This document shows positions 1 to 64,000 of a stretch of 64,000 nucleotides of DNA, in pieces. Source of the stretch: Paludibacteraceae bacterium (GTDB taxonomy: Bacteria; Bacteroidota; Bacteroidia; Bacteroidales; Paludibacteraceae). Each line of letters starts with the position of its first letter. Positions within the stretch are counted from its first letter, which is position 1. The translations under genes were made by a program, and so were the position numbers. The notes under the pieces are model-generated. The model did no database searches and was not told the origin of the DNA. It saw nothing but the letters and a program-made list of their open reading frames with translations. The stretch covers positions 41,740 through 105,739 of the forward strand of contig JAXDTJ010000018.1 in assembly GCA_034090015.1 (NCBI GenBank). Reading direction: 5' to 3'.

Positions 1-1
1 G

Positions 2-1633
<1,632 letters not shown>

Positions 1634-1636
1634 CCT

Positions 1637-2164
1637 ATGTCCATCAAAGAAAAGATATACTCTTTTATCGCTCGCAGGCAGCCTCAGCGGGAAGCCAAGT
1701 GGCCGCACTGGGAGAGCGTGAAGCATGTGCTGGTGTTGTATGAAAGCGACTTTGTGGAGAAGAATCCTGCCATTCGCACGATTCGCACCGAGTTACAAAA
1801 ACATCATATCGATGCCGTCTTTTGGGGTTATGTGCCGAAGAAAGAGGTGCAGTCGGCAGTGTTACCACAAAGCCGTATCGTGGGGATGAAGGATTTTACT
1901 ATTCTTGGTTTCCCGTGCAAGGAATTGGTACAGGATTTGCAGCAACAAGAATATGACATAGTGATAGACCTCAACCAAAGCAATGCCCTGCCCTTGCGCT
2001 ACCTATGCCTGCTGGCGGATGCCGGCTTCAAAAGCGGCATGGCGTTTGAAGATGGCATACCCTCACCGCGCGACCTGCTAATCAACACGCAGCCGCAGGA
2101 GACACCCGAGTTCCTTTTCCAACAGATACTTCACTATTTAATCAATATACAAAGCAATGACTAA
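1637..2164 (+). CDS. hypothetical protein (175 aa)
   Basis: The ORF starts 3 nt after the ligA stop and overlaps the dapA ATG by 8 nt. I cannot name a motif. The call rests on coding-like composition and operon position only. Confidence 0.55.
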   Translation: MSIKEKIYSFIARRQPQREAKWPHWESVKHVLVLYESDFVEKNPAIRTIRTELQKHHIDAVFWGYVPKKEVQSAVLPQSRIVGMKDFTILGFPCKELVQDLQQQEYDIVIDLNQSNALPLRYLCLLADAGFKSGMAFEDGIPSPRDLLINTQPQETPEFLFQQILHYLINIQSND

Positions 2165-3074
2165 CCCCTCTCAACATTCAACGCTCAACGCTCAACCTTT
2201 GCTACCCTCTTTGTGTGGTTTAGGTACCGCCCTTATCACGCCTTTCCTACCCGATAAAACGGTAGATTTCAAAGCCCTTGGCACCCTGATAGAGCACCAG
2301 ATTGCAGCGGGAGTGGATTATATTGTGGTCTTCGGCACTACCTCCGAGATGGTTACGCTCAACGAGTTGGAGCGTATCACCGTGCGCGATTTTATTGTTC
2401 GCCGTGTGGCGGGGCGCGTGCCGTTGGTGCTCGGCATTGGCGGTAACTGCACAGAGCATGTCATCTGCGAGATAAAGCAGCAGGCACCCATCCTCACGCA
2501 ACATTTCCGCGCCATCCTCTCCGTCTGCCCTTACTACAACAAACCCAACCAGCAGGGCATGTTCCAACATTTCTGCGCCATCGCAGAAGCCTCGCCGCTG
2601 CCTATCATCTTATATAATGTGCCCGGGCGCACGGGCGTGAACCTGCTGCCGGAGACGGTGGCAAGGCTCTACAAAGCCATGCCGGAGAAGATAGTAGGCA
2701 TCAAGGAGGCAAGCGGGAAACTTGACCAGATAAAAAGCCTGCTGGAGATTATGCCCGAAGAGTTTATGGTGATTTCGGGCGATGATAAGTACGCTTGCGA
2801 ACTGATGGAGGCGGGTGCCAAAGGACTTATCTCCGTGGCAAGCAACGCCTTCCCCGAGGACTTCCGCACCATCGTATATGAGAAAGACGCGGCATTGGCT
2901 GCGCGATACAAGCAACTGGTTCACCTATTGTTTGCCGAAGGTAGCCCCGCAGGCATTAAATGTGTCCTGTCGGAGCAGGGTTTAGTCAGCAACATCCTCC
3001 GCCTCCCCTTAGTCCCCTGCACCCCCCTCCTCCAACAGGAAATCCATGAAGAACTGCTGGCAATTGGCATTTAG
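2157..3074 (+). CDS. dapA: 4-hydroxy-tetrahydrodipicolinate synthase
   Basis: Shows GLGTALITPF, YNVPGRTG and GIKEASG (Schiff-base Lys) motifs of the DapA/NAL family. The first ~18 codons are made of CTCAACG-type repeat words, so an in-frame TTG near 2211 is an alternative start. Confidence 0.9.
   Translation: MTNPSQHSTLNAQPLLPSLCGLGTALITPFLPDKTVDFKALGTLIEHQIAAGVDYIVVFGTTSEMVTLNELERITVRDFIVRRVAGRVPLVLGIGGNCTEHVICEIKQQAPILTQHFRAILSVCPYYNKPNQQGMFQHFCAIAEASPLPIILYNVPGRTGVNLLPETVARLYKAMPEKIVGIKEASGKLDQIKSLLEIMPEEFMVISGDDKYACELMEAGAKGLISVASNAFPEDFRTIVYEKDAALAARYKQLVHLLFAEGSPAGIKCVLSEQGLVSNILRLPLVPCTPLLQQEIHEELLAIGI
2168..2197. repeat. CTCAAC(G/A)-word tract inside the dapA 5' end
   Basis: CTCTCAACATTCAACGCTCAACGCTCAACC, related to the CTCAACT arrays at 62984 and 63646. 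Confidence 0.6.
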
Positions 3075-3107
3075 TATTTTTCACAATAATACTCAAAGTC
3101 GAATGAA

Positions 3108-3146
3108 TAAAAAAGAGTTAGGCCTATGGGCTTAACTCTTTTCTTT
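3108..3146. terminator. bidirectional hairpin between convergent dapA and fbp
   Basis: AAGAGTTAGGCC-TAT-GGGCTTAACTCTT flanked by an A-run and a T-run. The fbp stop codon lies in the stem. Confidence 0.55.
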
Positions 3147-5159
3147 GATGATGCCGGCTTGGTAGGCGGCGAGGAGGTGTTGGAGGTTAGTTATCTGCTG
3201 TTGGAGTTCTTTTCCGCGGTCGGTGTCGCGCACACGGATACGGTGGCGGCTGAAGTCCTCGAGCAGGGTGCGGTTGTGGATGTCGCTGCCGGATAGGATA
3301 GCCTGCTCGCGGCTCTCAAACGACTCATGCTCCACGAGTTGGATTCCGTGGCTGTTGTAGATAAGCGTGTAGCCCGCTATGCCCGTCTTCTCTTGGTAGG
3401 GCTTGCTGAATCCGCCGTCTATCACAAACCGCTTGCCCTCGGCGCGGATAGGGGTCTCGCCCTTGATGGTGCGCACGGGGATATGCCCATTGATGATACG
3501 CCCCGTCTCGGGGTCGAGCCCGAACTCGCGCAGTATCTGCTCGCATATATCGCGGCGGTTTGCCAGTTCGTAGTAGGCTCCTTTCTGCTCTTTCCACAGC
3601 GCTTCATCGTCAATGAAATAGCGTTCGAAAGTGGTCATCTTGTCTTTGTTGTAGAGCGGCGAGTGTGCTCCCTGCCAGAGGTAGAGCATATAGTCCAGCG
3701 CGTTGTCTTTCTCGGAGCCCGTACCGTAGTAGGCGGTGCGCACCACTTCGTCTATGCGCTCCATCAGCGCCCGTCCGCGCACCTGTTCGCCGCAGACATC
3801 CACCGTGGTGAACGACCCGTCGGCGTTCAGTGGGATGGCGGCATGGTAGAGCAGGAAGCCGTTGCGGACAAGGAAAAGCGAGCCATGCTGGTAGAGTCGC
3901 TTCAGGTCGCGCTGCATCTTCTCCGACTTGCGGAACGAGCGCGCCAGTTGCACCATCAGTTCCTCCTCCTCCGCGGAGAGCGCGTAGGGGTGCTTCGCAT
4001 TGATGGTAGGCAGGTTGCGGTCGGTGAGCGGGTAGGTGGCACCCTGTATGCGGATGGTGCCCGCGGCGAGGTCAATCTTATCCAGCAGCAAACGGTCGTC
4101 CATCTCCCACTCGGGATGGCGGAGGATGGTCTGTCCCTCCAACTTAAACTGTATGATAGCCATCGCCTTGTGCATCTTCGCCATGAGTTGTGCGGAGCGC
4201 GTCAGGCGCGGGTTGTTCTCGAAGTCTTTCGTCTGGAAGACGGTGCAAGGGTCGTTGCCGTAGGTCTCCATAGCGAAGTTCGCCAGCGGCAGGAGGTTGA
4301 TACCGTAGCCTTCCTCCAGTGTCTCGATGTTCGCGTAACGGATAGACACGCGGAGCACGGTGGCGATGAGGGCGAGGTTGCCCGCCATAGCGCCCATCCA
4401 CTCGATGTCGTGGTTGCCCCACTGGATGTCGTAGTCGCGCACCCACGAGAGTGTGTCCATAATTTGGCTCGCTCCCGGTCCGCGGTCGAAGATGTCGCCC
4501 ACGATATGCAGCGTGTCGATGGTCAGGCTGTGGATGAGATAGGAGATGGCGATTATGAGTTGCTCGGCGCAGCCCACCTCCACAATGGCGTCGATGATAG
4601 CGTTGTAGTAGGCGGTGCGGTCGTGCTCTATGCTCGACTCGTGAAGCAACTCGTCGATGACGTAGGCGTAGTCCTGCGGCAGCAGTTTGCGCACTTTCGA
4701 GCGGCTGTATTTGATGGTAACCGCTCGCGCTACGAGCACCACTTGGTGCAACCGCCTGCGATACCACTCGTCCATCGTGAACGTGCCCATGCCTTCGTCC
4801 AACTCTCTCCCTTGTAGGGAGGGTAGGGGAGCGTCCTCCTCCAAACTCCGGCGTACCAGTTCAATACGCTCCTCGGGGTAGTAGGTGAGGGCGCAGAGGG
4901 CGCGTTTCTCCGTCTCCGAGAGGGTAAGCCCGTAGATGTCGTCCACCTTGCGGCGGATAACGCCCGAAGCGTTCTTGATGATATGCACAAACGCACCGCT
5001 CTCGCCGTGCAGGTCGCTCACGATATGCTCCGTGCCTTTGGGCAGCGAGATGATGGCTTTCAGGTTGATTAGTTCGGTTACAACCGCCTTGCGCGTGGGA
5101 AACTTCTCGCTCAGCAGGCGCAGGTAACGCTCATCGTTTTTCAGTTCTTCCAAACTCAT
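3132..5159 (-). CDS. fbp: fructose-1,6-bisphosphatase class 3
   Basis: N-terminal LINLKAIISLPKGTEHIVSDLHGE, plus GDIFDRGP and WGNHD metallophosphoesterase motifs. The 675-aa size is typical of Fbp/YydE-type FBPase. Confidence 0.9.
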   Translation of the reverse strand: MSLEELKNDERYLRLLSEKFPTRKAVVTELINLKAIISLPKGTEHIVSDLHGESGAFVHIIKNASGVIRRKVDDIYGLTLSETEKRALCALTYYPEERIELVRRSLEEDAPLPSLQGRELDEGMGTFTMDEWYRRRLHQVVLVARAVTIKYSRSKVRKLLPQDYAYVIDELLHESSIEHDRTAYYNAIIDAIVEVGCAEQLIIAISYLIHSLTIDTLHIVGDIFDRGPGASQIMDTLSWVRDYDIQWGNHDIEWMGAMAGNLALIATVLRVSIRYANIETLEEGYGINLLPLANFAMETYGNDPCTVFQTKDFENNPRLTRSAQLMAKMHKAMAIIQFKLEGQTILRHPEWEMDDRLLLDKIDLAAGTIRIQGATYPLTDRNLPTINAKHPYALSAEEEELMVQLARSFRKSEKMQRDLKRLYQHGSLFLVRNGFLLYHAAIPLNADGSFTTVDVCGEQVRGRALMERIDEVVRTAYYGTGSEKDNALDYMLYLWQGAHSPLYNKDKMTTFERYFIDDEALWKEQKGAYYELANRRDICEQILREFGLDPETGRIINGHIPVRTIKGETPIRAEGKRFVIDGGFSKPYQEKTGIAGYTLIYNSHGIQLVEHESFESREQAILSGSDIHNRTLLEDFSRHRIRVRDTDRGKELQQQITNLQHLLAAYQAGIIKEKS
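4799..4837. repeat. GC-rich palindromic element copy inside fbp
   Basis: CCAACTCTCTCCCTTGTAGGGAGGGTAGGGGAGCGTCCT matches 38672-38710 with 3 mismatches. Confidence 0.8.
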
Positions 5160-5176
5160 AATGCAACAATTTTCCG

Positions 5177-5184
5177 CAAAGGTA
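5177..5184 (-). promoter_or_regulatory. Bacteroidota -7 box TACCTTTG for fbp
   Basis: The reverse complement of CAAAGGTA matches TAnnTTTG, 18 nt upstream of the fbp ATG. Confidence 0.45.
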
Positions 5185-5237
5185 CACTTTTTTTACGATA
5201 CATGCAAGAAAAAGACAGAATTTCCGTAAAAGAGCCA

Positions 5238-5277
5238 CAAAAAACAGCATCCGCCTATCATCTCCCGATGACAGGCG
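5238..5277 (-). terminator. terminator of pectate lyase gene
   Basis: On the minus strand: GCCTGTCATC-GGGA-GATGATAGGC, followed by GGATGCTGTTTTTTG. Confidence 0.55.
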
Positions 5278-5326
5278 AACGCCTAACAAACAATCAAACA
5301 ATTATATCTATTTCTATCTCGTTCTT

Positions 5327-7654
5327 TTATCTCACCACAAAACGCATCGTCTCTCCTTCTGCTACTACTATATACATGCCTTGCGGTAGGTTCATAGTGC
5401 TCATCTCCGTAGCGTTGCCATCGCCTATCGAAACGCCGCTCACGGTGTACAAATGCAGCAATTTGCCTTCGGGGTTGAGTATTGCCGAGCCGTTGAAGGA
5501 GATAGTGGTGGCAGTAGCGTCTTTGACAGCTGTTTCCGGTTCATCTTCCTCTTCCTCCGAGTATAGATTGATATAGAAGAGGTTATAAGAGCCTTTCTTG
5601 GTCAGTTCATGGCTGCCGGTGGCGATATCGTACATAATCACGCTGTTTGCAGCGGTTACTACCACGCCGTCCACTTTGATATTTGCGCTCGTTTCTGTAG
5701 ATGCAAAGCCGAGGTAGAGCGTCATATCTTTCGTTGTCGTGAACTTGACAGACGTAGAGGATTCTATTTTCAAACACTCTGTATAAGTAGTGCCGTTTGG
5801 AGCTGTAAACGACCCCTTGGAATTGCTATAATTTCCTGAAATGGTATAGAAACTATTGCTTGGCGTGAGACCCGTGAAATGGCACTCATACTCGCCCGTG
5901 GAAGTCCCGGGTATAACGGGGTCTGTCGGGTCTGTGGGATCAGTGGGGTCAGTCGGTTCTGTGGGCTCCGTCGGGTCGGTCGGCTCATCGCCGCCACCGG
6001 TGCCGCTGCCGGTTTCTTCGCCGCCAACAATACCTATCAGTGTGGTGGTGTAGTTATCTATCTTATTCCGCAGCGCGTCAATCACTTCGTAGTTGGTGTC
6101 CTCCGTAGCATCGTTGAACGTATATTGGAAGTCGCCGTGCTCGCAGCGTCCTGCCCCTTTGTCGCCCGTTACGATGGCGGGCACTTGGTTGGGGTCGTCG
6201 GGCGTGAGGGAGGGCATGAGCGAAGAGTTGGTGTCGAAGTTACTATACGTGTTCCCGCCGAGCAAAGATTTCACACTCGAGGGCACTTGCTCGCTGCGGC
6301 TACTCACCACGTAGGCATCAAAATGCTGATTATTCGTGCTGCTGTAGGGGATGAACTTACACGAACCTGTCATGACATTGTTGTATGCCTTGATGCTGCC
6401 TCCTGCCTCGCCGGAGAATGTCCCTTTCGTCTGGTCGCTGCTGCCTACGCCGCAGTTCACATCCGAGCCTTGCTTCGAGGTCAGCATCGGGTACTTGCAG
6501 TTGCGGAAGTAGTTACACTCCACGAATACATCGGAGCCCGTAGTGGACCCTACACCGTATTTGGCTACGCCATCGAAATAATTGTTGTAGATATGTACGC
6601 TCATCGTGCGGATACGCGGATGGCGCGAGTCGGAGTGGTCGAACCAGTTGTGGTGGTAGGTAATATAGTTCGGTCCGCTCTCGCTCGTCATACCGCACAT
6701 CGTGGACTTGCCTGTGTCCCAGAAATGGCAGTATGAGATAGTAACATGTTTCGAATCACTTTTCACATCTATCGCTCCGTCGCCTTTCTTTTGGTCGCCG
6801 CCTTTATTCGGACCGTAGAACACATCAATGTGGTGAATCCAGATATGGTCGTTGTCGGTATCCAGCGAGATACCATCGTCCAACCCCGTCATCACGCCGA
6901 GGTTGCGCAACTCTACCGAAGCGGAGTTGCGAACCAAGAAACCGAAGCCTTTGATGGTCGCATCTTTGCCCACACCCTCAATAGTGATGTTCAACTCCGA
7001 GTCGGCGGCTTTACCTTTTATCTGCAAACCTTCCGAGGAACTGCTCAGTGCATCCATGTCTCTTGCTTGAATCGTGCCGATGATGCGGAAGACGATAGGC
7101 GTCTTGTCCTGCCCTTTTTGATAGGCGTTGATGATGGCTTGCATACCCGTGCAGGTCGTCTTGGTGCCGTTAGAACCCGTAACAACATCTGTCGAAATAG
7201 TCTTCGCGGTGTTCTTCGTTACGTAGAACACTTTCGCGCCGGCTTTCAGCGTACCGTCGTTGTTGTACGCGCCCACGCCCTTTGAATAGTTGAAGTGTGC
7301 AAACCCGTTGCGGTCGTGGGCTGCTACGGTCAGCGTGCCGGTTTCTGTGGCTTCCGTTGTAACCTCATTACCGCTGTTGTCCACGGGCACAATCTTCAAT
7401 TGGTAGTTGCCCGCCTTCAGTCCGAGGGCATCTACGCGCATATACGAACCGTAGTTACGCAGCAGCATAGCGTCCAACTGCGTATAGGTGCCACCCGCAG
7501 GGCGGACATACGCATGGTAGTTAGTGTATGACCCCGGTGCCCATTCCGCATAAGCGGTCTCCAGCCATCCGGCAGACTTAGTGATTTCTACGGCAGCCTG
7601 TGAGCTTACCGTGAGGGCTGCAAAAGCAGCAAGAAAGAGTGTACGAATCTTCAT
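5327..7654 (-). CDS. secreted pectate lyase (PL1-like) with T9SS C-terminal sorting domain
   Basis: Signal peptide MKIRTLFLAAFAALTVSSQA. Beta-helix lyase motifs WIHHIDVF, GDGAIDVKSDSKHVTISYCHF and HHNWFDHSDSRHPRIR. A (PTD/PTE)n linker is present. The C-terminus ending LPQGMYIVVAEGETMRFVVR looks like a T9SS type-A CTD. Confidence 0.8.
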   Translation of the reverse strand: MKIRTLFLAAFAALTVSSQAAVEITKSAGWLETAYAEWAPGSYTNYHAYVRPAGGTYTQLDAMLLRNYGSYMRVDALGLKAGNYQLKIVPVDNSGNEVTTEATETGTLTVAAHDRNGFAHFNYSKGVGAYNNDGTLKAGAKVFYVTKNTAKTISTDVVTGSNGTKTTCTGMQAIINAYQKGQDKTPIVFRIIGTIQARDMDALSSSSEGLQIKGKAADSELNITIEGVGKDATIKGFGFLVRNSASVELRNLGVMTGLDDGISLDTDNDHIWIHHIDVFYGPNKGGDQKKGDGAIDVKSDSKHVTISYCHFWDTGKSTMCGMTSESGPNYITYHHNWFDHSDSRHPRIRTMSVHIYNNYFDGVAKYGVGSTTGSDVFVECNYFRNCKYPMLTSKQGSDVNCGVGSSDQTKGTFSGEAGGSIKAYNNVMTGSCKFIPYSSTNNQHFDAYVVSSRSEQVPSSVKSLLGGNTYSNFDTNSSLMPSLTPDDPNQVPAIVTGDKGAGRCEHGDFQYTFNDATEDTNYEVIDALRNKIDNYTTTLIGIVGGEETGSGTGGGDEPTDPTEPTEPTDPTDPTDPTDPVIPGTSTGEYECHFTGLTPSNSFYTISGNYSNSKGSFTAPNGTTYTECLKIESSTSVKFTTTKDMTLYLGFASTETSANIKVDGVVVTAANSVIMYDIATGSHELTKKGSYNLFYINLYSEEEEDEPETAVKDATATTISFNGSAILNPEGKLLHLYTVSGVSIGDGNATEMSTMNLPQGMYIVVAEGETMRFVVR

Positions 7655-7677
7655 GATGTAGAGTTTTTAAGACATGG

Positions 7678-7685
7678 CAAAGGTA
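7678..7685 (-). promoter_or_regulatory. -7 box TACCTTTG for pectate lyase gene
   Basis: TAnnTTTG match 24 nt upstream of the ATG at 7654. Confidence 0.45.
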
Positions 7686-7767
7686 CATTTCTTTTTTTAT
7701 ATAGGCAAATAAAAGACTTATTTTCTACAAAAATCGCCAAAACCTTGCATATCTCGCCAAAAAACAG

Positions 7768-7775
7768 TACTTTTG
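7768..7775 (+). promoter_or_regulatory. -7 box TACTTTTG for sulfhydrylase-lyase operon
   Basis: TAnnTTTG preceded by an A-run, 64 nt before the ATG at 7840. Confidence 0.45.
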
Positions 7776-7797
7776 CAACCGTTTTTTACCCAACACA

Positions 7798-7836
7798 AAT
7801 CGTAATTCGTAAATTCGTAAATCGTAAATCGTAAAT
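7798..7836. repeat. CGTAA(A/T)T word tract in 5' leader
   Basis: AATCGTAATTCGTAAATTCGTAAATCGTAAATCGTAAAT. Confidence 0.85.
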
Positions 7837-7839
7837 ATC

Positions 7840-9018
7840 ATGTTGTCTTCTTCCACTCTCGCTATTCAGACGCCGTACCAACGGCAAGACGCATGGGGAG
7901 CCCTCTCCATGCCTGTGTATCATAGTGTCGCCTTTGAGTTCGACGATGCTGCCACCATGAGCGACGTCTTCTGCGGGCGGGTCATCGCCCCCGACTACTC
8001 GCGCGTGATTAACCCGACCGTTACCTGCCTTGAAGACAAGGTGAAAGCCCTAACGGGTGCCGCCAACGTCATTGCCCTCAACTCGGGCATGGCGGCGATT
8101 TCCGCTACGCTCTTTGCCCTCGCAGGGCAGGGGAAGAACATCGTGTGCTCGCGGCACCTCTTCGGCAACACCTACCAACTCATCGCCGACATGCTGCCCC
8201 GCTTCGGCGTGGAGGCACATATCTGCGACCTGACCAAGCCCGAGGATGTGGAGCAGGCGGTGGATGAGCAGACGGCTTGTCTATTCGTGGAAATCATCAC
8301 TAACCCCCAGTTGGAGGTCGCTGACCTGCGGATGTTGGCAGAGGTATGCCACCGAAAGGGCACCTGCCTTGTAGCGGACACGACGATGATTCCCTTCACG
8401 CAGTTCTCCGCCCACGCGCTCGGCGTGGACATCGAGGTGGTATCGTCCACCAAGTACCTCTCCGGCGGGGCGACGTCGCTCGGCGGGCTGGTGATAGACT
8501 ACGGAACGGTGGGGGACTTCGGCAAGCGCCTGAAGACGGACATGCTATATTGCCTCGGGGCGTACATGACGCCCCACGCGGCGTATATGCAGACGCTGGG
8601 GTTAGAGACGCTCGCCGTGCGCTACCAACGGCAGGCGGCATCGGCACTGACCGTAGCGCAACGACTACACGACGAGGCGGAGGGCGTGAAGGTGAACTAC
8701 ATTGGACTTGCTGACAACCCCTACCACGACCTAGCCGCGGCGCTGTTCGGGCAGACGGCGGGGGCGATGATGACCCTTGAACTGGAGAGCCAAGAGGCAT
8801 GCTTCCGCTTCATCAACCGGCTGCAACTCATCAAACGTGCAACCAACCTCTTTGACAACCGCTCGCTCGCCATCCACCCCGCCAGCACCATCTTCGGACC
8901 TTTCACGCCCGAACGCAGGCGCGAGATGGACGTGCGCGATACCGTGATTCGCCTCTCCATCGGACTCGAAGACCCCGCCGACCTCCTCGCCGACATCCTC
9001 CAAGCGGCAAAAAGATAG
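7840..9018 (+). CDS. PLP-dependent O-acetylhomoserine/O-acetylserine sulfhydrylase family enzyme
   Basis: Cys/Met-metabolism PLP family layout with the SSTKYLSGG PLP-lysine motif. The exact substrate cannot be decided by eye. Confidence 0.8.
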   Translation: MLSSSTLAIQTPYQRQDAWGALSMPVYHSVAFEFDDAATMSDVFCGRVIAPDYSRVINPTVTCLEDKVKALTGAANVIALNSGMAAISATLFALAGQGKNIVCSRHLFGNTYQLIADMLPRFGVEAHICDLTKPEDVEQAVDEQTACLFVEIITNPQLEVADLRMLAEVCHRKGTCLVADTTMIPFTQFSAHALGVDIEVVSSTKYLSGGATSLGGLVIDYGTVGDFGKRLKTDMLYCLGAYMTPHAAYMQTLGLETLAVRYQRQAASALTVAQRLHDEAEGVKVNYIGLADNPYHDLAAALFGQTAGAMMTLELESQEACFRFINRLQLIKRATNLFDNRSLAIHPASTIFGPFTPERRREMDVRDTVIRLSIGLEDPADLLADILQAAKR

Positions 9019-9020
9019 TT

Positions 9021-9090
9021 CCCCCTAAAATCCCTAGAAAATATAGAATCCCTAGAAAATCTAGAAAAACTAGAAAAAAAAATCCCCCCT
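9021..9090. repeat. CCCTAGAAAAT / CTAGAAAAA word tract between sulfhydrylase and lyase genes
   Basis: AATCCCTAGAAAAT x2, then CTAGAAAAA x2, bracketed by C-runs. Confidence 0.8.
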
Positions 9091-10221
9091 ATGCCCTCCA
9101 CCTTTGAAACCCTCATAGACCGCCGCGGTAGTGGTGCGCTGAAGACCGACGCCCTTCGGGAACGATTTCCGATGTATCGGAACGAAGACGGCAGGGACGA
9201 CCTGCTGCCGATGTGGGTCGCCGACATGGACTTCGCGACGCCCGACTTCATCCTCGACGCCATCCGCCAACGGCTGGAACACCCCATCTTGGGGTACACC
9301 ATTGAGCCAGAGGACTATCGCCCCGCTATCATCGACTGGGTTCAATCGCACCATGGATGGGAGATTCAGCCCGAGTGGATTTCGTATATCCCGGGCGTGG
9401 TCAAAGGTATCGGCACCGCCCTTAACCTCTTCACCAAGCCCGGCGACAGCGTGGCAATCATGGAGCCCGTCTATCATATCTTCCGGCAGGTGATAGAAGG
9501 CAACGGGAGAAAAGTGGTAGGAGGAAAAGAAGGCTCGCCTGCCGTCTTTCTCCTCTCCAACCCGCACAATCCGATTGGGATATGTTGGTCGCGGGAGTGG
9601 TTGCAGGCGTTGGCGCACTACTGCTACGAGCACCATATCCTCGTCATCAGCGACGAAATACACGCCGACCTCGCCCTCTTCGGGCATAAACATATCCCCT
9701 TTGCCAGCGTCTCGGAAGAGGCGGCGATGAACAGCATCACCTTCATGGCACCCACCAAGACCTTCAACATGGCAGGTATCATCAGCGCGTACAGCATTAT
9801 CCCCAACCCCGACATCCGCGAACGCTACTACTCTTGGCTTGACACCAACGAACTGAGCGAACCGAACATCTTTGCCCCTATCGCCACCATCGCCGCCTAT
9901 CGCAATGGCGAACCATGGCGGCAGGAACTGATAGCCTATATCGAGCAGAACATCCTCTTCGCCGAGCAGTATTTGGCTCAACACCTGCCACAGGTGAAGG
10001 TCGTTCGCCCCGAGGCGTCGTTCCTTGTGTGGCTCGACTGCCGAGCATTAGGGCTGTCGCATGACGCACTGATAGACCTCTTCGTCAACCGCGCCCGACT
10101 CGCCCTCAACGACGGCGAGATGTTCGGACACGGCGGCGAAGGCTTCATGCGCATGAACGTTGGCTGCCCGCGGGCTGTATTGCAGCAAGCTTTAGAGCGA
10201 CTGCGAGATGCCTGCCAATAA
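9091..10221 (+). CDS. MalY/PatB-type cystathionine beta-lyase / aminotransferase class I-II
   Basis: Motifs WVADMDF, SNPHNPIG, APTKTFNMAG (PLP Lys) and the GFMRMNVGCPR tail. It appears to lack ~20 residues between the NGRKV and LLSNPHNP blocks. Confidence 0.78.
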   Translation: MPSTFETLIDRRGSGALKTDALRERFPMYRNEDGRDDLLPMWVADMDFATPDFILDAIRQRLEHPILGYTIEPEDYRPAIIDWVQSHHGWEIQPEWISYIPGVVKGIGTALNLFTKPGDSVAIMEPVYHIFRQVIEGNGRKVVGGKEGSPAVFLLSNPHNPIGICWSREWLQALAHYCYEHHILVISDEIHADLALFGHKHIPFASVSEEAAMNSITFMAPTKTFNMAGIISAYSIIPNPDIRERYYSWLDTNELSEPNIFAPIATIAAYRNGEPWRQELIAYIEQNILFAEQYLAQHLPQVKVVRPEASFLVWLDCRALGLSHDALIDLFVNRARLALNDGEMFGHGGEGFMRMNVGCPRAVLQQALERLRDACQ

Positions 10222-10240
10222 AAAAAAGACCCATAAAACA

Positions 10241-10276
10241 AAACGCCATCCCGAAATCTCAGGATGGCGTTTTTCT
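10241..10276. terminator. bidirectional terminator between the lyase gene and rluB
   Basis: AAACGCCATCC-loop-GGATGGCGTTTTT, with an A-run upstream. Confidence 0.7.
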
Positions 10277-10296
10277 ATCAATCTGATAATCTATTC

Positions 10297-11499
10297 CTAC
10301 TCAAATGCACCCATCTGGAGCATCGAGACCTCCTTGGGCGTGAGGAAACGGTACTTGCCGCGAGCAACGTTCTTCTTGGTGAGACCGGCGAACGACACGC
10401 GGTCAAGTTGCATCACCTTATAGCCCACTTTCTCGAAGATACGGCGCACCACGCGGTTCTGCCCGGAGTGAATCTCCAAGCCGATATGGCGGCGATCCTC
10501 TTTCGGGAACTCCAAGGCATCGGGCACGATCTTCTCATCGTCCAGCAAGATACCTTCGCGTACAGTGGCTTCGTCCGTCTCGTCTAAATCGCGGTCGAGC
10601 GTTACGGCGTAAATCTTCTTCTTGCCGAACTTCGGATGCGTCAGTTTGGCAGCCAAGTCGCCATCGTTGGTCAGCAGGAGCACGCCCGTGGTGTTGCGAT
10701 CAAGTCTGCCTACGGGGTAGATACGTTCGGAGCAGGCGTTGCGCACGATGTCAATCACCGTGTTGCGCTCTTGAGGGTCATCGGTGGTCGTTACGGTGTT
10801 CTTCGGCTTGTTGAGCAGGATATACACCTTGCGCTCGCGGCGCACAGGCTGGTCGTGGAACTGCACTTTATCGGTCGGCAGCACCTTTGCGCCCAGCGAA
10901 TCAACCACCACGCCGTTCACCGAGATTACGCCTGCCTGTATGAAGTCGTCTGCCTCACGGCGCGAGCAGATGCCCGCATTGGCGAGGTACTTGTTCAAAC
11001 GAATAGGCTTCGTGGGGTCTTCGTATTGCTTCTGATAGGTCTGGCGTTTGCGCTGGCTATAAACGCCGGCATTACGCTGCGGACGCGGACGGAAGGCACG
11101 TTGCTGTCCCTCGCCGTTACCATTGTTATAACCGTTGTTTCTGTTGTTTTCGTAGTTCTCGTTGCTACCGTTGTAGCCGCGATTGTTGTAGCGCGGACGT
11201 TGCTGATAGTCGGATTGGTTCCCGTTGTTGAACCTCGGGCGGGGTTGATACTCGCCCCCCTCGGCATTGTAGCGCGGGCGCGGCGTTACGCGCTCGGCGC
11301 GTTGCTGTCCGTCAGCAGGACGGCTGAAACGCTGACGAGGGCGACCTCCTTCGCGGCGGTTGTTGAATCCGTCAGGAGTACCCGAGTAGCCGTTGTTCTC
11401 ACGGCGGGCATTGTAGCCCCCTTCACGATGGGAATTGTCTGCATTGAAACGCGGGCGACGTGCGCCTTCTGCATTGAAATCTTGATGATCGTTGTACAT
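10297..11499 (-). CDS. rluB: 23S rRNA pseudouridine synthase, RsuA/RluB family, with Arg/Asn/Gly-rich N-terminal extension
   Basis: S4 domain (IRLNKYLANAGICSRREADDFI) and catalytic motif VGRLDRNTTGVLLLTNDG. Confidence 0.85.
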   Translation of the reverse strand: MYNDHQDFNAEGARRPRFNADNSHREGGYNARRENNGYSGTPDGFNNRREGGRPRQRFSRPADGQQRAERVTPRPRYNAEGGEYQPRPRFNNGNQSDYQQRPRYNNRGYNGSNENYENNRNNGYNNGNGEGQQRAFRPRPQRNAGVYSQRKRQTYQKQYEDPTKPIRLNKYLANAGICSRREADDFIQAGVISVNGVVVDSLGAKVLPTDKVQFHDQPVRRERKVYILLNKPKNTVTTTDDPQERNTVIDIVRNACSERIYPVGRLDRNTTGVLLLTNDGDLAAKLTHPKFGKKKIYAVTLDRDLDETDEATVREGILLDDEKIVPDALEFPKEDRRHIGLEIHSGQNRVVRRIFEKVGYKVMQLDRVSFAGLTKKNVARGKYRFLTPKEVSMLQMGAFE

Positions 11500-11583
11500 A
11501 ATCTTTTTGTCCTTTCTCTTTTGATTTAGGTTACGAGTAACCCTCGCGGGCTACGGGTACGCTCACGCGCACGGGAATAAAAT

Positions 11584-11671
11584 AATTAAGAATTATGAAT
11601 TAAGAATTAAGAGCGGCTTACGCCAACGGGATAACCACTGCCTCTTAATTCATAATTCTTAATTCTTAATT
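11584..11671. repeat. TTAAGAATTATGAA-word hairpin between rpmF and rluB
   Basis: Left arm AATTAAGAATTATGAATTAAGAATTAAGAG, 29-nt GC-rich loop, right arm CTCTTAATTCATAATTCTTAATTCTTAATT. Confidence 0.85.
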
Positions 11672-11683
11672 CTCAACATTCAC

Positions 11684-11869
11684 TTACGCTTCTGCTGCCT
11701 GCTCGATAGCCAGTTTGCCACGATAGTAGCCGCAAGAGGGGCATACGGTGTGGTAGATGTAGTGTGCACCACAGTTCGGGCAAATAGCCAATGCAGGTAC
11801 AATCAGTTTGTCATGCGTACGACGTTTCGCTTGTCTGGTGTGCGATTGTCTTCTTTTAGGATGTGCCAT
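11684..11869 (-). CDS. rpmF: 50S ribosomal protein L32
   Basis: MAHPKRRQSHTRQAKRRTHDKL start, CPNCG...CPSCG zinc ribbon, 61 aa. Confidence 0.95.
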   Translation of the reverse strand: MAHPKRRQSHTRQAKRRTHDKLIVPALAICPNCGAHYIYHTVCPSCGYYRGKLAIEQAAEA

Positions 11870-11947
11870 AGTTGTGTTATAATTTTACAGAATAATGTTA
11901 TACGTTTTGACTTGCCGCCTTCAAGTTAGTAGCCACGCAGAATAGCC

Positions 11948-12397
11948 CTATTCCTTGTCCTTCGGTTCGTCTATATCTTCATCCTCCGGCATGGTACAAA
12001 GGTGGTCTTGGAGAAGAGCATCCATTTGCGGATTACAACCACCGGCTTGGTGACTATGCACCAGCGGAAGATTCACAATTACAAGTTCATACGCCAGCCA
12101 CTCCAAGTCGAGCATCTCTGTGCCTTCGTCCATCTCCATATCGTCCTCGGCATCCACTGCCACGTCCATCGGGTCAAGACAACGGTCGCATGTAACTTGC
12201 ACCACACCACAGACTTTGATACGAAGGTCAAAGTCCTGCTCTCGGAGAGCCAACTCCGCTTTTGCCTGCACATTTCCGCCGAGCACTTCACTTTTCTCTA
12301 CACTTTGAAAGTACGCGCTATCTAACTCATAATCAAAGGAATAGTTACCTATTTCCAATTTAGAGAGCTCGATAATATGTGGCTTTTGTATAGGCAT
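11948..12397 (-). CDS. yceD: YceD/DUF177 family protein
   Basis: 149-aa acidic protein with a CDRCL motif directly upstream of rpmF, which is the canonical yceD-rpmF pairing. Confidence 0.8.
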   Translation of the reverse strand: MPIQKPHIIELSKLEIGNYSFDYELDSAYFQSVEKSEVLGGNVQAKAELALREQDFDLRIKVCGVVQVTCDRCLDPMDVAVDAEDDMEMDEGTEMLDLEWLAYELVIVNLPLVHSHQAGGCNPQMDALLQDHLCTMPEDEDIDEPKDKE

Positions 12398-12413
12398 AAC
12401 GCGAAATCGGCTG

Positions 12414-12421
12414 CAAAATTA
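12414..12421 (-). promoter_or_regulatory. -7 box TAATTTTG for yceD-rpmF-rluB
   Basis: TAnnTTTG on the minus strand, 17 nt upstream of the yceD ATG. Confidence 0.4.
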
Positions 12422-12497
12422 CTACTTTTTTTTGAAACTCACAAACTTTTCCGCAAAAAAAAACGCACGGATATTTGCATAGTTCGTTTTTTTTGTG

Positions 12498-12505
12498 TAC
12501 CTTTG
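12498..12505 (+). promoter_or_regulatory. -7 box TACCTTTG for glucokinase-deacetylase
   Basis: TAnnTTTG 81 nt before the ATG at 12587. Confidence 0.45.
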
Positions 12506-12535
12506 CGGGCGTTTTAAGCATTTTTTGGGCAAAAA

Positions 12536-12562
12536 ATCGTAATTCGTAAATCGTAAATCATT
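12536..12562. repeat. CGTAA(A/T)T word tract in glucokinase leader
   Basis: AAATCGTAATTCGTAAATCGTAAATC. Confidence 0.85.
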
Positions 12563-12586
12563 CTAACACTTAATACATTATCATTT

Positions 12587-13546
12587 ATGGAAAAACCTTA
12601 TGTCTTAGGGCTTGATATGGGAGGTACGAACTCCGTATTGGGCATCGTGGATGCCAGGGGACATGTGCTGGCACGTACATCCATCAAAACACAAGCGTAT
12701 GCAAAGATTGAAGATTATGTGAACGCTTTGTATGAAGAGGCGTTGAAAATCATTGAGCCCGTTGGCGGTATTGAGATGTTCCGCGGCATTGGTGCCGGCG
12801 CGCCGAATGCTAACTACTACTCGGGAAATATTGAGTATGCAGCCAACCTGCCATGGAAAGGTATCGTTCCTTTCGCTGAACTGATGACAGCAAAGTTCGG
12901 TATCCCCTGCCGTATTACCAACGATGCCAACGCGGCTGCGATGGGAGAGATGGCGTACGGTGCTGCACGCGGCATGAAGAACTTCATCATGATTACTCTC
13001 GGCACCGGCGTAGGCTCCGGTATTGTGATTGACGGAAAGTTGGTCTATGGACACGATGGTTTTGCCGGTGAGTTAGGGCATACCAAGATCGTTCGCGGCG
13101 AGAACGCACGTCTCTGCGGCTGCGGACACAAAGGCTGCTTGGAGGCGTATGCTTCGGCTACGGGCGTAGCACGCACCGCACGCGAAATAGTGATGAACAC
13201 CAACGAGCCTACACTCCTGCGCAACTTAGAGCCCGAGAGTATCACCTCGAAGGATGTCTTCGACGCCGCTGAGCAAGGCGACGAGGTGGCTAAGCGTATC
13301 TTCGACGAGACGGGCAAGATGCTCGGACAGAAGTTCGCTGACTTCGTGGCATTCTCCGCACCTGAGGCGATTATCCTCTTCGGAGGCATGACCAAGTGCG
13401 GACACTATATCCTCGACCCCATCGTGAAGACGATGAACGAAGATGTGCTCCCCATCTGGCAAAACAAAGTGAAAGTGATGTTCTCTGACTTGAAAGAGGC
13501 AGACGCTGCCGTGCTCGGTGCTTCGGCATTGGCATGGGGGGAATAA
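12587..13546 (+). CDS. ROK family glucokinase
   Basis: LGLDMGGTN ATP-binding N-terminus, GELGH, and Zn motif CGCGHKGCLEAYAS. Confidence 0.85.
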   Translation: MEKPYVLGLDMGGTNSVLGIVDARGHVLARTSIKTQAYAKIEDYVNALYEEALKIIEPVGGIEMFRGIGAGAPNANYYSGNIEYAANLPWKGIVPFAELMTAKFGIPCRITNDANAAAMGEMAYGAARGMKNFIMITLGTGVGSGIVIDGKLVYGHDGFAGELGHTKIVRGENARLCGCGHKGCLEAYASATGVARTAREIVMNTNEPTLLRNLEPESITSKDVFDAAEQGDEVAKRIFDETGKMLGQKFADFVAFSAPEAIILFGGMTKCGHYILDPIVKTMNEDVLPIWQNKVKVMFSDLKEADAAVLGASALAWGE

Positions 13547-13550
13547 GACC

Positions 13551-14189
13551 ATGGTGAGACTGCTTTATCAATTCCCTATGTGGTGGCAGAAGATGTACAG
13601 AACCGCAACATGGCGCATACAGCCTGAGCGCAAAGCCGTCTATCTGACCTTCGACGACGGACCAATACCTGAGGTAACCCCTCGGGTATTGGACGTTTTA
13701 CGCAAGTACCATGTCAAAGCCACCTTCTTCATGGTGGCGGACAACGTGCGCAAACACCCGGAGGTCTATCGGCAAGTGGTAGCAGAAGGGCACTCCGTCG
13801 GCAACCATACTTTCCATCATGTGAAAGGCATGCGTCTCCCCACCTCTGCTTACCTGCGCGAGGTGGATAAAGCAGCCGCCCTCTTGGGCAACACCCGCCT
13901 CTTTCGACCGCCTTATGGCAGGACATGGGTCTGGCAACGCAAAGCCCTGCTGCAACGCGGATACAAGATTTACCTGTGGGACGTGCTCACGCACGATTAC
14001 CACAAGAAATACTCGCCCGAGCGCATGCTTTCTATCATCAAAACTCTCACCCGCAACGGCAGTATCATCAACTTTCACGACTCTTTGAAATCCAACGAGC
14101 GCATGCTCCAAGTCCTTCCTCAAGCCATCGAATGGCTCCAAGCCGAAGGCTACGACATACTGCCGATAACTCCAAAAGACGGTAAGTAA
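13551..14189 (+). CDS. polysaccharide deacetylase (NodB homology domain)
   Basis: YLTFDDGP, GNHTFHH and RPPYG motifs. I prefer the ATG at 13551 over 13518 because it avoids overlap with the upstream gene. Confidence 0.8.
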   Translation: MVRLLYQFPMWWQKMYRTATWRIQPERKAVYLTFDDGPIPEVTPRVLDVLRKYHVKATFFMVADNVRKHPEVYRQVVAEGHSVGNHTFHHVKGMRLPTSAYLREVDKAAALLGNTRLFRPPYGRTWVWQRKALLQRGYKIYLWDVLTHDYHKKYSPERMLSIIKTLTRNGSIINFHDSLKSNERMLQVLPQAIEWLQAEGYDILPITPKDGK

Positions 14190-14223
14190 CTTTTTAACGT
14201 ATCATTCTCACTTGCTTTCCTTT

Positions 14224-14348
14224 CAACATATAATTACCGTATAATTAACCATTAATTTTTCTTTGCTGAATTATTAGGAATACATACACGTAGAAATGTC
14301 CTCAATGAAAATAATTAATGAATAATTACACGTTAATTATATGTTAAA
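14224..14348. repeat. ACATATAATTACCGTATAATTAACC-word hairpin
   Basis: The left arm is ~85 % identical over ~50 nt to 56661-56712. The right arm is an imperfect complement (TTAATTATATGTT). Confidence 0.7.
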
Positions 14349-14464
14349 ATGTAAATTGGCAATTACACGTTAAATGTACTACATTACCTATCATACACGT
14401 CAATTAAACGTGAAATGTATCACACCTTGATTATATGTTAGAAGTTGATTTGCACCGATCTCCA

Positions 14465-16330
14465 ATGCGGCTCATCGCATTCTCCCTGCTGTTGCTGTTT
14501 TTCTCTTCGTGTGCCAACCGAGGGATTGGACCGCAGGGAGGACCCAAAGACACTATCCCCCCGCGGATGGTGAAAGAGCAACCGCTGAACCAGTCCGTCA
14601 ACTTCCACGGAAAGAAGATAGAAATCACCTTCAACGAGTATCTGCAACTCGATAACATCCAGCAGAATCTGCTTGTCTCTCCGCCGCAGCAAGTGTCTCC
14701 TATCGTGAAAGCCGTCGGCAAGAAAGTAACCGTGGAGATGCAGGAAGACCTCATCGACTCCACTACCTACACCCTTGACTTCGGCAACGCTATCTGCGAC
14801 TATACAGAGAAGAACCCCTTGCGCGGCTATGTGTTTGCCTTTTCCACAGGCGACCGCATTGACTCTATGGAGGTCTATGGGCGTGTTGCCAATGCCGAGG
14901 ACCTCAACCCCGTCTCGGGACTGATGGTCGGACTGCAAGCCAACCTCCATGATAGCGCTTTCTCCACCCTGCCTTTCACCCGCGTAGCGCGCTCCGACTC
15001 CTTGGGCGAGTTCGGTATTCAGAACCTGCGCAACGGCGTTTACCGTCTTTATGCCCTCCAAGACCAGAGCCGAGACTTCCTATACCAGCCCGGCGAGGGA
15101 CTGGCGTTCGCCGACTCACTCGTCATACCCGAATACGAGACAGAAATCGTCTTCGACACAATATGGAAAGAACTCGCCGATACCATCGATTCCCTCGCGT
15201 CGGTGCCACAAATCGACACCATCCTGACTATCCAAAACACCTATGTAGGCCCCGCGGACTTGCTGCTCTGGTTCTTCAAGGAAGACAAGCAACGCCACTA
15301 TTTCCAGCGTGTGTACCGCGATGAGCCGCATATCATCAAGTTGCAGTTCTCCGCGCCGCAAGACAGCCTCCCCGCTCTGCGCGCCTTGCCGCCCTCTGCC
15401 ATGGACTCCACGCGCGCCGACAGCCTGTGGACGGACCCGTGGGCATACACCCTCCTCCAAGCCAACCCCACGCGCGACACCCTCGTCTATTGGCTCACCG
15501 ACTCCATCGCCATCCGCCAAGACACCATCTATCTGGAGATGACTTACCTCAAGTCCGACTCCCTATATAACCTCGTGCCGCAGATCGATACCGTCTCCGC
15601 CATCTACCGTGCACCGCGCATGACCCAGAAAGCCAAAGAGGCGCAGGAGAAGAAAGCCCGCGAGCGCAAACTCGATCTCAAGAGCAATGCGAAAGACAAG
15701 TTCGAAGTGTACGACACGCTATGCGTCGTCTCTGCTTTCCCAATCGACTCTATCTACACCGACAGCATTCGCCTCTACGAGAAGCAAGACACCCTGCTCA
15801 TAGACAAGCCCTTCACGCTCTGCCAAAAGGATGTGATGAGTTTCCAAATCATCGCCCCCTTGCAGCAAGGTAAGCAGTATGAGTTGCACCTCGACTCTGC
15901 TGCTGTGCGCGACATCTATGGCGTGGCGAGCGACAAGAAGAAGTTCACGCTCAAACTGAAGACCGCCGAAGACTACTCCACTTTGCTCATCCGCCTGCCG
16001 GACTACGACCCGCGTATCCGCTTGCAGTTGCTCAGCGAGAAAGACCAGCCTGTGCGCGAGTTGCCTGCCCGCGAGGAGGGGACGAAGTTCGAGTACCTCG
16101 CTCCCAAGACCTATTACCTGCGCCTCTATTTCGACTTGAACGGCGACGGCAGGTGGACGACGGGCGACTGGGCGACTAAGCGACAACCCGAGCCGGTCTA
16201 TTATTTCCCTGCTAAACTCAGCCTGCGCGCCAACTGGGACTTCGAGGAGCGTTTCGACTACCTCGCCCGTCCCCAACTGGAAGCCAAGCCCCGCGAACTC
16301 CGCAAAGACGCCACTGCTACGAAGAAATAA
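14465..16330 (+). CDS. Ig-like domain lipoprotein, function unknown
   Basis: Lipoprotein signal MRLIAFSLLLLFFSSC from the ATG at 14465. The N-terminal DTIPP...ITFNEYL pattern is Big_5/SbsA-Ig-like. The rest is unassigned. Confidence 0.6.
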   Translation: MRLIAFSLLLLFFSSCANRGIGPQGGPKDTIPPRMVKEQPLNQSVNFHGKKIEITFNEYLQLDNIQQNLLVSPPQQVSPIVKAVGKKVTVEMQEDLIDSTTYTLDFGNAICDYTEKNPLRGYVFAFSTGDRIDSMEVYGRVANAEDLNPVSGLMVGLQANLHDSAFSTLPFTRVARSDSLGEFGIQNLRNGVYRLYALQDQSRDFLYQPGEGLAFADSLVIPEYETEIVFDTIWKELADTIDSLASVPQIDTILTIQNTYVGPADLLLWFFKEDKQRHYFQRVYRDEPHIIKLQFSAPQDSLPALRALPPSAMDSTRADSLWTDPWAYTLLQANPTRDTLVYWLTDSIAIRQDTIYLEMTYLKSDSLYNLVPQIDTVSAIYRAPRMTQKAKEAQEKKARERKLDLKSNAKDKFEVYDTLCVVSAFPIDSIYTDSIRLYEKQDTLLIDKPFTLCQKDVMSFQIIAPLQQGKQYELHLDSAAVRDIYGVASDKKKFTLKLKTAEDYSTLLIRLPDYDPRIRLQLLSEKDQPVRELPAREEGTKFEYLAPKTYYLRLYFDLNGDGRWTTGDWATKRQPEPVYYFPAKLSLRANWDFEERFDYLARPQLEAKPRELRKDATATKK

Positions 16331-16354
16331 CCTTCAGCCTAATCTGTAATCAAA

Positions 16355-17479
16355 ATGGGGTGGTATCTTTTTATATTATTTCCAGCGGTGGTCGCCATCA
16401 TATGGGCAGTGGTAGTGAAAGTGCGTGCGAGAGCGTGGCGCGACGTGGTGGATATGCTTATCTGCGCCGTGGCGACGCTGGTCAACGCATTTTTTGTTTG
16501 CTACGCTTTCTCACCGAGCAGCCTGCCGCCCTGCGGACTGGTGATTAGGCAACTGCTCTCGGCGGTTATCCTGCCGGTTGCCTATATCTTTTTTGCCCGC
16601 CAACTCTCTATGGGCAAGTGGGACACCGTCATCACCACGCTCCTGTGGTCGTCGCTGCTGCTTTTCATCCTCCCGGGAGGGGTCATCTTCTTGGACGAAA
16701 CGCCCTTGAACACCGGCGTGGTCTGCCGCTGGGTGTACTATTGCGCCTACCATGGGCGTATCCTCTTCCGCTGCGAGACGGCGGATATCGTGCTGTGTTT
16801 GCAGACTTGGCTCGTGGTAATCAGTTATATTGACATCGCGCGAATCCTGCGCAAGTACGGCATGCGTGCCTCGGGGAAGTTGCGCTATTTCATGGTGTGG
16901 TGTACCGCAATGATGTTGTTCATCTTTTCCTGCGCACTGAGCGATATCCTCTATGCAGGCGGTCGCGAGTGGTTGTTCTTCGTGCTCTATTCCCTGCTCC
17001 TCACCTCTATCTACGGCTTGCTGGCACTGAATTTCGACCTGCGCCCCTACCTGCAACAGATGGTGGCGGAGGAAGAAAATGTGAAGGAATACACGGTGCA
17101 AATAGGGCAGCCCGTGGATGCCGAAAAGATGATTATCCAGACCCAATGCTTGGCGGAGCAGGTGCGCGTGCTGATGGAGCAGGAGCAGGTATGGCTCCAC
17201 CCCGGCTACAGTTCCAAAGACGCTATCGCCGCACTGGGCACCAACCGCACGTATTTCGCCCGCATGATGATGACGGAGTTCGGCTGCCGCTTCGGAGACT
17301 TGGTCTTGAAGCGTCGCATGGACGAGGCACGCCGCCTCTTGAGCACCACCGACATGACCATCACCGAGGTGGCAGATAAAAGCGGATTCGGCGACGCGGG
17401 CACTATGACCGCCCGCTTCAAGGAGATAGAGCATATCACGCCCGCTAAGTGGAGACAAAAAGCAAAACGGCAGTATTAG
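16355..17479 (+). CDS. membrane-anchored AraC/XylS family transcriptional regulator
   Basis: The first ~230 aa are a run of hydrophobic helices. The C-terminus is an AraC HTH pair (TYFARMMMTEFG..., ITEVADKSGFGDAGTMTARFKE). Confidence 0.75.
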   Translation: MGWYLFILFPAVVAIIWAVVVKVRARAWRDVVDMLICAVATLVNAFFVCYAFSPSSLPPCGLVIRQLLSAVILPVAYIFFARQLSMGKWDTVITTLLWSSLLLFILPGGVIFLDETPLNTGVVCRWVYYCAYHGRILFRCETADIVLCLQTWLVVISYIDIARILRKYGMRASGKLRYFMVWCTAMMLFIFSCALSDILYAGGREWLFFVLYSLLLTSIYGLLALNFDLRPYLQQMVAEEENVKEYTVQIGQPVDAEKMIIQTQCLAEQVRVLMEQEQVWLHPGYSSKDAIAALGTNRTYFARMMMTEFGCRFGDLVLKRRMDEARRLLSTTDMTITEVADKSGFGDAGTMTARFKEIEHITPAKWRQKAKRQY

Positions 17480-17505
17480 ATTCTGATAATCAGCGTTTTG
17501 TAATA

Positions 17506-17548
17506 AAAACATGGAAATCGTCAATTGACGTTTTCCATGTTTTTTTTG
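17506..17548 (+). terminator. terminator after AraC-like gene
   Basis: AAACATGGAAA-TCGTCAATTGACG-TTTCCATGTTTTTTTT. The 3' half plus T-run is then duplicated (17534-17575). Confidence 0.7.
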
Positions 17549-17603
17549 ATGATTCCCATGTTTTTTTTGATGATTTCTGTGCGATATTTACCAAAAAAAG
17601 TAG

Positions 17604-17611
17604 TATCTTTG
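17604..17611 (+). promoter_or_regulatory. -7 box TATCTTTG for symporter operon
   Basis: AAAAAAAGTAGTATCTTTGC context, 276 nt before the ATG at 17888. Confidence 0.45.
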
Positions 17612-17640
17612 CAGACTTTTTGAGAAAATTAGACCGTCTT

Positions 17641-17880
17641 GCGACTGTCAGACCGCTGTCCGACTGATTTACTGGGGACGCGGGCGGCTCGCCCGCGGGC
17701 CCGTCGGGCCCGAACAGCGGGTGTGGGCCATGTGATATCCTCCACGGCTTGCGCCTTGCCCGGGGGCGAGACGCCCGCGTCCCCAGTAAATCAGTCGTTC
17801 AGCGCAGCGGTCGGACAATGAAATGGTCCCGATAAATCGGGATGCAAGCATCTGACAGCGAAGCGGTCAGAAACATCTGT
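17641..17880. repeat. composite element: CAGACCGC-word palindrome with nested GC-rich MITE-like insert
   Basis: Perfect 25-bp inverted repeat GACTGATTTACTGGGGACGCGGGCG (17662-17686 / 17772-17796), flanked by GACCGC and GCGGTC words. Confidence 0.8.
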
Positions 17881-17887
17881 TAATCCC

Positions 17888-19090
17888 ATGAGAATCCCTC
17901 GTATTCCTCTTTTAGTCCGTGTGCTGATTGCCATTGCCTTGGGTATCGCTTTCGGCTTGTTCATGCCCGCTTGGGGTGTGCGTATCTTCACCACCTTCAA
18001 CGCTCTGTTCGACCAACTGCTGCGGTTCCTTATCCCGCTGATTATTTTGGGCTTGGTAACACCCGCCATCGCCGATTTGGGCAAGGGCGCATCGCGTCTG
18101 CTCCTGCTCACGGTGGGCATTGCTTACGTGGCGACTGTCCTCTCGGGTTTGTTCGGATACGGCTGCAGCATGCTTATCTTCCCGCATATCATCCACGCTT
18201 GCGAAGGCGAGACAACGGCTGCGGGCGCGGTGCCCGCTTTCCCGCCCTATTTCGAGGTGAGCATTCCGCCGCTCTTCGATGTGATGACGGCGCTTGCCAC
18301 GGCGTTTCTGCTCGGCTTGGGCATTGCCTTCCTTGCGGGCAAAGAGTCGGGCACGGAGGCGGAAGGCGGGCTGAAACGTGCCGCCCGCGAGTTCCAGAGT
18401 ATCGTGGTGCTGGCTATCCAAAAAGTCATCATCCCCTTGCTGCCGCTCTATATCTTCGGTGTCTTCATGAGCATGACCGCTTCGGGCGAGGCGGGCACTA
18501 TCTTGGTGAACTTTGCCGAGGTGATAGCCGTCCTCATCGGGCTCACGCTGGTCATCCTGCTCTTGCAGTATCTGGTTGCGGGCGCGGTGGTCAAGCGTAA
18601 TCCGTTCAAACTGCTCTGGACGATGTCCCCCGCCTATTTCACGGCGTTGGGCTGTTGCAGTTCGGCGGCGACCATCCCCGTAACGCTCAGGCAGACGCTC
18701 CAGAACGGTGTGAACGCCGATGTGGCGGGCTTTGTGGTGCCCCTCTGCGCCACCATCCACATGAGCGGCTCTATCGCGAAAATCACGGGTACCGCCATCG
18801 CCATCATGCTTATGCAGGGCGTACCCTTTGACGCATGGCAGATAGTCGGCTTCGTCCTCATGCTCGCCATCACCATGGTGGCAGCCCCGGGCGTGCCGGG
18901 CGGCTGCGTGATGGCGTCGCTGGGCTTGCTCGGCAGCATGCTGGGCTTCACGGGCGAGCAACAGGCACTCATGATAGCCATCTACATCGCCATCGACTCC
19001 TTCGGCACCGCCTGCAACGTAACGGGCGACGGCGCTATCGCCTTAATTATTGACAAAATACAATCCACTAATAAACTAAAACAATTATGA
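17888..19090 (+). CDS. dicarboxylate/amino acid:cation symporter (DAACS/SDF family)
   Basis: Polytopic membrane protein with SSAATIPV and NVTGDG motifs. Confidence 0.85.
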   Translation: MRIPRIPLLVRVLIAIALGIAFGLFMPAWGVRIFTTFNALFDQLLRFLIPLIILGLVTPAIADLGKGASRLLLLTVGIAYVATVLSGLFGYGCSMLIFPHIIHACEGETTAAGAVPAFPPYFEVSIPPLFDVMTALATAFLLGLGIAFLAGKESGTEAEGGLKRAAREFQSIVVLAIQKVIIPLLPLYIFGVFMSMTASGEAGTILVNFAEVIAVLIGLTLVILLLQYLVAGAVVKRNPFKLLWTMSPAYFTALGCCSSAATIPVTLRQTLQNGVNADVAGFVVPLCATIHMSGSIAKITGTAIAIMLMQGVPFDAWQIVGFVLMLAITMVAAPGVPGGCVMASLGLLGSMLGFTGEQQALMIAIYIAIDSFGTACNVTGDGAIALIIDKIQSTNKLKQL

Positions 19091-19524
19091 AAAAACTATG
19101 TTTCATTGCGGCTACCGTAGTAGCCATGGTGCTGGGAATGACTGGCTGTTTCACAACGGAAGTATCTGATGTAAACATCTATTGCCGAGTGAGTTCCAAT
19201 GCGTCCTCCAGCACTACCAAGCCTGTAACGCCGGGACTCGACGACAGTGAGTTGAAAAGCATTTTCAAAAAACACATGCTGACTTTGGGTGAGCCTTTTG
19301 GTGATGATGGTATCATTATCCGCCGCCAAAACAACGAGAAGAATGTGAAGCAAGCCATCCTCGAAGCGGCGCAGGAAGCCGATGCCGAGGTGAAAGAGAA
19401 GTACGGCAACCCCGTTACCGTAAAGGAGAACTACAAAAGCCTCAAAATGTCGGTCTATTACGACTTCGCCGATAACCCCGAAGTAAAAGTGGTAACCTAT
19501 ATCTACAAAGAAGAAACAGAATAA
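19087..19524 (+). CDS. small lipoprotein, unknown function
   Basis: MKKLCFIAATVVAMVLGMTGC lipobox. An ATGA overlap with the symporter stop suggests translational coupling. Confidence 0.6.
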   Translation: MKKLCFIAATVVAMVLGMTGCFTTEVSDVNIYCRVSSNASSSTTKPVTPGLDDSELKSIFKKHMLTLGEPFGDDGIIIRRQNNEKNVKQAILEAAQEADAEVKEKYGNPVTVKENYKSLKMSVYYDFADNPEVKVVTYIYKEETE

Positions 19525-19535
19525 CCGCTTAATTG

Positions 19536-19692
19536 CGACCGCAGACGCTAAAAGACCTTCTATCGACTGCAAGACCGCGCTTTGCACTGTAAGACTGATA
19601 TACAATTAAATACTGAATAAGTCGGACAGTGCACTGTCGTTCAGCGATAGCGGTCGGATAGTGCAACGGTCGTTCAGCGATAGCGGTCGTAA
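19536..19692. repeat. ~155-bp CAGACCGC-word palindrome after lipoprotein gene
   Basis: GACCGC words on the left, GCGGTC words on the right, centre GACTGATATAC...CTGAATAAGTC. Confidence 0.8.
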
Positions 19693-19705
19693 ACCAAAAT
19701 CAACC

Positions 19706-21289
19706 ATGAACATCCACGAAGAATCCCAACGCTGCTTGTTGTGCGAGAACGCCCCTTGCAGTCAAGCGTGTGCCCACGGCGACCCTGCGCGGGCAGTGCG
19801 CGCCATCCGTTTTGATAACCTCCACGCGGCAGGGCAGTGGTTGCTGCCATGCACCGACCGCGACCTCCAAGCCGCTGAGCAGGCGTGTATCCACTACGAC
19901 CGCTCCATCCGCCTGCGCGAACTCCGCGATGCCTACAAGCAGGAATGTAAACAAAGGTTAGATAACCATCTCCCCCGCCCCGCTTCGTTTATCCCAGTTT
20001 ATCCCGACTTGTCGGGAACCAGTCGGGACGGGGAGGAGAATAGGGGGCGGGGAGAAAATACCTTGTTAGCCTCCCTCCCCTCCCTCGCCATCGACTTCTG
20101 CGGTATCCCCTGCGAGAACCCCTTCTTCCTCGCCTCGTCCGCCATCTGCACCAACTACGAGATGGTCGCCCGCGCCTTCGACGCCGGCTGGGCAGGGGTC
20201 TTCTACAAGACAATCAGCCTCCAAGACATCCGCGAGGTCTCGCCCCGCTTCGACGCCATGCACACCAACGCCGCCAAGGGCGATTTCTACACCCTGCGCA
20301 ACATGGAGCAACTCAGCGAGAACCCCGCCGAGGTGGACTTTGACATCCTCGCCCGACTCAAGCAGAACTACCCCTCGAAAGTCATCGTAGCGAGTATCAT
20401 GGGGCAGACCGAGGAGGAGTGGATTACCCTCGCGAAGATGGCGGAGAAGGCGGGAGCCGATGCCGTGGAACTCAATTTCTCTTGCCCGCAGATGCGCCTC
20501 GCGGGGATGGGTAGCGACGTGGGGCAGAACCCCGAACTGGTTACGTTCTACACCGCCTACGTCAAGCGCAACGTCTCCATCCCCGTCATACCCAAGATGA
20601 CGCCCAACATCACCCATATCACCGAACCCGCGATGGGAGCCTTCTTCGCCGGCGCAGACGCTATCTCGGCTATCAACACCATCAAGTCCGTAACCATGAG
20701 TCCCCGCGCGGAGGTCGCCGACCGCCGCACCGTCTCAGGTTTGTCTGGACGCGCCGTCAAGCCCATCGCCCTGCGCTTCATCGTCGAGATGGCGAAGAAC
20801 CCCCTGATGAAGAACATCCAGTTCAGCGGTATCGGAGGCATAGAGACGTGGCGCGACGCGCTGGAATTCATACAGTTAGGCTGCCGCAACGTGCAGGTGT
20901 GCACCGCCGTTATGCAGTACGGCTACCGTATCATCGATGACCTTACCTTAGGCTTACAATTATATATGTCCGCCCGCGGGCTCACGCGCGTGGAGCAACT
21001 CGTTGGCGAGGAACTGCCCTCGTTCGTAACCCCCACAGACCTCGACCGCGAGACGATGGTCTTCCCCAAGATTGACCGCACGCGCTGTGTCGGCTGCGGG
21101 CGTTGTTTCATCTCTTGCGCCGATGGCGGACACCAAGCCATCACCTTCGATGCCGACCGCCGCCCCCATATCGTGGGTATCAAGTGCGTGGGCTGCCACC
21201 TCTGTCGCCTCGTCTGCCCCACGGGCGCCATCGGCGCGGCGCAACGCATGCCCAAGCACCAACTCCCCCGCACCTCCGACCCCACCTAA
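19706..21289 (+). CDS. PreA/dihydropyrimidine-dehydrogenase-B-like flavoprotein (DHOD-like TIM barrel + Fe-S domains)
   Basis: N-terminal CLLCENAPCSQAC. DHOD-like blocks NPFFLASS, ELNFSCPQ and GIGGI. C-terminal CVGCGRCFISC and CVGCHLCRLVCP ferredoxin motifs. I prefer the ATG at 19706 over the track start at 19661. Confidence 0.75.
   Translation: MNIHEESQRCLLCENAPCSQACAHGDPARAVRAIRFDNLHAAGQWLLPCTDRDLQAAEQACIHYDRSIRLRELRDAYKQECKQRLDNHLPRPASFIPVYPDLSGTSRDGEENRGRGENTLLASLPSLAIDFCGIPCENPFFLASSAICTNYEMVARAFDAGWAGVFYKTISLQDIREVSPRFDAMHTNAAKGDFYTLRNMEQLSENPAEVDFDILARLKQNYPSKVIVASIMGQTEEEWITLAKMAEKAGADAVELNFSCPQMRLAGMGSDVGQNPELVTFYTAYVKRNVSIPVIPKMTPNITHITEPAMGAFFAGADAISAINTIKSVTMSPRAEVADRRTVSGLSGRAVKPIALRFIVEMAKNPLMKNIQFSGIGGIETWRDALEFIQLGCRNVQVCTAVMQYGYRIIDDLTLGLQLYMSARGLTRVEQLVGEELPSFVTPTDLDRETMVFPKIDRTRCVGCGRCFISCADGGHQAITFDADRRPHIVGIKCVGCHLCRLVCPTGAIGAAQRMPKHQLPRTSDPT
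19969..20055. repeat. palindromic element inside the PreA-like gene
   Basis: TCTCCCCCGCCCC ... GGGGGCGGGGAGA arms enclosing ATCCCGACTTGTCGGGAACCAGTCGGGAC. Confidence 0.75.
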
Positions 21290-21292
21290 TAC

Positions 21293-21340
21293 CCACTGGG
21301 GACGCCTCACTGGGGACGCCCCGACAGTGTCGCGGGCGGA
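21293..21340. repeat. ACTGGGGACGC words after the PreA-like gene stop
   Basis: CACTGGGGACGCCTCACTGGGGACGCCCCGACAGTGTCGCGGGCGG, related to 17668 and 63388. Confidence 0.7.
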
Positions 21341-21407
21341 TAGTTCGGAACGAACTAATATCAACTAATAGGGGATAATGAGCCGACGATAAGCCGACAA
21401 TTACGGT

Positions 21408-21447
21408 AAAAAGACGGCAAAAGGACGGCAAAAAGACGGCAAAAGGA
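21408..21447. repeat. GACGGCAAAA(A/G) x3 tandem words
   Basis: AAAAGACGGCAAAAGGACGGCAAAAAGACGGCAAAAGGA. Confidence 0.8.
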
Positions 21448-21511
21448 GCCGAGACGAAGCGGAGAATAACGCAAGTTCTTGCTATTATAAAACTAATTAA
21501 AAAACAAAACA

Positions 21512-21829
21512 ATGAAAAAGATTCAGTTAGCACTTATGTGCGCAGTAGTGGCAGTGCTTTTTGCCTGCAAACCCAATGGTGTCAGTGTGAAGGACATGGA
21601 CGCTACCAAGTTAGACAACACCACCCCCAAATGTTGGGCATATACCATCGTTTATTCCGATGGAAAGACCACAGAAGCCTATTTGTGGGGTACAGAGCAG
21701 GAAATCGTGCTCAAGTTGCAAACAGTCATCAAGAACGCGGAACACACCGTTGCCAACGAGCCCAAGGACATCACCTACCGGGCAGACGGCACCAAAGACG
21801 AACAATCCTGCATGGATAAGAATATGTAA
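21512..21829 (+). CDS. small lipoprotein, unknown function
   Basis: MKKIQLALMCAVVAVLFAC lipobox, 105 aa. Confidence 0.6.
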   Translation: MKKIQLALMCAVVAVLFACKPNGVSVKDMDATKLDNTTPKCWAYTIVYSDGKTTEAYLWGTEQEIVLKLQTVIKNAEHTVANEPKDITYRADGTKDEQSCMDKNM

Positions 21830-22023
21830 GACCGCAGCAAGACCGTCTGACGACTGTCAGACCGCGCTTCGCGCTGAAAGACAAAAGATCGCTCACTTCG
21901 TTCGCTGTCAGACTGATATAGTCTCAAATGCTGAATCAGTCTTTCAGCGAAGCGGTCGTACAGTGAAACGGTCAGACAGCGAAGCGGTCGTTCAGCGAAA
22001 GCGGTCTAACAGCACAGCGGTCA
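21830..22023. repeat. ~190-bp CAGACCGC-word palindrome after second lipoprotein gene
   Basis: Same architecture and centre (GACTGATATAG...CTGAATCAGTC) as 19536-19692. Confidence 0.8.
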
Positions 22024-22034
22024 TAATAATCAAT

Positions 22035-23129
22035 ATGCACTCCCGTAATCTCACATACGATGTAGTCAAAGGTCTTGGTATTCTGTTGGTTATCTTTGCT
22101 CATTTCTCTAACCGTTGGCAGATAGAGAACATCTTTTTTTCTTTTCACATGCCGCTATTCATCTTGGTGGCAGGCTTGTTCGATAAGGGCGAAGCGCATA
22201 TCAAGGACTTTGGCAAGCGCACGCGGCAGAACGCGTGGCGGTTGCTGGTACCCTATTTCGGCACACTCATCTATATGTGCCTAATCTCATGGATATGGGA
22301 TGCCTATACAGGAGAAGAGACACTCAATCGCTTGCCGTTGGTGCGTCTTGTCATTAGCACGGGCGATTTCTATGCCACGCCCTACGGAGAGGCATGGTGC
22401 GGACCGCTGTGGTTCCTCTTCGCGCTCTTCATCACGCGCGAACTCTTCTTCTTGCTACGCTGCGGCATTCGGAACCCCTATGTCGTCTTGCTGGTATGCA
22501 CCGCACTCTCTTTCACGGCGAGTGTGCTTTATCCTTTGCTGGCACCTATGGCATGGAATCCCCTGCCGGGAATAGGCATGCTTATCTTCTATGCCATCGG
22601 CTGGTTTGCCCACCAAAGACATATCCCCGCCATTGCTAAGGTGCTGAGTATCATCGCGTGGCTCGCTGTCATCTATTGGTATTTGTGGGGCGGTGCCGCT
22701 GCCCATTTAGACATGCGCACCTGCCATGCCAATGCGCTGGAGGTGCTCGGTGCTTGCGGCGGCTCGCTATTGCTCTACGGCTTCTGCCGCTATCTTCTTT
22801 CGGCGCTCGAGGAACTGCAGACATGGTGCGAACATCGTGGATGGAAGTTCGCCCCTGCCCCTTTCTGGACATGGTGTGGCAGAAACTCCATGCTCATCCT
22901 CTGCGTGCATAGTTTTGACTTGGTAACCAATAAGTTTGCATTTATCATGACTTGGGCAACGGCTCTCTCTCCGTGGTTGGCTACGCTGGACAGCGCATGG
23001 CTTGCACTGCTCCGTGCGGCTATCACCCTGCTGGTGGCGCTGCTCATAGACTTAGGCTTGCACTTGTTCTACCACCTGCGCGACCGCATCTTCCCCAACA
23101 ACTTGGAGCACATGGCGCAAAGCATATAA
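22035..23129 (+). CDS. acyltransferase family 3 (OafA/YrhL-like) membrane protein
   Basis: About 10 hydrophobic helices. The N-terminal DVVKGLGILLVIFAHF pattern fits this family. The upstream 125 codons of track ORF 21660.. run through a palindromic repeat and are rejected. Confidence 0.7.
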   Translation: MHSRNLTYDVVKGLGILLVIFAHFSNRWQIENIFFSFHMPLFILVAGLFDKGEAHIKDFGKRTRQNAWRLLVPYFGTLIYMCLISWIWDAYTGEETLNRLPLVRLVISTGDFYATPYGEAWCGPLWFLFALFITRELFFLLRCGIRNPYVVLLVCTALSFTASVLYPLLAPMAWNPLPGIGMLIFYAIGWFAHQRHIPAIAKVLSIIAWLAVIYWYLWGGAAAHLDMRTCHANALEVLGACGGSLLLYGFCRYLLSALEELQTWCEHRGWKFAPAPFWTWCGRNSMLILCVHSFDLVTNKFAFIMTWATALSPWLATLDSAWLALLRAAITLLVALLIDLGLHLFYHLRDRIFPNNLEHMAQSI

Positions 23130-23161
23130 AACTGCGTGTAGGGAAGCCTCTTCGAGGCTGT

Positions 23162-23257
23162 ACACGAAGCGAAGCGGAGTTAAAAACACGAAGTTGCATA
23201 CACGAAGCGAAGCGAAGTTTCCTACACGAAGTTATAACACGAAGTTAAAACACGAAG
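23162..23257. repeat. six ACACGAAG octamers abutting the giant ORF start
   Basis: Copies at 23162, 23186, 23200, 23224, 23237 and 23250. The last three are 13-bp tandem units ending 6 nt before the ATG. Confidence 0.85.
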
Positions 23258-23263
23258 TTTGAT

Positions 23264-26200
23264 ATGAAAAACCGTTTATTCTTTTTATGCGTTGCCATGC
23301 TGGTGGCATGCGGCGTAACGATGGCTGACAACACTTGGTTTGAGGAGGGTCGTAACTTCTCTGCCTATTCTTTGGGTCAAGGCAAAGTGCATGTGAAGGT
23401 GCTGGTCTTTGCGAGAGGAGGTACGAATAACCACTGGGCAACGACGGGAAACGGCGGAAGCTTCGTCTATGCCTATTCCTCCGGAAATACAGTTTATGCG
23501 TTGCAGTACGAAGGCGATAATAATTACAACTGTGAGAACGACTACAAAGGTTGGGTGAAGTTTCAAGTGAAGAGCGGTACGGTGATTATTACCAATTCCT
23601 ACGGAGGCAACAACAGCACCACATACACTCCGAGCAACGGTTGGGTAAATCTATACCTATCGCGTACAGGAGAGAGCAACACCCCTACTTATTTGGAGTT
23701 CGACTGGTATCCGCCCACAGTCTTGGATAACAGGTCCTTCGACTTGAAAGCGACCATCACCGATACACGAAAGTATGGGGATACATGGACGCACACGTGG
23801 TACTTAGGCTCTTTCTCCGGCCTCTCTTTACAAGCGCCTATGCTCTATCAACCCGTGTTCTATAGCGTTGGAGAAGATGGTCAGCCGGGGCACGGACAAG
23901 TGGCTATTCCGTATGTGGTGTACCAAGAGCCGAAGAGTTACACCACCTCCACCACCGGCAATACTACCTTCATCTGCAAAGAGCGGACAGGTCAACTGCT
24001 GGCAAAGACCACCGACACGGTGCAGTATGGTTTTTCTGCCAACTTCACTGTCGTGCGCGAAGACAAGACCACCACGGTAGTAACTTCCAGCAAGGTGGAC
24101 ATCCCTGCGTTCCACCGTATCTATGATTTTAAAGCAGAACATTATGTACCGGAAGGTATGGATAGTATGTGGTATATAAAAACCAAGACCACCCTCAGTT
24201 GGAAGGTGCGGACACCCTGGGCAACCGATATCATGCCTATGGATATGTTCCAGATTCAGCGCGCCTACCATCCCGACTTCTCCGATGCCGAGACCCTCGC
24301 ACTCATCCCTTACGAGACAGGCAAGGGCACCTACCAGTGGGTGGACGACACAGAAGGGGCGATGAAAAACCTGAGAACGGATACTATTGACATGAATATC
24401 TACTATCGTGTAAACCGCGTCTCTACCACCAACTGGGGCTATGAAGGGCACGAGTGGGTGCGTACTACCGCCATCCGGAAAAACACCAGCTTAACGCATT
24501 TTGACTCCGATTATAGTAACTACCGCAAAGCAGACGATTTTCAAGAAACAAGGCGCGTGTTGTTTACATTAGAAACATTGACTGATCTAAACATGTCATA
24601 CTGTTGGGATGAGAGAGCCTCCATACGCGTACGCCGACTGGCTATCTCTGCCGTGGATACTATCATCACGGAGAGAGTATTCCCCGGCTCTATGGTGCGG
24701 CCCTTGCCCCCAGACCCCAAACGAGGCAACCCTTATTTCAGTACCCTCTACCGGTTTGACTTCGAAGATGTAGCAGACATCCCTTGTTGCCACTATGAGT
24801 ATGAGGTATATATAGACGACAGCCAAAGTCTGCTGAAGTTAGATGACTTGTACCACCGCTATCAAGAACCGCTGAAGTTAACCTCCTTAGACCTTTACTA
24901 CACCGATGCGGCTTCTATTGCTACCTTCCGCGTGTCGGACGGAGTCTATCCCGACCGTATCTTCCTGCAATGGAACCCAACATCAGGCAGCGTAGACTCC
25001 TTCTATGTATATCGGAGCACAGACCAGAGGCAAGGAGGCGAGGAGATTGCCCGCATCGCAGGACAGCACTATTATATAGACACGGATGTCGTCCCGGGCA
25101 CGGTTTACTACTATACCCTAATGGCGTCTTATCTTTGCGGCGGTACGCATCAGACGCAGTTTACCGAGCAAAAGAGAGGCAGTCTGTCGCCCTACGGATG
25201 CATCCGCGGGCGTATCACATACCCCAATGGCACCGGCAACGTCGGCGTAACAGTACGGGCTGAGGGTATAAGTGGAGATGTTGCTTCTATCACCCCCAAC
25301 TACCTCTATGCCGACTCCACACGCGTAGTATATAATAGTACGCAAGACCCCGTTTCCCTGAGCGGCGATTTCTCTATCCAGATGATGGTCAAAGACTCCG
25401 ACCTCACTATCGTTAGCGGTACCGGACACCCATTGCTATATAGCACCGATAGTACTTTCCGCCTCGAACTATCCGGCGAAACTATCCGCTTCACCATGGG
25501 CAACCAGACCAGACTACTCAGCCTACGTAACGAACACAGCCAAAACAACGATAACAACATTTTCTCCCTCACCCTCACCTACTGTGCCCACACCCAAACG
25601 GTAACCCTCTACCGCGATGAGCAACAGACCGCTACCGCCACTATCCCCCTGCACAACATCCATAGCCGCTTGCGCTTCTGCTGCCCCTACTCGCTCGCCC
25701 CCGTCTCTTCCTACGGCGTGGGCATTGATGAAGTGCGTATCTTCCACCGCGTGCTCTCACAAGACAACGTCCGCACATACTCGCGACATGCCTTGGCGGG
25801 AGACGAAAACGGACTGATACTCTACTACAAGTTCGACATGCTATCTTTATCTGATATCGCTATCCCCAATATAGCAAAGATGCAAGCCACGGACGGCAAC
25901 GGAATGATGGCAGCGAACAACGCACTCATTTGGGACAAGGCAAAAAATGATGATGATTACCGATATATCCACCTCCCGGGAGACCTCATCACGCGCTTCG
26001 AGGCACTCACCGACGAGAGCGGCAACTATGTCTTAGCGGGCATACCCTTTGCCAACGGCATTACTTACAGCCTTACCCCCACAGCCCAACACGGCACCTT
26101 CCGCTATAACGGCACATCCTCTGCTTCAGCCACCATCACGATTGGCAACACGCGCCCGGAAGCAACCGCTGTGGACTTCATGAACACCGATGCCGTGCGC

Positions 26201-29200
26201 TTCAGCGGCAGGATACTCTACGAACGCTCCACCATACCGGTGAAGGGCGTGCATTTCTTGGTGAACGGCATACTCGCCACCGATGCCACAGGCAACCCCG
26301 TCGAGACCAACGAGAGCGGTAACTTCCAGTTTGAATTGCCCAAAGCACCGATACGGGTGCAGGCTGTGAAAGACGGACACTGCTTTGCCAACGATGGATA
26401 CCTGATTCTCAACGGAGACACCCTCTTCCAACCTACCGACAACATCGATGCCATTCGCTTCTACGACCGAACGAAGGTACGCCTCATCGGGCGTATTGCC
26501 GGCGGTAACGACCAAGGACTACTCCCCTTAGGCTTCGGACTCAGCCGTAACAACCTCGGCGACCATATCTGCATGGTGCTGGAGTTAGAGGGCGACAACG
26601 CCGCGCAGATAGTCTTCGACCCCTTGGACAAGACCCTCAACCGCCTTGACACCACTATCGTCCATGCCATAGACACCACCCAACATACCGACATTTCCTT
26701 GCAGAGCAAGCGGATAATGATTTACCCCGACCCGGCTTCCGGAGAGTTCTTTGCCGACCTCTTCCCCGTGAAGTACAAAGTAACCCAACTGACCGCACAA
26801 GGCTATAGCACGCTCACCAACGAGAAGACCGCCATGCAGGTCATAGACCTCACCAACAAACTCGACAGCCAATACACCTATTATACTGACACCATTCAAG
26901 GAGGTGCGGTCTCCAGGCCGCACCAAGAGAACTATGACGAAACCATGGTGCGGTTAGGAGACCGCACCTCCTTGGCCTTCCACGACACCTTCCGACATAT
27001 CTACCATAGCCCCATCACCGTAACGCCCGTACAGAGCCTTTACGGCATGGAGGTGGGCTATTTCGGCGTCGAGCGTATCGCTGTGCAACGATGGGACGGA
27101 GAGTCGGAATCCCAGTCGGTAGCACTTGCCAAAGAAGACGGCACCTATGAATACCTCTTCGGAAAACCCATCTTCACCGAAGGCAAATACACCTTCAATA
27201 TCTACGCGCACGAGGACTATTACTATAATGGCGACCGCAACCTCGGCAAGCACGACCGCGTGATGCTCCACGAAGGCGAGGTGAAAATCTATAACGGCAT
27301 GCACTCCAACACAGAAGTGCTGACCGGGACGCTCGATAAAGACGGTGTCTGCCGCAACATGGTCCTCCGCGCGGATTATCCCACCTACACGCGCGTGGAC
27401 GAAGACGCTGCGCGAAACATACAGGTTACTGTAACCTACGAGCGTGAATCCCATACTACCGAGCCTTTGCGGGTGCTGGTATTCGCCGACCGACGAGAGG
27501 GAACAGAGGCAATATCCTCCACCACGGCAGACATCACACTCTACGATATCCTGCGCGACCCGCCCGGCTCCGGCAGTTTCGCTACACTCAGCGCAGGAGC
27601 ATCATACTCCGCATCGAAAACATGGGCGTTATCCGTCAAAGCGGGTGTCACACTCGAGTTCGAAAAAGGAGTAAAATATGCCGGATTTGTGGGAGCGGTT
27701 ACTGCCGTCCCGGGACTGCTATCAGCGCAAAACTATAACATAAACACAACCACACCATTCAGCATTCCGCTGGTGTATAATTATTCCATCAACAAAGATT
27801 ATAGTTATTCCTATTCCACCACCGAGACCATACGAACGGGTAGTGATGCCTACCATGTAGGTGCAAAAGCGGACATATTCATGGGGGCAGTGGAGAATCT
27901 CTATATATCTACTTGCCACGGTATGGCTGTGCTGGACTCGCTGACCTATCTATCGATGGCTGCGCAGAAGGAGAACGGCACCATGCGGCATATCGCTACC
28001 GCACGAAATCTACAAGGTGAACTACGCCACCTCGTGGTAGCGCCTAAACTCACCTTAGACATGGTGCAGGATGCCACTTTCTGCTACACCCAAGAGCACA
28101 TCCTCACCACCGTGATTCCCAAACTGGTAGCCCAACGCAATGCCTTGGTGCTTTGCGTGGACTCAGCGGCGGCAAGAGCAAAAGCCAATCAAGAGAAAAA
28201 GCGTATCTACTACACTACGATGAGCCCTGATAGTGCCGACTTCGCAATAACACGCGGGAAAGGGTACGACTTTGTTGACCCCGTAAATAATACCGATAAT
28301 ACACCCGAGGCGGATAAAGTAGCCGGTATCAACCGTGCCATCCTCGCTTGGACCAACCTGATAAAACAAAACGAGAAGGAGAAGGTCAATGCACAATATA
28401 CCACCGACAAAAAAACATATTCCGTGGCAGGTGGCTCTACGCTTACCTATTCCGAAACGGTAACTTACGGCAGCAAATATAACGAAATACCCTTCAACTT
28501 GGGCGGTTCTGCCGGAGCAAGCAATCTGAGCAATCTATGGGGAAACGCCATCAACAAAACCATACAGACGCTTCTACAGGTAGGTGGAAAGGCTGATTCT
28601 ATCACCATTGAGAGCGAAGCGCCGGGCAGCAAGTTCTCCTTCAGTTTGAAACCCATTGCCAATATAAGCACCCAACCAACTTACGCCGCCTCCGAACAGA
28701 AGTCGCGCACCTATGGTTATACGCTATCCCCAGACCGGTTCGGATATATGGATGTGCAAGTAATGCGCATGAAAGACACGATAAGCGATTTCTACCAAAA
28801 CGCGGAGGATACCCTTGCGTTAACAGGAGAGAAAGCCAATGGTAAACTGCAAAGTTACAGCAGTTTCATCTTCCGCCAGTTGGCAGGTGCCAGCCGCTGC
28901 CCGTGGGAGGATGCCGACTCCACACTCTTCTACCAGCCCGGCACGCCGCTGAGCATTGCCACCGCGCGCTTGGAAAACCCGCAGATAACCATCGCCCAAC
29001 GCGAGATAAGTAATGTGCCTGCCGACCAACGCGCCATCTTCCAAATCGCCCTCAACAACGAGCAGACCTACTACACGGGCATAGGTGCAGCCACCCTGCC
29101 CTTTGAACTGTCGGTTATGCCGGGTAGCAACCCCAACGGACTCAAGATAACCATAGACGGCCAACCCCTCACCTCGGATCCTTTATCCATCACTCTCCCG

Positions 29201-32200
29201 CACGGCACTACGATCCACAAGACCATAGAGGTGGAGCGCGGACAGGGTTACGACTTCGAGGACATCACGCTCCTCCTGCGCTCTACCTGCGATATCATGG
29301 AGTATGCCCTCGCCGCCTTCTCCGTCCATTTCGTACCTGCCGCCACCCCTGTCTCCATGCCTACCCCGCATGACCAATGGGTGCTTAACACGCAGTCCGC
29401 ACGCGACTCCGCAGGCTACTACCTACCCGTCTCCATCGACGGCTTCGACATCCACTCCGACGGCTTCGACCATATCGAGTTGCAGTACAAGCCCCACACC
29501 GCCTCCGATGCTGATTGGGTGAACATCTGCTCCTACTACGTCTCCGACAGCCTCTACGAGCAGGCATCGGGCACCAAGCAGCGTATCGCGGGCAGCAAGA
29601 TAGACAACATCCGTTTCTACGGCGGGCGCGACCCCATGGAGCAGGAGTACGACCTCCGTGCTATGGCGTTCGCACGCTACGGCAACGGCTTCGTTACTCG
29701 CGCCTCGGAGGTGCTCCACGGCGTGAAAGACACACGCCGACCCGAACTCTTCGGCACCCCAACGCCTGCCGACGGCATACTTTCCGTAGGCGATGTGCTC
29801 TCGCTGCGTTTCAGCGAACCCATTGCAGGAAACCTATTGGACGAGGATGTTAATTTCGAGGTGATTGGTACGGATGATGTTCTCTCACTCACCACCTCCC
29901 TCCATTTCACAGGCGAATTCTCTTGCTACGCCCGCACAAAGGTTACCCGCAACATGAACGCCCGACCCTTCACCATTGAGGCAATGATTAAACCTACCGG
30001 AAATGCAGCCTTGCAAACCATCTTCGCGCTGGACAACGAGAAAGAGCCTCTGTGGTTCGCATGGGCGGGAGACCATCTCGAAGCACAGATAGGAAAAGTG
30101 CGACTGCAATCCGCCACCGTAGAGCCTATCCTCGACTTCACACGAGTAGCACTTACCTACAACCTGGAGGACTCTATTGCCCGATTCTTTGTTGGAACAC
30201 AAGAGATTAATTATGAATTAAGAATTAAGAATTATGAGCATTCCGAGCACTCCGATAACTCCGAACACTCCGATTACTCAGCAACCAACGCGAAGCCGTC
30301 GTACCATAGTGCTGCTCAACTGATTTGGGGTAACAATGCTACTTATGATGCTCCCTTCCAAGGGGATATGTTGGAAGCACGACTATGGACGAAAGCACTC
30401 ACGCAAGCCGAGTTGGCGCGGTATAAAGACTGCCATCTGACGGGCTACGAGCGCGAACTGGTGGCATATTACCCGATGAACGAAGGGAAAGGCACTACTT
30501 GCGAGGACAAAGCCAATGGTGCCACCCTCACCCTTAACGGCACCTCGTGGGTACTGCCCGAAGGTATGTCTATCCACTTGAACGGCGCAGAGCCTATCTG
30601 TCTCAACGGCGACCTGCTCAGCCGCTCCGACATCGAAGACCTGACCCTGCTCTTCTCCTTCAAGGCAGACGAAAACCTCGCTGATACATCTGAACTCCTG
30701 CATGCAGGCAAGCATACCATGCACCTTACCTCGGATGCCTTGCTATGGAGAACCGACAGCACCGAACGCCGTGCACCGGGGGCTTTTGCAGATGCTCAGT
30801 GGCACCAGTTGGTGGTGGCTATTGACCGCACGAGGAATATAGCCTCTCTGCTTGTGGATGGCAACACACTGCTTGCCACAGCGGCTGACGACATACCCGC
30901 CTTCGCAGACAGTGTCTGGACACTGGGGCAGTCTTTCCGAGGACATATCGATGCTTTCACGCTCTTCGAACAGGCATTGCCTACCTATGTGATAGAACGC
31001 TACAACAATCTCGCACCGCAAGGAGACGAGATGGGACTTATCGCATATATGCCTTTCGGGCAGTATATCCTCCAACCCAACGGACGCTACGAGTTAGTCT
31101 ATTCGCCGGAGAACGCCCGTATCTTCCGCGATGCCGACGGGAATACGGTAGAGAAGCACCAAAAGCTGGTGATGAACAACCTCACACGCTACACCGATAA
31201 AAAGGATTTTGCACCCTTGCGTAATGGGAATGCCCGAAAGAAACTTAACTTCTCGTGGGCAAGCAATGGCGATGAACTGATGATAAACATCAACATGCCC
31301 GACCATGAGATTAACCATCGCAACCTGCTCCTGACGGTGCAGCGCGTGGAGGACCAACATGGCAACGCCATGCTCAGCCCCCACACATGGGCGGCTTATG
31401 TGCACCGGCAGCAACTGCGTTGGGACAACCCGCAGATTAACTATGAGCAACAGGTTCCTGGTTCCGAGTCTCAGGTTTCAAGTGCGCAGCCTTACACCTT
31501 CACCGCCACCATCCGCAACCACGGTGGTACTACGCGGGAGTATCATCTTAACTCCCTTCCCTCGTGGCTCACGGCGCAGCCGGCTTCCGGATTCCTTGCG
31601 CCGCTGGAGACGCAGACCATCACCTTCACTGTGGACGAAGGGCTGAACATCGGCGAATATACCGAGTATATCTACCTGACCGACGACCAACAGTTGGACG
31701 ACCGCTTGTTGCTCAACCTGCACATAAAAGCCACCTGCCCTTGGACACTCGACCAGACGGAACTCAACCGCTCCATGTCGCTAATCGGGCAGGTACAAAT
31801 ACCCGTCGAGAACGGTACAATACAAATAGATACCGACTCACAGGATATGGTGGCAGCCTTCGTTGGCGAGCAGTGCGTGGCTTTGGCTCCCGTGCGGCTG
31901 AATCAGCAGACAAAGCCGGTTACCTACATGACCATCTACGGTAACGATAGCCATGCAGGCAAGGCGCTACGCTTCCAACTCTGGCATGCCAAGAACGGCA
32001 AGGTCTATATCCTTGCCCCGAGCGAAGACATCCCCTTCCGCGCCAACGAATGTTATGGCTGCGAGGGTACACCCATCACGCTCACCGTGACCGACCGACA
32101 GGTGCAACTGCTCACGCTGCAGCCCGGGTGGAATTGGTTCAGCCTGTATCTCAAGCCCACCTATCGCTCGGACCTCACGCGCCTCTTCTGTTCATCCGAC

Positions 32201-33334
32201 GCATGGACGAACGGCGACATCATCAAGAACCCCGAAGAGCAATACTTCGCAGAATATCAGATGAATACCTCGCCAATTCGATGGTATGGTACCCTATCCA
32301 CGATACGGTACCGCAGCATTTTCTTGGCGCATGTGTCGAATCCTATTCTACTGCAGATTGAGGGCGACCGTTTGGACGATGAGGGACGCACGCTCACGCT
32401 TGAGCAGGGGTGGAACGTAATGCCCTATCTCCTGACAGAGAAGCAGTCGCTCACCGACGCCTTGGCTGACTACTACGACGATGCCTCCGAGGGCGACCTC
32501 ATCAAGAGTCGCGATGCCTTTGCTGTCTTCTCCCACGCAGGCAAGTGGGAAGGCAACCTCACATATATGCAACCCGGGCTGGGGTACATGCTCCGCCGCC
32601 TCGCACCCGACCCCTGTACCTTCACTTACTATACTTATAACCCGTTGGAACAAGGGACAGGAAGCCAGGAGTCAAGAATTAATTATGAATTAAGAATTAA
32701 GAAAAAATCGTTCGAGCGTAGCGGAGATAAGAATTATGAGGGCAACGCAAACAACGTAAACAACGCAAACAACGCAAACAACGCGCAGCCTTACACCTCT
32801 GCCACTACCATGTCGCTCATTGCCACGGTGGAATTGGAGCCGGGAGTCAAGAACCAAGAACAAAGACTAAATGGTTCCAACGATGAGATTGCAGAAACGA
32901 AGGTAATAAGTCTTTCATCCTGTGTCCTTTGTCCTTCATCCAATGAAAGCCTTACCCTCGCTGCTTATATCGGCAACAGGCTTGTGGGGGTCGGTTATCC
33001 GCAGCAGGTAGGGACAACGACAGAAGACGCTATCTTCTTCCTATCTATCGCCGATGGCGCAGAGGTGGCAAGTGGGCAGTGGCCAGTGGCCAGTGGTCAG
33101 GAGGTTAGTGGTCAGATACGCTTTGTCCTTCTCTGCAACGGCGAGCCGGTGGCACACGGCACCCAGACCTTGCCTTATCAACAAGATACGGTGGTGGGTA
33201 CCCTACGCAAACCCTATCGTATCACATTCCATACCATAGACGATATGCAAGACAAGCCGTATAAGATATTGGAAAATCAACAAATATACATTATTCGCAA
33301 TGAAAACAAATATAATATCCTTGGCGTTCATTAG
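23264..33334 (+). CDS. giant (3356 aa) secreted surface protein with FN3-like, carboxypeptidase-regulatory-like and three LamG (laminin-G_3) domains
   Basis: Signal peptide MKNRLFFLCVAMLVACGVTMA. FN3-like FLQWNPTSGSVDSFYVYRS. LamG endings IDEVRIFHRVLSQDNV, LEARLWTKALTQAEL and IDAFTLFEQALP. The frame is uninterrupted for 10 kb. Confidence 0.85.
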   Translation: MKNRLFFLCVAMLVACGVTMADNTWFEEGRNFSAYSLGQGKVHVKVLVFARGGTNNHWATTGNGGSFVYAYSSGNTVYALQYEGDNNYNCENDYKGWVKFQVKSGTVIITNSYGGNNSTTYTPSNGWVNLYLSRTGESNTPTYLEFDWYPPTVLDNRSFDLKATITDTRKYGDTWTHTWYLGSFSGLSLQAPMLYQPVFYSVGEDGQPGHGQVAIPYVVYQEPKSYTTSTTGNTTFICKERTGQLLAKTTDTVQYGFSANFTVVREDKTTTVVTSSKVDIPAFHRIYDFKAEHYVPEGMDSMWYIKTKTTLSWKVRTPWATDIMPMDMFQIQRAYHPDFSDAETLALIPYETGKGTYQWVDDTEGAMKNLRTDTIDMNIYYRVNRVSTTNWGYEGHEWVRTTAIRKNTSLTHFDSDYSNYRKADDFQETRRVLFTLETLTDLNMSYCWDERASIRVRRLAISAVDTIITERVFPGSMVRPLPPDPKRGNPYFSTLYRFDFEDVADIPCCHYEYEVYIDDSQSLLKLDDLYHRYQEPLKLTSLDLYYTDAASIATFRVSDGVYPDRIFLQWNPTSGSVDSFYVYRSTDQRQGGEEIARIAGQHYYIDTDVVPGTVYYYTLMASYLCGGTHQTQFTEQKRGSLSPYGCIRGRITYPNGTGNVGVTVRAEGISGDVASITPNYLYADSTRVVYNSTQDPVSLSGDFSIQMMVKDSDLTIVSGTGHPLLYSTDSTFRLELSGETIRFTMGNQTRLLSLRNEHSQNNDNNIFSLTLTYCAHTQTVTLYRDEQQTATATIPLHNIHSRLRFCCPYSLAPVSSYGVGIDEVRIFHRVLSQDNVRTYSRHALAGDENGLILYYKFDMLSLSDIAIPNIAKMQATDGNGMMAANNALIWDKAKNDDDYRYIHLPGDLITRFEALTDESGNYVLAGIPFANGITYSLTPTAQHGTFRYNGTSSASATITIGNTRPEATAVDFMNTDAVRFSGRILYERSTIPVKGVHFLVNGILATDATGNPVETNESGNFQFELPKAPIRVQAVKDGHCFANDGYLILNGDTLFQPTDNIDAIRFYDRTKVRLIGRIAGGNDQGLLPLGFGLSRNNLGDHICMVLELEGDNAAQIVFDPLDKTLNRLDTTIVHAIDTTQHTDISLQSKRIMIYPDPASGEFFADLFPVKYKVTQLTAQGYSTLTNEKTAMQVIDLTNKLDSQYTYYTDTIQGGAVSRPHQENYDETMVRLGDRTSLAFHDTFRHIYHSPITVTPVQSLYGMEVGYFGVERIAVQRWDGESESQSVALAKEDGTYEYLFGKPIFTEGKYTFNIYAHEDYYYNGDRNLGKHDRVMLHEGEVKIYNGMHSNTEVLTGTLDKDGVCRNMVLRADYPTYTRVDEDAARNIQVTVTYERESHTTEPLRVLVFADRREGTEAISSTTADITLYDILRDPPGSGSFATLSAGASYSASKTWALSVKAGVTLEFEKGVKYAGFVGAVTAVPGLLSAQNYNINTTTPFSIPLVYNYSINKDYSYSYSTTETIRTGSDAYHVGAKADIFMGAVENLYISTCHGMAVLDSLTYLSMAAQKENGTMRHIATARNLQGELRHLVVAPKLTLDMVQDATFCYTQEHILTTVIPKLVAQRNALVLCVDSAAARAKANQEKKRIYYTTMSPDSADFAITRGKGYDFVDPVNNTDNTPEADKVAGINRAILAWTNLIKQNEKEKVNAQYTTDKKTYSVAGGSTLTYSETVTYGSKYNEIPFNLGGSAGASNLSNLWGNAINKTIQTLLQVGGKADSITIESEAPGSKFSFSLKPIANISTQPTYAASEQKSRTYGYTLSPDRFGYMDVQVMRMKDTISDFYQNAEDTLALTGEKANGKLQSYSSFIFRQLAGASRCPWEDADSTLFYQPGTPLSIATARLENPQITIAQREISNVPADQRAIFQIALNNEQTYYTGIGAATLPFELSVMPGSNPNGLKITIDGQPLTSDPLSITLPHGTTIHKTIEVERGQGYDFEDITLLLRSTCDIMEYALAAFSVHFVPAATPVSMPTPHDQWVLNTQSARDSAGYYLPVSIDGFDIHSDGFDHIELQYKPHTASDADWVNICSYYVSDSLYEQASGTKQRIAGSKIDNIRFYGGRDPMEQEYDLRAMAFARYGNGFVTRASEVLHGVKDTRRPELFGTPTPADGILSVGDVLSLRFSEPIAGNLLDEDVNFEVIGTDDVLSLTTSLHFTGEFSCYARTKVTRNMNARPFTIEAMIKPTGNAALQTIFALDNEKEPLWFAWAGDHLEAQIGKVRLQSATVEPILDFTRVALTYNLEDSIARFFVGTQEINYELRIKNYEHSEHSDNSEHSDYSATNAKPSYHSAAQLIWGNNATYDAPFQGDMLEARLWTKALTQAELARYKDCHLTGYERELVAYYPMNEGKGTTCEDKANGATLTLNGTSWVLPEGMSIHLNGAEPICLNGDLLSRSDIEDLTLLFSFKADENLADTSELLHAGKHTMHLTSDALLWRTDSTERRAPGAFADAQWHQLVVAIDRTRNIASLLVDGNTLLATAADDIPAFADSVWTLGQSFRGHIDAFTLFEQALPTYVIERYNNLAPQGDEMGLIAYMPFGQYILQPNGRYELVYSPENARIFRDADGNTVEKHQKLVMNNLTRYTDKKDFAPLRNGNARKKLNFSWASNGDELMININMPDHEINHRNLLLTVQRVEDQHGNAMLSPHTWAAYVHRQQLRWDNPQINYEQQVPGSESQVSSAQPYTFTATIRNHGGTTREYHLNSLPSWLTAQPASGFLAPLETQTITFTVDEGLNIGEYTEYIYLTDDQQLDDRLLLNLHIKATCPWTLDQTELNRSMSLIGQVQIPVENGTIQIDTDSQDMVAAFVGEQCVALAPVRLNQQTKPVTYMTIYGNDSHAGKALRFQLWHAKNGKVYILAPSEDIPFRANECYGCEGTPITLTVTDRQVQLLTLQPGWNWFSLYLKPTYRSDLTRLFCSSDAWTNGDIIKNPEEQYFAEYQMNTSPIRWYGTLSTIRYRSIFLAHVSNPILLQIEGDRLDDEGRTLTLEQGWNVMPYLLTEKQSLTDALADYYDDASEGDLIKSRDAFAVFSHAGKWEGNLTYMQPGLGYMLRRLAPDPCTFTYYTYNPLEQGTGSQESRINYELRIKKKSFERSGDKNYEGNANNVNNANNANNAQPYTSATTMSLIATVELEPGVKNQEQRLNGSNDEIAETKVISLSSCVLCPSSNESLTLAAYIGNRLVGVGYPQQVGTTTEDAIFFLSIADGAEVASGQWPVASGQEVSGQIRFVLLCNGEPVAHGTQTLPYQQDTVVGTLRKPYRITFHTIDDMQDKPYKILENQQIYIIRNENKYNILGVH
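26897..26974. repeat. 78-nt palindromic element in-frame in giant ORF
   Basis: Arms GGAGGTGCGGTCTCCAGGCCGCACC / GGTGCGGTTAGGAGACCGCACCTCC. The left arm is identical to 62935-62959. Confidence 0.85.
30206..30280. repeat. TTAAGAATTATGA words + CACTCCGA words in-frame in giant ORF (LamG domain 2)
   Basis: ATTAATTATGAATTAAGAATTAAGAATTATGAG, then GAGCACTCCGATAACTCCGAACACTCCGATTACTC. Confidence 0.85.
32666..33115. repeat. cluster of five different word-repeat families in-frame in the giant ORF 3' region
   Basis: Five families are present: TTAAGAATT words (32675-32705); CAACGCAAA x~5 (32744-32786); AAGAACC words (32846-32865); the AAGGTAATAAGTCTTTCATCC... copy of the 58204 repeat (32897-32945); and CAGTGGC words (33070-33115). 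Confidence 0.85.
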
Positions 33335-33785
33335 CCTTCTTCTTCTGAGTTCGTGTAAGCGCGAGACGATTTTTCCTACCCACCCGCAGCCGGACTGGCA
33401 GGTGGTGAGCGATGTAGATATGCGTTATAGCATGACATTAGTAGGTGCTCTACCTGAGCACCTACTCGCCGATGCGGACACCGCAGACATCATCGCTGCC
33501 TTCGTAGTAGCCAACTCCGAGAACTCCGACACCCTCTGCTGTGGGCTCACCCATCTCACACCTATCCTCGGCAGCAACGAAAACAACAACGCCACTTACC
33601 TCCGCGCCTTCCTCTATATTACCCTGCCAACGGGGGTGAAGGAAGACTGCCGCATTTTCTTTCGCTACTACGCCACCCGCACACGCTACCTCTACCAAGC
33701 GGAAAGCACCATTCCCTTCCAATCGGATGCCATCATAGGCAACATCTCCGACCCCTACGAGATAGCCTTCGGGGAGCCGAGATGA
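33300..33785 (+). CDS. lipoprotein paralogous to the C-terminal module of the giant protein
   Basis: MKTNIISLAFISLLLLSSC lipobox. The ATG lies 35 nt inside the giant ORF. The sequence pattern SMTLVG...DIIAAFV...IPF...DPYEIAF matches two modules of the giant protein. Confidence 0.65.
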   Translation: MKTNIISLAFISLLLLSSCKRETIFPTHPQPDWQVVSDVDMRYSMTLVGALPEHLLADADTADIIAAFVVANSENSDTLCCGLTHLTPILGSNENNNATYLRAFLYITLPTGVKEDCRIFFRYYATRTRYLYQAESTIPFQSDAIIGNISDPYEIAFGEPR

Positions 33786-33786
33786 A

Positions 33787-33830
33787 AAAAGAGGGTGTGT
33801 CAGAAAGCATGACACACCCTCTTTCTTTGT
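33787..33830 (+). terminator. terminator after giant-ORF/lipoprotein pair
   Basis: Perfect 12-bp stem GAGGGTGTGTCA / TGACACACCCTC followed by TTTCTTTGTT. Confidence 0.75.
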
Positions 33831-33888
33831 TATAGGCGACCTTATAAAAACATGTCTTTATCGTAGATTTTCGTCAAGCCGATAAGCT

Positions 33889-33943
33889 TAGGTGATTCAT
33901 AGGTGATTCTTAGGTGATTCTTAGGTGATTCATAGGTGATTCA
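33889..33943. repeat. TAGGTGATTC(A/T) x5 perfect-register tandem repeat
   Basis: Five 11-bp units. Two inverted copies lie at 56425-56445. Confidence 0.9.
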
Positions 33944-33994
33944 CAGCGAAGCAATCTATCCCGACAAGTCGGGACCAACAGCGAAGCGATCTAT
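33943..33994. repeat. TCCCGAC-AA-GTCGGGA hairpin flanked by direct ACAGCGAAGC(A/G)ATCTAT repeats
   Basis: Same hairpin core as 20001-20029 and 52378-52408. Confidence 0.75.
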
Positions 33995-34053
33995 TTTTAG
34001 GTAGAAAAATACGCGAAAATGTCGTTTTGTTTGCATATATGGGAAAAAAGTGG

Positions 34054-34061
34054 TAACTTTG
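34054..34061 (+). promoter_or_regulatory. -7 box TAACTTTG for polyamine operon
   Basis: AAAAAAGTGGTAACTTTG context, 279 nt before the speB ATG. Confidence 0.45.
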
Positions 34062-34071
34062 TCGCCCCAAT

Positions 34072-34336
34072 AAATTTACGAATTACGATTTACGAATTAC
34101 GATTTTCCGTTAAAGACCATTAAAAGACCATTAAAAGTTTAAGTTATACTCCGTTAATTGCCGTTAATTATTCGTTAATTTTTTTGCCTCCATTAAAGAC
34201 CATTAAAGGTTCATTAAAGGCAAAGTTTTAATGGTTCTTTAATGGGCTTTAACGGAGAAAACAAAAAGAAATTAATGAATAATTAACGGTCATTAACGGA
34301 GAACGAAAATAATTAACGGGCATTAACGGAAAACGA
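34072..34336. repeat. word-repeat leader of polyamine operon (CGTAAAT, CCATTAAAG, CCGTTAAT words) with nested inverted repeats
   Basis: 34150-34182 is a near-perfect complement of 34270-34301. The inner pair is 34190-34220 / 34226-34247. Confidence 0.8.
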
Positions 34337-34340
34337 GATT

Positions 34341-35228
34341 ATGGAGAATTTTGCCGGATTAAGCGGGCGTTGGGCGGACGAAAAGACCGCGCGGATAGTG
34401 GTGTTGCCTGTGCCTTATGACAAGACGAGTTCGTGGGTACACGGTGCGGAGAAGGGACCGGAAGCCTTCTTGGAGGCGAGCGTGCAGTTGGAGTGGCTGG
34501 ACACGGAGACGCGGACGGAGGTCTATCGTCAGGGTATCCATACCGCCGCGCCCGTAACGGAAGACCGCACGCCGGCGTTGCTATGCGAGGCGGTGGAAGA
34601 ACGCATGGGGGCACTATGGGACGCGGGGAAGTTCCCCTGCATGATAGGCGGCAACCACACGGTGTCTATCGGTGCTTGCCGCGCGGCGGCGAAGCGTTTT
34701 GAGGGGCTGACGGTGCTGCAATTAGACGCACACAGCGACCTGCGACCCGAATACGAGGGGTCGGAGTTGAACCACGCCTGCATCATGAAAGAGGCGCAGA
34801 AAGTGGCGAAGACGGTGCAGGTGGGGATCCGCAGCCAGTGCGTAGAAGAGGCGGAGAACGCTGCGAAGAGCACGATTATATGGGCGCGCGAGATATGGGA
34901 AGACGAGACCTTCGGGCAGCGACCTGCCTCGGCGAGCGAGAGTTGGGCGTGGGAGAAGCGGGTATATGATGCGCTGACGGAGAATGTGTATCTGACCATC
35001 GACCTCGATGTGTTCGACCCTGCTTATCTGCCCTCTACGGGTACGCCGGAGCCCGGGGGCATGGGCTACTATCAGGTGCTGCACCTGCTGCGACCTGTGT
35101 TCGAGCGATACAACGTGGTGGGGTTTGATATCGTGGAACTCTGTCCGAGCCCGACCCGCCAAGCGCATGCGTCGCAGTACCTCGCCGCACGGCTGGCATA
35201 TCAGTTGATGACATACAAATTTATTTGA
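34341..35228 (+). CDS. speB: agmatinase (arginase/ureohydrolase family)
   Basis: GGNHTVSIG, LDAHSDL and DLDVFDP Mn-binding motifs, in a polyamine gene context. Confidence 0.85.
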   Translation: MENFAGLSGRWADEKTARIVVLPVPYDKTSSWVHGAEKGPEAFLEASVQLEWLDTETRTEVYRQGIHTAAPVTEDRTPALLCEAVEERMGALWDAGKFPCMIGGNHTVSIGACRAAAKRFEGLTVLQLDAHSDLRPEYEGSELNHACIMKEAQKVAKTVQVGIRSQCVEEAENAAKSTIIWAREIWEDETFGQRPASASESWAWEKRVYDALTENVYLTIDLDVFDPAYLPSTGTPEPGGMGYYQVLHLLRPVFERYNVVGFDIVELCPSPTRQAHASQYLAARLAYQLMTYKFI

Positions 35229-35305
35229 CAATTGGACAATTTACAATTTGACAATTATGCGCCGCATGGCTAATTGTAAAATTGTCAATTGTAAAATTGT
35301 AAAAT
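35224..35305. repeat. GACAATTT-word hairpin between speB and nspC
   Basis: Loop TGCGCCGCATGGC. The speB TGA lies inside the first word. Confidence 0.85.
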
Positions 35306-35311
35306 GATACC

Positions 35312-36553
35312 ATGTTTCCCAATCCTTGCTACATAGTGGAAGAGCGGCTTCTGCACCGTAACCTCGCGCTGATAAAGCGCGTGGCGGATGAGACGGGCGT
35401 GGAGATAATCTTGGCATTCAAGGCGTTTGCGCTTTGGAAGACTTTCCCTATCTTCCGTGAGTATATTCAGCATACCACGGCTTCGAGTGTCTATGAGGCG
35501 CGGCTGGCATACGAGCAATTCGGTGCCCCCGCGCACACCTATAGCCCCGCCTACACGGAGGAGAACTTCCCCGAGTTTCTGCGGTATTCGAGCCATATCA
35601 CGTTCAATAGTTTGAGTCAGTGGGAGAGATTTGGAAGGATCCAAGAACCAAGAACCGAGAACCAAGAGGGGAGAGTCTCTTTCGGCATACGTATTAACCC
35701 TGAGTATTCGGAGATAGAGACCTTGCTCTACAATCCTACGGCGCCCGGGTCGCGGTTTGGCGTGCTGGCGGAGCAGTTGGAGACCTATTGCGAGGCGCGT
35801 GGCGGGAGGCTGCCCGAAGGATTGGAGGGCTTTCATTGCCACTGCCATTGCGAGGATGATTCCTACACTTTCGAGCGGACGCTGCAACACATAGAGGCGA
35901 AGTTCGGCAAGTGGTTCCCGCAGTTGCAATGGCTCAACCTCGGCGGCGGGCACCTGATGACCCGCAAGGACTACGATGTGGAGCATCTGATAGGGTTGCT
36001 CAAAGGACTGCGCAGCCGCTATCCGCACCTGAAGATACTGCTTGAGCCCGGCAGCGCGTTTGCTTGGCAGACGGGTGTGCTGACGAGCAAGGTGGTGGAT
36101 ATCGTGGAGAACCACGGTATACGGACGGCAATACTGAACGTGTCGTTTGCCTGCCACATGCCCGACACGCTGGAGATGCCCTATCAACCGGCAGTGAGGG
36201 GAGCAAGACCCACCCCTCCCCTCCCTGAAGCCACCCCACTACGCGTTGCTTGTGGGGACCCCGGAAAGGGAGGGAGTGAAGACCCCCGCGAGGTAGGGAG
36301 TGAAGAGGGGTATCGGTATCGCCTTGGGGGCAATAGTTGTCTGTCGGGGGACTGGATAGGCGATTGGGTGTTTGACCACGAGTTGCAGATTGGGGAGGAG
36401 ATAATCTTTGAGGATATGATTCACTACACCACGGTGAAGACGCACATGTTCAACGGCATTGCTCATCCCTCGCTGGGAATACGCCGCGAAGACGGCACGG
36501 AGGAAGTGCTCCGCACATTTGATTACGAAGATTACTTGAATAGGATGGACTGA
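35312..36553 (+). CDS. nspC: carboxynorspermidine/carboxyspermidine decarboxylase
   Basis: N-terminus PCYIVEERLLHRNLALIK...ILAFKAF (PLP Lys), then LGG.SCLSGD and HYTTVKTHMFNG blocks. It carries two repeat-derived in-frame inserts. Confidence 0.85.
   Translation: MFPNPCYIVEERLLHRNLALIKRVADETGVEIILAFKAFALWKTFPIFREYIQHTTASSVYEARLAYEQFGAPAHTYSPAYTEENFPEFLRYSSHITFNSLSQWERFGRIQEPRTENQEGRVSFGIRINPEYSEIETLLYNPTAPGSRFGVLAEQLETYCEARGGRLPEGLEGFHCHCHCEDDSYTFERTLQHIEAKFGKWFPQLQWLNLGGGHLMTRKDYDVEHLIGLLKGLRSRYPHLKILLEPGSAFAWQTGVLTSKVVDIVENHGIRTAILNVSFACHMPDTLEMPYQPAVRGARPTPPLPEATPLRVACGDPGKGGSEDPREVGSEEGYRYRLGGNSCLSGDWIGDWVFDHELQIGEEIIFEDMIHYTTVKTHMFNGIAHPSLGIRREDGTEEVLRTFDYEDYLNRMD
35637..35671. repeat. 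AAGAACC words in-frame in nspC
   Basis: GGATCCAAGAACCAAGAACCGAGAACCAAGAGGGG. The same word occurs at 32846. Confidence 0.75.
36205..36312. repeat. GC-rich repeat block in-frame in nspC
   Basis: Contains CACCCCACTACGCGTTGCTTGTGGGGACCCCGG, which matches 38593-38630 (CACCCCACTGCGCGTTGCTTGCGGGGACCCCGC). Confidence 0.8.
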
Positions 36554-36560
36554 TATTAAA

Positions 36561-36645
36561 CTTGTAATTTGTAATTTTTAATTTGTAATTTTTAATTGCC
36601 ATTCGGCGAAAATAATTACAAATTAAAAATTAAACATTAAAAATT
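36561..36645. repeat. TGTAATTT-word hairpin between nspC and speA
   Basis: Left arm CTTGTAATTTGTAATTTTTAATTTGTAATTTTTAATT, loop GCCATTCGGCGAAA, complementary right arm. Confidence 0.85.
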
Positions 36646-36647
36646 GC

Positions 36648-38546
36648 ATGAAACGCTGGCATATAAAAGATAGTGCAGAACTGTACAACCTGCAGGGTTG
36701 GGGCGTGAACTATTTCGATATCAACGAGAAAGGGCACATGGTGGTTACCCCCAAGAAAGATGACAATCAGATAGATATCCGCGAACTGATTGACGAGTTG
36801 GCATTGCGCGACATTCAGCCGCCCGTGCTGCTGCGTTTCTCGGATATCATCGAGAACCGTATCGAGCGCATGAACGAATGCTACGAGCATGCCGCGAAAG
36901 AGTACGGCTACAAGGGCGAATGCTTCTTGGTGTATCCTATCAAGGTCAACCAGATGCAGCCCGTGGTGCACGAGATAGTGAGCCACGGCAAGAAGTTCAA
37001 TATCGGGCTGGAGGCAGGCAGTAAGCCGGAGTTGCACGCCGTGATAGCCGTCAATCAGGAGCCCGACTCCATCATCATCTGCAACGGCTACAAAGACGAG
37101 GCGTATATTGAGTTGGCTTTGCTCGCGCAGAAGATGGGCAAGCATATCTATATCGTTGCTGAGAAACTGAACGAGTTGGAACTCATTGCAAAAGTGTCGG
37201 AGCGGCTGGGTGTGCGCCCGAACATCGGCATCCGCATCAAGTTAGCGTCGGTAGGCTCGGGCAAGTGGGAAGAGTCGGGCGGCGATGCGTCGAAGTTCGG
37301 ACTGACCAGCAGCGAGTTGCTGGAAGCCCTCGAGACGCTGGACGCGCACCGGATGCACGACTGTCTGAAACTGATACACTTCCATATCGGCAGCCAAATC
37401 ACCAACATCCGCAACGTGAAGACGGCTATCCGCGAGGCGGCGCAGTACTACGTGCAACTGCACAAATTAGGTTTCCCCGTGGAGTTTGTGGATGCCGGCG
37501 GCGGGCTGGGCGTGGACTACGACGGCACGCGGTCGAGCAACTCAGAGTCGTCGGTCAACTACTCTATCCAAGAGTACGTCAACGATATCATGTACGGGCT
37601 GATAGAGGCGGCGGACAAGAACAACCTGCCGCACCCGAATATCATCACCGAGTCGGGGCGCTCGCTCAGTGCCCACCACACGGTGCTCATCATGGAGGTG
37701 CTGGAGACGGCGCACCTACCCGAGATGCCCGAAGAATGGGAGGTAGGCGAAGGCGACCACCAGTTGGTGAAAGACCTGTACGAGATTTGGGACAACCTCA
37801 CGCAACGGTCTGCGTTGGAGAGTTGGCACGATGCGGAGCAGATACGCGACGAGGTGGTGGAACTGTTCAGCCACGGGCTCATTGACCTGCGCACCCGCGC
37901 ACAGATAGAGAAACTCTATTGGTCGGTAACGCGCGAGATAGCCTCGCTCGCCAACCAGATGCGGCGCGTGCCCGAGGAGTTGGAGAAAGTGAATAAACTA
38001 TTGGCAGACAAGTACTTCTGCAATTTCTCGCTCTTCCAATCCATGCCCGACACATGGGCTATCGACCAAGTGTTCCCCATCATGCCTATCCAACGGCTCG
38101 ATGAGATGCCCGACCGCCATGCGACGATACAAGACATCACCTGCGACTCCGATGGCAAGGTGCAGAAATATGTCTCGGAGGGGACGCTGACGAAATCGCT
38201 GCCCGTGCATTCGTTGCGCAAAGGCGAGCCCTACTACATTGGTGTCTTCCTCGTGGGGGCGTACCAGGAAATCTTGGGAACTATCCACAACCTCTTCGGC
38301 GATGTTACCGCCGTGCATATCGCGATGAAAGACGAGGGCTACTCCATCGAGCAGACCATCGATGGCGAGAGCGTGCAGGATGTGCTGCGCTGGACGGAGT
38401 ACGATGTGAAGAAGATGGTGCGCACGCTGGAGACTTGGGTAACGAAGTCGGTGAAAGCAGGGAAAATCACCCTCGCCGAGGGCAAAGAGTTCCTCTCCAA
38501 CTACCGCTCCGGATTGTACGGATATACCTATTTGGAAAGGGAATAA
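36648..38546 (+). CDS. speA: biosynthetic arginine decarboxylase
   Basis: 632 aa. WGVNYFDINEKGH start, YPIKVNQ PLP-lysine block, HFHIGSQ, and C-terminal GYTYLE. Confidence 0.9.
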   Translation: MKRWHIKDSAELYNLQGWGVNYFDINEKGHMVVTPKKDDNQIDIRELIDELALRDIQPPVLLRFSDIIENRIERMNECYEHAAKEYGYKGECFLVYPIKVNQMQPVVHEIVSHGKKFNIGLEAGSKPELHAVIAVNQEPDSIIICNGYKDEAYIELALLAQKMGKHIYIVAEKLNELELIAKVSERLGVRPNIGIRIKLASVGSGKWEESGGDASKFGLTSSELLEALETLDAHRMHDCLKLIHFHIGSQITNIRNVKTAIREAAQYYVQLHKLGFPVEFVDAGGGLGVDYDGTRSSNSESSVNYSIQEYVNDIMYGLIEAADKNNLPHPNIITESGRSLSAHHTVLIMEVLETAHLPEMPEEWEVGEGDHQLVKDLYEIWDNLTQRSALESWHDAEQIRDEVVELFSHGLIDLRTRAQIEKLYWSVTREIASLANQMRRVPEELEKVNKLLADKYFCNFSLFQSMPDTWAIDQVFPIMPIQRLDEMPDRHATIQDITCDSDGKVQKYVSEGTLTKSLPVHSLRKGEPYYIGVFLVGAYQEILGTIHNLFGDVTAVHIAMKDEGYSIEQTIDGESVQDVLRWTEYDVKKMVRTLETWVTKSVKAGKITLAEGKEFLSNYRSGLYGYTYLERE

Positions 38547-38560
38547 AAGCCCCTGCGAGG

Positions 38561-38710
38561 CCCAGGACCCCCTCCTACTCCCCCTACAAGAGCACCCCAC
38601 TGCGCGTTGCTTGCGGGGACCCCGCGAGGGGGAGAGTATAAAATAACTATTGTATAACTAAAACTAATTTCCCAACTCCCTCCCTTGTAGGGAGGGTTGG
38701 GGAGAGTCCT
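38561..38710. repeat. GC-rich composite palindrome between speA and the dehydrogenase gene
   Basis: CCCCTACAAGAG on the left and CTCCCTTGTAGGGAGGG on the right. It ends at the ATG at 38711. Confidence 0.75.
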
Positions 38711-39964
38711 ATGAATCGAGTATTATTGATTGGCTGTGGAGGTGTAGGCACCGTGGCAGCCCACAAGTTGGCTCAGAATCCCGATGTGTTCGGTGAGATT
38801 TGTATCGCGAGCCGCACCAAGTCGAAATGTGATGCGACGGCGGAGGCTATCCGCGCGAAGCACTACACGAAGAACGGCTTGCAGTCTGTCATCACCACCG
38901 CGCAAGTGGATGCCGACGATGTGGCAGCGCTGGTGGCGCTGATGAAGGAGTACAAGCCCGCACTGTGTATCAACCTTGCACTTCCCTACCAAGACCTGAC
39001 CATCATGGACGCTTGTCTGGAAGCAGGGGTGCACTACATGGACACCGCCAACTACGAGCCGAAAGATGAGGCGCACTTTGAGTATTCATGGCAGTGGGCT
39101 TATCGCGAGCGTTTTGAGAAAGCAGGGCTCTGCGCGCTGCTCGGCTGCGGCTTCGACCCGGGCGTAACCTCCATCTTCACTGCCTATGCGGCGAAGCACT
39201 ACTTCAAGGAGATTCACTACCTCGACATCGTGGACTGCAACGCGGGCAACCATCACAAAGCATTCGCCACCAACTTCAACCCCGAAATCAACATCCGCGA
39301 GATTACCCAAAAGGGACTCTACTGGGAGAACGGCGCTTACCACGAGACGGAGCCGATGGAGATTCACAAGACGCTCCACTATCCGAATATCGGTCCGAAG
39401 GAGAGTTACCTGCTCCACCACGAGGAGATAGAGTCGCTCGTCATCAACTACCCGACCATCAAGCGTGCGCGCTTCTGGATGACCTTCGGACAGCAGTATC
39501 TGAACTACCTCGACGTGATTCAGAACATCGGCATGGCGCGTATCGATGAGATAGAGTACAAAGCGCCGAAAGCCGATGGCACGGGCGATGAAGTGGTGAA
39601 GATAGTGCCCTTGCAGTTCCTGAAAGCCGTGCTGCCGAACCCCAAGGAGTTGGGCGAGAACTACGACGGCGAGACCTCTATCGGTTGCCGTATCCGCGGC
39701 ATCGGCAACGACGGGCAGGAGCACACCTACTATGTCTGGAACAACTGCTCCCACCGTGCTGCTTACGAGGAGACGGGCATGCAGGGCGTCAGTTACACCA
39801 CGGGCGTGCCGGCGATGATTGGCGCGATGATGATGCTCACGGGCAAGTGGCTCCGCGCGGGTGTGCACAACGTGGAAGAGTTCGACCCCGATCCCTTCAT
39901 GGAGATGCTCAACGTCCACGGACTGCCCTGGCACGAGGAGCACGACGGAGATTTGGAACTGTAA
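38711..39964 (+). CDS. carboxynorspermidine/carboxyspermidine dehydrogenase (saccharopine dehydrogenase family)
   Basis: VLLIGCGGVGTVAAHKL Rossmann start, ~415 aa, clustered with nspC/speA/speB. Confidence 0.85.
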   Translation: MNRVLLIGCGGVGTVAAHKLAQNPDVFGEICIASRTKSKCDATAEAIRAKHYTKNGLQSVITTAQVDADDVAALVALMKEYKPALCINLALPYQDLTIMDACLEAGVHYMDTANYEPKDEAHFEYSWQWAYRERFEKAGLCALLGCGFDPGVTSIFTAYAAKHYFKEIHYLDIVDCNAGNHHKAFATNFNPEINIREITQKGLYWENGAYHETEPMEIHKTLHYPNIGPKESYLLHHEEIESLVINYPTIKRARFWMTFGQQYLNYLDVIQNIGMARIDEIEYKAPKADGTGDEVVKIVPLQFLKAVLPNPKELGENYDGETSIGCRIRGIGNDGQEHTYYVWNNCSHRAAYEETGMQGVSYTTGVPAMIGAMMMLTGKWLRAGVHNVEEFDPDPFMEMLNVHGLPWHEEHDGDLEL

Positions 39965-39966
39965 AA

Positions 39967-40063
39967 ACAATTTGAAAGTTAACAATTTGAAAATTTGAAA
40001 ATGACGATGCAGAATTAATCATTTTCAAATTTTCAAATTTACAAATTTACAAATTTTCAAATT
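39967..40063. repeat. TTTGAAAA-word hairpin between dehydrogenase and GT2 genes
   Basis: TTTGAAAATTTGAAAATGA - loop - TCATTTTCAAATTTTCAAA... Confidence 0.85.
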
Positions 40064-40071
40064 AAGACTTT

Positions 40072-41028
40072 ATGGATATATCAATTATTGTTCCCTTGTA
40101 CAACGAGGCAGAGTCGCTGCCGAAACTCTATGAATGGATAGTGCGCGTGATGAAAGAGCACGGGTACACCTATGAGATACTGTTTGTGAACGATGGCAGT
40201 ACGGATGCGTCGTGGCAAGTGATAGAAGACCTCGCCAAATCAGCAGCGGAAGGCACTGTGCACGGTATCTCTTTCCGCCGCAATTACGGCAAGTCGGCTG
40301 CTCTCTACTGCGGCTTCCAAGCCGCACAAGGCGAGGTCGTCATCACGATGGATGCCGACCTGCAAGACTCGCCCGACGAGATACCCGAACTCTATCGCAT
40401 GATTACCGAGGACGGTTTCGACCTCGTGAGCGGCTGGAAACAAAAACGCTATGATAACAAACTGACCAAGAACTTGCCGAGCAAACTCTTCAACGCGACG
40501 GCTCGGCGGGTTACCGGTATTGCGCTCCACGACATGAACTGCGGGCTGAAAGCCTATCGGCAGGAGGTAGTGAAGAACATCGAGGTCTTCTCGGAGATGC
40601 ACCGCTATATCCCGTACCTCGCTAAGAATGCGGGATTCACCAAGATTGGCGAGAAAGTGGTGCAACATCGCAAGCGTGAGTTCGGGGTATCGAAGTTCGG
40701 GTTGAGCCGCTTCGTGAACGGCTACCTCGACCTACTCACGCTGTGGTTCCTCAATAAGTTCGGCAAGCAGCCCATGCACTTCTTCGGGCTAATTGGCAGC
40801 CTGATGTTCTTCATCGGACTGGTGGCGGTGATAGTGGTAGCGGGAATGAAAGTGCATGCGCTGGCAAACGGTATTCCCGCCATGCTGATAGGCGTCAATC
40901 CCTACTTCCACATCGCCATCCTGATGATGATTCTCGGCTGCATGCTCTTCCTCGCAGGTTTCTTAGGCGAACTCATCATCCGCAACTCCGGCGAACGCAA
41001 CAACTACCTGATTGGGAAAAGAATATAA
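40072..41028 (+). CDS. family 2 glycosyltransferase (polyprenyl-phosphate sugar transferase-like, two C-terminal TM helices)
   Basis: ISIIVPLYNE, VNDGSTD and TMDADLQD motifs. The C-terminus is hydrophobic. Confidence 0.85.
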   Translation: MDISIIVPLYNEAESLPKLYEWIVRVMKEHGYTYEILFVNDGSTDASWQVIEDLAKSAAEGTVHGISFRRNYGKSAALYCGFQAAQGEVVITMDADLQDSPDEIPELYRMITEDGFDLVSGWKQKRYDNKLTKNLPSKLFNATARRVTGIALHDMNCGLKAYRQEVVKNIEVFSEMHRYIPYLAKNAGFTKIGEKVVQHRKREFGVSKFGLSRFVNGYLDLLTLWFLNKFGKQPMHFFGLIGSLMFFIGLVAVIVVAGMKVHALANGIPAMLIGVNPYFHIAILMMILGCMLFLAGFLGELIIRNSGERNNYLIGKRI

Positions 41029-41128
41029 CATTTGACAATTTGACAATTTACTATTTTACAATTAACCATGCGGCGCATAGTTGTCAAATTGTAAATTGTC
41101 AAATAGTCAAATAGTAAATTGTCAAATA
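41029..41128. repeat. GACAATTT-word hairpin between GT2 and hypothetical gene (inverted copy of the 35224 family)
   Basis: The loop CCATGCGGCGCATAG is the reverse complement of the 35258 loop. Confidence 0.85.
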
Positions 41129-42334
41129 ATGAAGCTTTCCGAGCAAGTAAATACCGTAGAGAGGGCATTGGGTGAACGCATGATTACCCATGCGATGGTG
41201 ATTGTGCGCCAATGGGCAAATGAGTTGGGCGATGAACTGTGTACAGGGCGGATTGACCAACTGGAGCAGAACTATCGCTATGTCTTCGATTATTACCTCT
41301 CTACCGAAGACCCCGATAGAGACGCTTTGCTCGACAAGATGACCGGCGAGGCTTATCGCATCACCGATGAGGTCTATGCCGCCCTGCGCGTGAAGCGCGG
41401 CATGTCGCCCGATATGCACGGCTTCAACCCCCGCAACCCCCAGAGCGTGATGCACTATTTCAGTTCCTGCGTGCAACTGAAGCCGGAGGACCTGCAATGG
41501 TTGCAGCAAGCAGCGCAGTATGAGCACTCTGCCGCCATCGCTATTGCCGCCTCTGCGGCGTTGGCACAGAACCTGCGCGAGTGCTTCAACGAAGCGGCGA
41601 TGCTGGCACTCATCGATGTGGCAAACGCCGACAACGGGCTGGTGGCTGACCAAGCGCTCGCTAACCTCATCCTGCTGCTTGCACACTACGATGTGCGTAT
41701 TGACTTTTTCCCCAATATACAAGACGCTTTTATGGAGCCGTTGGGCGATGGCACACGCGCTTTTGAAACGATGTGCGCCATCATACGCTCCACCAAGATG
41801 AATCTCCGCGATGTGCTGGCGTCAGGACAACTCTCTTTCGACGACCTGCCCGACGCACTCAAAGACTTGCTTGGCAGCACCGGCGACACTCCCGACATAG
41901 AGTCCATCGAGTCGTGGATGCCTGCATCGGAGAACGAGTATATGGCAGGGATTACCTCCATCCTGCCCGACACATGGGTGTATGCCGTCATCGTAGGGGA
42001 CAACGCGGAGCGCGAAGAGAAAGTAGCACTCACCTACTTGACAGTCGGAAAGATGGATATGCTGTGGGACAACCTCGAACCGGCGGAAGGCTGGCTCACT
42101 CAGCGTCTCTGCTCCGAGCAAGCCGCGCCTATCGACTATATCAACTACGGGCATTGCTGCTTCGTACGAGGCGACCGCATGATGGCGTATGAGAACTACC
42201 GCGAGGCGCGCAGCCGCTGCAAATCCGCCAAAGAGTTCTTCGCCCTCTTCCGCCCCGACAGACATTTCCTATTAGAGAAAGGCATACCCGTAGAGCAAAT
42301 CTACCTGATGGAAGACCAATTGCTGCGGTCGTAA
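41129..42334 (+). CDS. hypothetical protein (401 aa)
   Basis: Long ORF with host-like composition. The ATG at 41129 is chosen because the track start at 41081 lies inside a word repeat. I recognise no motif. Confidence 0.55.
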   Translation: MKLSEQVNTVERALGERMITHAMVIVRQWANELGDELCTGRIDQLEQNYRYVFDYYLSTEDPDRDALLDKMTGEAYRITDEVYAALRVKRGMSPDMHGFNPRNPQSVMHYFSSCVQLKPEDLQWLQQAAQYEHSAAIAIAASAALAQNLRECFNEAAMLALIDVANADNGLVADQALANLILLLAHYDVRIDFFPNIQDAFMEPLGDGTRAFETMCAIIRSTKMNLRDVLASGQLSFDDLPDALKDLLGSTGDTPDIESIESWMPASENEYMAGITSILPDTWVYAVIVGDNAEREEKVALTYLTVGKMDMLWDNLEPAEGWLTQRLCSEQAAPIDYINYGHCCFVRGDRMMAYENYREARSRCKSAKEFFALFRPDRHFLLEKGIPVEQIYLMEDQLLRS

Positions 42335-42348
42335 AAAGACAAATCAAT

Positions 42349-42392
42349 AAAGAGGCGGTCTAACAACTCCAAATTAGGCAGTCTCTTTTTTC
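42349..42392 (+). terminator. degenerate terminator-like hairpin after hypothetical gene (left copy of island-flanking repeat)
   Basis: AAAGAGGCGGTCTAACAACTCCAAATTAGGCAGTCTCTTTTTT. The stem is imperfect and a T-run is present. Confidence 0.4.
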
Positions 42393-42454
42393 TTGATTTA
42401 TTACATTTTTTGTGAAAAAGTGTATATTTATTTGCAAATATAAAAAATAAGCAG

Positions 42455-42462
42455 TATCTTTG
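42455..42462 (+). promoter_or_regulatory. -7 box TATCTTTG for LRR surface-protein operon
   Basis: AATAAGCAGTATCTTTGC context, 266 nt before the ATG at 42729. Confidence 0.45.
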
Positions 42463-42496
42463 CATTATAATTTAGTAGCACTTCGCTATTTCCGTA

Positions 42497-42538
42497 GTGT
42501 ATCAGTTTAGACGTTCGTCTAAACTGATACACTTTTTT
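42497..42538 (+). promoter_or_regulatory. leader hairpin 1 + T6 (terminator/attenuator-like) downstream of the LRR operon promoter
   Basis: Perfect 16-bp stem GTGTATCAGTTTAGAC-GTTC-GTCTAAACTGATACAC followed by TTTTTT. Confidence 0.6.
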
Positions 42539-42570
42539 ATGCCTTTTTCATTCTATTTTTCGGTCTTTTA

Positions 42571-42613
42571 GTGTGTAAGTTTAGACGTTCCTCTAAACTA
42601 TCTCACTTTTTTG
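42571..42613 (+). promoter_or_regulatory. leader hairpin 2 + T6, diverged copy of hairpin 1
   Basis: GTGTGTAAGTTTAGACGTTCCTCTAAACTATCTCAC followed by TTTTTT. Confidence 0.5.
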
Positions 42614-42728
42614 TTTAACCTCTTTGTTTTCATCCTAATACATAAAACTATTTAGTCATCAAAAAAAACGATAGAGACACTATTGAGTATAATCATTTTT
42701 TTTAACCATAATAAATCAAATTAAAATT

Positions 42729-45700
42729 ATGAAAAAGCTATTTACAGTATGCGTTGCCTTGGTGGTTGCCATGACCATGACGGCAGAAAACATGACTTGC
42801 TCGGATGCTGCTACAGCAGCACTTGCTTTGGGCGGGGGAGTAACAGCTACTGACTCTGTTACGGTTACAGGCTATGTCTCTGTGCTTAAAGGAGATGTCT
42901 CTACCAAGTATGAAACCCCTCAACAGCAATTTTGCATGGATGACACTAAAGGCTCAAATGCAGAAACATTGCTAATTTATTGGGCGAACATTCCCGAAGA
43001 GTTTCGTGAGTCATTAACCTCCCTCAACGTTGGAGATAAAGTCTCTGTTACGGGGCTATTATGCCATTATGTAAAAAGCGGTGTTTCTATTCCGGAATTG
43101 GTGAACGGCAATGTAAAAATGCTGGAACGTAACGAAGTAGAGATTGACACGCTTGATATGACCACTTGTGAAGTCATTGCAGCGGCAGAAGCGCTGAATG
43201 CCGACGAGTATTTAGATGAGGTGATAATAGTAAGTGGTTTGGTGAGTGCGGTATCCAGTACAAGCGAAAGACAACAGACTTTTGAAATGACTTGTGACGA
43301 TAATAACAAAATTTTTCAAGCGTATAATGTTGCCGTTACAGAGCCTGTTTTTGTAGGTGATTCCGTCATTGTTGTAGGGAAAGTAAAGAACTATAATGGG
43401 ATAATAGAAGCTCACGGAGGAAAAGCATATATCACCAAAAAGGGAGAGGTGAAGCATGGACCAATCGTTGTAACCTCCAATTCGTCCTCCGGCATTTCGA
43501 ATGCATGTTTCACCGCCACTCTTGAGGACGGAACTATTTTAGGATTTTATTCCTATTTCCCTGATTTAGGTTATGACGATGATTTTGTTTTCTGTGGTGC
43601 TATTTCACAACGAACAGAACTAACCATTCCGGATAGTGTTATTTTTAACTCTATTTCTTATCCGGTGACGAAGATAGGATGCTATAATAACGGTAATCGT
43701 GCTTATCAATGTGATTTGAGCAATGCTACAAGTGTAAAATCTGTTATATTACCCTCTACGATAGCTTATATATATGATTTGCCTTCCACAGTTGAAGACC
43801 TCCATATAAATAGTGATGTAAGTTGGTATAATGGAACAAAAACACTACAAAACCTATCCAAACTCTATGTGCCTGCAGACTTGTACAATCCCATTATGGG
43901 GAATGCGAATATGAGAAACTATGTCATTATCCTCGAAGAAGGGCAAGAGCCTATCCGCATCACCATCAATATGACCACTGCCGGCGAATTTGCACAACTG
44001 CTCTTGCAACAGACCGACAATAACTGGTATCATGTGCATGAATTAACCGTAACCGGACCGCTCAATGCTAATGACCTGAATGTATTCAAACGGATGAAGC
44101 AACTACAGAAGTTGGATTTGTCTAATGCGGTGATTGCAGACATACCGAATAATTTTAATGGTGCAACCGGTTATAGAGGTAATAGTTCCGATATGAACCT
44201 ATTGGAGGAATTGTCTTTACCGAGCATAAATAACATAGGCAATTATGCATTCTCCGGATGTAAAAAACTAAAAAGCATCAGTCTTACATCGGTGAATAGC
44301 ATAGGTCAATATGCTTTCTCTTACCTTGGCGCACCGCATATTTCTTTGCCGGAAGGAACAACATCAATAGGGACCAATGCTTTTTACTACAGCAACATCA
44401 CCGGAATCGACCTACCCTCTACGCTTACTTCGATTGGGGATTATGCTTTCGCATATAGTGAATTAAAAAGCATAGAAATTCCATCACCAATTACAGATGT
44501 TAGTGCATATTGTTTTTATGAGTGCGATAGCCTGGTTTCTGTATCGTTACCGATATCCACACAACAAATCAAGTCGTATGCATTCAGCAATTGTGAAAAT
44601 TTGACTGCAATCAATCTTCAAGAACTAATCAACCTAAAGAGCATTGAGAGTTATGCGTTTAACGGATGTTATGCCTTGAAAGAGATAGAATTAGCCGGTT
44701 CCCTTCGTAACATAAATTCCGGAACTTTTGGCGGATGTTATAATATCAAGTCTGTCAAAAGCTACGCTGTAATTCCGCCTTCCGGTAATTCTACCTATTC
44801 TCTATTGGACGGATGTGATTATACGGGAGTAACCCTATATGTCCCTGCCATGTCTATTGCTGCTTATCGTGCAGCAGCCGGATGGAGTGATTTCTATACC
44901 GTACTTCCTTTGGAGGAACAAATAAACAACTTGTATATCTATGATTTTGCGACTATTGCAGATGTCTCTGAGTTTTCGACAGATTGCAATGTAACGTTGG
45001 GCTGGGAATACTTGTCGCGCAACGGTTATTCGAGTATGTTCTATGGTGCATTAACGTACAACGATACCGCTACCTTCTCTATGCACAACTATCGGCAATA
45101 TCAAGATTTAGGAAGTTCTTCGTCTTCTTATCCTTATGCCGTTAATCCTATATTTACTTCGCTCGTGGCGAATGGCCCGATGCGTGCAGATAGTGTACAA
45201 ACAACGCTTATCACAAAATCAACATACGATTGGTACTTCATTTCCTTGCCTTACGATGTGCAGGTGGCGGATATTACTTATTCCGAGGGTGCGCAGTTTG
45301 TTATTCGCAAATACTCCGGCTACAACCGTGCGCAACAGGCAGGAGCTACGTGGCAGAATCTGACGACCGATAGCGTGATGCATGCATACGAGGGGTATAT
45401 CTTGAAATGTAATTTGCAAGATGCTTCGTTTACTTTCCCTGCCATCAACAATGCCCATAAAAACAATATGTTCCAAAAGGGCGATGCCGTAGTGCCGTTG
45501 AATGAATATCTGAGCGAGTTTGAGCATAACCGCTCATGGAACTTGATAGGTAACCCATATCCATGCTGGTACGACTCGCGCTATATGGACTTCTCGGCAC
45601 CTATCAGTGTATGGAATAGGTACTATGATCGTTACGATGCATTCTCTCCCGTTGACGATTCCTTTATCTTGCAACCCTCGCAGGCATTCTTTGTACAATG

Positions 45701-46379
45701 CCCCGTTGACCAATCTTCTATTACTTTCGACCAAGAAGGTCGTCAAGATTGTTGGTACACGCGCGTAAAATCGGATAAGGCTCCCATGCGTGTGGCAGCA
45801 AACGCAAACCGAAAAGTATTCAATATCGTTATGACAAGAGATTCGATAGAGGATCATACGCGTATAGTGCTCAACGATGATGCTTTGCTCGCATACGAGT
45901 TGGATAAAGATGCTTCCAAATTGATGGCTGATAATAATGCTGCTATGTTGCTCTATAGTGTTCACGATGGTGTACGCTATGCCATCAACGAGCGTCCTAT
46001 GGACAACGGAAAGGTAAGTTTAGGTTTCTTTGCACCTGAGGAAGGAGATTTCGAACTCTCTCTCAACACAACAGAAAGTGGCAATGTTATCTTGATGGAT
46101 AGTCTCACCAATACTATGACTACTCTGACCGGCAGTTACCGTTTCCATTCCGTAGCAGGTTACCACAATACCCGTTTAACCCTTGTATTCGAAACACCCA
46201 CCGAACTCAATCGCGCGGTTATCGGCAGCGATGGAAGTCTGTTGCATCAATCGGCTCAAATCTATTCAGTGGATGGTCGATGGATAGGGAATTATTATGA
46301 TGGCTGCATCAACAACTTGAATGCAGGTATTTACCTCATTATCGGACAGGATGTTAAACGCAAAATAATTGTGAAATAA
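42729..46379 (+). CDS. BspA-type leucine-rich-repeat surface protein with T9SS type-A C-terminal domain (1216 aa)
   Basis: Signal peptide. Two N-terminal OB-like modules. LRR units of the form IGNYAFSGCKKLKSISL and IGQYAFS. The C-terminus NLNAGIYLIIGQDVKRKIIVK looks like a T9SS CTD. Confidence 0.8.
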   Translation: MKKLFTVCVALVVAMTMTAENMTCSDAATAALALGGGVTATDSVTVTGYVSVLKGDVSTKYETPQQQFCMDDTKGSNAETLLIYWANIPEEFRESLTSLNVGDKVSVTGLLCHYVKSGVSIPELVNGNVKMLERNEVEIDTLDMTTCEVIAAAEALNADEYLDEVIIVSGLVSAVSSTSERQQTFEMTCDDNNKIFQAYNVAVTEPVFVGDSVIVVGKVKNYNGIIEAHGGKAYITKKGEVKHGPIVVTSNSSSGISNACFTATLEDGTILGFYSYFPDLGYDDDFVFCGAISQRTELTIPDSVIFNSISYPVTKIGCYNNGNRAYQCDLSNATSVKSVILPSTIAYIYDLPSTVEDLHINSDVSWYNGTKTLQNLSKLYVPADLYNPIMGNANMRNYVIILEEGQEPIRITINMTTAGEFAQLLLQQTDNNWYHVHELTVTGPLNANDLNVFKRMKQLQKLDLSNAVIADIPNNFNGATGYRGNSSDMNLLEELSLPSINNIGNYAFSGCKKLKSISLTSVNSIGQYAFSYLGAPHISLPEGTTSIGTNAFYYSNITGIDLPSTLTSIGDYAFAYSELKSIEIPSPITDVSAYCFYECDSLVSVSLPISTQQIKSYAFSNCENLTAINLQELINLKSIESYAFNGCYALKEIELAGSLRNINSGTFGGCYNIKSVKSYAVIPPSGNSTYSLLDGCDYTGVTLYVPAMSIAAYRAAAGWSDFYTVLPLEEQINNLYIYDFATIADVSEFSTDCNVTLGWEYLSRNGYSSMFYGALTYNDTATFSMHNYRQYQDLGSSSSSYPYAVNPIFTSLVANGPMRADSVQTTLITKSTYDWYFISLPYDVQVADITYSEGAQFVIRKYSGYNRAQQAGATWQNLTTDSVMHAYEGYILKCNLQDASFTFPAINNAHKNNMFQKGDAVVPLNEYLSEFEHNRSWNLIGNPYPCWYDSRYMDFSAPISVWNRYYDRYDAFSPVDDSFILQPSQAFFVQCPVDQSSITFDQEGRQDCWYTRVKSDKAPMRVAANANRKVFNIVMTRDSIEDHTRIVLNDDALLAYELDKDASKLMADNNAAMLLYSVHDGVRYAINERPMDNGKVSLGFFAPEEGDFELSLNTTESGNVILMDSLTNTMTTLTGSYRFHSVAGYHNTRLTLVFETPTELNRAVIGSDGSLLHQSAQIYSVDGRWIGNYYDGCINNLNAGIYLIIGQDVKRKIIVK

Positions 46380-49300
46380 TGAAAAAGGTATTTATTGCAC
46401 TATGTCTTCTATGCCTTTATGTAGTTGCATGGGGACAGATTGGTGGCGACTACGATCCCGAGAGTCCTTCCGACCCCGGCACACCGGTGAAGACATACGC
46501 GCTGACGCTCAATGCCACTCCCTCCAACGGCGGTAGTTTCAACACTACTGCAGTCCGTCTGGAAAGCGGAGAAACATACACGATACGAGCATATCCCAAC
46601 ACTGACTATAGGTTCATAGCATGGTTGTGCGAGGGGGATACGCTGTCGAAATCAACAGGCTACACCTACACTATGCCGGCGCACGATGTAAGAATTACCG
46701 GCGTGTTTGAGTATCATCCTGTCTCACCCTCAGACCCGCAACAGCCCGATACCACACGAAAATATCAGTTATTCATAAGCGCCAGTCCCGCGAATGGCGG
46801 TAGTTTCAATATCAGCAACGCCAAAGTGGCAGAAGGCAGTCATAACCAATTGCAGGCGTATTCCAATACAGACTTTGTGTTCAAACATTGGATAATGGGT
46901 GATTCCGTACTATCCACAGCCCAAAGTCTCGATTTCGTGATGCCGAAGCATGATGTACGGTTGGCGGGGGTATTTGAATACAATCCCGGTAACCCGGGAG
47001 ATCCCAATACCAATCCGTGGAATGCAGCAACGGGGGAAGTGATTATAGATGATTTTGTCCCGGGCTATCTACGCAACGCCATCTCTTCCGCTACTGGCAA
47101 CAACAGCAGTGCGGTGCTATCCATTATGGTGGTGGGTATCATGAATAGTTATGATTTTGAAGCCTTTAGCCGCTATAGCAACTGCGCGAACTTGGACTTA
47201 AGTCGTGTGTCGGGCATCACGACGGTACCTTCAAACGCGTTCTCAGCTTCTAACTTCAACCGTGTGGTACTGCCGGCTACCATTGAGTCGTTGGGTTACC
47301 GCTCTTTTGCCAATTGCGCCAACCTCACAAGCATTGTGCTGTATGCTATGACTCCGCCTACGCTCAACACAGACGTATTCAGCGGTGTCTCCGATGGGTT
47401 GCTTGTATATGTGCCGGCAGCGGCGATCCCGCAGTATCAAAATGAAACAGCATGGAGCGGCTTCACCCTATTGCCTATACAAGAAGATATTCTCAATCTG
47501 GAGGTTTCGTTACCGGAAGATGCCGACATTGCCGATTTCACCAATATGTGGTTGGAACTCACCAATACGAAGAACGGTCAGCGGATACATTACGTGATGA
47601 CAGATCGACGCTCCTACACCTTTGCCAACATCATCCGAAATACCACATGGAATGTTACCCTTCGAAACGAAAGGGGGGATGTCTTCGGACAAATACTCAA
47701 TGTGCAGGCACAAGATGAGGATATCAGTGTTTCGTTTACCTCATTATTGAAGCCGCAAAACCTGTCGTTGCGGGTGCTTACTCCCGACAGCGTGGATATT
47801 ACGGAGCAAGTCCAAGTGGTATGGACGGATAGCAAGGGCAATTATCTGGCACAAGCCCGTTCGCTGGTAGGTTTGCCGACGGGATATAGTGCTACCTACA
47901 CGGTTTCTCTGCCGCAACGTCTTGCCATGGTGTATGCTACGCCGCCTTCGGCTACCTGCGTCTTGACTGATGAGAGCAATGAGGTATTTTGTCGGCTATG
48001 CGCCATTCCAAATGTGCATATCTCGGGAACGGTTACCGATGCTTCAACGGGGCTGCCTATGTGCAATGCCACGGTGAGTGCATCGCAAACTTTCGCGGGC
48101 AAGTATAGCAAGACGTTAGGGACGCAAACGGATGCTAAGGGTGTTTACACGCTGGATATAGCCAATGTCCCCACGTCGTTATCGGTTTCCGCATCCAACT
48201 ATGTCAGCCAATCGTGCCGATGCGACTCACTGCTGTCGGGGCAGGATACCGTTGCTATACCCGTTTTTGCGCTACGAACAATCTCGGGTGCTACTATCGC
48301 ACTCGGATTTACCTACACCGATTTAGATGGCAACAGCCAAAACTGGTATCGCGACTACAACAATATAGACTACTCTATCTTCAATCTCACTACCGGAAAA
48401 GCAATTGACCGCTACACGCTGCAGTATCCCCAGATAGTGATTACGGAAGAGGTTGCCGATGGAGACCTGTTGCGCCTGACTGTCACGAGCAGAACCGGCT
48501 CTTTCATGCCGGTTAGTGTGGTGGATACTCTTGCCGACCAAAAAGCAACTGCCACGTTTGATATAGTGGCGTTGGGACGCATCGAATCGTCCTTTGCTTC
48601 TTCCAAAAACTCTACCGTAGCGGGCATTCTGTACGACAGCAACGGGAAATGGATGAATACATACGAATATACCTCCGGCAAGTTGTCGGTCAGCAATCTT
48701 CCCGATGGGCGTTATATCTTGGTAAGCATGGGCAGTAGCCGATTCTTCAATACGATTTATGATTTGGCGAAACTGCCACAAACAGGGCTGGTAAAGGGAG
48801 TGGATTACGTGGAGGACACAGCTGTGGTACGTAGCGGGGAGATAACCACGATTGCAATTAGCGAAGTGCCGACATTGGACGAAAGCAAACTATACTACAC
48901 AGGGGACAAAACCCAGTTCTCTGTGAACAAACCCAGCATTGTGGTGGGCAACTATCTCACCCTCTCGGGTACGATTGATTTCAAGCCGACCTATTCCCAA
49001 AGTGTCAGCAATGTACAGATGATAATAGACCTGCCCGAATCCTGTGAGTTTGTCAGCAACTCTGTGATGATCGGTACGAGTATCGGCAACTATACACTTA
49101 ATGGAAGTCAACTCACCATTCCGCTGATGCACTATACGGATCGGGTGCGTTTCTGCGTTATCCCCACCGAGGGAGGCGACTGTGCGCCGACGGCTTTTGT
49201 ACAGTTTGATCTACAGGGAACATCTATTATGCAACCCATTGGTTCGGCACACGTATCGGTGCAAGATTTGTCTGTTTCCGTTCCTTCTACGGTTGCCAAT

Positions 49301-52300
49301 CCCAGCATTCCGGTAAGCGGAACGGCGGTAGGCGTTTGCGATATCGAGATATTCGATGGCAATGTGTTAATAGGGCAAACCAAGTCATTAGCCAATGGTA
49401 CATGGGCAACCACCTATGAACTGTCTGATGCTTCAAATTTGTCCGTACATGCTATTCATGCTAAGGTGACAACTCAGACAGGAGTTCAATTGATCTCCGA
49501 AAGTAAAAATTGCGTTTATGATATGAACGCCATTGAGTTGATAAAAGTTACTATGTATCATATGAATCCTGAAAAGAATATGCAGACAGCTGTGTATAAT
49601 TTTCAAAATCCTTCTGTCACCCCCAATAAGTGGACAGTATATTACCCAAATAAAGCATTTACATATACAATAGAGTTCACCAACAATTCGCCGACCAAAG
49701 TTTCAAATGTGGTTTTATATGTTCATACTGCCGATAATGAAAAATTACCATTTGCAGCCACATACAACTCAGAGAAAGATTTTTGGTATGTTAATTGCAA
49801 TTTAGGGAATAAATCGGATCAGCACTACCCGATTAATGTGTCTGTCAGTTATACAGCTATTACAGAATTAGACTCTATGGCTACTCTTTCAATTTTTGAG
49901 GAAACTATAAAAAAACAAGACGATTATAATATAGAAATCACAAATGTTTCCGCCGATGAAGATTATTACTATACAGACTATATACATAATGGTTCCAACG
50001 TGGGATTAATTAGCAACTTTTCTACAATTGATACATTACCATGTAGCATTACGCCAATGGTAGATACGGTATTCGACAATTTTAGCATTTATTCAGACAT
50101 TGATTATGTTTCAAATACACTAAACGTATATATTCCAAAACTATCATTGACATATCTTTCAGACATAACAGACACGATTTTAATACAATATCTTGAATGG
50201 GCAGATGAGATTTGTACCTCCAACTTTTTGCGCTTCGCAATCAAAGTAGAAAACCGAAGTACATCTACAAACAACATTAGATTCCGTGCTCCCCTTCAAA
50301 ACTATTTGAGACGCTCACTCTACTTTACAGAACAGATTCTAGGAGCATATGATTCGTACCTAATGGAGAGAGAGGTTAGGGAACGTCTTGAACAGTTAGC
50401 AGATTTGTCAAATAGATTGGATAAGTTGGATTGTATGGACGAAAGCATAAAGGACGACATACGAGATAATATTAATAGATTATTTGAACAATACTTTGAT
50501 ATTAAAGAAACTTCCAACTTAATGCAGGATATGGATAATGAGTTTACTTCTCCGCTATATGCTATAAATTTTGCAGGTGGTTGGCTGGAATTTGCAGCTG
50601 AAATAGGATTTGCAACCCGAAGAAGACAAATATCAAACTTTATCGCAGTATTTGAGAATGCCTGTCCGCCTCCTTTTGAAGGTAATGATGGCGGAGATTA
50701 TACGCCTTACAATCCTGACGATGAAGTACAAATTGACCCCTCCGGCTATGTATATGAAGGGGTGTCGTCCAATCGGTTGGAAGGCGTAACTGCCACTATT
50801 TACTACAAAGAGATGGTGGAAGATATGTATGGTGATTTGCACGAGAACATTGTGAAATGGGATGCAGAAGCGTATGCACAGGAAAATCCGCTCTTTACGG
50901 ATGAGAACGGTTTGTATGCTTGGGATGTACCACAGGGACTATGGCAAGTGAAGTTTGAGAAACAAGGATATGAGACCACCCACTCCGATTGGCTTCCTGT
51001 ACCTCCACCGCAATTAGACGTGAATGTCGCTATGAAGCAGAACGTGCAACCTATGGTGAGAAAAGCCGGAGCTTATGAGGATGCTGTAGAGGTGGAGTTT
51101 GACAAGTATATGCTGCCGGAACAGTTGAACACCGACAATATCATCGTGATGCAAGGCGACAGCATGGTGGCGGGTACCATTCAATTGCTGGACGAGGAAG
51201 TAAGTTATGCGCAAAGCGATATCTCGTATGCATCCAAAGTGCGTTTTCAAGCCGCCGCTCCTTTCTCAGAGCCGATCGTTACGCTTATTGTGAGCAATCG
51301 GGTAAAGAGTTACGCGGGGGTTCGCATGCAAGACAACTACTCACAAACATTCGCTGTAGAGCAGGAAATCAAACAAATCCTCTGCGACTCTGTTAAGAAA
51401 GTGGGGTACTGCAAATCCACTACGCTTAGCGTTCAGGTATTGCCCGCAACAGCGGCGGCAAGAAAAGTGCTGAGGGCGCAATCCTCGTCAGACATGATGG
51501 TCAGCTTGCAAACGACGGAAGCGACTATCGACAACAACGGTCGGGCGGTGTTTACTCTCTCCGGCAATCTACCCGGTACTGCCGCTATCTTATTCGACAT
51601 TGAGGGTACGGATAAAACGGCGCAGACGATGGTCAATGTCGTTCCCGTTGCACAATTGATTCCTACCATCACTGTGGTTTCTGCCGATACGCTGCGGGGT
51701 ACGGTGCATATCGACCAAAAGGTGAATGAGGATAGCATTGCCGTCATCTCTGCTACACCGCTGTTCGGTTACCATTTCACACACTGGAACGATGGCAATA
51801 CCGATAATCCACGTACTATCAAACTGGCGGGCGACAGCACGCTGGTTGCCTCTTTTGACTTGACACGTTTCGGTTTGTGCGGCGATGCACTCTATTGGGA
51901 GTACAGCGACTCGGTAGTGATGGTTACCGGCGCAGGCGAGATGTATCATTTCACCGCCACCACCATGCCATGGCTGCTTCTGCGCGACAGTATCACCACT
52001 ATATCCATCAGCAGGGAGGCAACAACGATTGGAGAAGCCGCATTCTATGGCAGCAACAAGGTGGATACCATCTTCAGTTATGCGCTTGTACCGCCGATAT
52101 GTGGGGATTCCTGTTTCTATCTTGTGCCGCAGGAGGCACAGGTATTCGTACCGAATGGCTCATTGGAAGCGTACAAAGCCGCGGAAGGTTGGAGGTACTT
52201 CTTCCATATCAGCGAAATGGAGAAAATGCCGGAGACAGAGTTGGAACAAACAGAATTTTACCAATGCATCACAAAGTACGTCCGCAATGGAGTGCTGTAT

Positions 52301-52351
52301 ATCCGGAAGGGAAATAGAACCTATAATCTATTGGGAAATGAAGTTAGGTAA
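46379..52351 (+). CDS. giant (1990 aa) surface protein: Listeria-Bacteroides-type repeats, BspA-LRR blocks, carboxypeptidase-regulatory-like domains
   Basis: The start overlaps the upstream stop (TAATG). Signal peptide MKKVFIALCLLCLYVVAWGQ. Two N-terminal GGSFN...F.HW...V.GVFEY repeats and a third, divergent copy near the C-terminus. LRR blocks at both ends. Confidence 0.8.
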   Translation: MKKVFIALCLLCLYVVAWGQIGGDYDPESPSDPGTPVKTYALTLNATPSNGGSFNTTAVRLESGETYTIRAYPNTDYRFIAWLCEGDTLSKSTGYTYTMPAHDVRITGVFEYHPVSPSDPQQPDTTRKYQLFISASPANGGSFNISNAKVAEGSHNQLQAYSNTDFVFKHWIMGDSVLSTAQSLDFVMPKHDVRLAGVFEYNPGNPGDPNTNPWNAATGEVIIDDFVPGYLRNAISSATGNNSSAVLSIMVVGIMNSYDFEAFSRYSNCANLDLSRVSGITTVPSNAFSASNFNRVVLPATIESLGYRSFANCANLTSIVLYAMTPPTLNTDVFSGVSDGLLVYVPAAAIPQYQNETAWSGFTLLPIQEDILNLEVSLPEDADIADFTNMWLELTNTKNGQRIHYVMTDRRSYTFANIIRNTTWNVTLRNERGDVFGQILNVQAQDEDISVSFTSLLKPQNLSLRVLTPDSVDITEQVQVVWTDSKGNYLAQARSLVGLPTGYSATYTVSLPQRLAMVYATPPSATCVLTDESNEVFCRLCAIPNVHISGTVTDASTGLPMCNATVSASQTFAGKYSKTLGTQTDAKGVYTLDIANVPTSLSVSASNYVSQSCRCDSLLSGQDTVAIPVFALRTISGATIALGFTYTDLDGNSQNWYRDYNNIDYSIFNLTTGKAIDRYTLQYPQIVITEEVADGDLLRLTVTSRTGSFMPVSVVDTLADQKATATFDIVALGRIESSFASSKNSTVAGILYDSNGKWMNTYEYTSGKLSVSNLPDGRYILVSMGSSRFFNTIYDLAKLPQTGLVKGVDYVEDTAVVRSGEITTIAISEVPTLDESKLYYTGDKTQFSVNKPSIVVGNYLTLSGTIDFKPTYSQSVSNVQMIIDLPESCEFVSNSVMIGTSIGNYTLNGSQLTIPLMHYTDRVRFCVIPTEGGDCAPTAFVQFDLQGTSIMQPIGSAHVSVQDLSVSVPSTVANPSIPVSGTAVGVCDIEIFDGNVLIGQTKSLANGTWATTYELSDASNLSVHAIHAKVTTQTGVQLISESKNCVYDMNAIELIKVTMYHMNPEKNMQTAVYNFQNPSVTPNKWTVYYPNKAFTYTIEFTNNSPTKVSNVVLYVHTADNEKLPFAATYNSEKDFWYVNCNLGNKSDQHYPINVSVSYTAITELDSMATLSIFEETIKKQDDYNIEITNVSADEDYYYTDYIHNGSNVGLISNFSTIDTLPCSITPMVDTVFDNFSIYSDIDYVSNTLNVYIPKLSLTYLSDITDTILIQYLEWADEICTSNFLRFAIKVENRSTSTNNIRFRAPLQNYLRRSLYFTEQILGAYDSYLMEREVRERLEQLADLSNRLDKLDCMDESIKDDIRDNINRLFEQYFDIKETSNLMQDMDNEFTSPLYAINFAGGWLEFAAEIGFATRRRQISNFIAVFENACPPPFEGNDGGDYTPYNPDDEVQIDPSGYVYEGVSSNRLEGVTATIYYKEMVEDMYGDLHENIVKWDAEAYAQENPLFTDENGLYAWDVPQGLWQVKFEKQGYETTHSDWLPVPPPQLDVNVAMKQNVQPMVRKAGAYEDAVEVEFDKYMLPEQLNTDNIIVMQGDSMVAGTIQLLDEEVSYAQSDISYASKVRFQAAAPFSEPIVTLIVSNRVKSYAGVRMQDNYSQTFAVEQEIKQILCDSVKKVGYCKSTTLSVQVLPATAAARKVLRAQSSSDMMVSLQTTEATIDNNGRAVFTLSGNLPGTAAILFDIEGTDKTAQTMVNVVPVAQLIPTITVVSADTLRGTVHIDQKVNEDSIAVISATPLFGYHFTHWNDGNTDNPRTIKLAGDSTLVASFDLTRFGLCGDALYWEYSDSVVMVTGAGEMYHFTATTMPWLLLRDSITTISISREATTIGEAAFYGSNKVDTIFSYALVPPICGDSCFYLVPQEAQVFVPNGSLEAYKAAEGWRYFFHISEMEKMPETELEQTEFYQCITKYVRNGVLYIRKGNRTYNLLGNEVR

Positions 52352-52377
52352 GCCAAGCGATAACTCATAGAGGCGCG

Positions 52378-52408
52378 GTTCCCGACAAGTCGGGAACTGG
52401 TCGGGAGC
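52378..52408. repeat. TCCCGAC-AA-GTCGGGA hairpin between the 1990-aa and 802-aa genes
   Basis: GTTCCCGACAAGTCGGGAACTGGTCGGGAGC. Confidence 0.75.
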
Positions 52409-52463
52409 CGCACCAAAAGAAATAATGTATCAACAAATTTATTAACCTTTTCATCAAAAAAGT

Positions 52464-54872
52464 ATGAGAAAAAGAGTTTTTTCACTTTTTGTGGCACTGG
52501 GTACCACATTGAGTCTTCTCGCCTACGACTTCCAATCGGGCGACTTGTACTACACAATCACGAGTAGTACGGACCCATTAACTGTCAGCGTGGCAGCCGA
52601 TGCAGGCGGCAGTTATGCCTCGCTGACCACCGTAACCATCCCCGAGACGGTAACCAACAATGATGTAACCTACAGCGTAACGGGTATCGAAACCAACGCG
52701 TTCAGCGGTTGCACGAACCTTACAAGCGTGGTATGGAACGCCAAGAACTGCCAAAGTTGGGGTTCCTACAAAACGGCTCCGTTTCATAGCATTGCCGCAC
52801 AGATAACTTCGTTCACTTTCGGCGAGGGAGTAGAACTCATCCCCTACGCCATCTGTGACGATATGACGGCTCTCACCAACGTAACCTTACCCGAGAGCAC
52901 GAAAATAATCAAGGGCAGTGTTTTCTACGGTTGCACGGGGCTTACATCCATCAGCATCCCAACCAATGTGGATACGATTGGACTGGATGCGTTCAAGAAT
53001 TGCAGCCAACTGACTTCCGTAACATGGAACGCCAAGAACTGCCGCCCAAACTACTACCAAGGGGCTCTTAGCACGCCTTTCTATGCTATTGTGTCGCAGA
53101 TGACTTCGTTCACTTTCGGCGATTCGGTAGAGTGCATCCCTGATGGACTGATGATGGGGATGTCAAATATCTCCGCCATCACCATTCCCCTTCATGTAGA
53201 TTCCATTGGCGGATGTGATGCGTTTAGTGGTTGCAGCAGTTTGAACTCAGTAGTATGGAATGCGAAGCATTGCAAAACAGTCAAAGTACTAAATAGGACG
53301 TATGACTATGAAATAGGCGAATACAAATACTACTATGATAGTCAAAGTCCCTTCTACGGAGCCGCAGAGCAAATTACTTCTTTCACCTTTGGCGATCAAG
53401 TGGAGAGTTTGCCGGATAGGTTATGTGAAGGTATGAAAAATCTTAGTTCTATCTTGCTACCCGATGGTATCACTGCTATCGGAGAGAGAATGTTCTATGA
53501 TTGCTATGCCTTGTCTGCCATCACAATCCCTGAAAGCGTGCAAAGTATAGGAGAGAGTGCCTTTTCTTCTTGTAGAGGGCTAACCTCTATCACCATACCC
53601 AATAGTGTGAAAAGTATTGGAGGGTGGGCATTTAGTGGTTGCTATGGTATCAAAAAGACCAATTTTATAGGTACGCTTAGCGAATGGTGCCAAATAAATA
53701 CCGGAAGTACGCCGGTAGAGTATTCTCACAATTTGTACCTCAACGATGTCTTACTCACCCACGCAGATATACCGGATGGTGTTACAACCATTCATGATGA
53801 TGCTTTTAATGGAGACACCTGTTTGGTTTCCATCACAATTCCCAATAGTGTAACTTATATAGGAAAGGATGCTTTCGATGGTTGCTACAATGTAGAAACC
53901 GTAATGGTCGGTAATGGCGTAGAAACAATAGATGAGTATGCATTCTATGATTGCAGCGCACTGAAGAAATTCGTTTATGAGAGCCCGCTTGCAGCACCTT
54001 TGGATGTGATTTCTTACAAAGCAGACTTAGACACACTGATAGCACCTGCAACAGTACTAAACACTTATTATATGTCACCTTCTACACATGTCCGTTATAT
54101 CAAGATACATAGCGGAGAGATTACTGAACGGGGTTTTGCTGCATTGCTGGGCAGTTACAAGACTCTGGGCACCATAGACCTTGCCGGAGCAAGCAACACC
54201 GGCATGGCAGACAGGACGTTCTACGAGTGCTACAACCTGACGCAACTCAGCCTGCCCGCACAGTTGGAGGCCATTCCTTACAAGATGATAGCCGACTGCT
54301 ACATGCTGCAGTCTATCACCATCCCTGCTACGGTAACCGAAATCGACAACAATGCTTTTGAGAACTGCCGTAGCCTGCAAACGGTAAACTTTGCAGCGAA
54401 CAATGCACTGCAACGCATCGGCAACTGGGCATTCTACAACTGCCATGCTTTGCAGACCATCAGCATACCCGAGGGCGTAACATACGTGGGCGATGGTGCT
54501 TTCTACGGATGCACCTACCTGACCAACATCACGCTGCCGAGCACTATGCTCGCTATGGGGGACAACAGTTTCGCGCTCTGCTCGAAATTGCAGCAGATGA
54601 ATGTGCGTGCCAACATCCCGCCCACTATCGCAAGCAAGACCTTCTACAACGTGCTCCGCACTATACCCGTATATGTTCCTATGGATGCCGTAGCGCAGTA
54701 CAAAGCCGATACCTACTGGCGCGAGTTTAATATCATCGGTAGCGATGCCCCGTCCGATACGGAGAACGTACTCACCGATGCCGCTACACCCACGCGTATT
54801 GTTCGAGACGGGAAAGTGCTTGTCTATAGCAATGGCAAATGGTACGATATGTTAGGAAATATCGTGGAATAA
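52464..54872 (+). CDS. BspA-type leucine-rich-repeat surface protein (802 aa)
   Basis: Signal peptide MRKRVFSLFVALGTTLSLLA. There are over 15 LRR units (IETNAFSGCTNLTSV, IGESAFSSCRGLTSITIPNSV...). Confidence 0.8.
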   Translation: MRKRVFSLFVALGTTLSLLAYDFQSGDLYYTITSSTDPLTVSVAADAGGSYASLTTVTIPETVTNNDVTYSVTGIETNAFSGCTNLTSVVWNAKNCQSWGSYKTAPFHSIAAQITSFTFGEGVELIPYAICDDMTALTNVTLPESTKIIKGSVFYGCTGLTSISIPTNVDTIGLDAFKNCSQLTSVTWNAKNCRPNYYQGALSTPFYAIVSQMTSFTFGDSVECIPDGLMMGMSNISAITIPLHVDSIGGCDAFSGCSSLNSVVWNAKHCKTVKVLNRTYDYEIGEYKYYYDSQSPFYGAAEQITSFTFGDQVESLPDRLCEGMKNLSSILLPDGITAIGERMFYDCYALSAITIPESVQSIGESAFSSCRGLTSITIPNSVKSIGGWAFSGCYGIKKTNFIGTLSEWCQINTGSTPVEYSHNLYLNDVLLTHADIPDGVTTIHDDAFNGDTCLVSITIPNSVTYIGKDAFDGCYNVETVMVGNGVETIDEYAFYDCSALKKFVYESPLAAPLDVISYKADLDTLIAPATVLNTYYMSPSTHVRYIKIHSGEITERGFAALLGSYKTLGTIDLAGASNTGMADRTFYECYNLTQLSLPAQLEAIPYKMIADCYMLQSITIPATVTEIDNNAFENCRSLQTVNFAANNALQRIGNWAFYNCHALQTISIPEGVTYVGDGAFYGCTYLTNITLPSTMLAMGDNSFALCSKLQQMNVRANIPPTIASKTFYNVLRTIPVYVPMDAVAQYKADTYWREFNIIGSDAPSDTENVLTDAATPTRIVRDGKVLVYSNGKWYDMLGNIVE

Positions 54873-54912
54873 CCGCCGATTCCGAGAGCAATTGTTAAGT
54901 TATACATGGCGG

Positions 54913-54952
54913 AAAGGGACTGTCTAACAAGTCAAGTAGGCAGTCCCTTTTA
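54913..54952. terminator. bidirectional terminator between 802-aa LRR gene and DUF4301 gene (right copy of island-flanking repeat)
   Basis: AAAGGGACTGTC...GGCAGTCCCTTTT, stem 8 of 9 paired. Confidence 0.6.
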
Positions 54953-54978
54953 TTTGTTGTTTCAGGCAGATGTGTTGT

Positions 54979-56328
54979 TTAGCCTTGGTGTTGGGGGCGG
55001 AGGAGGTCGTTGACCATCTTGACGGGGTTGAAGGTGCTGACGGGCACTTCTACGAAGAGGGTGTTCCACTTCGCCATCGCGCCGTTCCACAAGCCCGGTA
55101 ACTCAAGTGCGAGCAGTTCTTTGCCATCCTTCGATTTCTGGGAGATGAAGCCCGTCTGCGGGTCCACATAGTCGGGGAGATGGAAGGGCTTGCCGTTGAC
55201 ATCGCGGGTAGCGCATACGAGGTCCACGGGGTTGAAGTGGGTAGCCTGCGCCATGAGAGCGGGGTCGGCTATCTGCGAGGACTCGAGGATTTGTCGGCTG
55301 ATAGTGCCGTCAGCGTCGCGCACGAGGAAGGGTCCGCCGCCGGGCTCGCCCGTGTTCTTCACTACGCCGCAGACGCGGATAGGACGGTTGAGGCGCTCGC
55401 GCTCTTCGTCCGTGATAGTGGGGTCTTGCAGGCGCGCGAACACACGCTTCTGCTCTGCCACGAGTACGCCGGCGAGAATCTGCTTGTAGCGCACGGTGTC
55501 TTTCTTCAGTCGGTCGGGCACTACATTGTCAATGTTCTTCACGAAGATAATGTCAGCATCCTGTGCGTTGAGGTTTTCAATGAGTGCTCCGTGTCCTCCC
55601 GGGCGGAAGAGGAGTTTGCCCTCTTTGTCGCGGAAGGGGGTGCCGTCGGGGTTAGCAGCGAGCGTATCGGTGCTGGGCAGTTGCTCGGAGAAGGAGATGT
55701 CGAAACGCACGCCGTACTTGGTCTCGAAGGCTTGCAGGTGGTCGGCAATGTGCTGACGGAAGAGGGGCAGGTGCTGGTGGGAGACGGTGAAATGGAGGTG
55801 CACCTGTCCGTTGCTGGCTGCGTAGAGTGCGCCTTCTACCATGTGCTCCAAGGCGGGGGTGCGGGGACCGTCTTTGTATTTATGAAAGAGGAGCAATCCC
55901 TTGGGCAGGTCGCCATAGTGCATGTCTTCGAGGAGGAAGCGCACGGCGTCTTGCCCGCTCTTGCCTGCGAGTTGGTCGCCGAAAGCAAAATCATCGATAT
56001 GGGTGAGGAACTCCTGTATGAATGCCGTCTCTTCGCCGTCTTCGAGGTACTGGAAGAGGTTCTTGAACATACGGCTGGCAGCGCCGCTGGCGGGGACGAA
56101 CTTCAAGATTTTGTGTCCCTCGGCGAGGTAGTCCTCCCAGATGCGGATGTACTCGTCCTGCTCTTTCTTGGTGGGGGCGAGGATACCGTCTTTGGTGGAG
56201 GCGGCGGCTACGATGTCTAATGCGGGGAAGCCTGTGCGAAAATGCTCCAGTTGTTCTTCGGCTTTCGCCACACTGATGCCTCGGGCTTCTAACTGCTCAA
56301 GGTCTTGGGGAGTGAAGACTGTGTTCAT
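54979..56328 (-). CDS. DUF4301 family protein
   Basis: N-terminus FTPQDLEQLEARGISVAKAEEQLEHFRTGFP and the KFVPASGAASRMFK block match my memory of DUF4301. This was not checked against a database. Confidence 0.6.
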   Translation of the reverse strand: MNTVFTPQDLEQLEARGISVAKAEEQLEHFRTGFPALDIVAAASTKDGILAPTKKEQDEYIRIWEDYLAEGHKILKFVPASGAASRMFKNLFQYLEDGEETAFIQEFLTHIDDFAFGDQLAGKSGQDAVRFLLEDMHYGDLPKGLLLFHKYKDGPRTPALEHMVEGALYAASNGQVHLHFTVSHQHLPLFRQHIADHLQAFETKYGVRFDISFSEQLPSTDTLAANPDGTPFRDKEGKLLFRPGGHGALIENLNAQDADIIFVKNIDNVVPDRLKKDTVRYKQILAGVLVAEQKRVFARLQDPTITDEERERLNRPIRVCGVVKNTGEPGGGPFLVRDADGTISRQILESSQIADPALMAQATHFNPVDLVCATRDVNGKPFHLPDYVDPQTGFISQKSKDGKELLALELPGLWNGAMAKWNTLFVEVPVSTFNPVKMVNDLLRPQHQG

Positions 56329-56334
56329 GATGTT

Positions 56335-56445
56335 GATTAAGAATTAAGAATTATGAATTAAGAGTGCATTTTTGGGTCGTTATCGGTTCGGTATCGTCTC
56401 GTCATCGTCTCACTATTCTCTCGTGAATCACCCACGAATCACCTA
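56335..56445. repeat. three word families in the DUF4301 leader
   Basis: GATTAAGAATTAAGAATTATGAATTAAGAG, TCGT(T/C)ATCG words, and GAATCACC(C/T)A x2. Confidence 0.8.
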
Positions 56446-56500
56446 CGATTGACGGCTTGCAGACCGCTTTGGATAATGGAGCATACCCGATACCTGCACG

Positions 56501-56508
56501 CAAAGGTA
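56501..56508 (-). promoter_or_regulatory. -7 box TACCTTTG for DUF4301 gene
   Basis: TAnnTTTG on the minus strand, 172 nt upstream of the ATG at 56328. Confidence 0.4.
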
Positions 56509-56612
56509 ACACTTTTTCTTTATTTGGACAAATAAATTTCTGTTTTGACGGCTTATTTGCCCTATTTTCTGATAAAATAGGGGTGAGTCTTGCATATGTC
56601 AAAAAAAAGTAG

Positions 56613-56620
56613 TAAATTTG
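56613..56620 (+). promoter_or_regulatory. -7 box TAAATTTG for lipid kinase-dut operon
   Basis: AAAAAAAAGTAGTAAATTTGC context, 150 nt before the ATG at 56771. Confidence 0.45.
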
Positions 56621-56660
56621 CAACGGAATTTTTGGGCACTTCTTTTTGTGCTGACCTTCT

Positions 56661-56745
56661 TTAACATATAATTATCGTATAATTAACCATTAATTCTTTC
56701 ATTGCGGAATTATACGGGCAATTATATGGCAATTAATGTTTATAA
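56661..56745. repeat. ACATATAATTATCGTATAATTAACC-word element in lipid-kinase leader
   Basis: Homologous to 14224-14275. Confidence 0.75.
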
Positions 56746-56770
56746 TAGTACGAGAAACAACCCTTAGAAA

Positions 56771-57652
56771 ATGAAAAACATCGCCTTTATCATCAACCCT
56801 ATATCGGGTACGCAGAATAAGCGGAAACTGCCGAAGTTGATTCAGCAGACGCTGGACAGTGAGCAATGGTTGCCGAACATCGTCTATACGGAGCGTCAGG
56901 GGCACGCCACGGAGTTGGCGCAGCAGTTCGCCCGCATGGGTTTTGATGCGGTGGTTGCTGTGGGCGGCGACGGTACGGTGAACGAGGTGGCAAGCGGCTT
57001 GCGGCACACTCAGACGGCAATGGGGATTCTGCCGATGGGCAGCGGCAACGGCTTCGCAAGGCATATAGGCGTGCCGGTGCATGTGAATCGGGCGATAGAG
57101 ATGCTGAACCGCTGTGAGCCTATCACGGTGGACTACGGTTTGGCAAACGACCGTTTCTTCGTCAGCACTTGCGGCACGGGTTTTGACGCGCTGATAGCCG
57201 ACCACTTTGCCGTGGCAGGCAAGCGCGGGATGAAGACCTACATTGAGAACATCCTGAGAGACGCGTTCACCTACAAGTCGCAGACCTATCATATCACGGG
57301 CGACGGGCTGGATATCACCCACAAAGCATTCCTCATCACTTTTGCCAACGCGGGGCAGTGGGGTAACGACGCTTATATCGCGCCCAAAGCGAGTATCCAG
57401 GACGGGAAGATGGATATCTGCATGATGTCATCTTCGGCGCTGATAGGGGCAGCAGGGCTGGCGCTCAGGCTCTTCACGAAGAGCATAGACAACAGCCTGT
57501 TTATGGACACTGTGCGGGCGAAGGAAGTACTATTAGAGCGCGAAGAGGCGGCACCCTTCCATGTGGACGGCGACCCCGTGGAGATGCCCAAAGATATACG
57601 GATAAAGATAGTACCCGACGGGCTGAAGGTGCTGGTGGAGAAAAGGTTTTGA
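56771..57652 (+). CDS. diacylglycerol/lipid kinase family protein (YegS/BmrU-like)
   Basis: VVAVGGDGTVNEV and PMGSGNGFAR motifs of DAGK_cat. Confidence 0.8.
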   Translation: MKNIAFIINPISGTQNKRKLPKLIQQTLDSEQWLPNIVYTERQGHATELAQQFARMGFDAVVAVGGDGTVNEVASGLRHTQTAMGILPMGSGNGFARHIGVPVHVNRAIEMLNRCEPITVDYGLANDRFFVSTCGTGFDALIADHFAVAGKRGMKTYIENILRDAFTYKSQTYHITGDGLDITHKAFLITFANAGQWGNDAYIAPKASIQDGKMDICMMSSSALIGAAGLALRLFTKSIDNSLFMDTVRAKEVLLEREEAAPFHVDGDPVEMPKDIRIKIVPDGLKVLVEKRF

Positions 57653-57655
57653 GAG

Positions 57656-57730
57656 GACCGCTCACTGCGTTCGCTGACAGACCGCTACGCTGACAGACCG
57701 CTTTGCTGTCTGACCGCTACGCTGACAGAC
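57656..57730. repeat. GCTGACAGACCGCT words x3-4 between lipid kinase and dut
   Basis: GACCGCTCACTGCGTTCGCTGACAGACCGCTACGCTGACAGACCGCTTTGCTGTCTGACCGCTACGCTGACAGAC. Confidence 0.8.
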
Positions 57731-57760
57731 ATTGGAATAATCGGAATAAATAGTATTTCT

Positions 57761-58195
57761 ATGGAACTGAAAATCATTAACAAAAGCAATAACCCTTTGC
57801 CGCGGTATGAGAGTGAGCAGGCGGCGGGTATGGATATACGGTGCAACCTCAGCGAGGAGGTAACGTTGCAGCCTATGGAGCGGCGACTGCTTCCTACGGG
57901 TTTGTTCATCGAACTGCCGCAGGGCTACGAGGCGCAGATTCGTCCGCGTAGCGGTTTGGCACTCAAACGCGGACTCACCGTACTGAACAGCCCGGGGACT
58001 ATTGATGCCGACTACCGCGGCGAGGTGGGGATTATCCTTATCAACCTGAGCAATGAGCCGCAGACCATCGCCCCCGGGGAGCGTATCTGTCAGATGGTCA
58101 TCGCGCGACATGAGCAGCCCGAGGTGGTGGAAGTAGAGGTGCTGAGCGACACCGAACGGGGAGCAGGAGGTTTCGGGCACTCGGGGGTGAAGTGA
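57761..58195 (+). CDS. dut: dUTP diphosphatase
   Basis: [28 protein letters not shown] and [11 protein letters not shown] motifs. Confidence 0.95.
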
Positions 58196-58203
58196 ATATG
58201 TTA

Positions 58204-58404
58204 GATGAAGGATAAAGGATTAAGGATAAAAGACTTATTACCTTTGTCTCTGAATATTCATAGTTGAAACTATTTCGTCTTTCATCCTGTATCCTTAATC
58301 TTTTATCCAAATAGTGTCTCTAATCCTTTATCCAAATAGAGTCCTTAATCCTTTATCCAATAAACTATTTAGTCTTTAATCCTGTGTCTTTAATCCTTCA
58401 TCCA
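58204..58404. repeat. GGATAAAGGATTAAGG-word hairpin plus tandem tail, overlapping the TPR gene start
   Basis: Left arm GATGAAGGATAAAGGATTAAGGATAAAAGAC, right arm GTCTTTCATCCTGTATCCTTAATC, then 3 more TAATCCTTTATCC units. Confidence 0.85.
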
Positions 58405-59361
58405 AAATGGCTTTTGGCGGTTCTTCTGTTTGTTGGGCAGGGGGCGTGGGCGGTGGAGTACGGGCTCTCGACGGAGCGTGAGCAGCAGTTTATGTACCAT
58501 TGGGTAGCGGCGCGCGATGCACTTGACCATAGCCAATACGATGCCGCGCTTGCACAACTGCTCTTCTGCGAGCAACTGAACCCGCAAGATGCCCTTACCA
58601 AGGAGTATTTAGGGGTGCTCTACAACGCTATCAACCAAAAAGAGAAAGCCTTTGATTACCTGCAGCAAGCCTACCGATTAGACCCCGCCAAGCGGTGGTA
58701 TCTCTACTCGGCTGCCCTATATAAATCGGGCGACAAGAAGCAGCATAAGACCCTGCTGCAAGTGGCGAAACGGGTGGTGAAACTGCAACCCAAAGACGAG
58801 GATGCGTGGAATAACCTGCGGCAGGCGGCATTGGCGAACGATGACTATAAACAGGCGCTCAAAGCGCAAGACGAATTGGACCAACTGCGCGGCTACGACG
58901 GGCTGAGTGCGCTCAACCGTTACCGCGTGTATGTGATGGCAGGCAAGCCGAAGAAAGCGCTGGCGGAGATAGAGCGATACCTCGCGCAAGACTCGCTGAA
59001 CCTGCAGTTTTGGCTCTTCAAGGTGCAGATACAAGAGGCGATGCACGCGCCTTTCCGCGACTGCGAGGCAACCTATCGGCAGATACTGCGCCTTGACCCG
59101 AACCACCTTTCCGCACTGAACAACTACGCCTACCTGCTCGCTATCCATGGCGGCGACCTACGGCTGGCGGAGAGCATGAGCCAACGCACCATTCAGGCGC
59201 AGCCTGACAACGCCACTTTCCTCGATACCTATGCGTGGATACTCCACCTGCAAGGACAAGACTACCTCGCGGCGTTCTATATCCAAAAAGCCCTCCGCAA
59301 TGCTGCCGAAGAGGAGAAAGCAGAGATAGTGAAACACTATAAGATAATTATGAAGGAATGA
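58384..59361 (+). CDS. TPR-repeat protein with signal peptide
   Basis: KWLLAVLLFVGQGAWA signal followed by TPR-like helices. There is no in-frame ATG before the signal peptide, so a GTG (58384) or TTG start inside the repeat block is implied. Confidence 0.65.
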   Translation: MSLILHPKWLLAVLLFVGQGAWAVEYGLSTEREQQFMYHWVAARDALDHSQYDAALAQLLFCEQLNPQDALTKEYLGVLYNAINQKEKAFDYLQQAYRLDPAKRWYLYSAALYKSGDKKQHKTLLQVAKRVVKLQPKDEDAWNNLRQAALANDDYKQALKAQDELDQLRGYDGLSALNRYRVYVMAGKPKKALAEIERYLAQDSLNLQFWLFKVQIQEAMHAPFRDCEATYRQILRLDPNHLSALNNYAYLLAIHGGDLRLAESMSQRTIQAQPDNATFLDTYAWILHLQGQDYLAAFYIQKALRNAAEEEKAEIVKHYKIIMKE

Positions 59362-59444
59362 GAATGTTGCGGTTTATCATACGGATGTTGCAAAACAGTA
59401 TAGCCCGCGGAATGCGGGGCATTGCGAGGTTGGCTGTGCGCACT

Positions 59445-60014
59445 ATGGCATATTGTGGCATTGAAATCATCACTATGTTGGCGCTTGGTACGGGTTTTGC
59501 GATAGGGCTGACGGGTTGCCACACACAGCAAGTAGCCGTACAACCACAGCCGACTGAAACGGCGACTGAAGAAGAAAAACCGTGGCATACCTGCTTGATG
59601 CAGGGGGCGAAAGCTACACTCACCATGGATGGGCAGACTATCACTGCCAACTGTACGATGCAGGTTGTGCGCGACTCCATGCTGGTGATTAGCGTCATGC
59701 CCATGCTCGGCATAGAGGTCTATCGACTTGAAGCCACGCCCGAAGAACTGATTGCGATTGATAAACTCAACCACCAATACTTGAAAACGGACTACGCGCG
59801 GATAAACCGATATGTAACCCCCTCGCTGACGTGGGAAGACCTGCAGCAGATAGCGAGCAACGAGGTGCAAGGGGGACCGTTCATAGGTTATGCCATCGGA
59901 GAGAAAACCATTGCACTCAAGATAACGTATCCCGAGAAACAGACGGATGTCGCTGTGCGCATGCTGCATATCGACCTATCGCGCTACAAGCAAGTGGTAG
60001 TAGAGAACTTATAG
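59445..60014 (+). CDS. DUF4292-like (LolB-like) lipoprotein
   Basis: Lipobox FAIGLTGC after the ATG at 59445. Position after dut-TPR and before M23 is as usual in Bacteroidota. The start is uncertain (59358 in the track). Confidence 0.55.
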   Translation: MAYCGIEIITMLALGTGFAIGLTGCHTQQVAVQPQPTETATEEEKPWHTCLMQGAKATLTMDGQTITANCTMQVVRDSMLVISVMPMLGIEVYRLEATPEELIAIDKLNHQYLKTDYARINRYVTPSLTWEDLQQIASNEVQGGPFIGYAIGEKTIALKITYPEKQTDVAVRMLHIDLSRYKQVVVENL

Positions 60015-60017
60015 ACA

Positions 60018-61184
60018 ATGAAACGCATCGGAATATACATATTGCTTTGCCTGCTGAGCCTCGCCGCGTCGGCAGATACTGTCAAGCAACTGCAGCAGAA
60101 GCAGAAGCAGCTGCAGCAGGAGATAGAGCAGACCAACAAGATGCTGCAGCAGACGAAGAAAGACGAGACCTCCACGCTGAATAAACTGCAACTACTGAGC
60201 AAGAACATCAGCACACAAAAGCAGTTGATTCGCACCCTTGGTAGCGAGATAACAGCCCTCGATGATGAAATGTTGCTGCTCGGTTTACAGCGCGACTCGC
60301 TGCAAGGGGAGTTGGAGCGTTGCAAAGCCGACTATGCGCGGTTGGTCCGCGAGACGCACCACACGAGTATGCAGCAGTCGCCGCTACTCTTCATCCTCTC
60401 GGCGGACGACTTCCAGCAGATGGTGCGCCGTGTGCGCTACATGCAGGAATTCGCCCGTTATCGGCAGGAGCAGGCAGCGCGTATCGAGCAGCTACAGGCG
60501 GAGATAGATGCACGCAACGATGCCTTGCAGACCAACCGCAAGGACAAGGAGCAGGCGTTGCAGTCGCGCAAACGGCAGCAAGAGAGCCTTGCCCGCGACG
60601 AGAAGAAGCACAAGAGTATGCTCAATAACCTCAAGAAGAAAGAGAAAGACCTCACTGCGCAACTCAAGAAACAGCAGAAGAAAGCCGCAGAACTCAACAA
60701 AAAGATAGACGATGCCATCCGCAAGCAGACGGCTACCAAGACCACGCTCACCAAAGAGCAGCAACTCGTGGCAGGAGGCTTCGAGCAGAACAAAGGCAAA
60801 CTACCGTGGCCCGTGGAGAAAGGGTATATCAGCGGCAAGTTCGGCAAGCAGCAACACCCCGTCTATGAGCATGTGGTAACCGACAACAAAGGTATCTATA
60901 TCCAGACCACCGCGGGCATGCAGGCGCGGGCGATATACAAGGGCGAGGTAACGAGTTGCTTCCTCGTGGGCAACACCTACGCCGTTATCGTGCAGCATGG
61001 TAACTACCGCTCGGTCTATTCCAATCTGAGCAAACTCAATGTGAAGCAGGGCGACAAGATAGAGACCAAGCAGACACTCGGCACCATCTATTCCGACCCC
61101 GAGCAAGACAATAAGACGGAACTCTATTTCCAGATATACCAAGACCGCAATATCCTAAACCCCGCCTCGTGGATATGTCAATAG
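60018..61184 (+). CDS. EnvC-like coiled-coil protein with degenerate M23/LytM domain
   Basis: Signal peptide, then ~230 aa Q/K/E-rich coiled coil, then a C-terminal LytM fold in which the Zn ligands are replaced (NKGIYI, YSNL, ELYFQIY). Confidence 0.8.
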   Translation: MKRIGIYILLCLLSLAASADTVKQLQQKQKQLQQEIEQTNKMLQQTKKDETSTLNKLQLLSKNISTQKQLIRTLGSEITALDDEMLLLGLQRDSLQGELERCKADYARLVRETHHTSMQQSPLLFILSADDFQQMVRRVRYMQEFARYRQEQAARIEQLQAEIDARNDALQTNRKDKEQALQSRKRQQESLARDEKKHKSMLNNLKKKEKDLTAQLKKQQKKAAELNKKIDDAIRKQTATKTTLTKEQQLVAGGFEQNKGKLPWPVEKGYISGKFGKQQHPVYEHVVTDNKGIYIQTTAGMQARAIYKGEVTSCFLVGNTYAVIVQHGNYRSVYSNLSKLNVKQGDKIETKQTLGTIYSDPEQDNKTELYFQIYQDRNILNPASWICQ

Positions 61185-61413
61185 CGGCGAAAGGCACGAT
61201 TTTTGTAATTTACTTTTATGCACAAAAACTATCAATAATACTTTACAAGAATAACCAAGAACTTTTTTTGAACAAATATTTTTCAAATATTGTCCAAATA
61301 TTCGTATCTTTAGCATATATTTCTCATTTCTTCATTATCAAAAACTCAATTACTATTTGACTGCTGAACAAGATACTTTCATTAATGGATAATTATACGA
61401 CAATTAATGTTTC

Positions 61414-61914
61414 ATGAAACACTATCTTTTTATATTTCTCGCTTTGGCGGCGGTGATGCTGTCGGGCTGCAAAGAGAATAACTGGATGGACTGGAAGGCA
61501 CAGAACGACCTTTGGCTGGCGCAGAACGCCAAACGGGACAGCGTGGTAACCACCTCCACAGGCCTGCAGTATAAGATTATCTATCAGGGGAACCCCACCG
61601 ATGCCCGACCGGATAACAGCAAGACCGTATTGGTAACCTACGAAGGTTACCTGATTAACGGTTGCCGATTCGATGGCGGCACGGCGTCCTTCGCATTGTC
61701 AAGCGTAGTGAGCGGTTTTGCGGAGGGACTGCGCAAGATTAACAACAAAGGCGTGATAGAGATTTATGTGCCGTATTACTTGGGTTACGACGAGGAAAAA
61801 TACACCAGCGATGATATTTACGAAGCCGAAGGTAACGGCACGGAGGGGACAAGCAGTTACATTCCGCCTTACTCGGTACTGATTTTCAAAGTGAACTTAG
61901 ATGCGGTGTATTAG
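61414..61914 (+). CDS. FKBP-type peptidyl-prolyl isomerase lipoprotein
   Basis: Lipobox AVMLSGC. GLQYKIIYQG...VLVTYEGYLINGCRFD...VSGFAEGL...YVPYYLGYD. Confidence 0.85.
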   Translation: MKHYLFIFLALAAVMLSGCKENNWMDWKAQNDLWLAQNAKRDSVVTTSTGLQYKIIYQGNPTDARPDNSKTVLVTYEGYLINGCRFDGGTASFALSSVVSGFAEGLRKINNKGVIEIYVPYYLGYDEEKYTSDDIYEAEGNGTEGTSSYIPPYSVLIFKVNLDAVY

Positions 61915-62410
61915 TATTCTACAACTCCCCGCTTTCAAGGGACTGACCTTTCTTCTCTTTCTCCTTGCACTTTGCGCCTGCGATACGCATACCACGTACC
62001 GCAGTTCGGTGCCGTCGTATCCCGTGAACATTCGCATCAACACCAATGAGGGTGTTTATGTGCATTTCGTGCCAGAGAACACCACTTTGTATATGATAGT
62101 GGACAAGGACGGCTACCATTTTAACGGGCAGACCATGCCCCGCAAGGAGACTGACCGATTTGGCTATGCCGGAGTAGTGGTATATATAGATATTTTCGGC
62201 AGTTACAGCGCTTACGACATGGCGTGTCCGCATTGCGTGAAGCAGGACAAGCCTGTGGAGGTGGACGGCATGCTTGCTACCTGCCCTATTTGCGGCGAAG
62301 AGTACGACCTCGGCACCGGCTATGCCACGCCGCAAAAAGGGATTAGCAACGAGGCACTGAGGCGCTACGATTTGATAGTTTCCAACGGAGTAATCACCAT
62401 ACGCAACTGA
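61901..62410 (+). CDS. lipoprotein with CPHC...CPICG metal-binding-like motif, unknown function
   Basis: Lipobox LLALCAC. Overlaps the FKBP gene by 14 nt. Two CxxC pairs. Confidence 0.55.
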   Translation: MRCISILQLPAFKGLTFLLFLLALCACDTHTTYRSSVPSYPVNIRINTNEGVYVHFVPENTTLYMIVDKDGYHFNGQTMPRKETDRFGYAGVVVYIDIFGSYSAYDMACPHCVKQDKPVEVDGMLATCPICGEEYDLGTGYATPQKGISNEALRRYDLIVSNGVITIRN

Positions 62411-62412
62411 TT

Positions 62413-62913
62413 ATGATTCAAGCCAACGAACTCATACGAATCGGCACGATGCGACGCCCGCACGGCAAAAGCGGGGAACTGCAATGCCAAATGGACAACG
62501 ACTACTGGGACGAAGCCGATGCCGACTTCCTTATCCTGCTCTTGGACGGCATCTTCGTGCCTTTCCGCGTGGAAGACTGGCGAGGGAAGGGAGCAGATAG
62601 CCTTATCTTTCGGTTGAAAGGGGTAGATTCGGAAATCAAAGCGCTGCGGTTAGTGAACGCGGAGGCGTACATGCTCCGCCGCGACCTTGCCGAGGAGGCG
62701 GAGGAGATGATGACTTGGCAGGACTTGACAGGTTATGAGGTGCTGAATGGCAATCGTGTGGTGCAGGGTAGGGTAGCAGCCGTGGATGAATCCACTATCA
62801 ACACCTTATTAGAATTGGAAGACGGACGCCTCTTGCCGGTGCACGAAGATTTGATAATAGAGATAGACGAACCGCAGAAACGCATTATCCTCGACCTGCC
62901 AGAAGGACTGTAA
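62413..62913 (+). CDS. rimM: 16S rRNA processing protein RimM
   Basis: IGTMRRPHGKSGEL N-terminal motif and PRC-barrel-like C-terminus, 166 aa. Confidence 0.8.
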   Translation: MIQANELIRIGTMRRPHGKSGELQCQMDNDYWDEADADFLILLLDGIFVPFRVEDWRGKGADSLIFRLKGVDSEIKALRLVNAEAYMLRRDLAEEAEEMMTWQDLTGYEVLNGNRVVQGRVAAVDESTINTLLELEDGRLLPVHEDLIIEIDEPQKRIILDLPEGL

Positions 62914-62934
62914 ACTCAATTCCCCCGCCATCAT

Positions 62935-62959
62935 GGAGGTGCGGTCTCCAGGCCGCACC
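62935..62959. repeat. solo arm of the GGAGGTGCGGTCTCC palindromic element
   Basis: 25 of 25 nt identical to 26900-26924. Confidence 0.85.
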
Positions 62960-62983
62960 ATCGGAGAAAAGGGCGCGGACTAT

Positions 62984-63017
62984 CTCAACACTCAACTCTC
63001 AACCCTCAACTCTAAAC
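62984..63017. repeat. CTCAACT 7-mer array upstream of trmH-family gene
   Basis: CTCAACACTCAACTCTCAACCCTCAACTCTAAAC. Confidence 0.85.
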
Positions 63018-63020
63018 TAC

Positions 63021-63613
63021 ATGCAGAAACTGACCATACAAGAGATGAATCGCCTATCTGCGGAGGCCTTCCGCGAGGCGGAGAAATTGCCGCTGGTGGT
63101 GGTGCTGGATAATGTCCGCAGCCAACATAATGTAGGTGCTGTGTTCCGTACAGCCGATGCGTTCTTGTTGGAGGGCTTGTACCTCTGCGGCATCACGCCG
63201 AAGCCCGACACGCTGAGTACCAACAACGACCTGCACAAGACGGCGCTCGGCGCAGAGCTGACAGTGGCGTGGCAGGCGTTTGCAGAGACGATGGAGGCGG
63301 TGAAGACACTGCAAGCGAGAGGCTATAAGGTCTATGCTGTAGAGCAGGCGCACCACTCCATCACCCTCGAGCAGGCTGCGCAAGAAATCACTGGGGACGC
63401 GGGCGTCTCGCCCGCGGTGGGGCTGTCCCTCCCCGTCTGCACTAACGGCATCGCCATCGTTCTCGGGCATGAGGTCTTCGGTGTGGCGCAGGAAGTGGTG
63501 GATGCTTGCGACGGCTGCATAGAGATTCCGCAGTATGGCACCAAACACTCGCTGAACGTCAGCGTAACAGCAGGCATCGTCATGTATGCTCTCGCCACCG
63601 CCATGCGGGGTTC

Positions 63614-63620
<7 letters not shown>
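63021..63620 (+). CDS. TrmH/SpoU family RNA 2'-O-methyltransferase
   Basis: VVVLDNVRSQHNVGAVFRTADAF, VLGHEVFGV and IPQYGTKHSLNVSVTAGIVMY motifs. It carries a 16-codon repeat-derived insert. Confidence 0.85.
63388..63435. repeat. GC-rich MITE-arm sequence in-frame in trmH-family gene
   Basis: CTGGGGACGCGGGCGTCTCGCCC (63391-63413) is identical to the reverse complement of 17768-17790. Confidence 0.8.
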
Positions 63621-63734
<114 letters not shown>

Positions 63735-64000
63735 ATGCACTTAAACAGATGGATTTTCGGTGGATTGGGCTTTGCGTTGCGCGGTCCTATGGGTGCCCTG
63801 ATTGGGGTTACCATTGCCATACTATTGGAGGAGAAACTTGACAGTTTAGACAAAGAACGCCCTGCGGAGGATGAAAAGGCGGAAAACGACCGTCGTTTTG
63901 TAGGCGGGGAGTCCACGAACTACCGTCGCGCCACCGTGGGCGACATCCGCGTGTCGCTCATCGTGCTCATCGCCTGCGTGATGAAAGCAGACGGGCAGGT
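63735..64000 (+). CDS. TerB/DjlA-like membrane protein, 3' end cut by window edge
   Basis: ATG at 63735 opens a frame to the window end. N-terminal TM (WIFGGLGFALRGPMGALIGVTIAIL) is followed by a ...IVLIACVMKADGQ TerB-like start. It is absent from the ORF track because no stop is reached. Confidence 0.45.
   Translation, partial: MHLNRWIFGGLGFALRGPMGALIGVTIAILLEEKLDSLDKERPAEDEKAENDRRFVGGESTNYRRATVGDIRVSLIVLIACVMKADGQ

Follow-up and report, generated by a model that had tools for sequence, protein, structure and literature searches.

The Rickettsia palindromic elements (RPE-1 to RPE-10) of Ogata and Claverie are reportedly tolerated as extra peptide and show lineage-specific presence and absence. 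For the small dispersed repeats of cyanobacteria we know of no transposase that has been identified. These repeats, as Elhai et al. reportedly described them in 2008 (Genome Res 18:1484), are mainly intergenic and include very small palindromes nested in heptameric STRR arrays, whose insertion is said to have been shown against empty orthologous sites. The RPEs of Rickettsia have been summarised as in-gene palindromic repeats (PMC3733652). The intragenic GTAG/CGTC REPs (Di Nocera 2013, PMC3733652) and the REPINs (Bertels and Rainey 2011, PMC3116915) are imperfect palindromes of 20-40 nt and mostly extragenic; some REPs overlap gene ends or lie in ORFs, where they code for 20-30 residues, and REP insertion in frame has already been described in hosts other than Rickettsia (PMC3733652). 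In Xanthomonas and Nostoc, heptamer SSRs are mostly intergenic (PMC4692102), and TAACTGA repeats occur in Beggiatoaceae, Cyanobacteria and five Bacteroidetes (PMC4679880).

We analysed a 64-kb stretch (the window) of a gut Paludibacteraceae MAG, in which intergenic regions (IGRs) make up 8.4% of the bases. Very small dispersed repeats of many families are found in the window lineage, mostly in intergenic DNA. They are GC-rich REP-like hairpin units of 25-40 nt, present singly, as inverted doublets (giant ORF 26897-26974; IGR 17654-17804) or nested; hairpin elements of about 100 nt with arms of tandem 7-8-mers; and free tandem arrays with units of 7-16 nt. A motif census of the window gave 68 intergenic hits and 26 hits in CDS, a per-base density about 28-fold lower in CDS than in IGRs, and few hits per family (2-13 within these 64 kb). 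Arrays of 7-8-mers number 27 in the 64 kb, are mostly intergenic and reach about ten times the density of other Bacteroidales loci: the window has 4.2 per 10 kb and close relatives have 3.7; the closer TrmH-gene relatives, most of them rumen metagenome contigs, reach 5.3, and the other Bacteroidales loci 0.42. Abundance of such arrays is a trait of the lineage. For comparison with MITEs, which have terminal inverted repeats matching an IS and a target-site duplication of fixed length, we note that the roughly 100-nt hairpin elements occur more than once (35222-35324 with 41010-41113; 58201-58310 with 32862-32943) and that junctions show only direct repeats of variable length (3-5 nt). We found neither a consistent target-site duplication nor a consistent terminal motif at the insert junctions examined, and the window ORFs include no transposase, RAYT or reverse transcriptase.

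An earlier sequence-only reading had claimed that repeats of the spacer type also sit in frame inside intact genes, and in its core this is borne out. Comparison of IGRs with CDS by blastn (threshold at least 35 bits) gave 14 matches, against a mean of 0.025 in 40 codon-shuffled sets, none of which produced a match at 40 bits; sharing by chance is excluded. Every ORF that hosts a claimed segment is intact. Comparison with orthologues shows that members of the repeat families have entered protein-coding genes as lineage-specific insertions, as the same reading had proposed: the comparison was favourable for every gene, with one nspC insert as a weak case, and the same segments were not seen in distant members of the orthologue sets compared.

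The fbp gene (class III FBPase, reverse strand) carries a lineage-specific insert of about 18 residues, EDAPLPSLQGRELDEGMG, at 4785-4838. At its core (4799-4837) lies a decayed CCCTCCCT-loop-AGGGAGGG hairpin copy, identical at 36 of 39 positions to 38672-38710, the fbp-family element in the IGR between speA and the carboxynorspermidine synthase gene (elements at 38563-38710, with an nspC-family element at 38563-38634). The intergenic sequence folds (38664-38710, z -2.3); the fbp segment is not palindromic (z 0). None of 22 diverse class-III FBPases (34-62% identity) has the segment, which is kept in relatives at least 92% identical. In the AlphaFold model of fbp (mean pLDDT 90.5), residues 111-121, within coil 108-128, are the sole internal stretch below 50. 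The insert of the preA-like gene (forward strand, about 37 residues, 19949-20059) lies in the linker that joins the DHO_dh barrel to the N-terminal Fe-S domain. Its sequence forms a nested palindrome of 87 nt (19969-20055, fold z -2.9) with the inner hairpin TCCCGAC-nn-GTCGGGA, whose family includes an intergenic hairpin pair TCCCGAC-AA-GTCGGGA at 52377-52406 and a further copy at 33959-33974; positions 20002-20020 match 52377-52395 at 19 of 19, and these 19 nt are the core of a longer match (about 27 nt). This insert occurs only in the window lineage and one 95%-identical relative and is absent in orthologues about 70% identical. Compared with L081 (94% nucleotide identity), which has the inner hairpin without 21 nt, the window shows a 21-nt duplication that touches both arms. 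Residues 88-119 of the preA AlphaFold model fall below pLDDT 50, that is, they are disordered. The models thus predict that the two inserts lie in a disordered loop (fbp) and linker (preA), a placement that speaks for the insertion claim.

The nspC gene (forward strand) holds two segments. The second (36205-36312, about 36 residues) has an outer CCCTCCCCTCCCT...AGGGAGGGAG stem round an inner CACCCCAC...GTGGGG hairpin together with a 24-nt tandem duplication, and is weakly palindromic (z -1.7); 36204-36272 matches the intergenic element 38563-38634 at 79% over 72 nt. It is absent in the solved PDB homologue 36gy (about 80% identical), and the loop ranges from about 6 to about 45 residues across 80 Bacteroidales orthologues. 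Relatives L002 and L175 have other nested hairpins at this site. The first segment (35637-35671) is a CCAAGAA heptamer array of 3.9 units in a variable loop, 4-7 residues longer than in most of the 80 orthologues. Its site holds a different array, GAGCCAA, in L002 and L175, and the window contains no spacer copy, the sole match being 14 nt within the giant ORF described below; we regard it as only a lineage-specific heptamer array.

In the TrmH-family (SpoU) gene, an insert of 17 residues (63387-63437, forward strand) contains one ACTGGGGAC-GCGGGCG-nnn-CGCCCGC unit, which is palindromic (z -2.3). Positions 63390-63417 match at 27 of 28 both arms (17671-17698 and 17760-17787) of a 151-nt intergenic palindrome (17654-17804; dG -113 kcal/mol, z -10.4), a doublet of the ACTGGGGACGCGGGCG unit of the same repeat family. 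The protein has about 19 residues more than the solved TrmH structure 1v2x and 24 more than 175-aa orthologues. In rumen relatives the loop is occupied instead by heptamer arrays, in frame, or by the CAGCGAAGCGGTC family; the arrays of L100-L134 include AAATCAC x4, AAATTTC x4 and CACCAAT x7, and in L119 a TCCCGAGGGA hairpin lies within an AAATTCA array. The dapA insert (2164-2193, forward strand) is a 30-nt CTCAACn heptamer array that lies in frame a little way past the ATG and adds about 10 N-terminal residues. Its similarity to the CTCAAC arrays at 62983-63018 and 63646-63733 (86-89% over 28-29 nt of 2168-2197) is at the heptamer level only. The 30 nt are polymorphic for presence and absence within a cluster of at least 90% identity, in which alleles of 305/306 and 295/296 residues coexist; L173 (92% nucleotide identity over 3 kb) is insert-free and reads ATGACTA/AACCTTT, with the ATG unchanged.

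The giant ORF (forward strand) encodes a LamG protein of 3356 residues, five loops of which contain lineage-specific in-frame segments that are absent in 45%-identical orthologues. Loop 1 (26876-26974) is a 78-nt near-perfect palindrome (26897-26974; dG -54.9 kcal/mol, z -10.3) built as a REPIN-like doublet of two inverted GGAGGTGCGGTC...CCGCACC units, and 26896-26925 matches a single intergenic unit at 62931-62960 (fold z -2.5) at 29 of 30 positions. In relatives that are 95-97% identical in nucleotides, the loop has a different, nonamer-like insert (L087, L174) or is short and empty-like (L175). Loop 2 (30206-30284) comprises an AATTAAG/AATTATG heptamer array and, after it, GAGCACTCC nonamers, is read in frame as INYELRIKNYEHSEHSDNSEHSDYS, and differs from L087 by indels of 6 and 36 nt. 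Positions 30208-30239 and, in loop 3a, 32681-32702 are 88-100% identical to AATTAAG arrays at 11583-11672, which form the arms of an intergenic hairpin (z -8.4), and at 56333-56364. Intergenic AATTAAG arrays have TAA stops in the frame used by the CDS, where loop 2 has TAT; the region 30200-30285 is not palindromic by the fold test.

Loop 3a (32673-32790) is a composite with three components: an AATTAAG array, 30 nt inserted within that array (32698-32727), and CAACGCAAA nonamers. The 30-nt piece sits between TAAGA direct repeats and is missing from L087, as are 18 nt of the nonamers; the nonamer block (32743-32784) has no intergenic copy in the window. In L174 and L175 the composite occurs at a second site, at about 31460 in window numbering, where it is bounded by shared flanks 11 and 15 nt long (ATTAAyTATGA and GCGCAGCCTTACACC). 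To judge from this second copy, at least one cassette replacement apparently came about by ectopic gene conversion between sites with common flanking homology. Loop 3b (32845-32945) copies the loop and right arm of an intergenic hairpin with GATAAAG/AAGGATT heptamer arms (58201-58310, z -4.7): 32862-32943 matches 58201-58282 in reverse orientation at 80% over 82 nt, the left arm has diverged to CAAGAAC heptamers and the hairpin fold is lost (z +0.4). L089 keeps both arms and has another palindrome nested in the hairpin loop. Loop 3c (33065-33107) is an in-frame GTGGCCA/GTGGTCA heptamer array (TRF period 7, 5.1 copies), length-polymorphic within the 90% cluster; the sole window match of the block 33065-33100 is 14 nt at the 3' end of ligA (1617-1635), and L087 has a related CCACTGn array in intergenic DNA. 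L088 and L089 hold other repeat families in the same loops of the giant ORF. Recolonisation of the same loops by other families in relatives is thus seen in the giant ORF, nspC and the TrmH-family gene.

The sequence-only reading went too far in two respects. It had assigned every case a spacer copy of 85-100% identity; the first nspC insert and the CAACGCAAA and GTGGCCA blocks have no spacer copy in the window, and two real matches (giant ORF 32862-32943 and the second nspC insert) reach only 79-80%. It had also described the segments as palindromic, which holds for giant ORF 26897-26974, preA and the TrmH-family gene and weakly for the second nspC insert, but not for fbp, 30200-30285 or 32862-32943; several of the claimed segments are tandem arrays or half-elements.

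Host genes remain under purifying selection (dN/dS 0.04-0.28 for the carriers), and signs of pseudogenes were not seen. Between the window and L087 (96.8% nucleotide identity over 9.9 kb of the giant ORF), all nine indels lie at claimed repeat sites and all nine are multiples of three; they include whole-unit copy-number changes (18 nt of nonamers and an 18-nt duplication). The gene copies that survive contain no stop and have lengths divisible by three, and conservation of frame and stops suggests that the segments are read through as extra low-complexity peptide. Apart from those in fbp and preA, the inserts occupy positions that are length-variable among orthologues. Segments already present change fast, by slippage, tandem duplication, nesting of further hairpins in arrays or hairpin loops, and whole-cassette replacement. 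For several of the events between close relatives, slippage or recombination is as good an explanation as transposition.

As a whole explanation we favour, with a probability of about 0.75, that dispersed mini-repeats are copied into genes and that copies tolerable in frame survive selection. The first arrival at a site would be a copy-and-paste event of a non-autonomous mini-element, catalysed by a trans-acting enzyme encoded elsewhere or by microhomology- or hairpin-guided template switching. Copies that break frame or fold would be purged by selection, which would explain the 28-fold lower density in CDS. Part of the spread appears to be due to slippage and gene conversion and not to transposition. 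That all of the spread between sites is homologous or ectopic gene conversion and inter-strain recombination on existing repeats, with no element-specific transposition machinery, is possible if doubtful: it is favoured by the loop 3a composite copied between common flanks, by whole-cassette alternative alleles at giant ORF loops 1 and 3 among relatives at least 90% identical, in which the flanks differ too, and by the location of new pieces within existing arrays, but it leaves unexplained both the first arrivals at repeat-free sites (fbp, the TrmH-family gene, the preA linker) and single REP-like units without flanking homology. If the repeats were instead immobile, a shared mutational bias (slippage of 7-9-nt units, fold-back synthesis) would have to make alike tracts independently in IGRs and tolerant loops. 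The whole-unit changes between close relatives fit such a bias, as do the pre-existing AAC that adjoins the dapA array and completes one repeat unit and the over-representation of heptamer SSRs in several bacterial groups, for which slippage has been proposed (PMC4692102, PMC4679880). We nevertheless consider it improbable, given long non-repetitive matches that include loops (82 nt at 80%, 72 nt at 79%, 39 nt at 92%, 28-30 nt at 96%), of which shuffles predict none, and the recurrence of the same complex units in different genes of different relatives.

The variable loops might also be selected contingency or diversification loci, with heptamer frameshift switching and with cassettes that vary a surface protein against phage or host recognition. 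A T9SS sorting domain is present in some members of the LamG family to which the giant ORF belongs, the loops of this ORF are multi-allelic in the 90% cluster, and gain or loss of one heptamer shifts the frame because 7 is not a multiple of three. The same elements, however, occur in cytosolic housekeeping enzymes (fbp, nspC, dapA, preA and the TrmH-family gene), the tracts are short (3-7 units), and no out-of-frame length variants were present among the full-length alleles of the relatives compared, all of which are in frame; we judge this reading unlikely. Most improbable of all is an artefact, whether from misassembly of the MAG at repeats, from wrong gene calls or from pseudogenes. Contigs of relatives do often break at repeats (L002 and L175 end inside the second nspC insert), and N-terminal cases may be start-codon miscalls (PMC3733652), yet the exact preA protein sequence was recovered in at least four independent SRA assemblies, more than 100 relatives carry the fbp insert, the ORFs are intact and constrained, and the short dapA allele starts at the same ATG. 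A bolder reading, which we consider rather unlikely, is that a gut/rumen Paludibacteraceae clade runs a dedicated copy-and-paste system aimed at hairpin loops or repeat arrays, perhaps with an ssDNA Y1 transposase or a reverse transcriptase, and continually writes cassettes into permissive protein loops. Such repeated writing would make these loops act as insertion 'ports'; it would supply standing variation for surface proteins, and in-frame heptamer tracts could serve as frameshift switches.

Protein remodelling by selfish mini-repeats of the RPE kind would extend to Bacteroidota, in an abundant gut/rumen lineage; the host being free-living, it would therefore not be a quirk of reduced intracellular genomes. 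The loops of fbp, nspC, dapA, preA and the TrmH-family gene, each of which takes 10-40 unrelated residues, form a natural test of tolerance, and the graded series of relatives should make insertion, nesting, slippage and gene conversion datable and the mobilising mechanism traceable. Two warnings follow for genome analysis: the repeats fragment short-read assemblies within genes (the nspC contigs of two relatives), and the inserts split orthologues at 90% thresholds, the exact window nspC and TrmH-family proteins each having one public record only and being the lone member of its cluster. The sequence-only reading was aware of no description of the phenomenon in Bacteroidales. We found no report of RPE-like in-frame repeats in Bacteroidales in the literature, and the novelty is limited to the phylum because in-frame REPs outside Rickettsia have been described (PMC3733652).

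Compared with the described systems, the arrays resemble heptamer SSRs (PMC4692102, PMC4679880) in being over-represented, mostly intergenic, near gene ends and sometimes in inverted pairs, in varying in length between relatives, and in the restriction of in-gene positions by reading-frame stops. Those genomes have one dominant unit and few intragenic copies, whereas here there are dozens of units, and arrays build the arms of long hairpins and occur in frame within enzymes. As with the cyanobacterial SDR/STRR system, heptamer arrays are abundant and mostly intergenic, and a nested unit has an empty site in a relative (the 30-nt piece 32698-32727 in an AATTAAG array, missing in L087); the difference lies in the prominent in-frame occupancy of conserved enzymes in the window lineage. 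The GGAGGTGCGGTC..CCGCACC and ACTGGGGACGCGGGCG..CGCCCGC units, imperfect palindromes of 20-40 nt that occur singly and as inverted doublets, are like REPs and REPINs, but there is no consistent GTAG/CGTC head (reading the sequences, we find GTAG in the CCCTTGTAGGGAGGG and GTGTAGGGAAGCCTC families and not in the GGAGGTGCGG, ACTGGGGAC or TCCCGAC families), no RAYT gene among the window ORFs, and, within the 64 kb, many low-copy families in place of one or few high-copy ones. The likeness to RPEs is one of working and not of sequence membership: a palindromic repeat present in intergenic DNA also lies in frame within conserved ORFs whose orthologues lack it, and about half of the segments fold. 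Sequence homology to RPEs is not expected, because the host belongs to another phylum, Bacteroidota. The set described here adds tandem 7-9-mer arrays and half-elements, one loop can be recolonised by different families in close relatives, and the host is a free-living gut anaerobe where that of the RPEs is an obligate intracellular bacterium.

The window belongs to a metagenome-assembled genome (MAG) listed by NCBI as Paludibacteraceae bacterium. Pfam searches backed the gene calls of the sequence-only reading: a class-III fructose-1,6-bisphosphatase gene (fbp; 3132-5159, minus strand), dapA (2157-3074), a PreA-like gene (preA; 19661-21289, with its annotated start at 19706), the carboxynorspermidine decarboxylase gene nspC (35312-36553), a SpoU/TrmH-family methylase gene (63021-63620) and a giant ORF of 3356 aa (23264-33334) whose sole Pfam domain is Laminin_G_3. 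Their products are exact matches to records on one 151-kb contig. Nearly all intergenic regions (IGRs) of the window carry tandem repeats of 7-11 nt, frequently as inverted arrays that form long hairpins, and other IGRs hold GC-rich palindromes. The IGR elements have fold z-scores of -4.7 to -10.4, and 68 of 94 motif hits are intergenic, in 8.4% of the bases of the window. We found no tRNAs in the window, and an Rfam search of its whole length (E up to 0.1) matched none of the repeat families, the sole match being a spurious miRNA on one AT-rich hairpin.

Copies of these repeats also lie inside ORFs. A blastn comparison of all IGRs (5.4 kb) with all coding sequences (CDS; 58.6 kb) yielded 14 matches scoring 35 bits or more, against a mean of 0.025 in 40 codon-shuffled sets, in which none reached 40 bits. 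This bears out the core claim of the sequence-only reading, that spacer repeats recur within reading frames. Specific intergenic elements were matched to fbp, preA, the second nspC insert (36205-36312), the TrmH-family gene and, in the giant ORF, four loops. We conclude that the finding is real and its initial interpretation supported, with some details corrected. A spacer copy of 85-100% identity had been claimed for every case; two matches are at 79-80%, the similarity in dapA exists at the heptamer level alone, and the window has no spacer copy of the first nspC insert (35637-35671) or of the CAACGCAAA and GTGGCCA blocks of the giant ORF. The description "palindromic" holds for about half of the segments, which still fold as hairpins, but not for the rest.

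Comparison with orthologues showed that the segments are insertions, as had been proposed. Twenty-two class-III FBPases at 34-62% identity, taken as 50%-cluster representatives, lack the fbp insert (4785-4838; EDAPLPSLQGRELDEGMG); every relative at or above 92% identity has it, and it evolves faster than its flanks and has been maintained across a dS of ~0.75, a long persistence that fits a decayed hairpin. A PDB sequence search with fbp returned zero matches. The preA insert (19949-20059), of ~37 aa, sits in the linker joining the Fe-S and DHO_dh domains and is confined to the window lineage and one 95%-identical relative, orthologues of ~70% identity having short linkers. The second nspC insert is absent from the solved structure 36gy (~80% identical), and the loop that holds it ranges from ~6 to ~45 aa across 80 Bacteroidales orthologues; a scan of the genome collection for nspC yielded mainly distant Bacteroidales and a single, truncated close relative. 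At the insert site of the TrmH-family gene (63387-63437), the solved TrmH structure 1v2x is ~19 residues shorter, and the baseline orthologues (175 aa) lack the insert. Predicted peptides across the insert junctions include ...SLEEDAPLPSLQGR... for fbp, ...GARPTPPLPEATPLR... for nspC and ...QEITGDAGVSPAVGLSLPV... for the TrmH-family protein.

Alternative explanations were weighed for dapA and the giant ORF. The TTGs at 2199 and 2211 had raised the possibility that the 10-aa dapA segment (2164-2193) is a start-codon artefact. Alleles with and without the segment both occur in one cluster of at least 90% identity, and the empty allele runs from ATGACTA directly into AACCTTT. It thus has the same ATG immediately before the conserved sequence, which rules out the artefact; because this start is common to both alleles, the 30 nt represent a genuine insertion in frame. 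Relatives of 93-95% identity were uninformative for dapA, since they do not keep the gene order of the fbp region. Read-through of two genes, the alternative for the giant ORF, is ruled out by full-length orthologues (3200-3360 aa) that extend from 94% down to ~25% identity and mark a conserved family; orthologues at 45% identity contain none of the claimed segments. Two additional in-frame cases, beyond those first listed, were seen in L173, a contig of a relative: an 18-nt CCAATG-type insertion in a DUF6913 gene (~9905-9925, corresponding to ~2062 in the window) and a copy of the hairpin family of 58201, 83-88% identical, within a 443-aa ORF (16187-16258).

The host genes remain under constraint, with dN/dS values between the window and its relatives of 0.04-0.28 for fbp, preA, nspC and the giant ORF. 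Start-codon difference aside, all nine indels that separate the giant ORF from its relative L087 (96.8% nucleotide identity over 9.9 kb) fall at 26878-26937, 30215-30282, 32698-32760 and 32931, and each is a multiple of three, for which the chance probability is ~5e-5. In the reading frame of the CDS copies, AATTAAG copies in IGRs contain TAA stops; the CDS copies have TAT at these places. The AlphaFold models of fbp and preA predict that the inserts occupy loops: in fbp (mean pLDDT 90.5), residues 111-121 form the only internal low-confidence stretch, a coil between two helices at the exact insert position, and in the weaker preA model (mean pLDDT 66.4), residues 88-119 lack structure and the flanks on either side are modelled well.

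The same loops differ in content between close relatives. Across its 90% cluster the giant protein varies from 3265 to 3356 aa, with indels limited to these loops. Its first loop has at least three states in genomes of 95-97% nucleotide identity. In L175 it is short, L087 and L174 have a nonamer-like insert in it, and in the window it holds a hairpin-forming palindrome of 78 nt (26897-26974, -55 kcal/mol). Two inverted copies of one unit make up this palindrome, and the same unit stands alone in an IGR at 62931-62960. The loops of the relatives L088 and L089 hold families that the window has in its IGRs, including the TCCCGAC hairpin, the GGAGGTGCGGTC unit, GATAAAGGATT heptamers, ATTGTCAA octamers, a CTCCCCCGCCCC palindrome and CACCGGGGACGCC. 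The second nspC site has three different nested-hairpin contents with a common left junction (in the window, L002 and L175), and the TrmH-family loop of rumen relatives contains, in frame, AAATCAC x4, AAATTTC x4 or CACCAAT x7, or the CAGCGAAGCGGTC family. The L002 (2739-2805) and L175 (19140-19211) contigs terminate within the nspC insert, and contigs with exact copies of the window preA extend for just 2-4 kb; within genes, such repeats seem to break up short-read assemblies. Separately, a ~250-nt patch of the giant ORF (29048-29258) is ~65% identical to L087 without indels, the remaining gene being 97% identical; it resembles a patch of recombination or gene conversion, or a region under diversifying selection.

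IGRs are equally fluid between relatives. The IGR upstream of nspC is wholly different in L175, and at window position 22009-22037 L087 has an extra intergenic repeat block of ~440 bp (~720-1160). Within this block are two direct copies of a MITE-like element (~110 bp) that has inverted repeats inside it, together with an array of CCACTGn heptamers and a member of the TAATTA-rich family found at 14193-14374 and 56660-56713 of the window.

Four processes of change are directly visible. Slippage and tandem duplication add or remove whole units; examples are 18 nt of nonamers, a duplicated stretch of 18 nt and, in nspC, one of 24 nt. Elements nest, as with a TAAGA-flanked 30-nt piece within an AATTAAG array and inner hairpins within the loops of outer CTCCCCCT...AGGGGGAG stems at the nspC site, and the preA hairpin has expanded in both arms. 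The composite of the giant-ORF loop at 32673-32790 occurs in L174 and L175 at a site near window position 31460, where the flanks on its two sides, ATTAAyTATGA and GCGCAGCCTTACACC, are shared with that loop, an apparent ectopic gene conversion. The window contains no transposase, and a search of all its unassigned ORFs found no mobilising enzyme; direct repeats at the junctions are only 3-5 nt. In L087, ~2.3 kb downstream of the giant gene, lies a bAvd/23S_rRNA_IVP-family gene (14622-14987) that has no counterpart in the window; this family is the type of accessory protein known from diversity-generating retroelements.

Other features of the intergenic repeats were observed in passing. In the co-directional polyamine gene run (agmatinase, nspC, speA, carboxynorspermidine synthase and GT2), each spacer has its own AT-rich hairpin of 85-100 nt (35222-35308, 36559-36647, 39969-40060 and 41022-41120) with arms of tandem 7-8-mers and, for the three folded, z-scores of -5.5 to -5.7; the elements at 35222-35324 and 41010-41113 are copies, 87% identical. 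Repeat arrays take in gene 3' ends at three sites: the stop and final four codons of ligA lie within an ACCACTn heptamer array (1617-1635), an arrangement kept in L173, the GT2 end (41010-41028) overlaps an arm of the ATTTGACA hairpin, and the TrmH-family stop codon lies within ATTATGA heptamers (63614-63634). A direct repeat of ~137 nt, 77-82% identical and based on the GTCGTTCAGCGnnAGCGGTC 16-17-mer family, is found upstream of preA (19552-19688) and downstream of a small lipoprotein-like gene (21512-21829); the second copy (21839-22006) gives an acyltransferase ORF (21660-23129) a spurious 110-aa N-terminal extension, the calls in relatives being 364-389 aa. Three large BspA-type leucine-rich-repeat genes (1216, 1990 and 802 aa; 42729-54872) have 41-48% GC, against 51-59% elsewhere, and nearly no repeat-family hits, which would fit recent horizontal acquisition; a spacer of this block (52377-52406) already has a TCCCGAC hairpin pair.

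Arrays of 7-8-mers are characteristic of this lineage: the window has 4.2 per 10 kb, close relatives 3.7 and the closer TrmH-gene relatives, mainly contigs from rumen metagenomes, 5.3, against 0.42 in other Bacteroidales loci (1.1 Mb). Small palindromes nested within heptamer arrays are a likeness to the cyanobacterial SDR/STRR system, reportedly described by Elhai in 2008. In-frame palindromic repeats are already known in other bacteria, being established for the Rickettsia palindromic elements (RPEs) and found for GTAG/CGTC REPs in Opitutus, Thauera and others (PMC3733652). The unit of a REPIN is an inverted REP doublet (PMC3116915), and intergenic heptamer arrays occur in Xanthomonas, Nostoc, Beggiatoaceae and a few Bacteroidetes (PMC4692102, PMC4679880). 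Our literature search found no account of the repeats of gut Paludibacteraceae or of in-frame occupancy in Bacteroidales. The Paludibacteraceae repeats act like the RPE, REP, SDR/STRR and heptamer systems but cannot be assigned to any single one, because the GTAG head is inconsistent across the window families, no REP-associated Y1 transposase (RAYT) is in view and the host phylum differs from that of Rickettsia. Unusual here are the many families residing together, the heptamer arrays that lie in frame within housekeeping enzymes and the repeated recolonisation of the same loops.

Follow-up and report, generated by a model that had tools for sequence, protein, structure and literature searches.

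Hairpin repeat units in the fbp gene of a Paludibacteraceae bacterium and their association with DUF559 endonuclease genes

The gene for a class 3 fructose-1,6-bisphosphatase (FBPase) of a Paludibacteraceae bacterium contains a short palindromic element that recurs, almost unchanged, between two other genes of the same contig. This raises the question of what the element is and how it came to be translated within an enzyme. The explanation regarded here as likely traces the fbp element to a selfish endonuclease cassette, of which it would be a terminal repeat standing alone, fixed because the loop tolerates the insertion, in a manner resembling the Rickettsia palindromic elements (RPEs); mobilization by the DUF559 endonuclease is an inference within this explanation.

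The two 39-mers and their surroundings

The window (the whole stretch of DNA that was analyzed, 64,000 nt) includes two related 39-mers, CCAACTCTCTCCCTTGTAGGGAGGGTAGGGGAGCGTCCT within fbp and CCAACTCCCTCCCTTGTAGGGAGGGTTGGGGAGAGTCCT ahead of a dehydrogenase gene (Table 1; both given on the forward strand), which differ at three positions. A search of the window for the 39-mer with up to three mismatches returns exactly two sites (with 3 and 0 mismatches), and the chance expectation is 0.00 (100 shuffles). The preliminary description, which had reported a second 39-nt copy with three differences closing the spacer between speA and the dehydrogenase gene, is borne out on both counts, as position 38710 is the base that precedes the ATG (38711). 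Its description of the core as a hairpin applies fully to one copy only. The intergenic copy folds into a good 13-bp bulged hairpin (-12.3 kcal/mol as DNA and -23.9 as RNA; z -3.0 and -2.4), whereas the left arm of the fbp copy reads CTCTCCC, which introduces one mismatch into the 7-bp core stem, and its hairpin is weak (-7.9 kcal/mol as DNA, z -1.2). The fbp copy, which encodes DAPLPSLQGRELD, had likewise been described as a 13-codon element. While it does reside inside the fbp ORF, it is offset by one base from the reading frame and includes 12 whole codons (DAPLPSLQGREL) and parts of two others.

Table 1. Coordinates of the repeat units and neighboring genes in the window.
Feature	Position	Strand	Remarks
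fbp, host gene, class 3 fructose-1,6-bisphosphatase, 675 aa	3132..5159	-	PF06874
Solo hairpin-plus-G-tail unit in fbp	4799..4837 (family core 4803-4837)	+ (G-rich strand, antisense to fbp)	Eroded hairpin
nspC, host gene, carboxynorspermidine decarboxylase, 413 aa	35312..36553	+	Second gene of the window with an in-frame element
Long-form unit in nspC	36207..36300	-	In frame; residues 299-328 (RPTPPLPEATPLRVACGDPGKGGSEDPREV)
speA, arginine decarboxylase	36648..38546	+	19 nt between stop and left-unit C-tail
Left end of spacer doublet, long form	38566..38636	-	Loop carries a 37-nt insert (38590-38626)
AT-rich 35-nt interior between the doublet units	38637..38671		Element interior or remnant of the ancestral spacer
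Right end of spacer doublet, intact unit	38672..38710	+	G-tail outward; ends at the base before the ATG
Saccharopine/carboxynorspermidine dehydrogenase-family gene	38711..39964	+	ATG immediately after the right unit

Both 39-mers fit the pattern of a wider repeat family (C-arm CTCYCTCCC, 5-nt loop window, G-arm GGGAGGG, N W GGGG) and are matched by a profile of 123 family members (nhmmer; E 2e-11 for the intergenic copy and 3e-8 for the fbp copy). Their tails, AGAGTCCT and AGCGTCCT, fit the Paludibacteraceae-type tail AGGGTCCT of loci L022 and L076 with one and two substitutions. A strict hairpin-plus-tail descriptor recovers the intergenic copy alone from the window; the fbp and long-form copies are detected only when mismatches are tolerated or a profile is used. 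At its left end, the 39-mer has a CCAA that falls outside the family consensus, which begins at CTC. As CCAA complements a coding-strand TTG codon with a counterpart in the nearest outgroup Fbp, this end of the fbp copy may be host sequence.

The spacer between speA and the dehydrogenase gene is occupied in its entirety by a doublet of units. Read on the forward strand, the left unit consists of the C-tail, C-arm, TACAA and G-arm, with the 37-nt insert positioned precisely within the loop. The long form in nspC has the same loop insert, together with a 24-nt tandem duplication of the G-arm region, and the alignment of NspC to PDB 36gy_A opens a gap of 30 residues at the element (a 30-aa insertion). 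Strain L177, with a 99% identical dehydrogenase, carries a clean short doublet in which the left unit is 34 nt and free of the 37-nt insert, and 3 nt separate the speA stop from this unit compared to 19 nt in the window. A syntenic relative with an 87% identical dehydrogenase has a 33-nt spacer, and two contigs with a 99% identical dehydrogenase have no unit at this junction. Judged from these comparisons, the spacer doublet is a recent, strain-variable acquisition, and intergenic spacers of the source organism show turnover between strains whose flanking genes share 99% identity.

The unit within the FBPase protein

The Fbp ORF matches the FBPase_2 family over nearly the full profile (PF06874, E 1.5e-273; positions 1-638 of 639). 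The C-rich strand of the unit is translated as (E)DAPLPSLQGREL(D), residues 109-121, in a lineage-specific loop of variable length between helix 95-107 and helix 129-148. All 22 diverse class 3 FBPases that were aligned (34-62% identity) are gapped by approximately 19-22 residues at this site, while relatives of 63-72% identity have loops of different length or nothing. The nearest outgroup Fbp (72% identity) is only 7 residues shorter, with differing neighboring residues, and no clean empty/filled pair for the site is found among the relatives compared. The preliminary description had named conservation of the 13 residues in other FBPases as the observation that would refute it; the segment is present in 0 of the 22 representatives. 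The gaps in these representatives and the variation or absence among closer relatives support, on alignment evidence, the conclusion that conservation of the enzyme does not extend to the 13 residues, and the earlier reading of a short palindromic repeat inserted in frame in fbp, with a second genomic copy, is supported.

The AlphaFold model of Fbp has a pLDDT of 90.3; in this region, residues 110-121 alone fall below 50, in a coil between two helices that are modeled with confidence. The unit is predicted, from the model only, to be disordered and to sit at a surface position compatible with the fold. Among 119 homologs (at least 92% identity), the insert is 69.5% identical to that of the window Fbp and the rest of the protein 93.9%, and the insert evolves about five times faster than the remaining protein.

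A functional role for the segment that is selected in FBPase (e.g., as a regulatory or interaction loop), with its likeness to the second 39-mer due to chance or to copying out of fbp, would account for its retention in all but one of the best 120 homologs listed (at least 92% identity) and for the limited variation of the stem-encoding residues (PS, GRE) relative to those of the loop and tail. The latter could reflect some selection on the hairpin, but most of these sequences are near-identical and represent few independent events. This role is scarcely credible given that 36 of 39 positions match with zero chance expectation, members of this sequence family are found in hundreds of unrelated contexts, the segment has no counterpart in the 22 representatives, and it is modeled as disordered and evolves rapidly. 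In addition, a 97%-identical fbp allele (P0010) carries an unrelated 39-nt stretch, TSNAQPSALNPSA, in place of the hairpin.

The P0010 allele retains the outer GACGCT of the unit and a CAACCCTCC arm without the G-arm. The replacement is also similar to the INAQISNLPNLE segment in a relative of 67% identity, and rearrangement and recombination are both possible. A metagenome scan for fbp relatives yields 13 loci, which are useful for dating of the loop and too few for covariation. One suggestive covarying pair distinguishes the window from L002 (CCAA/TTGG to CCGG/CTGG); this is a single event that probably involves host sequence in part.

The history proposed for the fbp unit is one of insertion and decay. 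A copy that lands in a tolerant surface loop, and is of a length divisible by three, would leave the gene open and the element translated. In fbp, such an insertion would have occurred in an ancestor of this particular Paludibacteraceae lineage, at a loop of class 3 FBPase that was already variable in length. The copy would today be a decaying passenger, a disordered and fast-evolving loop of 12-13 residues, with its hairpin weakened and without evident function in the enzyme. The second 39-mer is the right terminus of the spacer doublet. In the window, the insertions in FBPase and NspC would both be passengers and not catalytic features.

The repeat family and its DUF559 cassettes

The family unit is approximately 34 nt, CTCCCTCCC(C), loop, (G)GGGAGGG, YT, GGGG, W, GGGG, Y, and is organized as a C-rich arm, a loop of 4-5 nt, the G-rich arm that pairs with the first, and a tail that adds two G-tracts (YT GGGG W GGGG Y). 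The pattern CTCYCTCCCNNNNNGGGAGGGNWGGGG is found in at least 118 stretches of genome contigs, of which about 105 are from Bacteroidota among the matches listed, often with several per genome; a separate scan finds the pattern on 20 IMG/VR viral contigs. The pattern selects one sequence variant, and neither per-genome copy number nor true taxonomic spread is given by these matches. Conservation extends to unit positions 28-35 (W G G G G/T Y T T), which are not enforced by the pattern. The units have a sharp left edge, often carry a C(TTCG)G loop, and are found in four contexts: (i) solo, (ii) inverted doublets with tails outward (the window/L177 spacer, L024 and eight more, with spacers of 39-130 nt), (iii) long forms, in which a second small palindrome is nested in the loop, and (iv) terminal repeats of DUF559 cassettes. 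The scope of the preliminary description was too small; the phylum-wide family, the doublet, the nspC long form and the DUF559 terminal repeats are all additional to it.

About 40% of the units reside inside long ORFs (58/130 by crude ORF calling; 49/126 by a stricter criterion), where they are read in all six frames and both orientations. Because the unit is composed almost wholly of C/T and G/A runs, it usually lacks stop codons in any frame; 53% of units are stop-free in six frames compared to 8.6% of random 34-mers. Ten hosts are confirmed by Pfam, including a UvrD-like helicase, ValS (twice), IleS, LeuS, an M16 peptidase, an RluA-type synthase, a UDP-GlcNAc 2-epimerase and a PPDK_N (pyruvate phosphate dikinase-type) domain protein. 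Intergenic units are located a median of 16 nt from the next ORF on the tail side and 106 nt on the other side, and an ORF lies within 10 nt on the tail side of 23 and on the other side of 2 of 51 such units (sign test p 6e-4), which fits with outward-facing termini. Many units directly follow stop codons. The family is a sharp-edged repeat of strain-variable presence, and its fbp and nspC copies are insertions. No published description of the unit family was found in searches by sequence, DUF559, Bacteroidetes repeats/MITEs and Vsr-like homing endonucleases, which left subscription journals largely uncovered.

The units also bracket an endonuclease gene. In seven of nine DUF559 loci inspected (from Bacteroidota, Cyanobacteriota and Deinococcota), they form inverted terminal repeats with tails outward around a cassette of roughly 0.5 kb with a DUF559 (Vsr-like, PD-(D/E)XK) gene. 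These loci are L104 (IleS), L119 (LeuS), L042 (epimerase), L150 (Draconibacterium valS), L175 (Picosynechococcus pAQ6) and, with near-perfect terminal repeats of about 36 nt, L122 (Prevotella, intergenic) and L176 (Deinococcus pDEIPR03). The remaining two are without inverted units, with direct repeats in L151 and other repeats in L153. Cassette ORFs of related loci match PF04480 with E values of 1e-35, 9e-32 and 3e-32. By comparison to PDB, the DUF559 domain matches 3hrl (E 9e-23) and more weakly 3r3p ('Mobile intron protein', E 0.0015), structures that Steczkiewicz et al. group with Vsr in a single clade, whose annotation includes a group I intron homing endonuclease. The host protein and the DUF559 ORF often form one in-frame fusion (IleS, LeuS, epimerase), and in the Draconibacterium valS the cassette divides the gene into two ORFs. 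Individual sites are occupied recurrently. At the valS site before TIATTRPET, L150 has a full cassette and L093 and L056 have doublets without the ORF; in ileS, L104 and P0273 are both occupied after HYPF. An intein was considered for the IleS and LeuS fusions and rejected; no Hint/splicing domain is present, Pfam identifies aaRS domains, DUF559 and MTES_1575 alone, and the junctions are unit-encoded peptides.

While the bracketing of DUF559 genes by units is physical, the mobilization and spread of units by the nuclease is inferred, as there are no transposition, homing or cleavage data. The nuclease would cut at or near units or empty sites, and copying through repair would then spread the element. 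Solo and doublet units are similarly inferred to be ORF-less derivatives of DUF559 cassettes. No DUF559 gene is present in the window or near the 20 viral copies. Target-site duplication is not visible at L122 or L176, and the empty L143 spacer and the filled window/L177 spacers are too diverged to align.

The location of units at gene junctions could instead indicate host regulatory structures under selection (mRNA 3'-end stabilizers or terminators, 5'-UTR hairpins, or hairpin/G-quadruplex switches), with the fbp copy as an accidental by-product. Stop or start codons adjoin the tail end of units much more commonly than the opposite end, C(TTCG)G is a frequent loop, the consensus tail and right arm provide four G-tracts, and a GGAG is located 6 nt upstream of the dehydrogenase ATG. 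Moreover, the 17-mer GGGAGGGTTGGGGTGGG, found in many unit copies, is the characterized parallel G-quadruplex oligonucleotide 'VEGF' (PMC3384297). Such a role is nonetheless improbable. The units are in both orientations and six frames within essential genes, serve as terminal repeats of endonuclease cassettes, and are missing from the same junction in 99%-identical strains. Promoter (sigma-70) and intrinsic-terminator scans of 38300-38900 do not flag the units, and no T-run is present 3' of the hairpins in this region. No Rfam covariance model matches the whole window at the gathering threshold or positions 36100-38800 at E values up to 1. Bacteroidia ribosomes are reported to be Shine-Dalgarno-blind (PMC13000453), a further point against a regulatory role; for this reason, the Shine-Dalgarno reading of the GGAG is set aside. 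Side effects of the units on expression remain possible. A canonical G-quadruplex was rejected for the window copies, which have only three runs (GGG, GGG, GGGG) compared to four in the family consensus, and this counts against a quadruplex switch.

A REP/REPIN-type family, mobilized by a RAYT (IS200/IS605-like HUH tyrosine transposase) or another transposase whose gene lies elsewhere, is a further alternative, in which DUF559 would be a passenger or would insert beside existing units. Like REPs and REPINs, the units are short imperfect palindromes, single or in inverted doublets (with the 39-130 nt spacers), clustered after stop codons and arranged as inverted copies around the gene of a presumed mobilizing enzyme, as is also the case for RAYT; furthermore, a DUF559 ORF is present in just 3 of the 118 pattern-matched stretches among the matches listed. 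By contrast, the flanked gene encodes a PD-(D/E)XK Vsr-like nuclease (PF04480) and not an HUH tyrosine transposase, and DUF559 is the only type of gene between inverted units in every case across three phyla, although these loci were not screened for RAYT or with a Y1 transposase profile. Host aaRS sequence resumes exactly at the unit tails in nested cases. The conserved GTAG head is absent, since flank position 0 and the loop are variable and the GTAG of the window copies falls in the variable loop. The large intragenic share of units is also unlike REPs. REPs are typically species-specific, whereas one unit variant is common to several families of a phylum. A transposase-driven origin is, thus, unlikely but not excluded.

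Likeness to known mobile DNA

With the cassette origin of the units as the preferred reading, the wider proposal is a cross-phylum class of selfish DNA in which a DUF559 gene resides between inverted hairpin repeats with outward G-tails. Cassettes and usually stop-free, ORF-less derivatives would colonize gene junctions and essential coding sequence to yield translated loops (FBPase, NspC), in-frame nested endonuclease domains in aaRS and, in a cultured species, at least one valS that is split. This class, undescribed as far as the literature search reaches, is put forward tentatively, with the balance of judgment slightly short of even. If the link is true, it would provide (i) a biological role for DUF559 ('endonuclease domain-containing protein'), a large family of obscure function, (ii) an explanation for many unusual proline/glycine-rich loop insertions and for spurious small ORFs or N-terminal extensions in Bacteroidota annotations, (iii) a second and far broader case, after Rickettsia, of repeat DNA written into proteins, and (iv) a tractable system in complete genomes (e.g., Draconibacterium halophilum) for the study of how hairpin-ended DNA is moved by a PD-(D/E)XK nuclease and, equally, of the tolerance of essential enzymes to nested or splitting insertions.

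RPEs are in-frame palindromic inserts that are translated and compatible with the protein fold, and are also found between genes (Ogata et al. 2000; PMC10969869). The units share with RPEs the occurrence of repeated palindromic DNA in frame in unrelated housekeeping genes, where it is translated, as well as in intergenic regions, and fbp, nspC and other hosts meet an RPE-like criterion (a repeat within an ORF that remains open and is absent from homologs). However, RPEs are about 150 bp, restricted to Rickettsia and encode a conserved peptide in one frame per family, while the units measure about 34 nt (39-110 nt for long forms or doublets), extend through Bacteroidota and beyond, are translated in any of the six frames, carry a G-tract tail and are found on either side of an endonuclease gene. 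The two are considered to lack sequence similarity, as judged from length, composition and lineage without direct alignment to RPE-1 to RPE-10.

Vsr-like homing endonuclease genes are described in 'fractured genes' as ORFs in conserved essential genes with adjoining hairpins (Dassa et al. 2009, PMC2677866). The DUF559 cassettes resemble these systems and I-Bth0305I (PDB 3r3p) in the placement of a Vsr-fold ORF within an essential gene and hairpins beside the ORF, in the weak sequence similarity of the domain to 3r3p and in recurrent occupation of one site in a conserved gene (a homing-type criterion met at valS and ileS); the Draconibacterium valS, split in two ORFs, is comparable to the intein-less SbcD-like example (PMC2677866). 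The published cases are mainly of phage, mostly accompanied by split inteins or group I introns, and single-site (PMC2677866). By contrast, the DUF559 cassettes are without inteins or introns, often fuse their ORF in frame with the host protein and have near-perfect inverted terminal repeats of about 36 nt, of which ORF-less copies are dispersed and multicopy. The units are also similar to MITEs, which are short, non-coding and multicopy, with terminal inverted repeats, and look like internally deleted derivatives of a gene-carrying element. Unlike for MITEs, a DDE transposase parent is not seen and a target-site duplication is not detected, and the terminal repeat of the unit is itself a hairpin that is also found alone.

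The fbp segment and its intergenic partner

The preliminary description placed one 39-mer inside fbp and a second at the end of the speA-dehydrogenase spacer; both positions are correct, and a search of the window with up to 3 mismatches returns just these two sites (0.00 expected in shuffles). This original finding leads to something larger than was seen at the time. Downstream of speA, a saccharopine-dehydrogenase-family gene has its ATG directly after the last base of the second 39-mer. The hairpin claimed for the element holds for this intergenic copy, which forms a bulged stem of 13 bp (DNA -12.3 kcal/mol, z -3.0; RNA -23.9, z -2.4). In the fbp copy a mismatch interrupts the core stem, and folding is on a par with shuffled sequence (z -1.2).

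Judged from alignment, the fbp segment is an in-frame insertion, as had been inferred: 22 of 22 diverse class 3 FBPases (34-62% identity), found among 1.8 billion representative proteins, have a gap of ~19-22 residues opposite DAPLPSLQGRELDEGMGTF of the window Fbp. Closer metagenome relatives place the insertion site in a length-variable loop. A 67%-identical relative has no extension there, and others carry unrelated extensions; a 72%-identical relative reads ...SLYERIEGLNEGIGEFAMEDWY. EGMGTFTMD therefore belongs to the host loop, which leaves about 7-10 extra residues to the unit. The unit is present in all but one of 120 listed homologues at ≥92% identity, with the insert 69.5% identical to the window Fbp versus 93.9% for the rest of the protein. 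The window Fbp has the same sequence as a deposited protein of a Paludibacteraceae MAG. AlphaFold models the whole Fbp confidently (pLDDT 90.3, pTM 0.90), with residues 110-121, exactly those encoded by the unit, as coil between two helices (pLDDT <50). The copy in fbp is thus not recent: it is an old solo unit that occupies a tolerant loop and is eroding.

A 97%-identical Fbp allele (P0010) has a different 39-nt stretch without a hairpin. Here, ACCTCCAATGCGCAACCCTCCGCTCTCAACCCTTCTGCC (TSNAQPSALNPSA) stands where the hairpin would be; the outer GACGCT and one CAACCCTCC arm are retained, and the G-arm is missing. The stretch is similar to the INAQISNLPNLE loop of a 67% relative (L131), and its origin is unresolved.

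A repeat family of Bacteroidota and other phyla

The pattern CTCYCTCCCNNNNNGGGAGGGNWGGGG (19 fixed and 2 two-fold positions; ~1 chance match by our own estimate) was scanned against one genome per GTDB species (2 x 596 Gb) and matched at least 118 stretches. Bacteroidota account for about 105 of the 118 stretches listed. Among the matches listed, carriers in this phylum include Bacteroidaceae, Prevotellaceae, Paludibacteraceae, Tannerella, Marinilabiliaceae, Prolixibacteraceae, Flavobacterium, Cytophagales, Chitinophagaceae, Saprospiraceae and Sphingobacteriales, those outside it are Ignavibacteria, Oceanithermus, a few Proteobacteria, Desulfobacterales and Chloroflexus, and several genomes contribute three or four loci each. 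The pattern is also found on 20 IMG/VR viral contigs (L155-L174), and phages are possible vehicles between lineages. The viral units share the conserved tail, and no DUF559 ORF was found near them.

Across 123 distinct instances, conservation extends 8 positions beyond the enforced pattern (W G G G G/T Y T T) and the left edge is abrupt, which sets the unit at ~34 nt. The unit is laid out as C-arm, loop, G-arm, YT, GGGG, W, GGGG, Y, with a tail that is a near-repeat of the G-arm. In many copies the G-arm and tail make up the 17-mer GGGAGGGTTGGGGTGGG, given as a parallel G-quadruplex former ('VEGF') (PMC3384297); both window copies have three G-runs only. No Rfam family matches the window or the units in it, and literature text searches for the unit sequence in bacteria found nothing.

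Units occur within and between genes. By crude ORF calling, 58 of 130 units lie within long ORFs and are found there in either orientation; 49 of 126 meet a stricter rule (open frame ≥300 codons, ≥40 on either side), with all six frames used (12, 12, 10, 7, 6 and 2). The hosts are real genes, as Pfam domains lie on both sides of the unit in a UvrD-like helicase, two ValS, IleS, LeuS, an M16 peptidase, an RluA-type pseudouridine synthase, a UDP-GlcNAc 2-epimerase and a PPDK_N (pyruvate phosphate dikinase-type) domain protein. Units are tolerated in coding DNA because of base composition; 53% are stop-free in every frame versus 8.6% of 34-mers drawn at random from their loci. Intergenic units lie a median of 16 nt from the next ORF at the G-tail end versus 106 nt at the other. 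Of 51 such units, 23 have an ORF boundary within 10 nt of the tail and 2 within 10 nt of the opposite end (sign test p 6e-4). What borders the tail is either an opposite-strand stop codon or a same-strand ATG. Outward-facing tails account for this placement, in which intergenic units border gene ends with the tail and carry additional sequence on the opposite side. The units may also influence regulation as a side effect, the candidates being hairpins directly past stop codons or directly before a start codon; in this phylum, an unstructured leader is reported to matter (PMC6847099).

Two ~110-nt doublets (pairs of inverted units) of a Bacteroidaceae MAG (JAZRJU01, L024) lie in frame within the M16 peptidase and RluA-type synthase, just 1.9 kb apart. 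Their conserved interior (…GTTGTAACCA adjoining the unit) recurs as a flank at L005, L057, L107, L116 and L121.

DUF559 cassettes bounded by units

In 3 of the 118 stretches listed, a DUF559 ORF (PF04480, E 1e-35 to 3e-32) fills the interior of a cassette that the unit closes at one end; the cassettes are nested in frame in IleS, LeuS and UDP-GlcNAc 2-epimerase. The opposite end of each is a second unit-like hairpin, with both tails outward. With six more DUF559 loci found through protein searches, this bracketing arrangement is observed in 7/9 of those inspected. A Prevotella DUF559 gene (L122) between etfA and an acyl-CoA dehydrogenase gene has ~36-nt near-perfect inverted repeats (GCCTCACCCCC..CCCCTCTCC GAAT GGAGAGGGGAG) that begin 2 nt past the stop and finish 10 nt ahead of the ATG. 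Deinococcus proteolyticus pDEIPR03 (L176) has ~36-nt near-perfect repeats with tails outward, and on Picosynechococcus PCC 7002 plasmid pAQ6 (L175) arrays of TTCCCCC-loop-GGGGG-YWR-GGGGGC units flank DUF559 on both sides. In the complete genome of Draconibacterium halophilum (L150), a cassette splits valS before TIATTRPET, the site of ORF-less doublets in two Cytophagales ValS genes; valS is called as two ORFs because the cassette carries stops in its frame. The two loci that do not fit have direct repeats with one unit-like hairpin (L151) or other repeats (L153).

Both D. halophilum valS parts are in the same frame, a fractured essential gene of a cultured species without inteins. Several database DUF559 proteins begin or end with unit-encoded peptides or aminoacyl-tRNA synthetase fragments at the same ileS site. 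One homolog (P0273) begins with an IleS fragment (…WFDSGAMPYAQWHYPFE) at the insertion site of the IleS locus (L104), and in another (P0271) DUF559 is followed by a unit and an apparent ileS 3' part read in a different frame, a hint that this genome has an ileS that is split or out of frame.

For the DUF559 domain, PDB 3hrl is a match at E 9e-23 and the 'Mobile intron protein' 3r3p a weak one at E 0.0015. In Steczkiewicz et al., Vsr, DUF559, 3hrl and 3r3p share a clade whose annotations include a group I intron homing endonuclease. Dassa et al. (PMC2677866) describe free-standing Vsr-like homing endonuclease genes, with hairpins adjacent, that fracture genes mainly in phage. No paper was found that ties DUF559 to terminal hairpin repeats or in-frame nesting.

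These facts fit one picture, a small selfish element with hairpin ends whose termini would also exist alone. That DUF559 mobilizes the units is an inference, a step beyond its being flanked by them; mobilization by a RAYT-type or other enzyme remains open, as does the possibility that units are landing pads for the DUF559 cassette. In behavior the units are closest to Rickettsia palindromic elements, but do not match these in length or, judged by composition, in sequence. In architecture, REP/REPIN with RAYT and free-standing Vsr-like homing endonuclease cassettes are the closest; the units, however, lack the GTAG head, are not extragenic and involve no intein or intron. By these features they are members of none of the three systems.

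Turnover in the spacer and other repeats

The family profile has additional weak matches inside nspC, where a long-form unit (insert in the loop) aligns at 78% with the left unit of the speA-dehydrogenase spacer. It adds 30 residues (299-328) as a clean insertion when NspC is compared to 36gy_A, the carboxynorspermidine decarboxylase of known structure that is closest to it (E 1.8e-178), and is the second example of an in-frame unit in the window. Two further, smaller segments of NspC (near residues 108-111 and 158-164) are also extra in this comparison.

The spacer is a tail-outward doublet: the left unit in its long form, an AT-rich stretch of 35 nt and then the 39-mer. No unit was found in the 33-nt AT-rich spacer of a syntenic relative (dehydrogenase 87% identical) or in the spacers of two contigs with 99% identical dehydrogenase, which have unrelated repeats instead. 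A third strain (L177, 99%) has a clean doublet, in which a 34-nt left unit lies 3 nt past the stop and the identical 39-mer precedes the ATG, with an interior of 36 nt between them; relative to this strain, the window has 16 nt inserted past the stop and 37 nt exactly in the left-unit loop. This presence and absence between strains shows ongoing turnover. The 37-nt palindrome, absent from the corresponding L177 unit, lies exactly in the loops of two window units. It could represent a second mini-element with unit loops as its target, or else mark a long-form subfamily.

Gene calls run on through the unit, and the dehydrogenase is then extended at its N-terminus (...PTPSLVGRVGESPMNRV...). In L177 the ORF (P0392) is called upstream through the entire doublet (MTHPVPPYKGREYKNNYCLTKTNFPTPSLVGRVGESPMNRV…), an annotation artefact of a kind that stop-free units will cause widely.

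Coordinates of the features (in the window unless a locus is named)
Feature	Position	Remarks
39-mer, fbp	4799-4837	
fbp	3132..5159, minus strand	full-length class 3 FBPase, PF06874, E 1.5e-273
39-mer, spacer	38672-38710	
Left unit, spacer	38566-38636	just past speA stop
nspC	35312-36553	
Long-form unit, nspC	36207-36300	C-tail, C-arm, 37-nt inner palindrome, G-arm, plus 24-nt tandem duplication
37-nt palindrome	38590-38626, 36230-36266	GAGCACCCCACTGCGCGTTGCTTGCGGGGACCCCGCG and close variant
Fbp allele P0010	L001 2001-4034	
Doublets, L024	5300-5460, 7100-7300	
valS cassette, L150	CP048409.1, 1158950-1160166	
Dehydrogenase P0392	L177 232-1596	
Spacer tandem arrays	2154-2209, 7797-7836, 11584-11673, 12534-12559, 30209-30279, 34074-34336, 35221-35320, 36559-36648, 39966-40063, 41015-41129, 56314-56367, 62975-63030, 63614-63750	7-16-nt units
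dapA-like ORF	2157..3074	CTCAACN heptamers at 2157-2209
GC-rich palindrome	17654-17804, 21294-21320, 63390-63417	ACTGGGGACGCGGGCGKCTCGCCCGCGG
16-nt tandem arrays	19621-19690, 21945-22023, 57672-57730	CAGCGAAGCGGTCAGA; adjoin GC-rich palindrome
Third palindrome	26897-26974, 62932-62961	CAAGGAGGTGCGGTCTCCAGGCCGCACCA and inverted partner; two distant places

Nearly every intergenic spacer of the window has tandem arrays, each of a different sequence (AATTAAG, ATTTGACA, AAATCGT, CTCAACN and others), usually two and inverted to form a long AT-rich hairpin. In L147 and L148 these arrays differ though the flanking genes are 99% identical. The predicted N-terminus of the dapA-like ORF (MTNPSQHSTLNAQPLLPS) is coded by heptamer repeats; the actual start probably lies downstream of them, and otherwise the repeats are translated.

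Follow-up and report, generated by a model that had tools for sequence, protein, structure and literature searches.

The spacers of the DNA analysed here, a 64,000-nucleotide stretch from an uncultured gut member of the Paludibacteraceae (hereafter the window), probably hold a genus-specific vocabulary of short modular repeats that are interspersed, passively co-transcribed and tolerated rather than acting as leader-specific regulatory structures. Since these repeat words fill the DNA between promoter and start codon, several predicted mRNA leaders far exceed the usual length. The repeats are of three kinds: tandem arrays of 7–11-nt units such as AAATCGT, AATTAAG, ACACGAAGTT and TAGGTGATTCA; the same tandem arrays in inverted orientation, which form long hairpins; and at least one GC-rich palindrome with a REPIN-like build.

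Exactly ten strong Bacteroidota-type promoters, made up of TTTG, 20 nt and TAnnTTTG plus an A-run, are present in the window, with boxes at 5177 (−), 7678 (−), 7768 (+), 12414 (−), 12498 (+), 17604 (+), 34054 (+), 42455 (+), 56501 (−) and 56613 (+). The bare TAnnTTTG motif is not enriched in the window (33 matches versus 28.5 ± 4.6 expected), and the ten correctly placed intergenic boxes have in common an extended consensus, TTTGCatat, an A-run, then gtaG-TAnnTTTGC. TTG stands in the same register in nine of the ten, and G is never found at the nn positions (0/10), in agreement with the refined TAHHTTTG consensus (PMC6847099). A matrix derived from these ten boxes, which represents the housekeeping promoter type only, returned at a cut-off of ≥12 bits a single extra match, a spurious 12.5-bit site within the 42455 promoter region, and 0–1 matches on shuffled sequence. 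An eleventh box, at 58239, carries neither a −33 element nor an A-run.

Three promoters precede short, repeat-free leaders: those of the fbp gene (5177–5208, −; leader of 17 nt), the pectate lyase gene (7678–7709, −; 23 nt) and the yceD-rpmF unit (12414–12445, −; 16 nt). The other seven head long leaders. They serve the metC-like/aminotransferase unit (7744–7775, +; sigma-ABfr-type, with a −33 TTG and a −7 TACTTTTG), the ROK glucokinase unit (12474–12505, +; TACCTTTG; conserved in the comparison loci L120–L123), the SDF symporter unit (17580–17611, +; TATCTTTG; conserved in L032, L034 and L036), the polyamine operon (34030–34061, +; TAACTTTG; conserved in L001 and L003–L008), the low-GC LRR-protein island (42431–42462, +; TATCTTTG), the DUF4301 gene (56501–56532, −; TACCTTTG on the minus strand) and the yegS-dut-... 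unit (56589–56620, +; TAAATTTG; conserved in L040). The seven intervals named in the original prediction each begin directly after TAnnTTTG and stop directly before a real gene's ATG, the start codons agreeing with orthologue N-termini, and its count of seven boxes in ten with repeats ahead of the ATG corresponds to the seven long and three short leaders.

The repeats between promoter and ATG are very probably transcribed as 5' leader DNA, because the promoters lie upstream of them, no TAnnTTTG with up to one mismatch and a promoter context occurs inside any of the seven leaders, and the promoters are kept in orthologous sister-species loci while the DNA downstream of the box changes. That the repeats form transcribed leaders, as had been proposed, is thus the most likely reading. 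Transcription starting inside or downstream of the repeats from another promoter type, either ECF sigma factor-dependent or borne by a module, would turn them into promoter-upstream DNA; our matrix was confined to the housekeeping type, and Bacteroides thetaiotaomicron does have both secondary start sites and an additional promoter motif (PMC7366714). We consider this very unlikely, given the missing internal boxes, the conservation of the upstream promoters but not of the intervening DNA, and the occurrence of the same repeats inside operons, where they are necessarily transcribed.

Box-to-ATG distances are 16–23 nt for the three short leaders and 64–279 nt for the seven long ones. Five of the ten exceed 100 nt, as against 13.5% of 5' UTRs in B. 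thetaiotaomicron, where the median is 32 nt (PMC7366714), so that these leaders are indeed long for the phylum. The median distance is 76 nt in this genus (n = 49) and 38.5 nt in other Paludibacteraceae (n = 414; Mann-Whitney p = 3e-4), for comparison loci with crude gene calls and with orthologous loci as non-independent samples. The divergent region between DUF4301 and yegS measures 442 nt here versus ~130 nt in the neighbouring genus.

The seven long leaders differ in what they contain. Leader 1 (7776–7839, +; 64 nt) carries (AAATCGT)5.6 at 7797–7836, 3 nt short of the ATG, and leader 2 (12506–12586, +; 81 nt) carries (AAATCGT)3.7 at 12534–12559, an array missing from its sister-species orthologues of similar length. 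Leader 3, of the SDF unit (17612–17887, +; 276 nt), is a single composite hairpin at ~17632–17872 (ΔG −154 kcal/mol, z −9.8) with a 138-nt REPIN-like GC-rich palindromic insertion at its apex (17658–17795, +). In leader 4, of agmatinase (34062–34340, +; 279 nt), (TTACGAA)n at 34074–34105 is followed by a 246-nt hairpin (34095–34340) of inverted CCGTTAATT / CCATTAAAG word arrays (ΔG −91 kcal/mol, z −9.8). Leader 5 (42463–42728, +; 266 nt) is devoid of words and contains a 44-nt direct repeat, 42495–42538 and 42569–42612, both copies of which form a hairpin followed by a T-run. Leader 6 (56329–56500, −; 172 nt) has (ATTAAGA)4 at 56336–56363 and (GAATCACCCAC)2.2 at 56425–56448, all in a single orientation; the orthologous leader in a neighbouring genus is ~19 nt long. 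Leader 7 (56621–56770, +; 150 nt) harbors a dispersed module, ACATATAATTATCGTATAATTAACC... plus its inverted partner (~56664–56746), further copies of which are found at 14225–14274 of the window and in L121, L123, L004 and L036.

Recurring 7-mers on either strand cover 62, 46, 55, 85, 58, 40 and 56% of leaders 1 to 7, respectively (9–41% in shuffles), and TRF arrays cover 62, 32, 8, 65, 0, 30 and 19%; the 7-mer coverage of leader 5 does not rise above its own low-complexity background. The description of these leaders as mostly repeat consequently suits about five of them and is overstated for 12506–12586 and 56329–56500, and the term word repeats does not apply to leader 5, where the repeat is a duplicated hairpin and T-run. 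Four of the seven are structured as had been predicted, two of them extremely so (z about −9: 17612–17887 and 34062–34340), together with 42463–42728 (z −5.5 against dinucleotide shuffles, −3.6 against plain shuffles) and 56621–56770 (z −2.9). The remaining three, 7776–7839, 12506–12586 and 56329–56500 (−), all with single-orientation arrays, fold no better than shuffled sequence (z +1.5, +1.4 and +1.1).

In five of the seven leaders, the predicted cost of opening positions −18 to +12 around the ATG differs from the shuffled-leader control by no more than about one SD. The SDF start region is predicted to open more cheaply (5.9 versus 8.5 ± 2.0 kcal/mol), and among the seven only the agmatinase leader clearly raises the predicted cost (10.3 versus 6.3 ± 1.2 kcal/mol); the start regions of agmatinase, nspC and the saccharopine-dehydrogenase gene are predicted to be markedly occluded. 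The last 60 nt before the ATG retain an A-rich, AUG-poor character, and in 10 of 19 spacers the distance from array end to ATG is at most 8 nt, versus 2.35 spacers expected.

Leaders are not special in their repeat content: their repeat density is no higher than that of other non-coding classes. In the window, TRF array coverage is 24.9% for non-coding DNA and 1.7% for coding DNA, a 15-fold difference in density; by class it is 26% in leaders, 36% in intercistronic spacers and 17% in the DNA upstream of promoters, while promoter cores and almost all coding sequence are free of repeats. In 21 sister-genus sequences, divergent, co-directional and convergent spacers alike show 18–21% array coverage, versus 5–9% in spacers of other Paludibacteraceae; per locus, coverage is 3–12% for most sister-genus loci (1.9% in L033), and mostly 0.4–1.5% for the others, a few of which reach as much as 3.6%. 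An array of (TAGGTGATTCA)5 lies upstream of the polyamine promoter, outside any leader (33889–33943, +). Within the operons, inverted ATTTGACA arrays form a hairpin that extends from the agmatinase stop codon to 6 nt before the next ATG (35223–35305, +), a spacer that in sister species holds entirely different words. Further intercistronic word hairpins consist of TTGTAAT / AATTAAA (36562–36645, +), AATTTGAA / ATTTTCAA (39969–40063, +) and ATTTGACA / TTGTCAAA arrays (41030–41128, +), and inverted (AATTAAG)n arrays form another between rpmF and the next gene (11584–11673, −). A GGGAGGG...TATAAAATAACTATTGTATAACTAAAACTAAT...CCCTCCC module adjoins an ATG at 38600–38710 (+) and recurs at a different operon junction in L001, and a ACACGAAGTT / CGAAGCGGAG array (23161–23259, +) ends 4 nt ahead of the ATG of a giant ORF; in sister species these two words stand upstream of four other genes. 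None of the word hairpins has a T-run or is flagged by the terminator scan, which places long-stem terminator-like hairpins at the ends of units; in contrast to them, the intrinsic-terminator-like hairpin that ends the preceding unit (33788–33824, +) is of unique sequence with a T-tract.

For leader 5 alone, another interpretation is a serious contender, though with somewhat less than an even chance: promoter and first hairpin with its T-run would constitute a small-RNA gene or a transcription attenuator rather than a repeat-filled leader. The candidate element (42496–42533, +), an attenuator or the 3' end of a ~70-nt small RNA, has perfectly paired 18-bp arms, counted as 17 pairs by the terminator scan, and a T6 after them, begins 34 nt past the −7 box and is the sole within-leader hairpin flagged by that scan; hairpin and T-run are duplicated 74 nt downstream with 84% identity, and the locus belongs to a low-GC island encoding LRR surface proteins. 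Against this count the failure to recover an orthologous locus for comparison and the lack of an Rfam family match.

Comparison with sister species reveals a rapid turnover. Species with 96–99% identical proteins have wholly different orthologous leaders, and operon spacers hold unrelated words though the flanking proteins are 96–100% identical. The agmatinase leader is ~13 nt long in L004 and ~60–90 nt, without these words, in L005–L007; where the words are present, in L003, L008, the window and L001, it measures 180–400 nt. In L003 and L042 its hairpin has decayed or been half deleted, none of 40 pairs compared across loci exhibits a compensatory change, and the consensus folding energy is −19 kcal/mol versus −91 kcal/mol for the window sequence alone. 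An Rfam search of the leaders gave no family match.

These comparisons bear on the proposal that the repeats are cis-regulatory structured leaders, each tuning the stability or translation of its own mRNA. Such a role is suggested by their position downstream of conserved promoters, by the extraordinarily stable hairpins of two leaders and by the agmatinase start region, ~4 kcal/mol costlier to open than with a shuffled leader. The SDF leader backbone (~100 alignable nt) is moreover shared at 100% identity by the window, L032 and L034, a conservation exceeding that of third codon positions (~92%), so part of at least one leader is under constraint and may have a function. Several word families occur only on the sense strand in co-directional spacers, and this bias, together with the arrays adjoining start codons, could reflect RNA-level selection rather than neutrality. 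However, three of the seven leaders are unstructured, the same words populate intercistronic and promoter-upstream DNA, orthologous leaders range from ~13 to 400 nt with differing words, hairpin arms are lost or decayed in L003 and L042, and neither compensatory changes nor a matching known RNA family turned up. Gene-specific regulation by these leaders, as the original prediction had it, is therefore unlikely. The same observations, with the mostly unaffected opening of start regions, favour passive co-transcription; the repeats look like fast-evolving interspersed repeats, unlike conserved regulatory leaders.

The words are also dispersed. ACACGAAGTT is found in 13 spacers of 10 loci and never in coding DNA, and modules of 30–110 nt recur at non-orthologous sites with 84–97% identity. 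The 138-nt element of the SDF leader, two inverted copies of a ~28-nt self-palindromic unit (ACTGGGGACGCGGGCGTCTCGCCCGCGG) flanking a ~70-nt spacer, is missing from L032 and L034, where the hairpin backbone is identical, and is replaced by a different insert at the same site in L036; related full-length copies and solo ends exist elsewhere in the genus. A purely local origin, by slippage and template switching within each spacer as for ordinary long-unit SSRs, would agree with the 7–11-nt units, which resemble the heptamer-type repeats of Xanthomonas and Nostoc (PMC4692102), with the variable copy number (TAGGTGATTC is present five times here and three times in L003), and with arrays that start on the upstream stop codon as if locally seeded. 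It is nonetheless quite improbable in view of the identical words and composite modules at many non-orthologous sites in different species, and of the clean insertion of the SDF palindrome; slippage probably alters copy number and cannot account for the shared vocabulary.

As passively carried interspersed repeats, the words would spread through some mobilisation or recombination process, lengthen or shorten by slippage and inverted duplication, and be co-transcribed with the genes they adjoin; the window itself revealed no mobilising enzyme. Their tolerance in leaders up to the ATG would be explained by an initiation that in Bacteroidia uses no Shine-Dalgarno site, by word hairpins that, being devoid of a T-tract, should not terminate transcription, and by a −18 to +12 region that is mostly as open as in random sequence. 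A side effect of the very stable hairpins of 17612–17887 and 34062–34340 would probably be changed mRNA decay or initiation, for instance through cleavage by a double-strand RNase.

The closest known systems share parts of this organization. The pneumococcal BOX, RUP and SPRITE elements are likewise small, species- or genus-restricted and interspersed in intergenic DNA; they are co-transcribed with neighbouring genes and have been judged parasitic rather than dedicated regulators (PMC3049150). BOX is also modular, in that its inverted ends enclose tandem boxB units in variable number, and it forms extensive secondary structure. Here, in contrast, there are many word families instead of three, the units are far shorter (7–11 nt), the arrays adjoin start codons and the host belongs to the SD-independent Bacteroidia. 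REP and REPIN elements are high-copy extragenic palindromes, often transcribed, that occur between co-directional genes as singlets or as inverted doublets forming hairpins in single-stranded DNA or mRNA (PMC3116915, PMC3733652). The SDF-leader element resembles REPINs in pairing inverted palindromic units with solo units elsewhere, but lacks a GTAG tag as well as a clearly placed CGTC tag, and no RAYT gene was seen in the window or the fragments of the genomes. The words here mostly form AT-rich tandem arrays instead of single palindromes, and they are common in leaders and start-codon-proximal positions, whereas REPs lie mainly downstream of genes.

The heptamers of Xanthomonas (GGGAATC), Nostoc (GGGGAYT) and Calothrix are, as here, genus-specific tandem repeats of ~7-nt units; they are ~90% intergenic, sometimes in inverted pairs, and vary widely in length and sequence among close relatives (PMC4692102). 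Each genus, however, has one G-rich motif, discussed as a G-quadruplex former and located near the upstream gene's end, whereas dozens of mostly AT-rich words are combined into composite modules here. The promoters match those of B. thetaiotaomicron and Flavobacterium johnsoniae, with a −33 TTTG and a −7 TAnnTTTG with G at −5, and, as in ordinary Bacteroidota 5' UTRs, the start codon is still preceded by an A-rich, AUG-poor region (PMC7366714, PMC6847099). Typical leaders of the phylum are ~23–32 nt long (B. thetaiotaomicron dRNA-seq, PMC7366714; F. johnsoniae ribosome profiling, PMC6847099); compared with these, the extra leader length here is repeat DNA.

The ten intergenic, correctly oriented TAnnTTTG boxes of the window (5177-, 7678-, 7768+, 12414-, 12498+, 17604+, 34054+, 42455+, 56501- and 56613+) share a common 35-nt architecture made up of TTTGCatat, an A-run, gtaG and TAnnTTTGC. 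The bare motif is not enriched (33 matches, 28.5 expected), but all ten boxes match the -7 element with no G at the nn positions, and nine carry the -33 TTG in one register, with a 20-nt spacer, 17604 being the exception. Both features of sigma-ABfr promoters, the -7 element and a -33 TTTG at a fixed distance, are thus present. The refined consensus, TAHHTTTG, excludes G from both variable positions, and the F. johnsoniae box spans -12 to -5 (PMC6847099); by analogy, the true 5' ends should lie ~5 nt downstream of the leader starts in the original prediction. A matrix built from the ten boxes and scanned across the 64 kb at a threshold of at least 12 bits gave a single extra match, a spurious 12.5-bit one inside the 42455 promoter region, with 0–1 in shuffles. 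The boxes are kept in orthologous sister-species loci for all four comparable promoters, which supports such 5' ends indirectly, the promoter cores are essentially array-free, and long-stem terminator-like hairpins with T-tracts stand at expected unit ends (5246–5283, 10240–10273 and 33788–33824). No TAnnTTTG-like site with promoter context was found nearer the ATG in any of the seven leaders discussed below, and counts from a sigma-70-type promoter scan did not rise above expectation from shuffles, in keeping with Bacteroidota. The evidence for the promoters is good, and the repeats downstream of them are therefore very probably part of mRNAs, as had been predicted.

A further box, TACCTTTG at 58239, was not counted as a promoter, having neither -33 element nor A-run. 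Scanning metagenomes for the agmatinase promoter pattern returned 49 loci, none with an agmatinase gene; they are generic Bacteroidota promoters of other organisms. Just 5' of the SDF promoter, a hairpin with T8 follows an AraC-family gene (17500–17575) and precedes two identical 21-nt direct copies of CCATGTTTTTTTTGATGATTC. Hairpin and direct repeat are kept in the sister-species loci L032, L033, L034 and L036, unlike the SDF leader, and may represent a terminator and a site bound by a regulator.

The seven intervals originally proposed as repeat-filled, structured leaders have exact coordinates, and seven of the ten promoters do have long leaders (64–279 nt), the other three being 16–23 nt long and repeat-free. 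Recurring 7-mers cover 40–85% of the leaders versus 9–41% of shuffles, and TRF arrays cover 0–65%. The predicted structure is uneven. It is strong in the leaders of the SDF symporter gene (17612–17887) and of the agmatinase gene (34062–34340), each a single giant hairpin, of -154 and -91 kcal/mol respectively and with z near -9.8 in both, and moderate at 56621–56770 upstream of yegS (z -2.9). The leader at 42463–42728, which contains no words, has z -3.6 to -5.5. The remaining three, 7776–7839, 12506–12586 and the minus-strand DUF4301 leader 56329–56500, are single-orientation arrays that fold no better than shuffles (z +1.1 to +1.5). Rfam gave no match at gathering thresholds and, at E ≤ 0.5, only two spurious eukaryotic matches.

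The word hairpins carry no T-tract and none was flagged in the terminator scan as an intrinsic terminator, that is, a GC-containing hairpin with a T-run immediately after it; they should therefore not stop transcription. The only hairpin inside a leader that qualifies as terminator-like, at 42496–42533, holds no word repeat and belongs to the 42463–42728 leader, in which a 44-nt unit is present twice, each copy consisting of a hairpin and a T-run. This hairpin, with perfect 18-bp arms and T6, lies 34 nt after the promoter and its unit is duplicated 74 nt downstream (42496–42612), at the head of a low-GC (41–46%) island of three BspA/LRR proteins. The arrangement resembles that of an attenuator or of a ~70-nt small RNA gene.

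Leaders are not special in their array content. Tandem arrays, found by TRF in 89 rows mostly with periods of 7–11, cover 24.9% of the non-coding but 1.7% of the coding DNA of the window, a 15-fold enrichment, and they occupy 26% of leaders, 36% of intercistronic spacers, 17% of the regions upstream of promoters and 0% of three small convergent regions. Across 21 sister-genus sequences, they make up 18–21% of spacers, whether divergent, co-directional or convergent, versus 5–9% in other Paludibacteraceae; array density is 2–4 times that of the latter. The arrays run head-to-tail with units of 6–11 nt, are almost entirely intergenic and limited to the genus, and vary among closely related species, which are the features of long-unit simple-sequence (heptamer-type) repeats. 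Within the polyamine operon, all spacers but one are hairpins of AT-rich word arrays in inverted orientation (35223–35305, 36562–36645, 39969–40063 and 41030–41128; z -4.7 to -6.7), and the remaining one holds a GC-rich module. Arrays often start on or beside the upstream stop codon; when the array closest to the ATG was scored in each spacer, it ended 0–8 nt from that ATG in 10 of the 19, compared with 2.35 expected under uniform placement (P ~1e-5).

In the longest array of the window (63614–63733), (ATTATGA)3 overlaps the SpoU-methylase stop codon and is followed by (CTCTCAA)12.6, which extends to the next ATG at ~63735. The gene for ribosomal protein L32 (rpmF, ~11692–11880, minus strand), which fell under the 80-aa ORF cut-off, lies between the yceD-like and pseudouridine synthase genes and is followed by an (AATTAAG)n inverted-array hairpin (11584–11673). 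Some arrays are found in reading frames. (CAGCGAAGCGGTCAGA)4.9, at 21945–22023, lies in the acyltransferase ORF 21660–23129, within its first 130 codons, and precedes its Pfam domain (residues 133–463), the whole stretch being 98% conserved in L036; the true start of this gene may lie downstream of the array. Words of the intergenic type are also in frame inside the 3356-aa ORF 23264–33334 (30209–30279, 32681–32784 and 33065–33100). There, AATTATGAATTAAGAATTAAG occurs twice and encodes NYELRIK in one and the same frame; a HSEHSDNSEHSD-type repeat comes after the first copy and (CAACGCAAA)4.7 after the second, and a (GTGGCCA)5 array lies further downstream. Either a surface protein tolerates these words as insertions, or stop-free spacers have joined several ORFs into one.

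The window, with a GC content of ~53%, comes from an uncultured Paludibacteraceae (Bacteroidales). Its genes are ordinary housekeeping ones, including ligA, dapA, fructose-1,6-bisphosphatase, a metC-like lyase, a ROK glucokinase and the SDF symporter, the polyamine operon (agmatinase, nspC, speA and a saccharopine-dehydrogenase-like gene), and yegS, dut and rimM, and there is a single low-GC island of BspA/LRR surface proteins. Exact-protein look-ups matched its agmatinase and YegS proteins only in contigs of one run, SRR21357801. One of these independent short-read contigs, L249, is 100% identical to the window across 1.25 kb; L249 and a second Logan contig, L250, break off within leader repeats, at window ~34073 and ~56666. 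The contigs of this run confirm the sequence of the window without adding variation. An assembly artefact, contradicted by this independent assembly of the source run, identical to the window, is ruled out by the presence of the same repeat classes in independently assembled genomes of other studies. Genome-collection scans with four window proteins as queries revealed a small group of sister species with 90–99% protein identity, mostly labelled Paludibacteraceae or Bacteroidales bacterium, and more distant Paludibacteraceae with 55–85%.

Comparison with the sister-species loci shows that promoters persist while leaders turn over. The agmatinase promoter GTAACTTTGTCGCCCC is kept in L001, L003, L004 and L008 and has one or two changes in L005–L007. 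A CCGTTAATT/CCATTAAAG hairpin is present in leaders of 180–400 nt in L003, L008, L001 and the window, with a further insertion in the loop in L001 and a decayed 5' arm in L003; the leader is ~60–90 nt long and without these words in L005–L007, and ~13 nt long in L004. Only the 3' arm of this module is found in L042, in the leader of another gene. No compensatory change was detected at 40 pairs in four aligned agmatinase leaders, a sample of low power. The backbone of the SDF leader is identical in the window, L032 and L034 over 47 nt at its start, 33 nt in the middle and 21 nt at its end, while third codon positions of the SDF gene are only ~92% identical; in the window, a clean 138-nt GC-rich palindromic insertion occupies the hairpin apex, a position taken in L036 by a different insert of 76 nt, and the leader of L033 is unrelated, with (CGCGGGTCTGT)5. 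The divergent yegS/DUF4301 region measures 442 nt in the window versus ~130 nt in a neighbouring genus, where the two leaders are ~19 and ~49 nt long. The 3' half of the yegS leader is swapped for ACACGAAGTT words in L040, whose YegS is 99% identical, and in L041 and L042 for the CCATTAAAG module, which in the window is part of the agmatinase leader. Similarly, operon spacers carry wholly different word sets despite flanking proteins that are 96–100% identical, and array copy number and word identity vary between sister species. The four aligned agmatinase leaders thus gave no sign of a structure conserved through compensatory changes, and leaders are absent, replaced or decayed in sister species. 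Over all strong promoters of the fetched loci, the median box-to-ATG distance is 76 nt in the genus (n=49) versus 38.5 nt in other Paludibacteraceae (n=414; p = 3e-4); in B. thetaiotaomicron, the median 5' UTR is 32 nt and 13.5% exceed 100 nt (PMC7366714).

After promoter words, the 10-mers present in the largest number of different spacers are those of the word families. The AACTTCGTGT/ACACGAAGTT family occurs in 13 spacers in 10 loci and never in coding DNA; other frequent families are CGAAGCGGAG, TAAATCGTAA, AATTAAGAAT and CTGGGGACGC. Composite modules of 30–110 nt from the window leaders reappear, at 84–97% identity, at non-orthologous sites in the window and in sister species. In co-directional spacers, the ACACGAAGTT, CGAAGCGGAG, AAATCGT and CTCTCAAC families occur in sense orientation only, and ACACGAAGTT arrays stand upstream of five different genes, always sense. 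This bias is real, and a link to transcription is inseparable from one to replication because all informative spacers lie in plus-strand units. In the sister-species locus L120 (13950–14445), a ~100-nt composite of TTTAATGG, TTAACGG and AAATCGT words is itself tandemly triplicated, so that repeats are nested at two scales.

The GC-rich insertion in the SDF leader is of another kind, with two inverted copies of a ~28-nt self-palindromic unit flanking a ~70-nt spacer, the architecture of a REPIN (PMC3116915). Extragenic palindromes occurring both as inverted doublets and as singlets, the mark of REP/REPIN elements, were found only in this CTGGGGACGCGGGCG family, with doublets at window 17658–17795, L006 5091–5208 and L034 ~118–235 and solo units at window 63390–63417 and in L040 and L032. 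The solo unit at 63390–63417 (ACTGGGGACGCGGGCGTCTCGCCCGCGG) falls within the SpoU-methylase ORF; intragenic REPs are known in other phyla. The hairpin-apex motif ATGCGSCGCAT was rejected as a family mark, since its non-coding copies number just two, both within the window. Compared with MITEs, which have terminal inverted repeats, presence/absence polymorphism and a target-site duplication, the SDF-leader element shows inverted ends of ~25–28 nt, clean absence from L032 and L034, and a possible 3-bp GTC duplication, too short for a verdict either way. Of the unpaired GTAG or CGTC tags that REPs bear at one end of the palindrome, GTAG is lacking, and a GACG/CGTC tetranucleotide overlaps the base of the stem, which is not the position expected from the description of the CGTC family (PMC3733652). 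Among the proteins of the 64-kb window, there is no transposase or reverse transcriptase, nor any transposase domain such as that of a cognate RAYT (Y1 transposase).

As to expression, five of the seven leaders have a predicted opening energy of the -18 to +12 region that lies within about one SD of the shuffled-leader control. The SDF leader has a lower value (5.9 versus 8.5 ± 2.0 kcal/mol) and the agmatinase leader a clearly higher one (10.3 versus 6.3 ± 1.2 kcal/mol); within the operon, the energy is higher for nspC and the saccharopine-dehydrogenase gene as well. The SDF leader contains perfect stems of 25 bp and more; perfect stems of at least 25 bp are the kind of substrate cleaved by double-strand-specific RNases in other bacteria. 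In the 60 nt preceding start codons, the A excess and AUG deficit typical of the family are retained, the AUG deficit being not significant in the small genus sample. Data from F. johnsoniae show that the determinants of initiation in this class are weak structure and upstream adenines rather than a Shine-Dalgarno site (PMC6847099), and repeats right up to the ATG are thus plausibly tolerated.

Taken together, the repeats are best understood as genus-specific interspersed modular repeats that colonise all permissive non-coding DNA and inflate leaders. They are best not regarded as dedicated structured regulatory leaders. A functional role nevertheless keeps a low probability because the SDF backbone is constrained, some words are sense-biased and arrays abut start codons. 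We consider it rather improbable that the initiation region in this SD-blind lineage consists of mobile sense word cassettes whose swaps and resizing retune mRNA stability and initiation between species; if true, expression control would have a rapidly evolving layer in these cassettes, whose spread would rely on a yet-undescribed mechanism that makes tandem and inverted arrays. If instead the repeats are interspersed elements that inflate leaders, they have colonised nearly every transcribed spacer up to the start codons in a gut Paludibacteraceae genus and about doubled leader length relative to its relatives, a natural experiment on the sequence and structure tolerated before the start codon in SD-independent translation. 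Orthologous genes with leaders of ~13 to 400 nt offer a ready-made set for the study of leader effects in Bacteroidia. Long hairpin leaders in such genomes should receive no riboswitch-like annotation without comparative support, and the repeats also fragment short-read assemblies, since Logan contigs end inside them. Full-text literature searches turned up no account of such repeats in Bacteroidales; the closest known kinds are the BOX-type modular repeats of pneumococcus (PMC3049150), REP/REPIN elements, and the heptamer repeats, specific to each genus, that lie between genes in Xanthomonas and Nostoc (PMC4692102).
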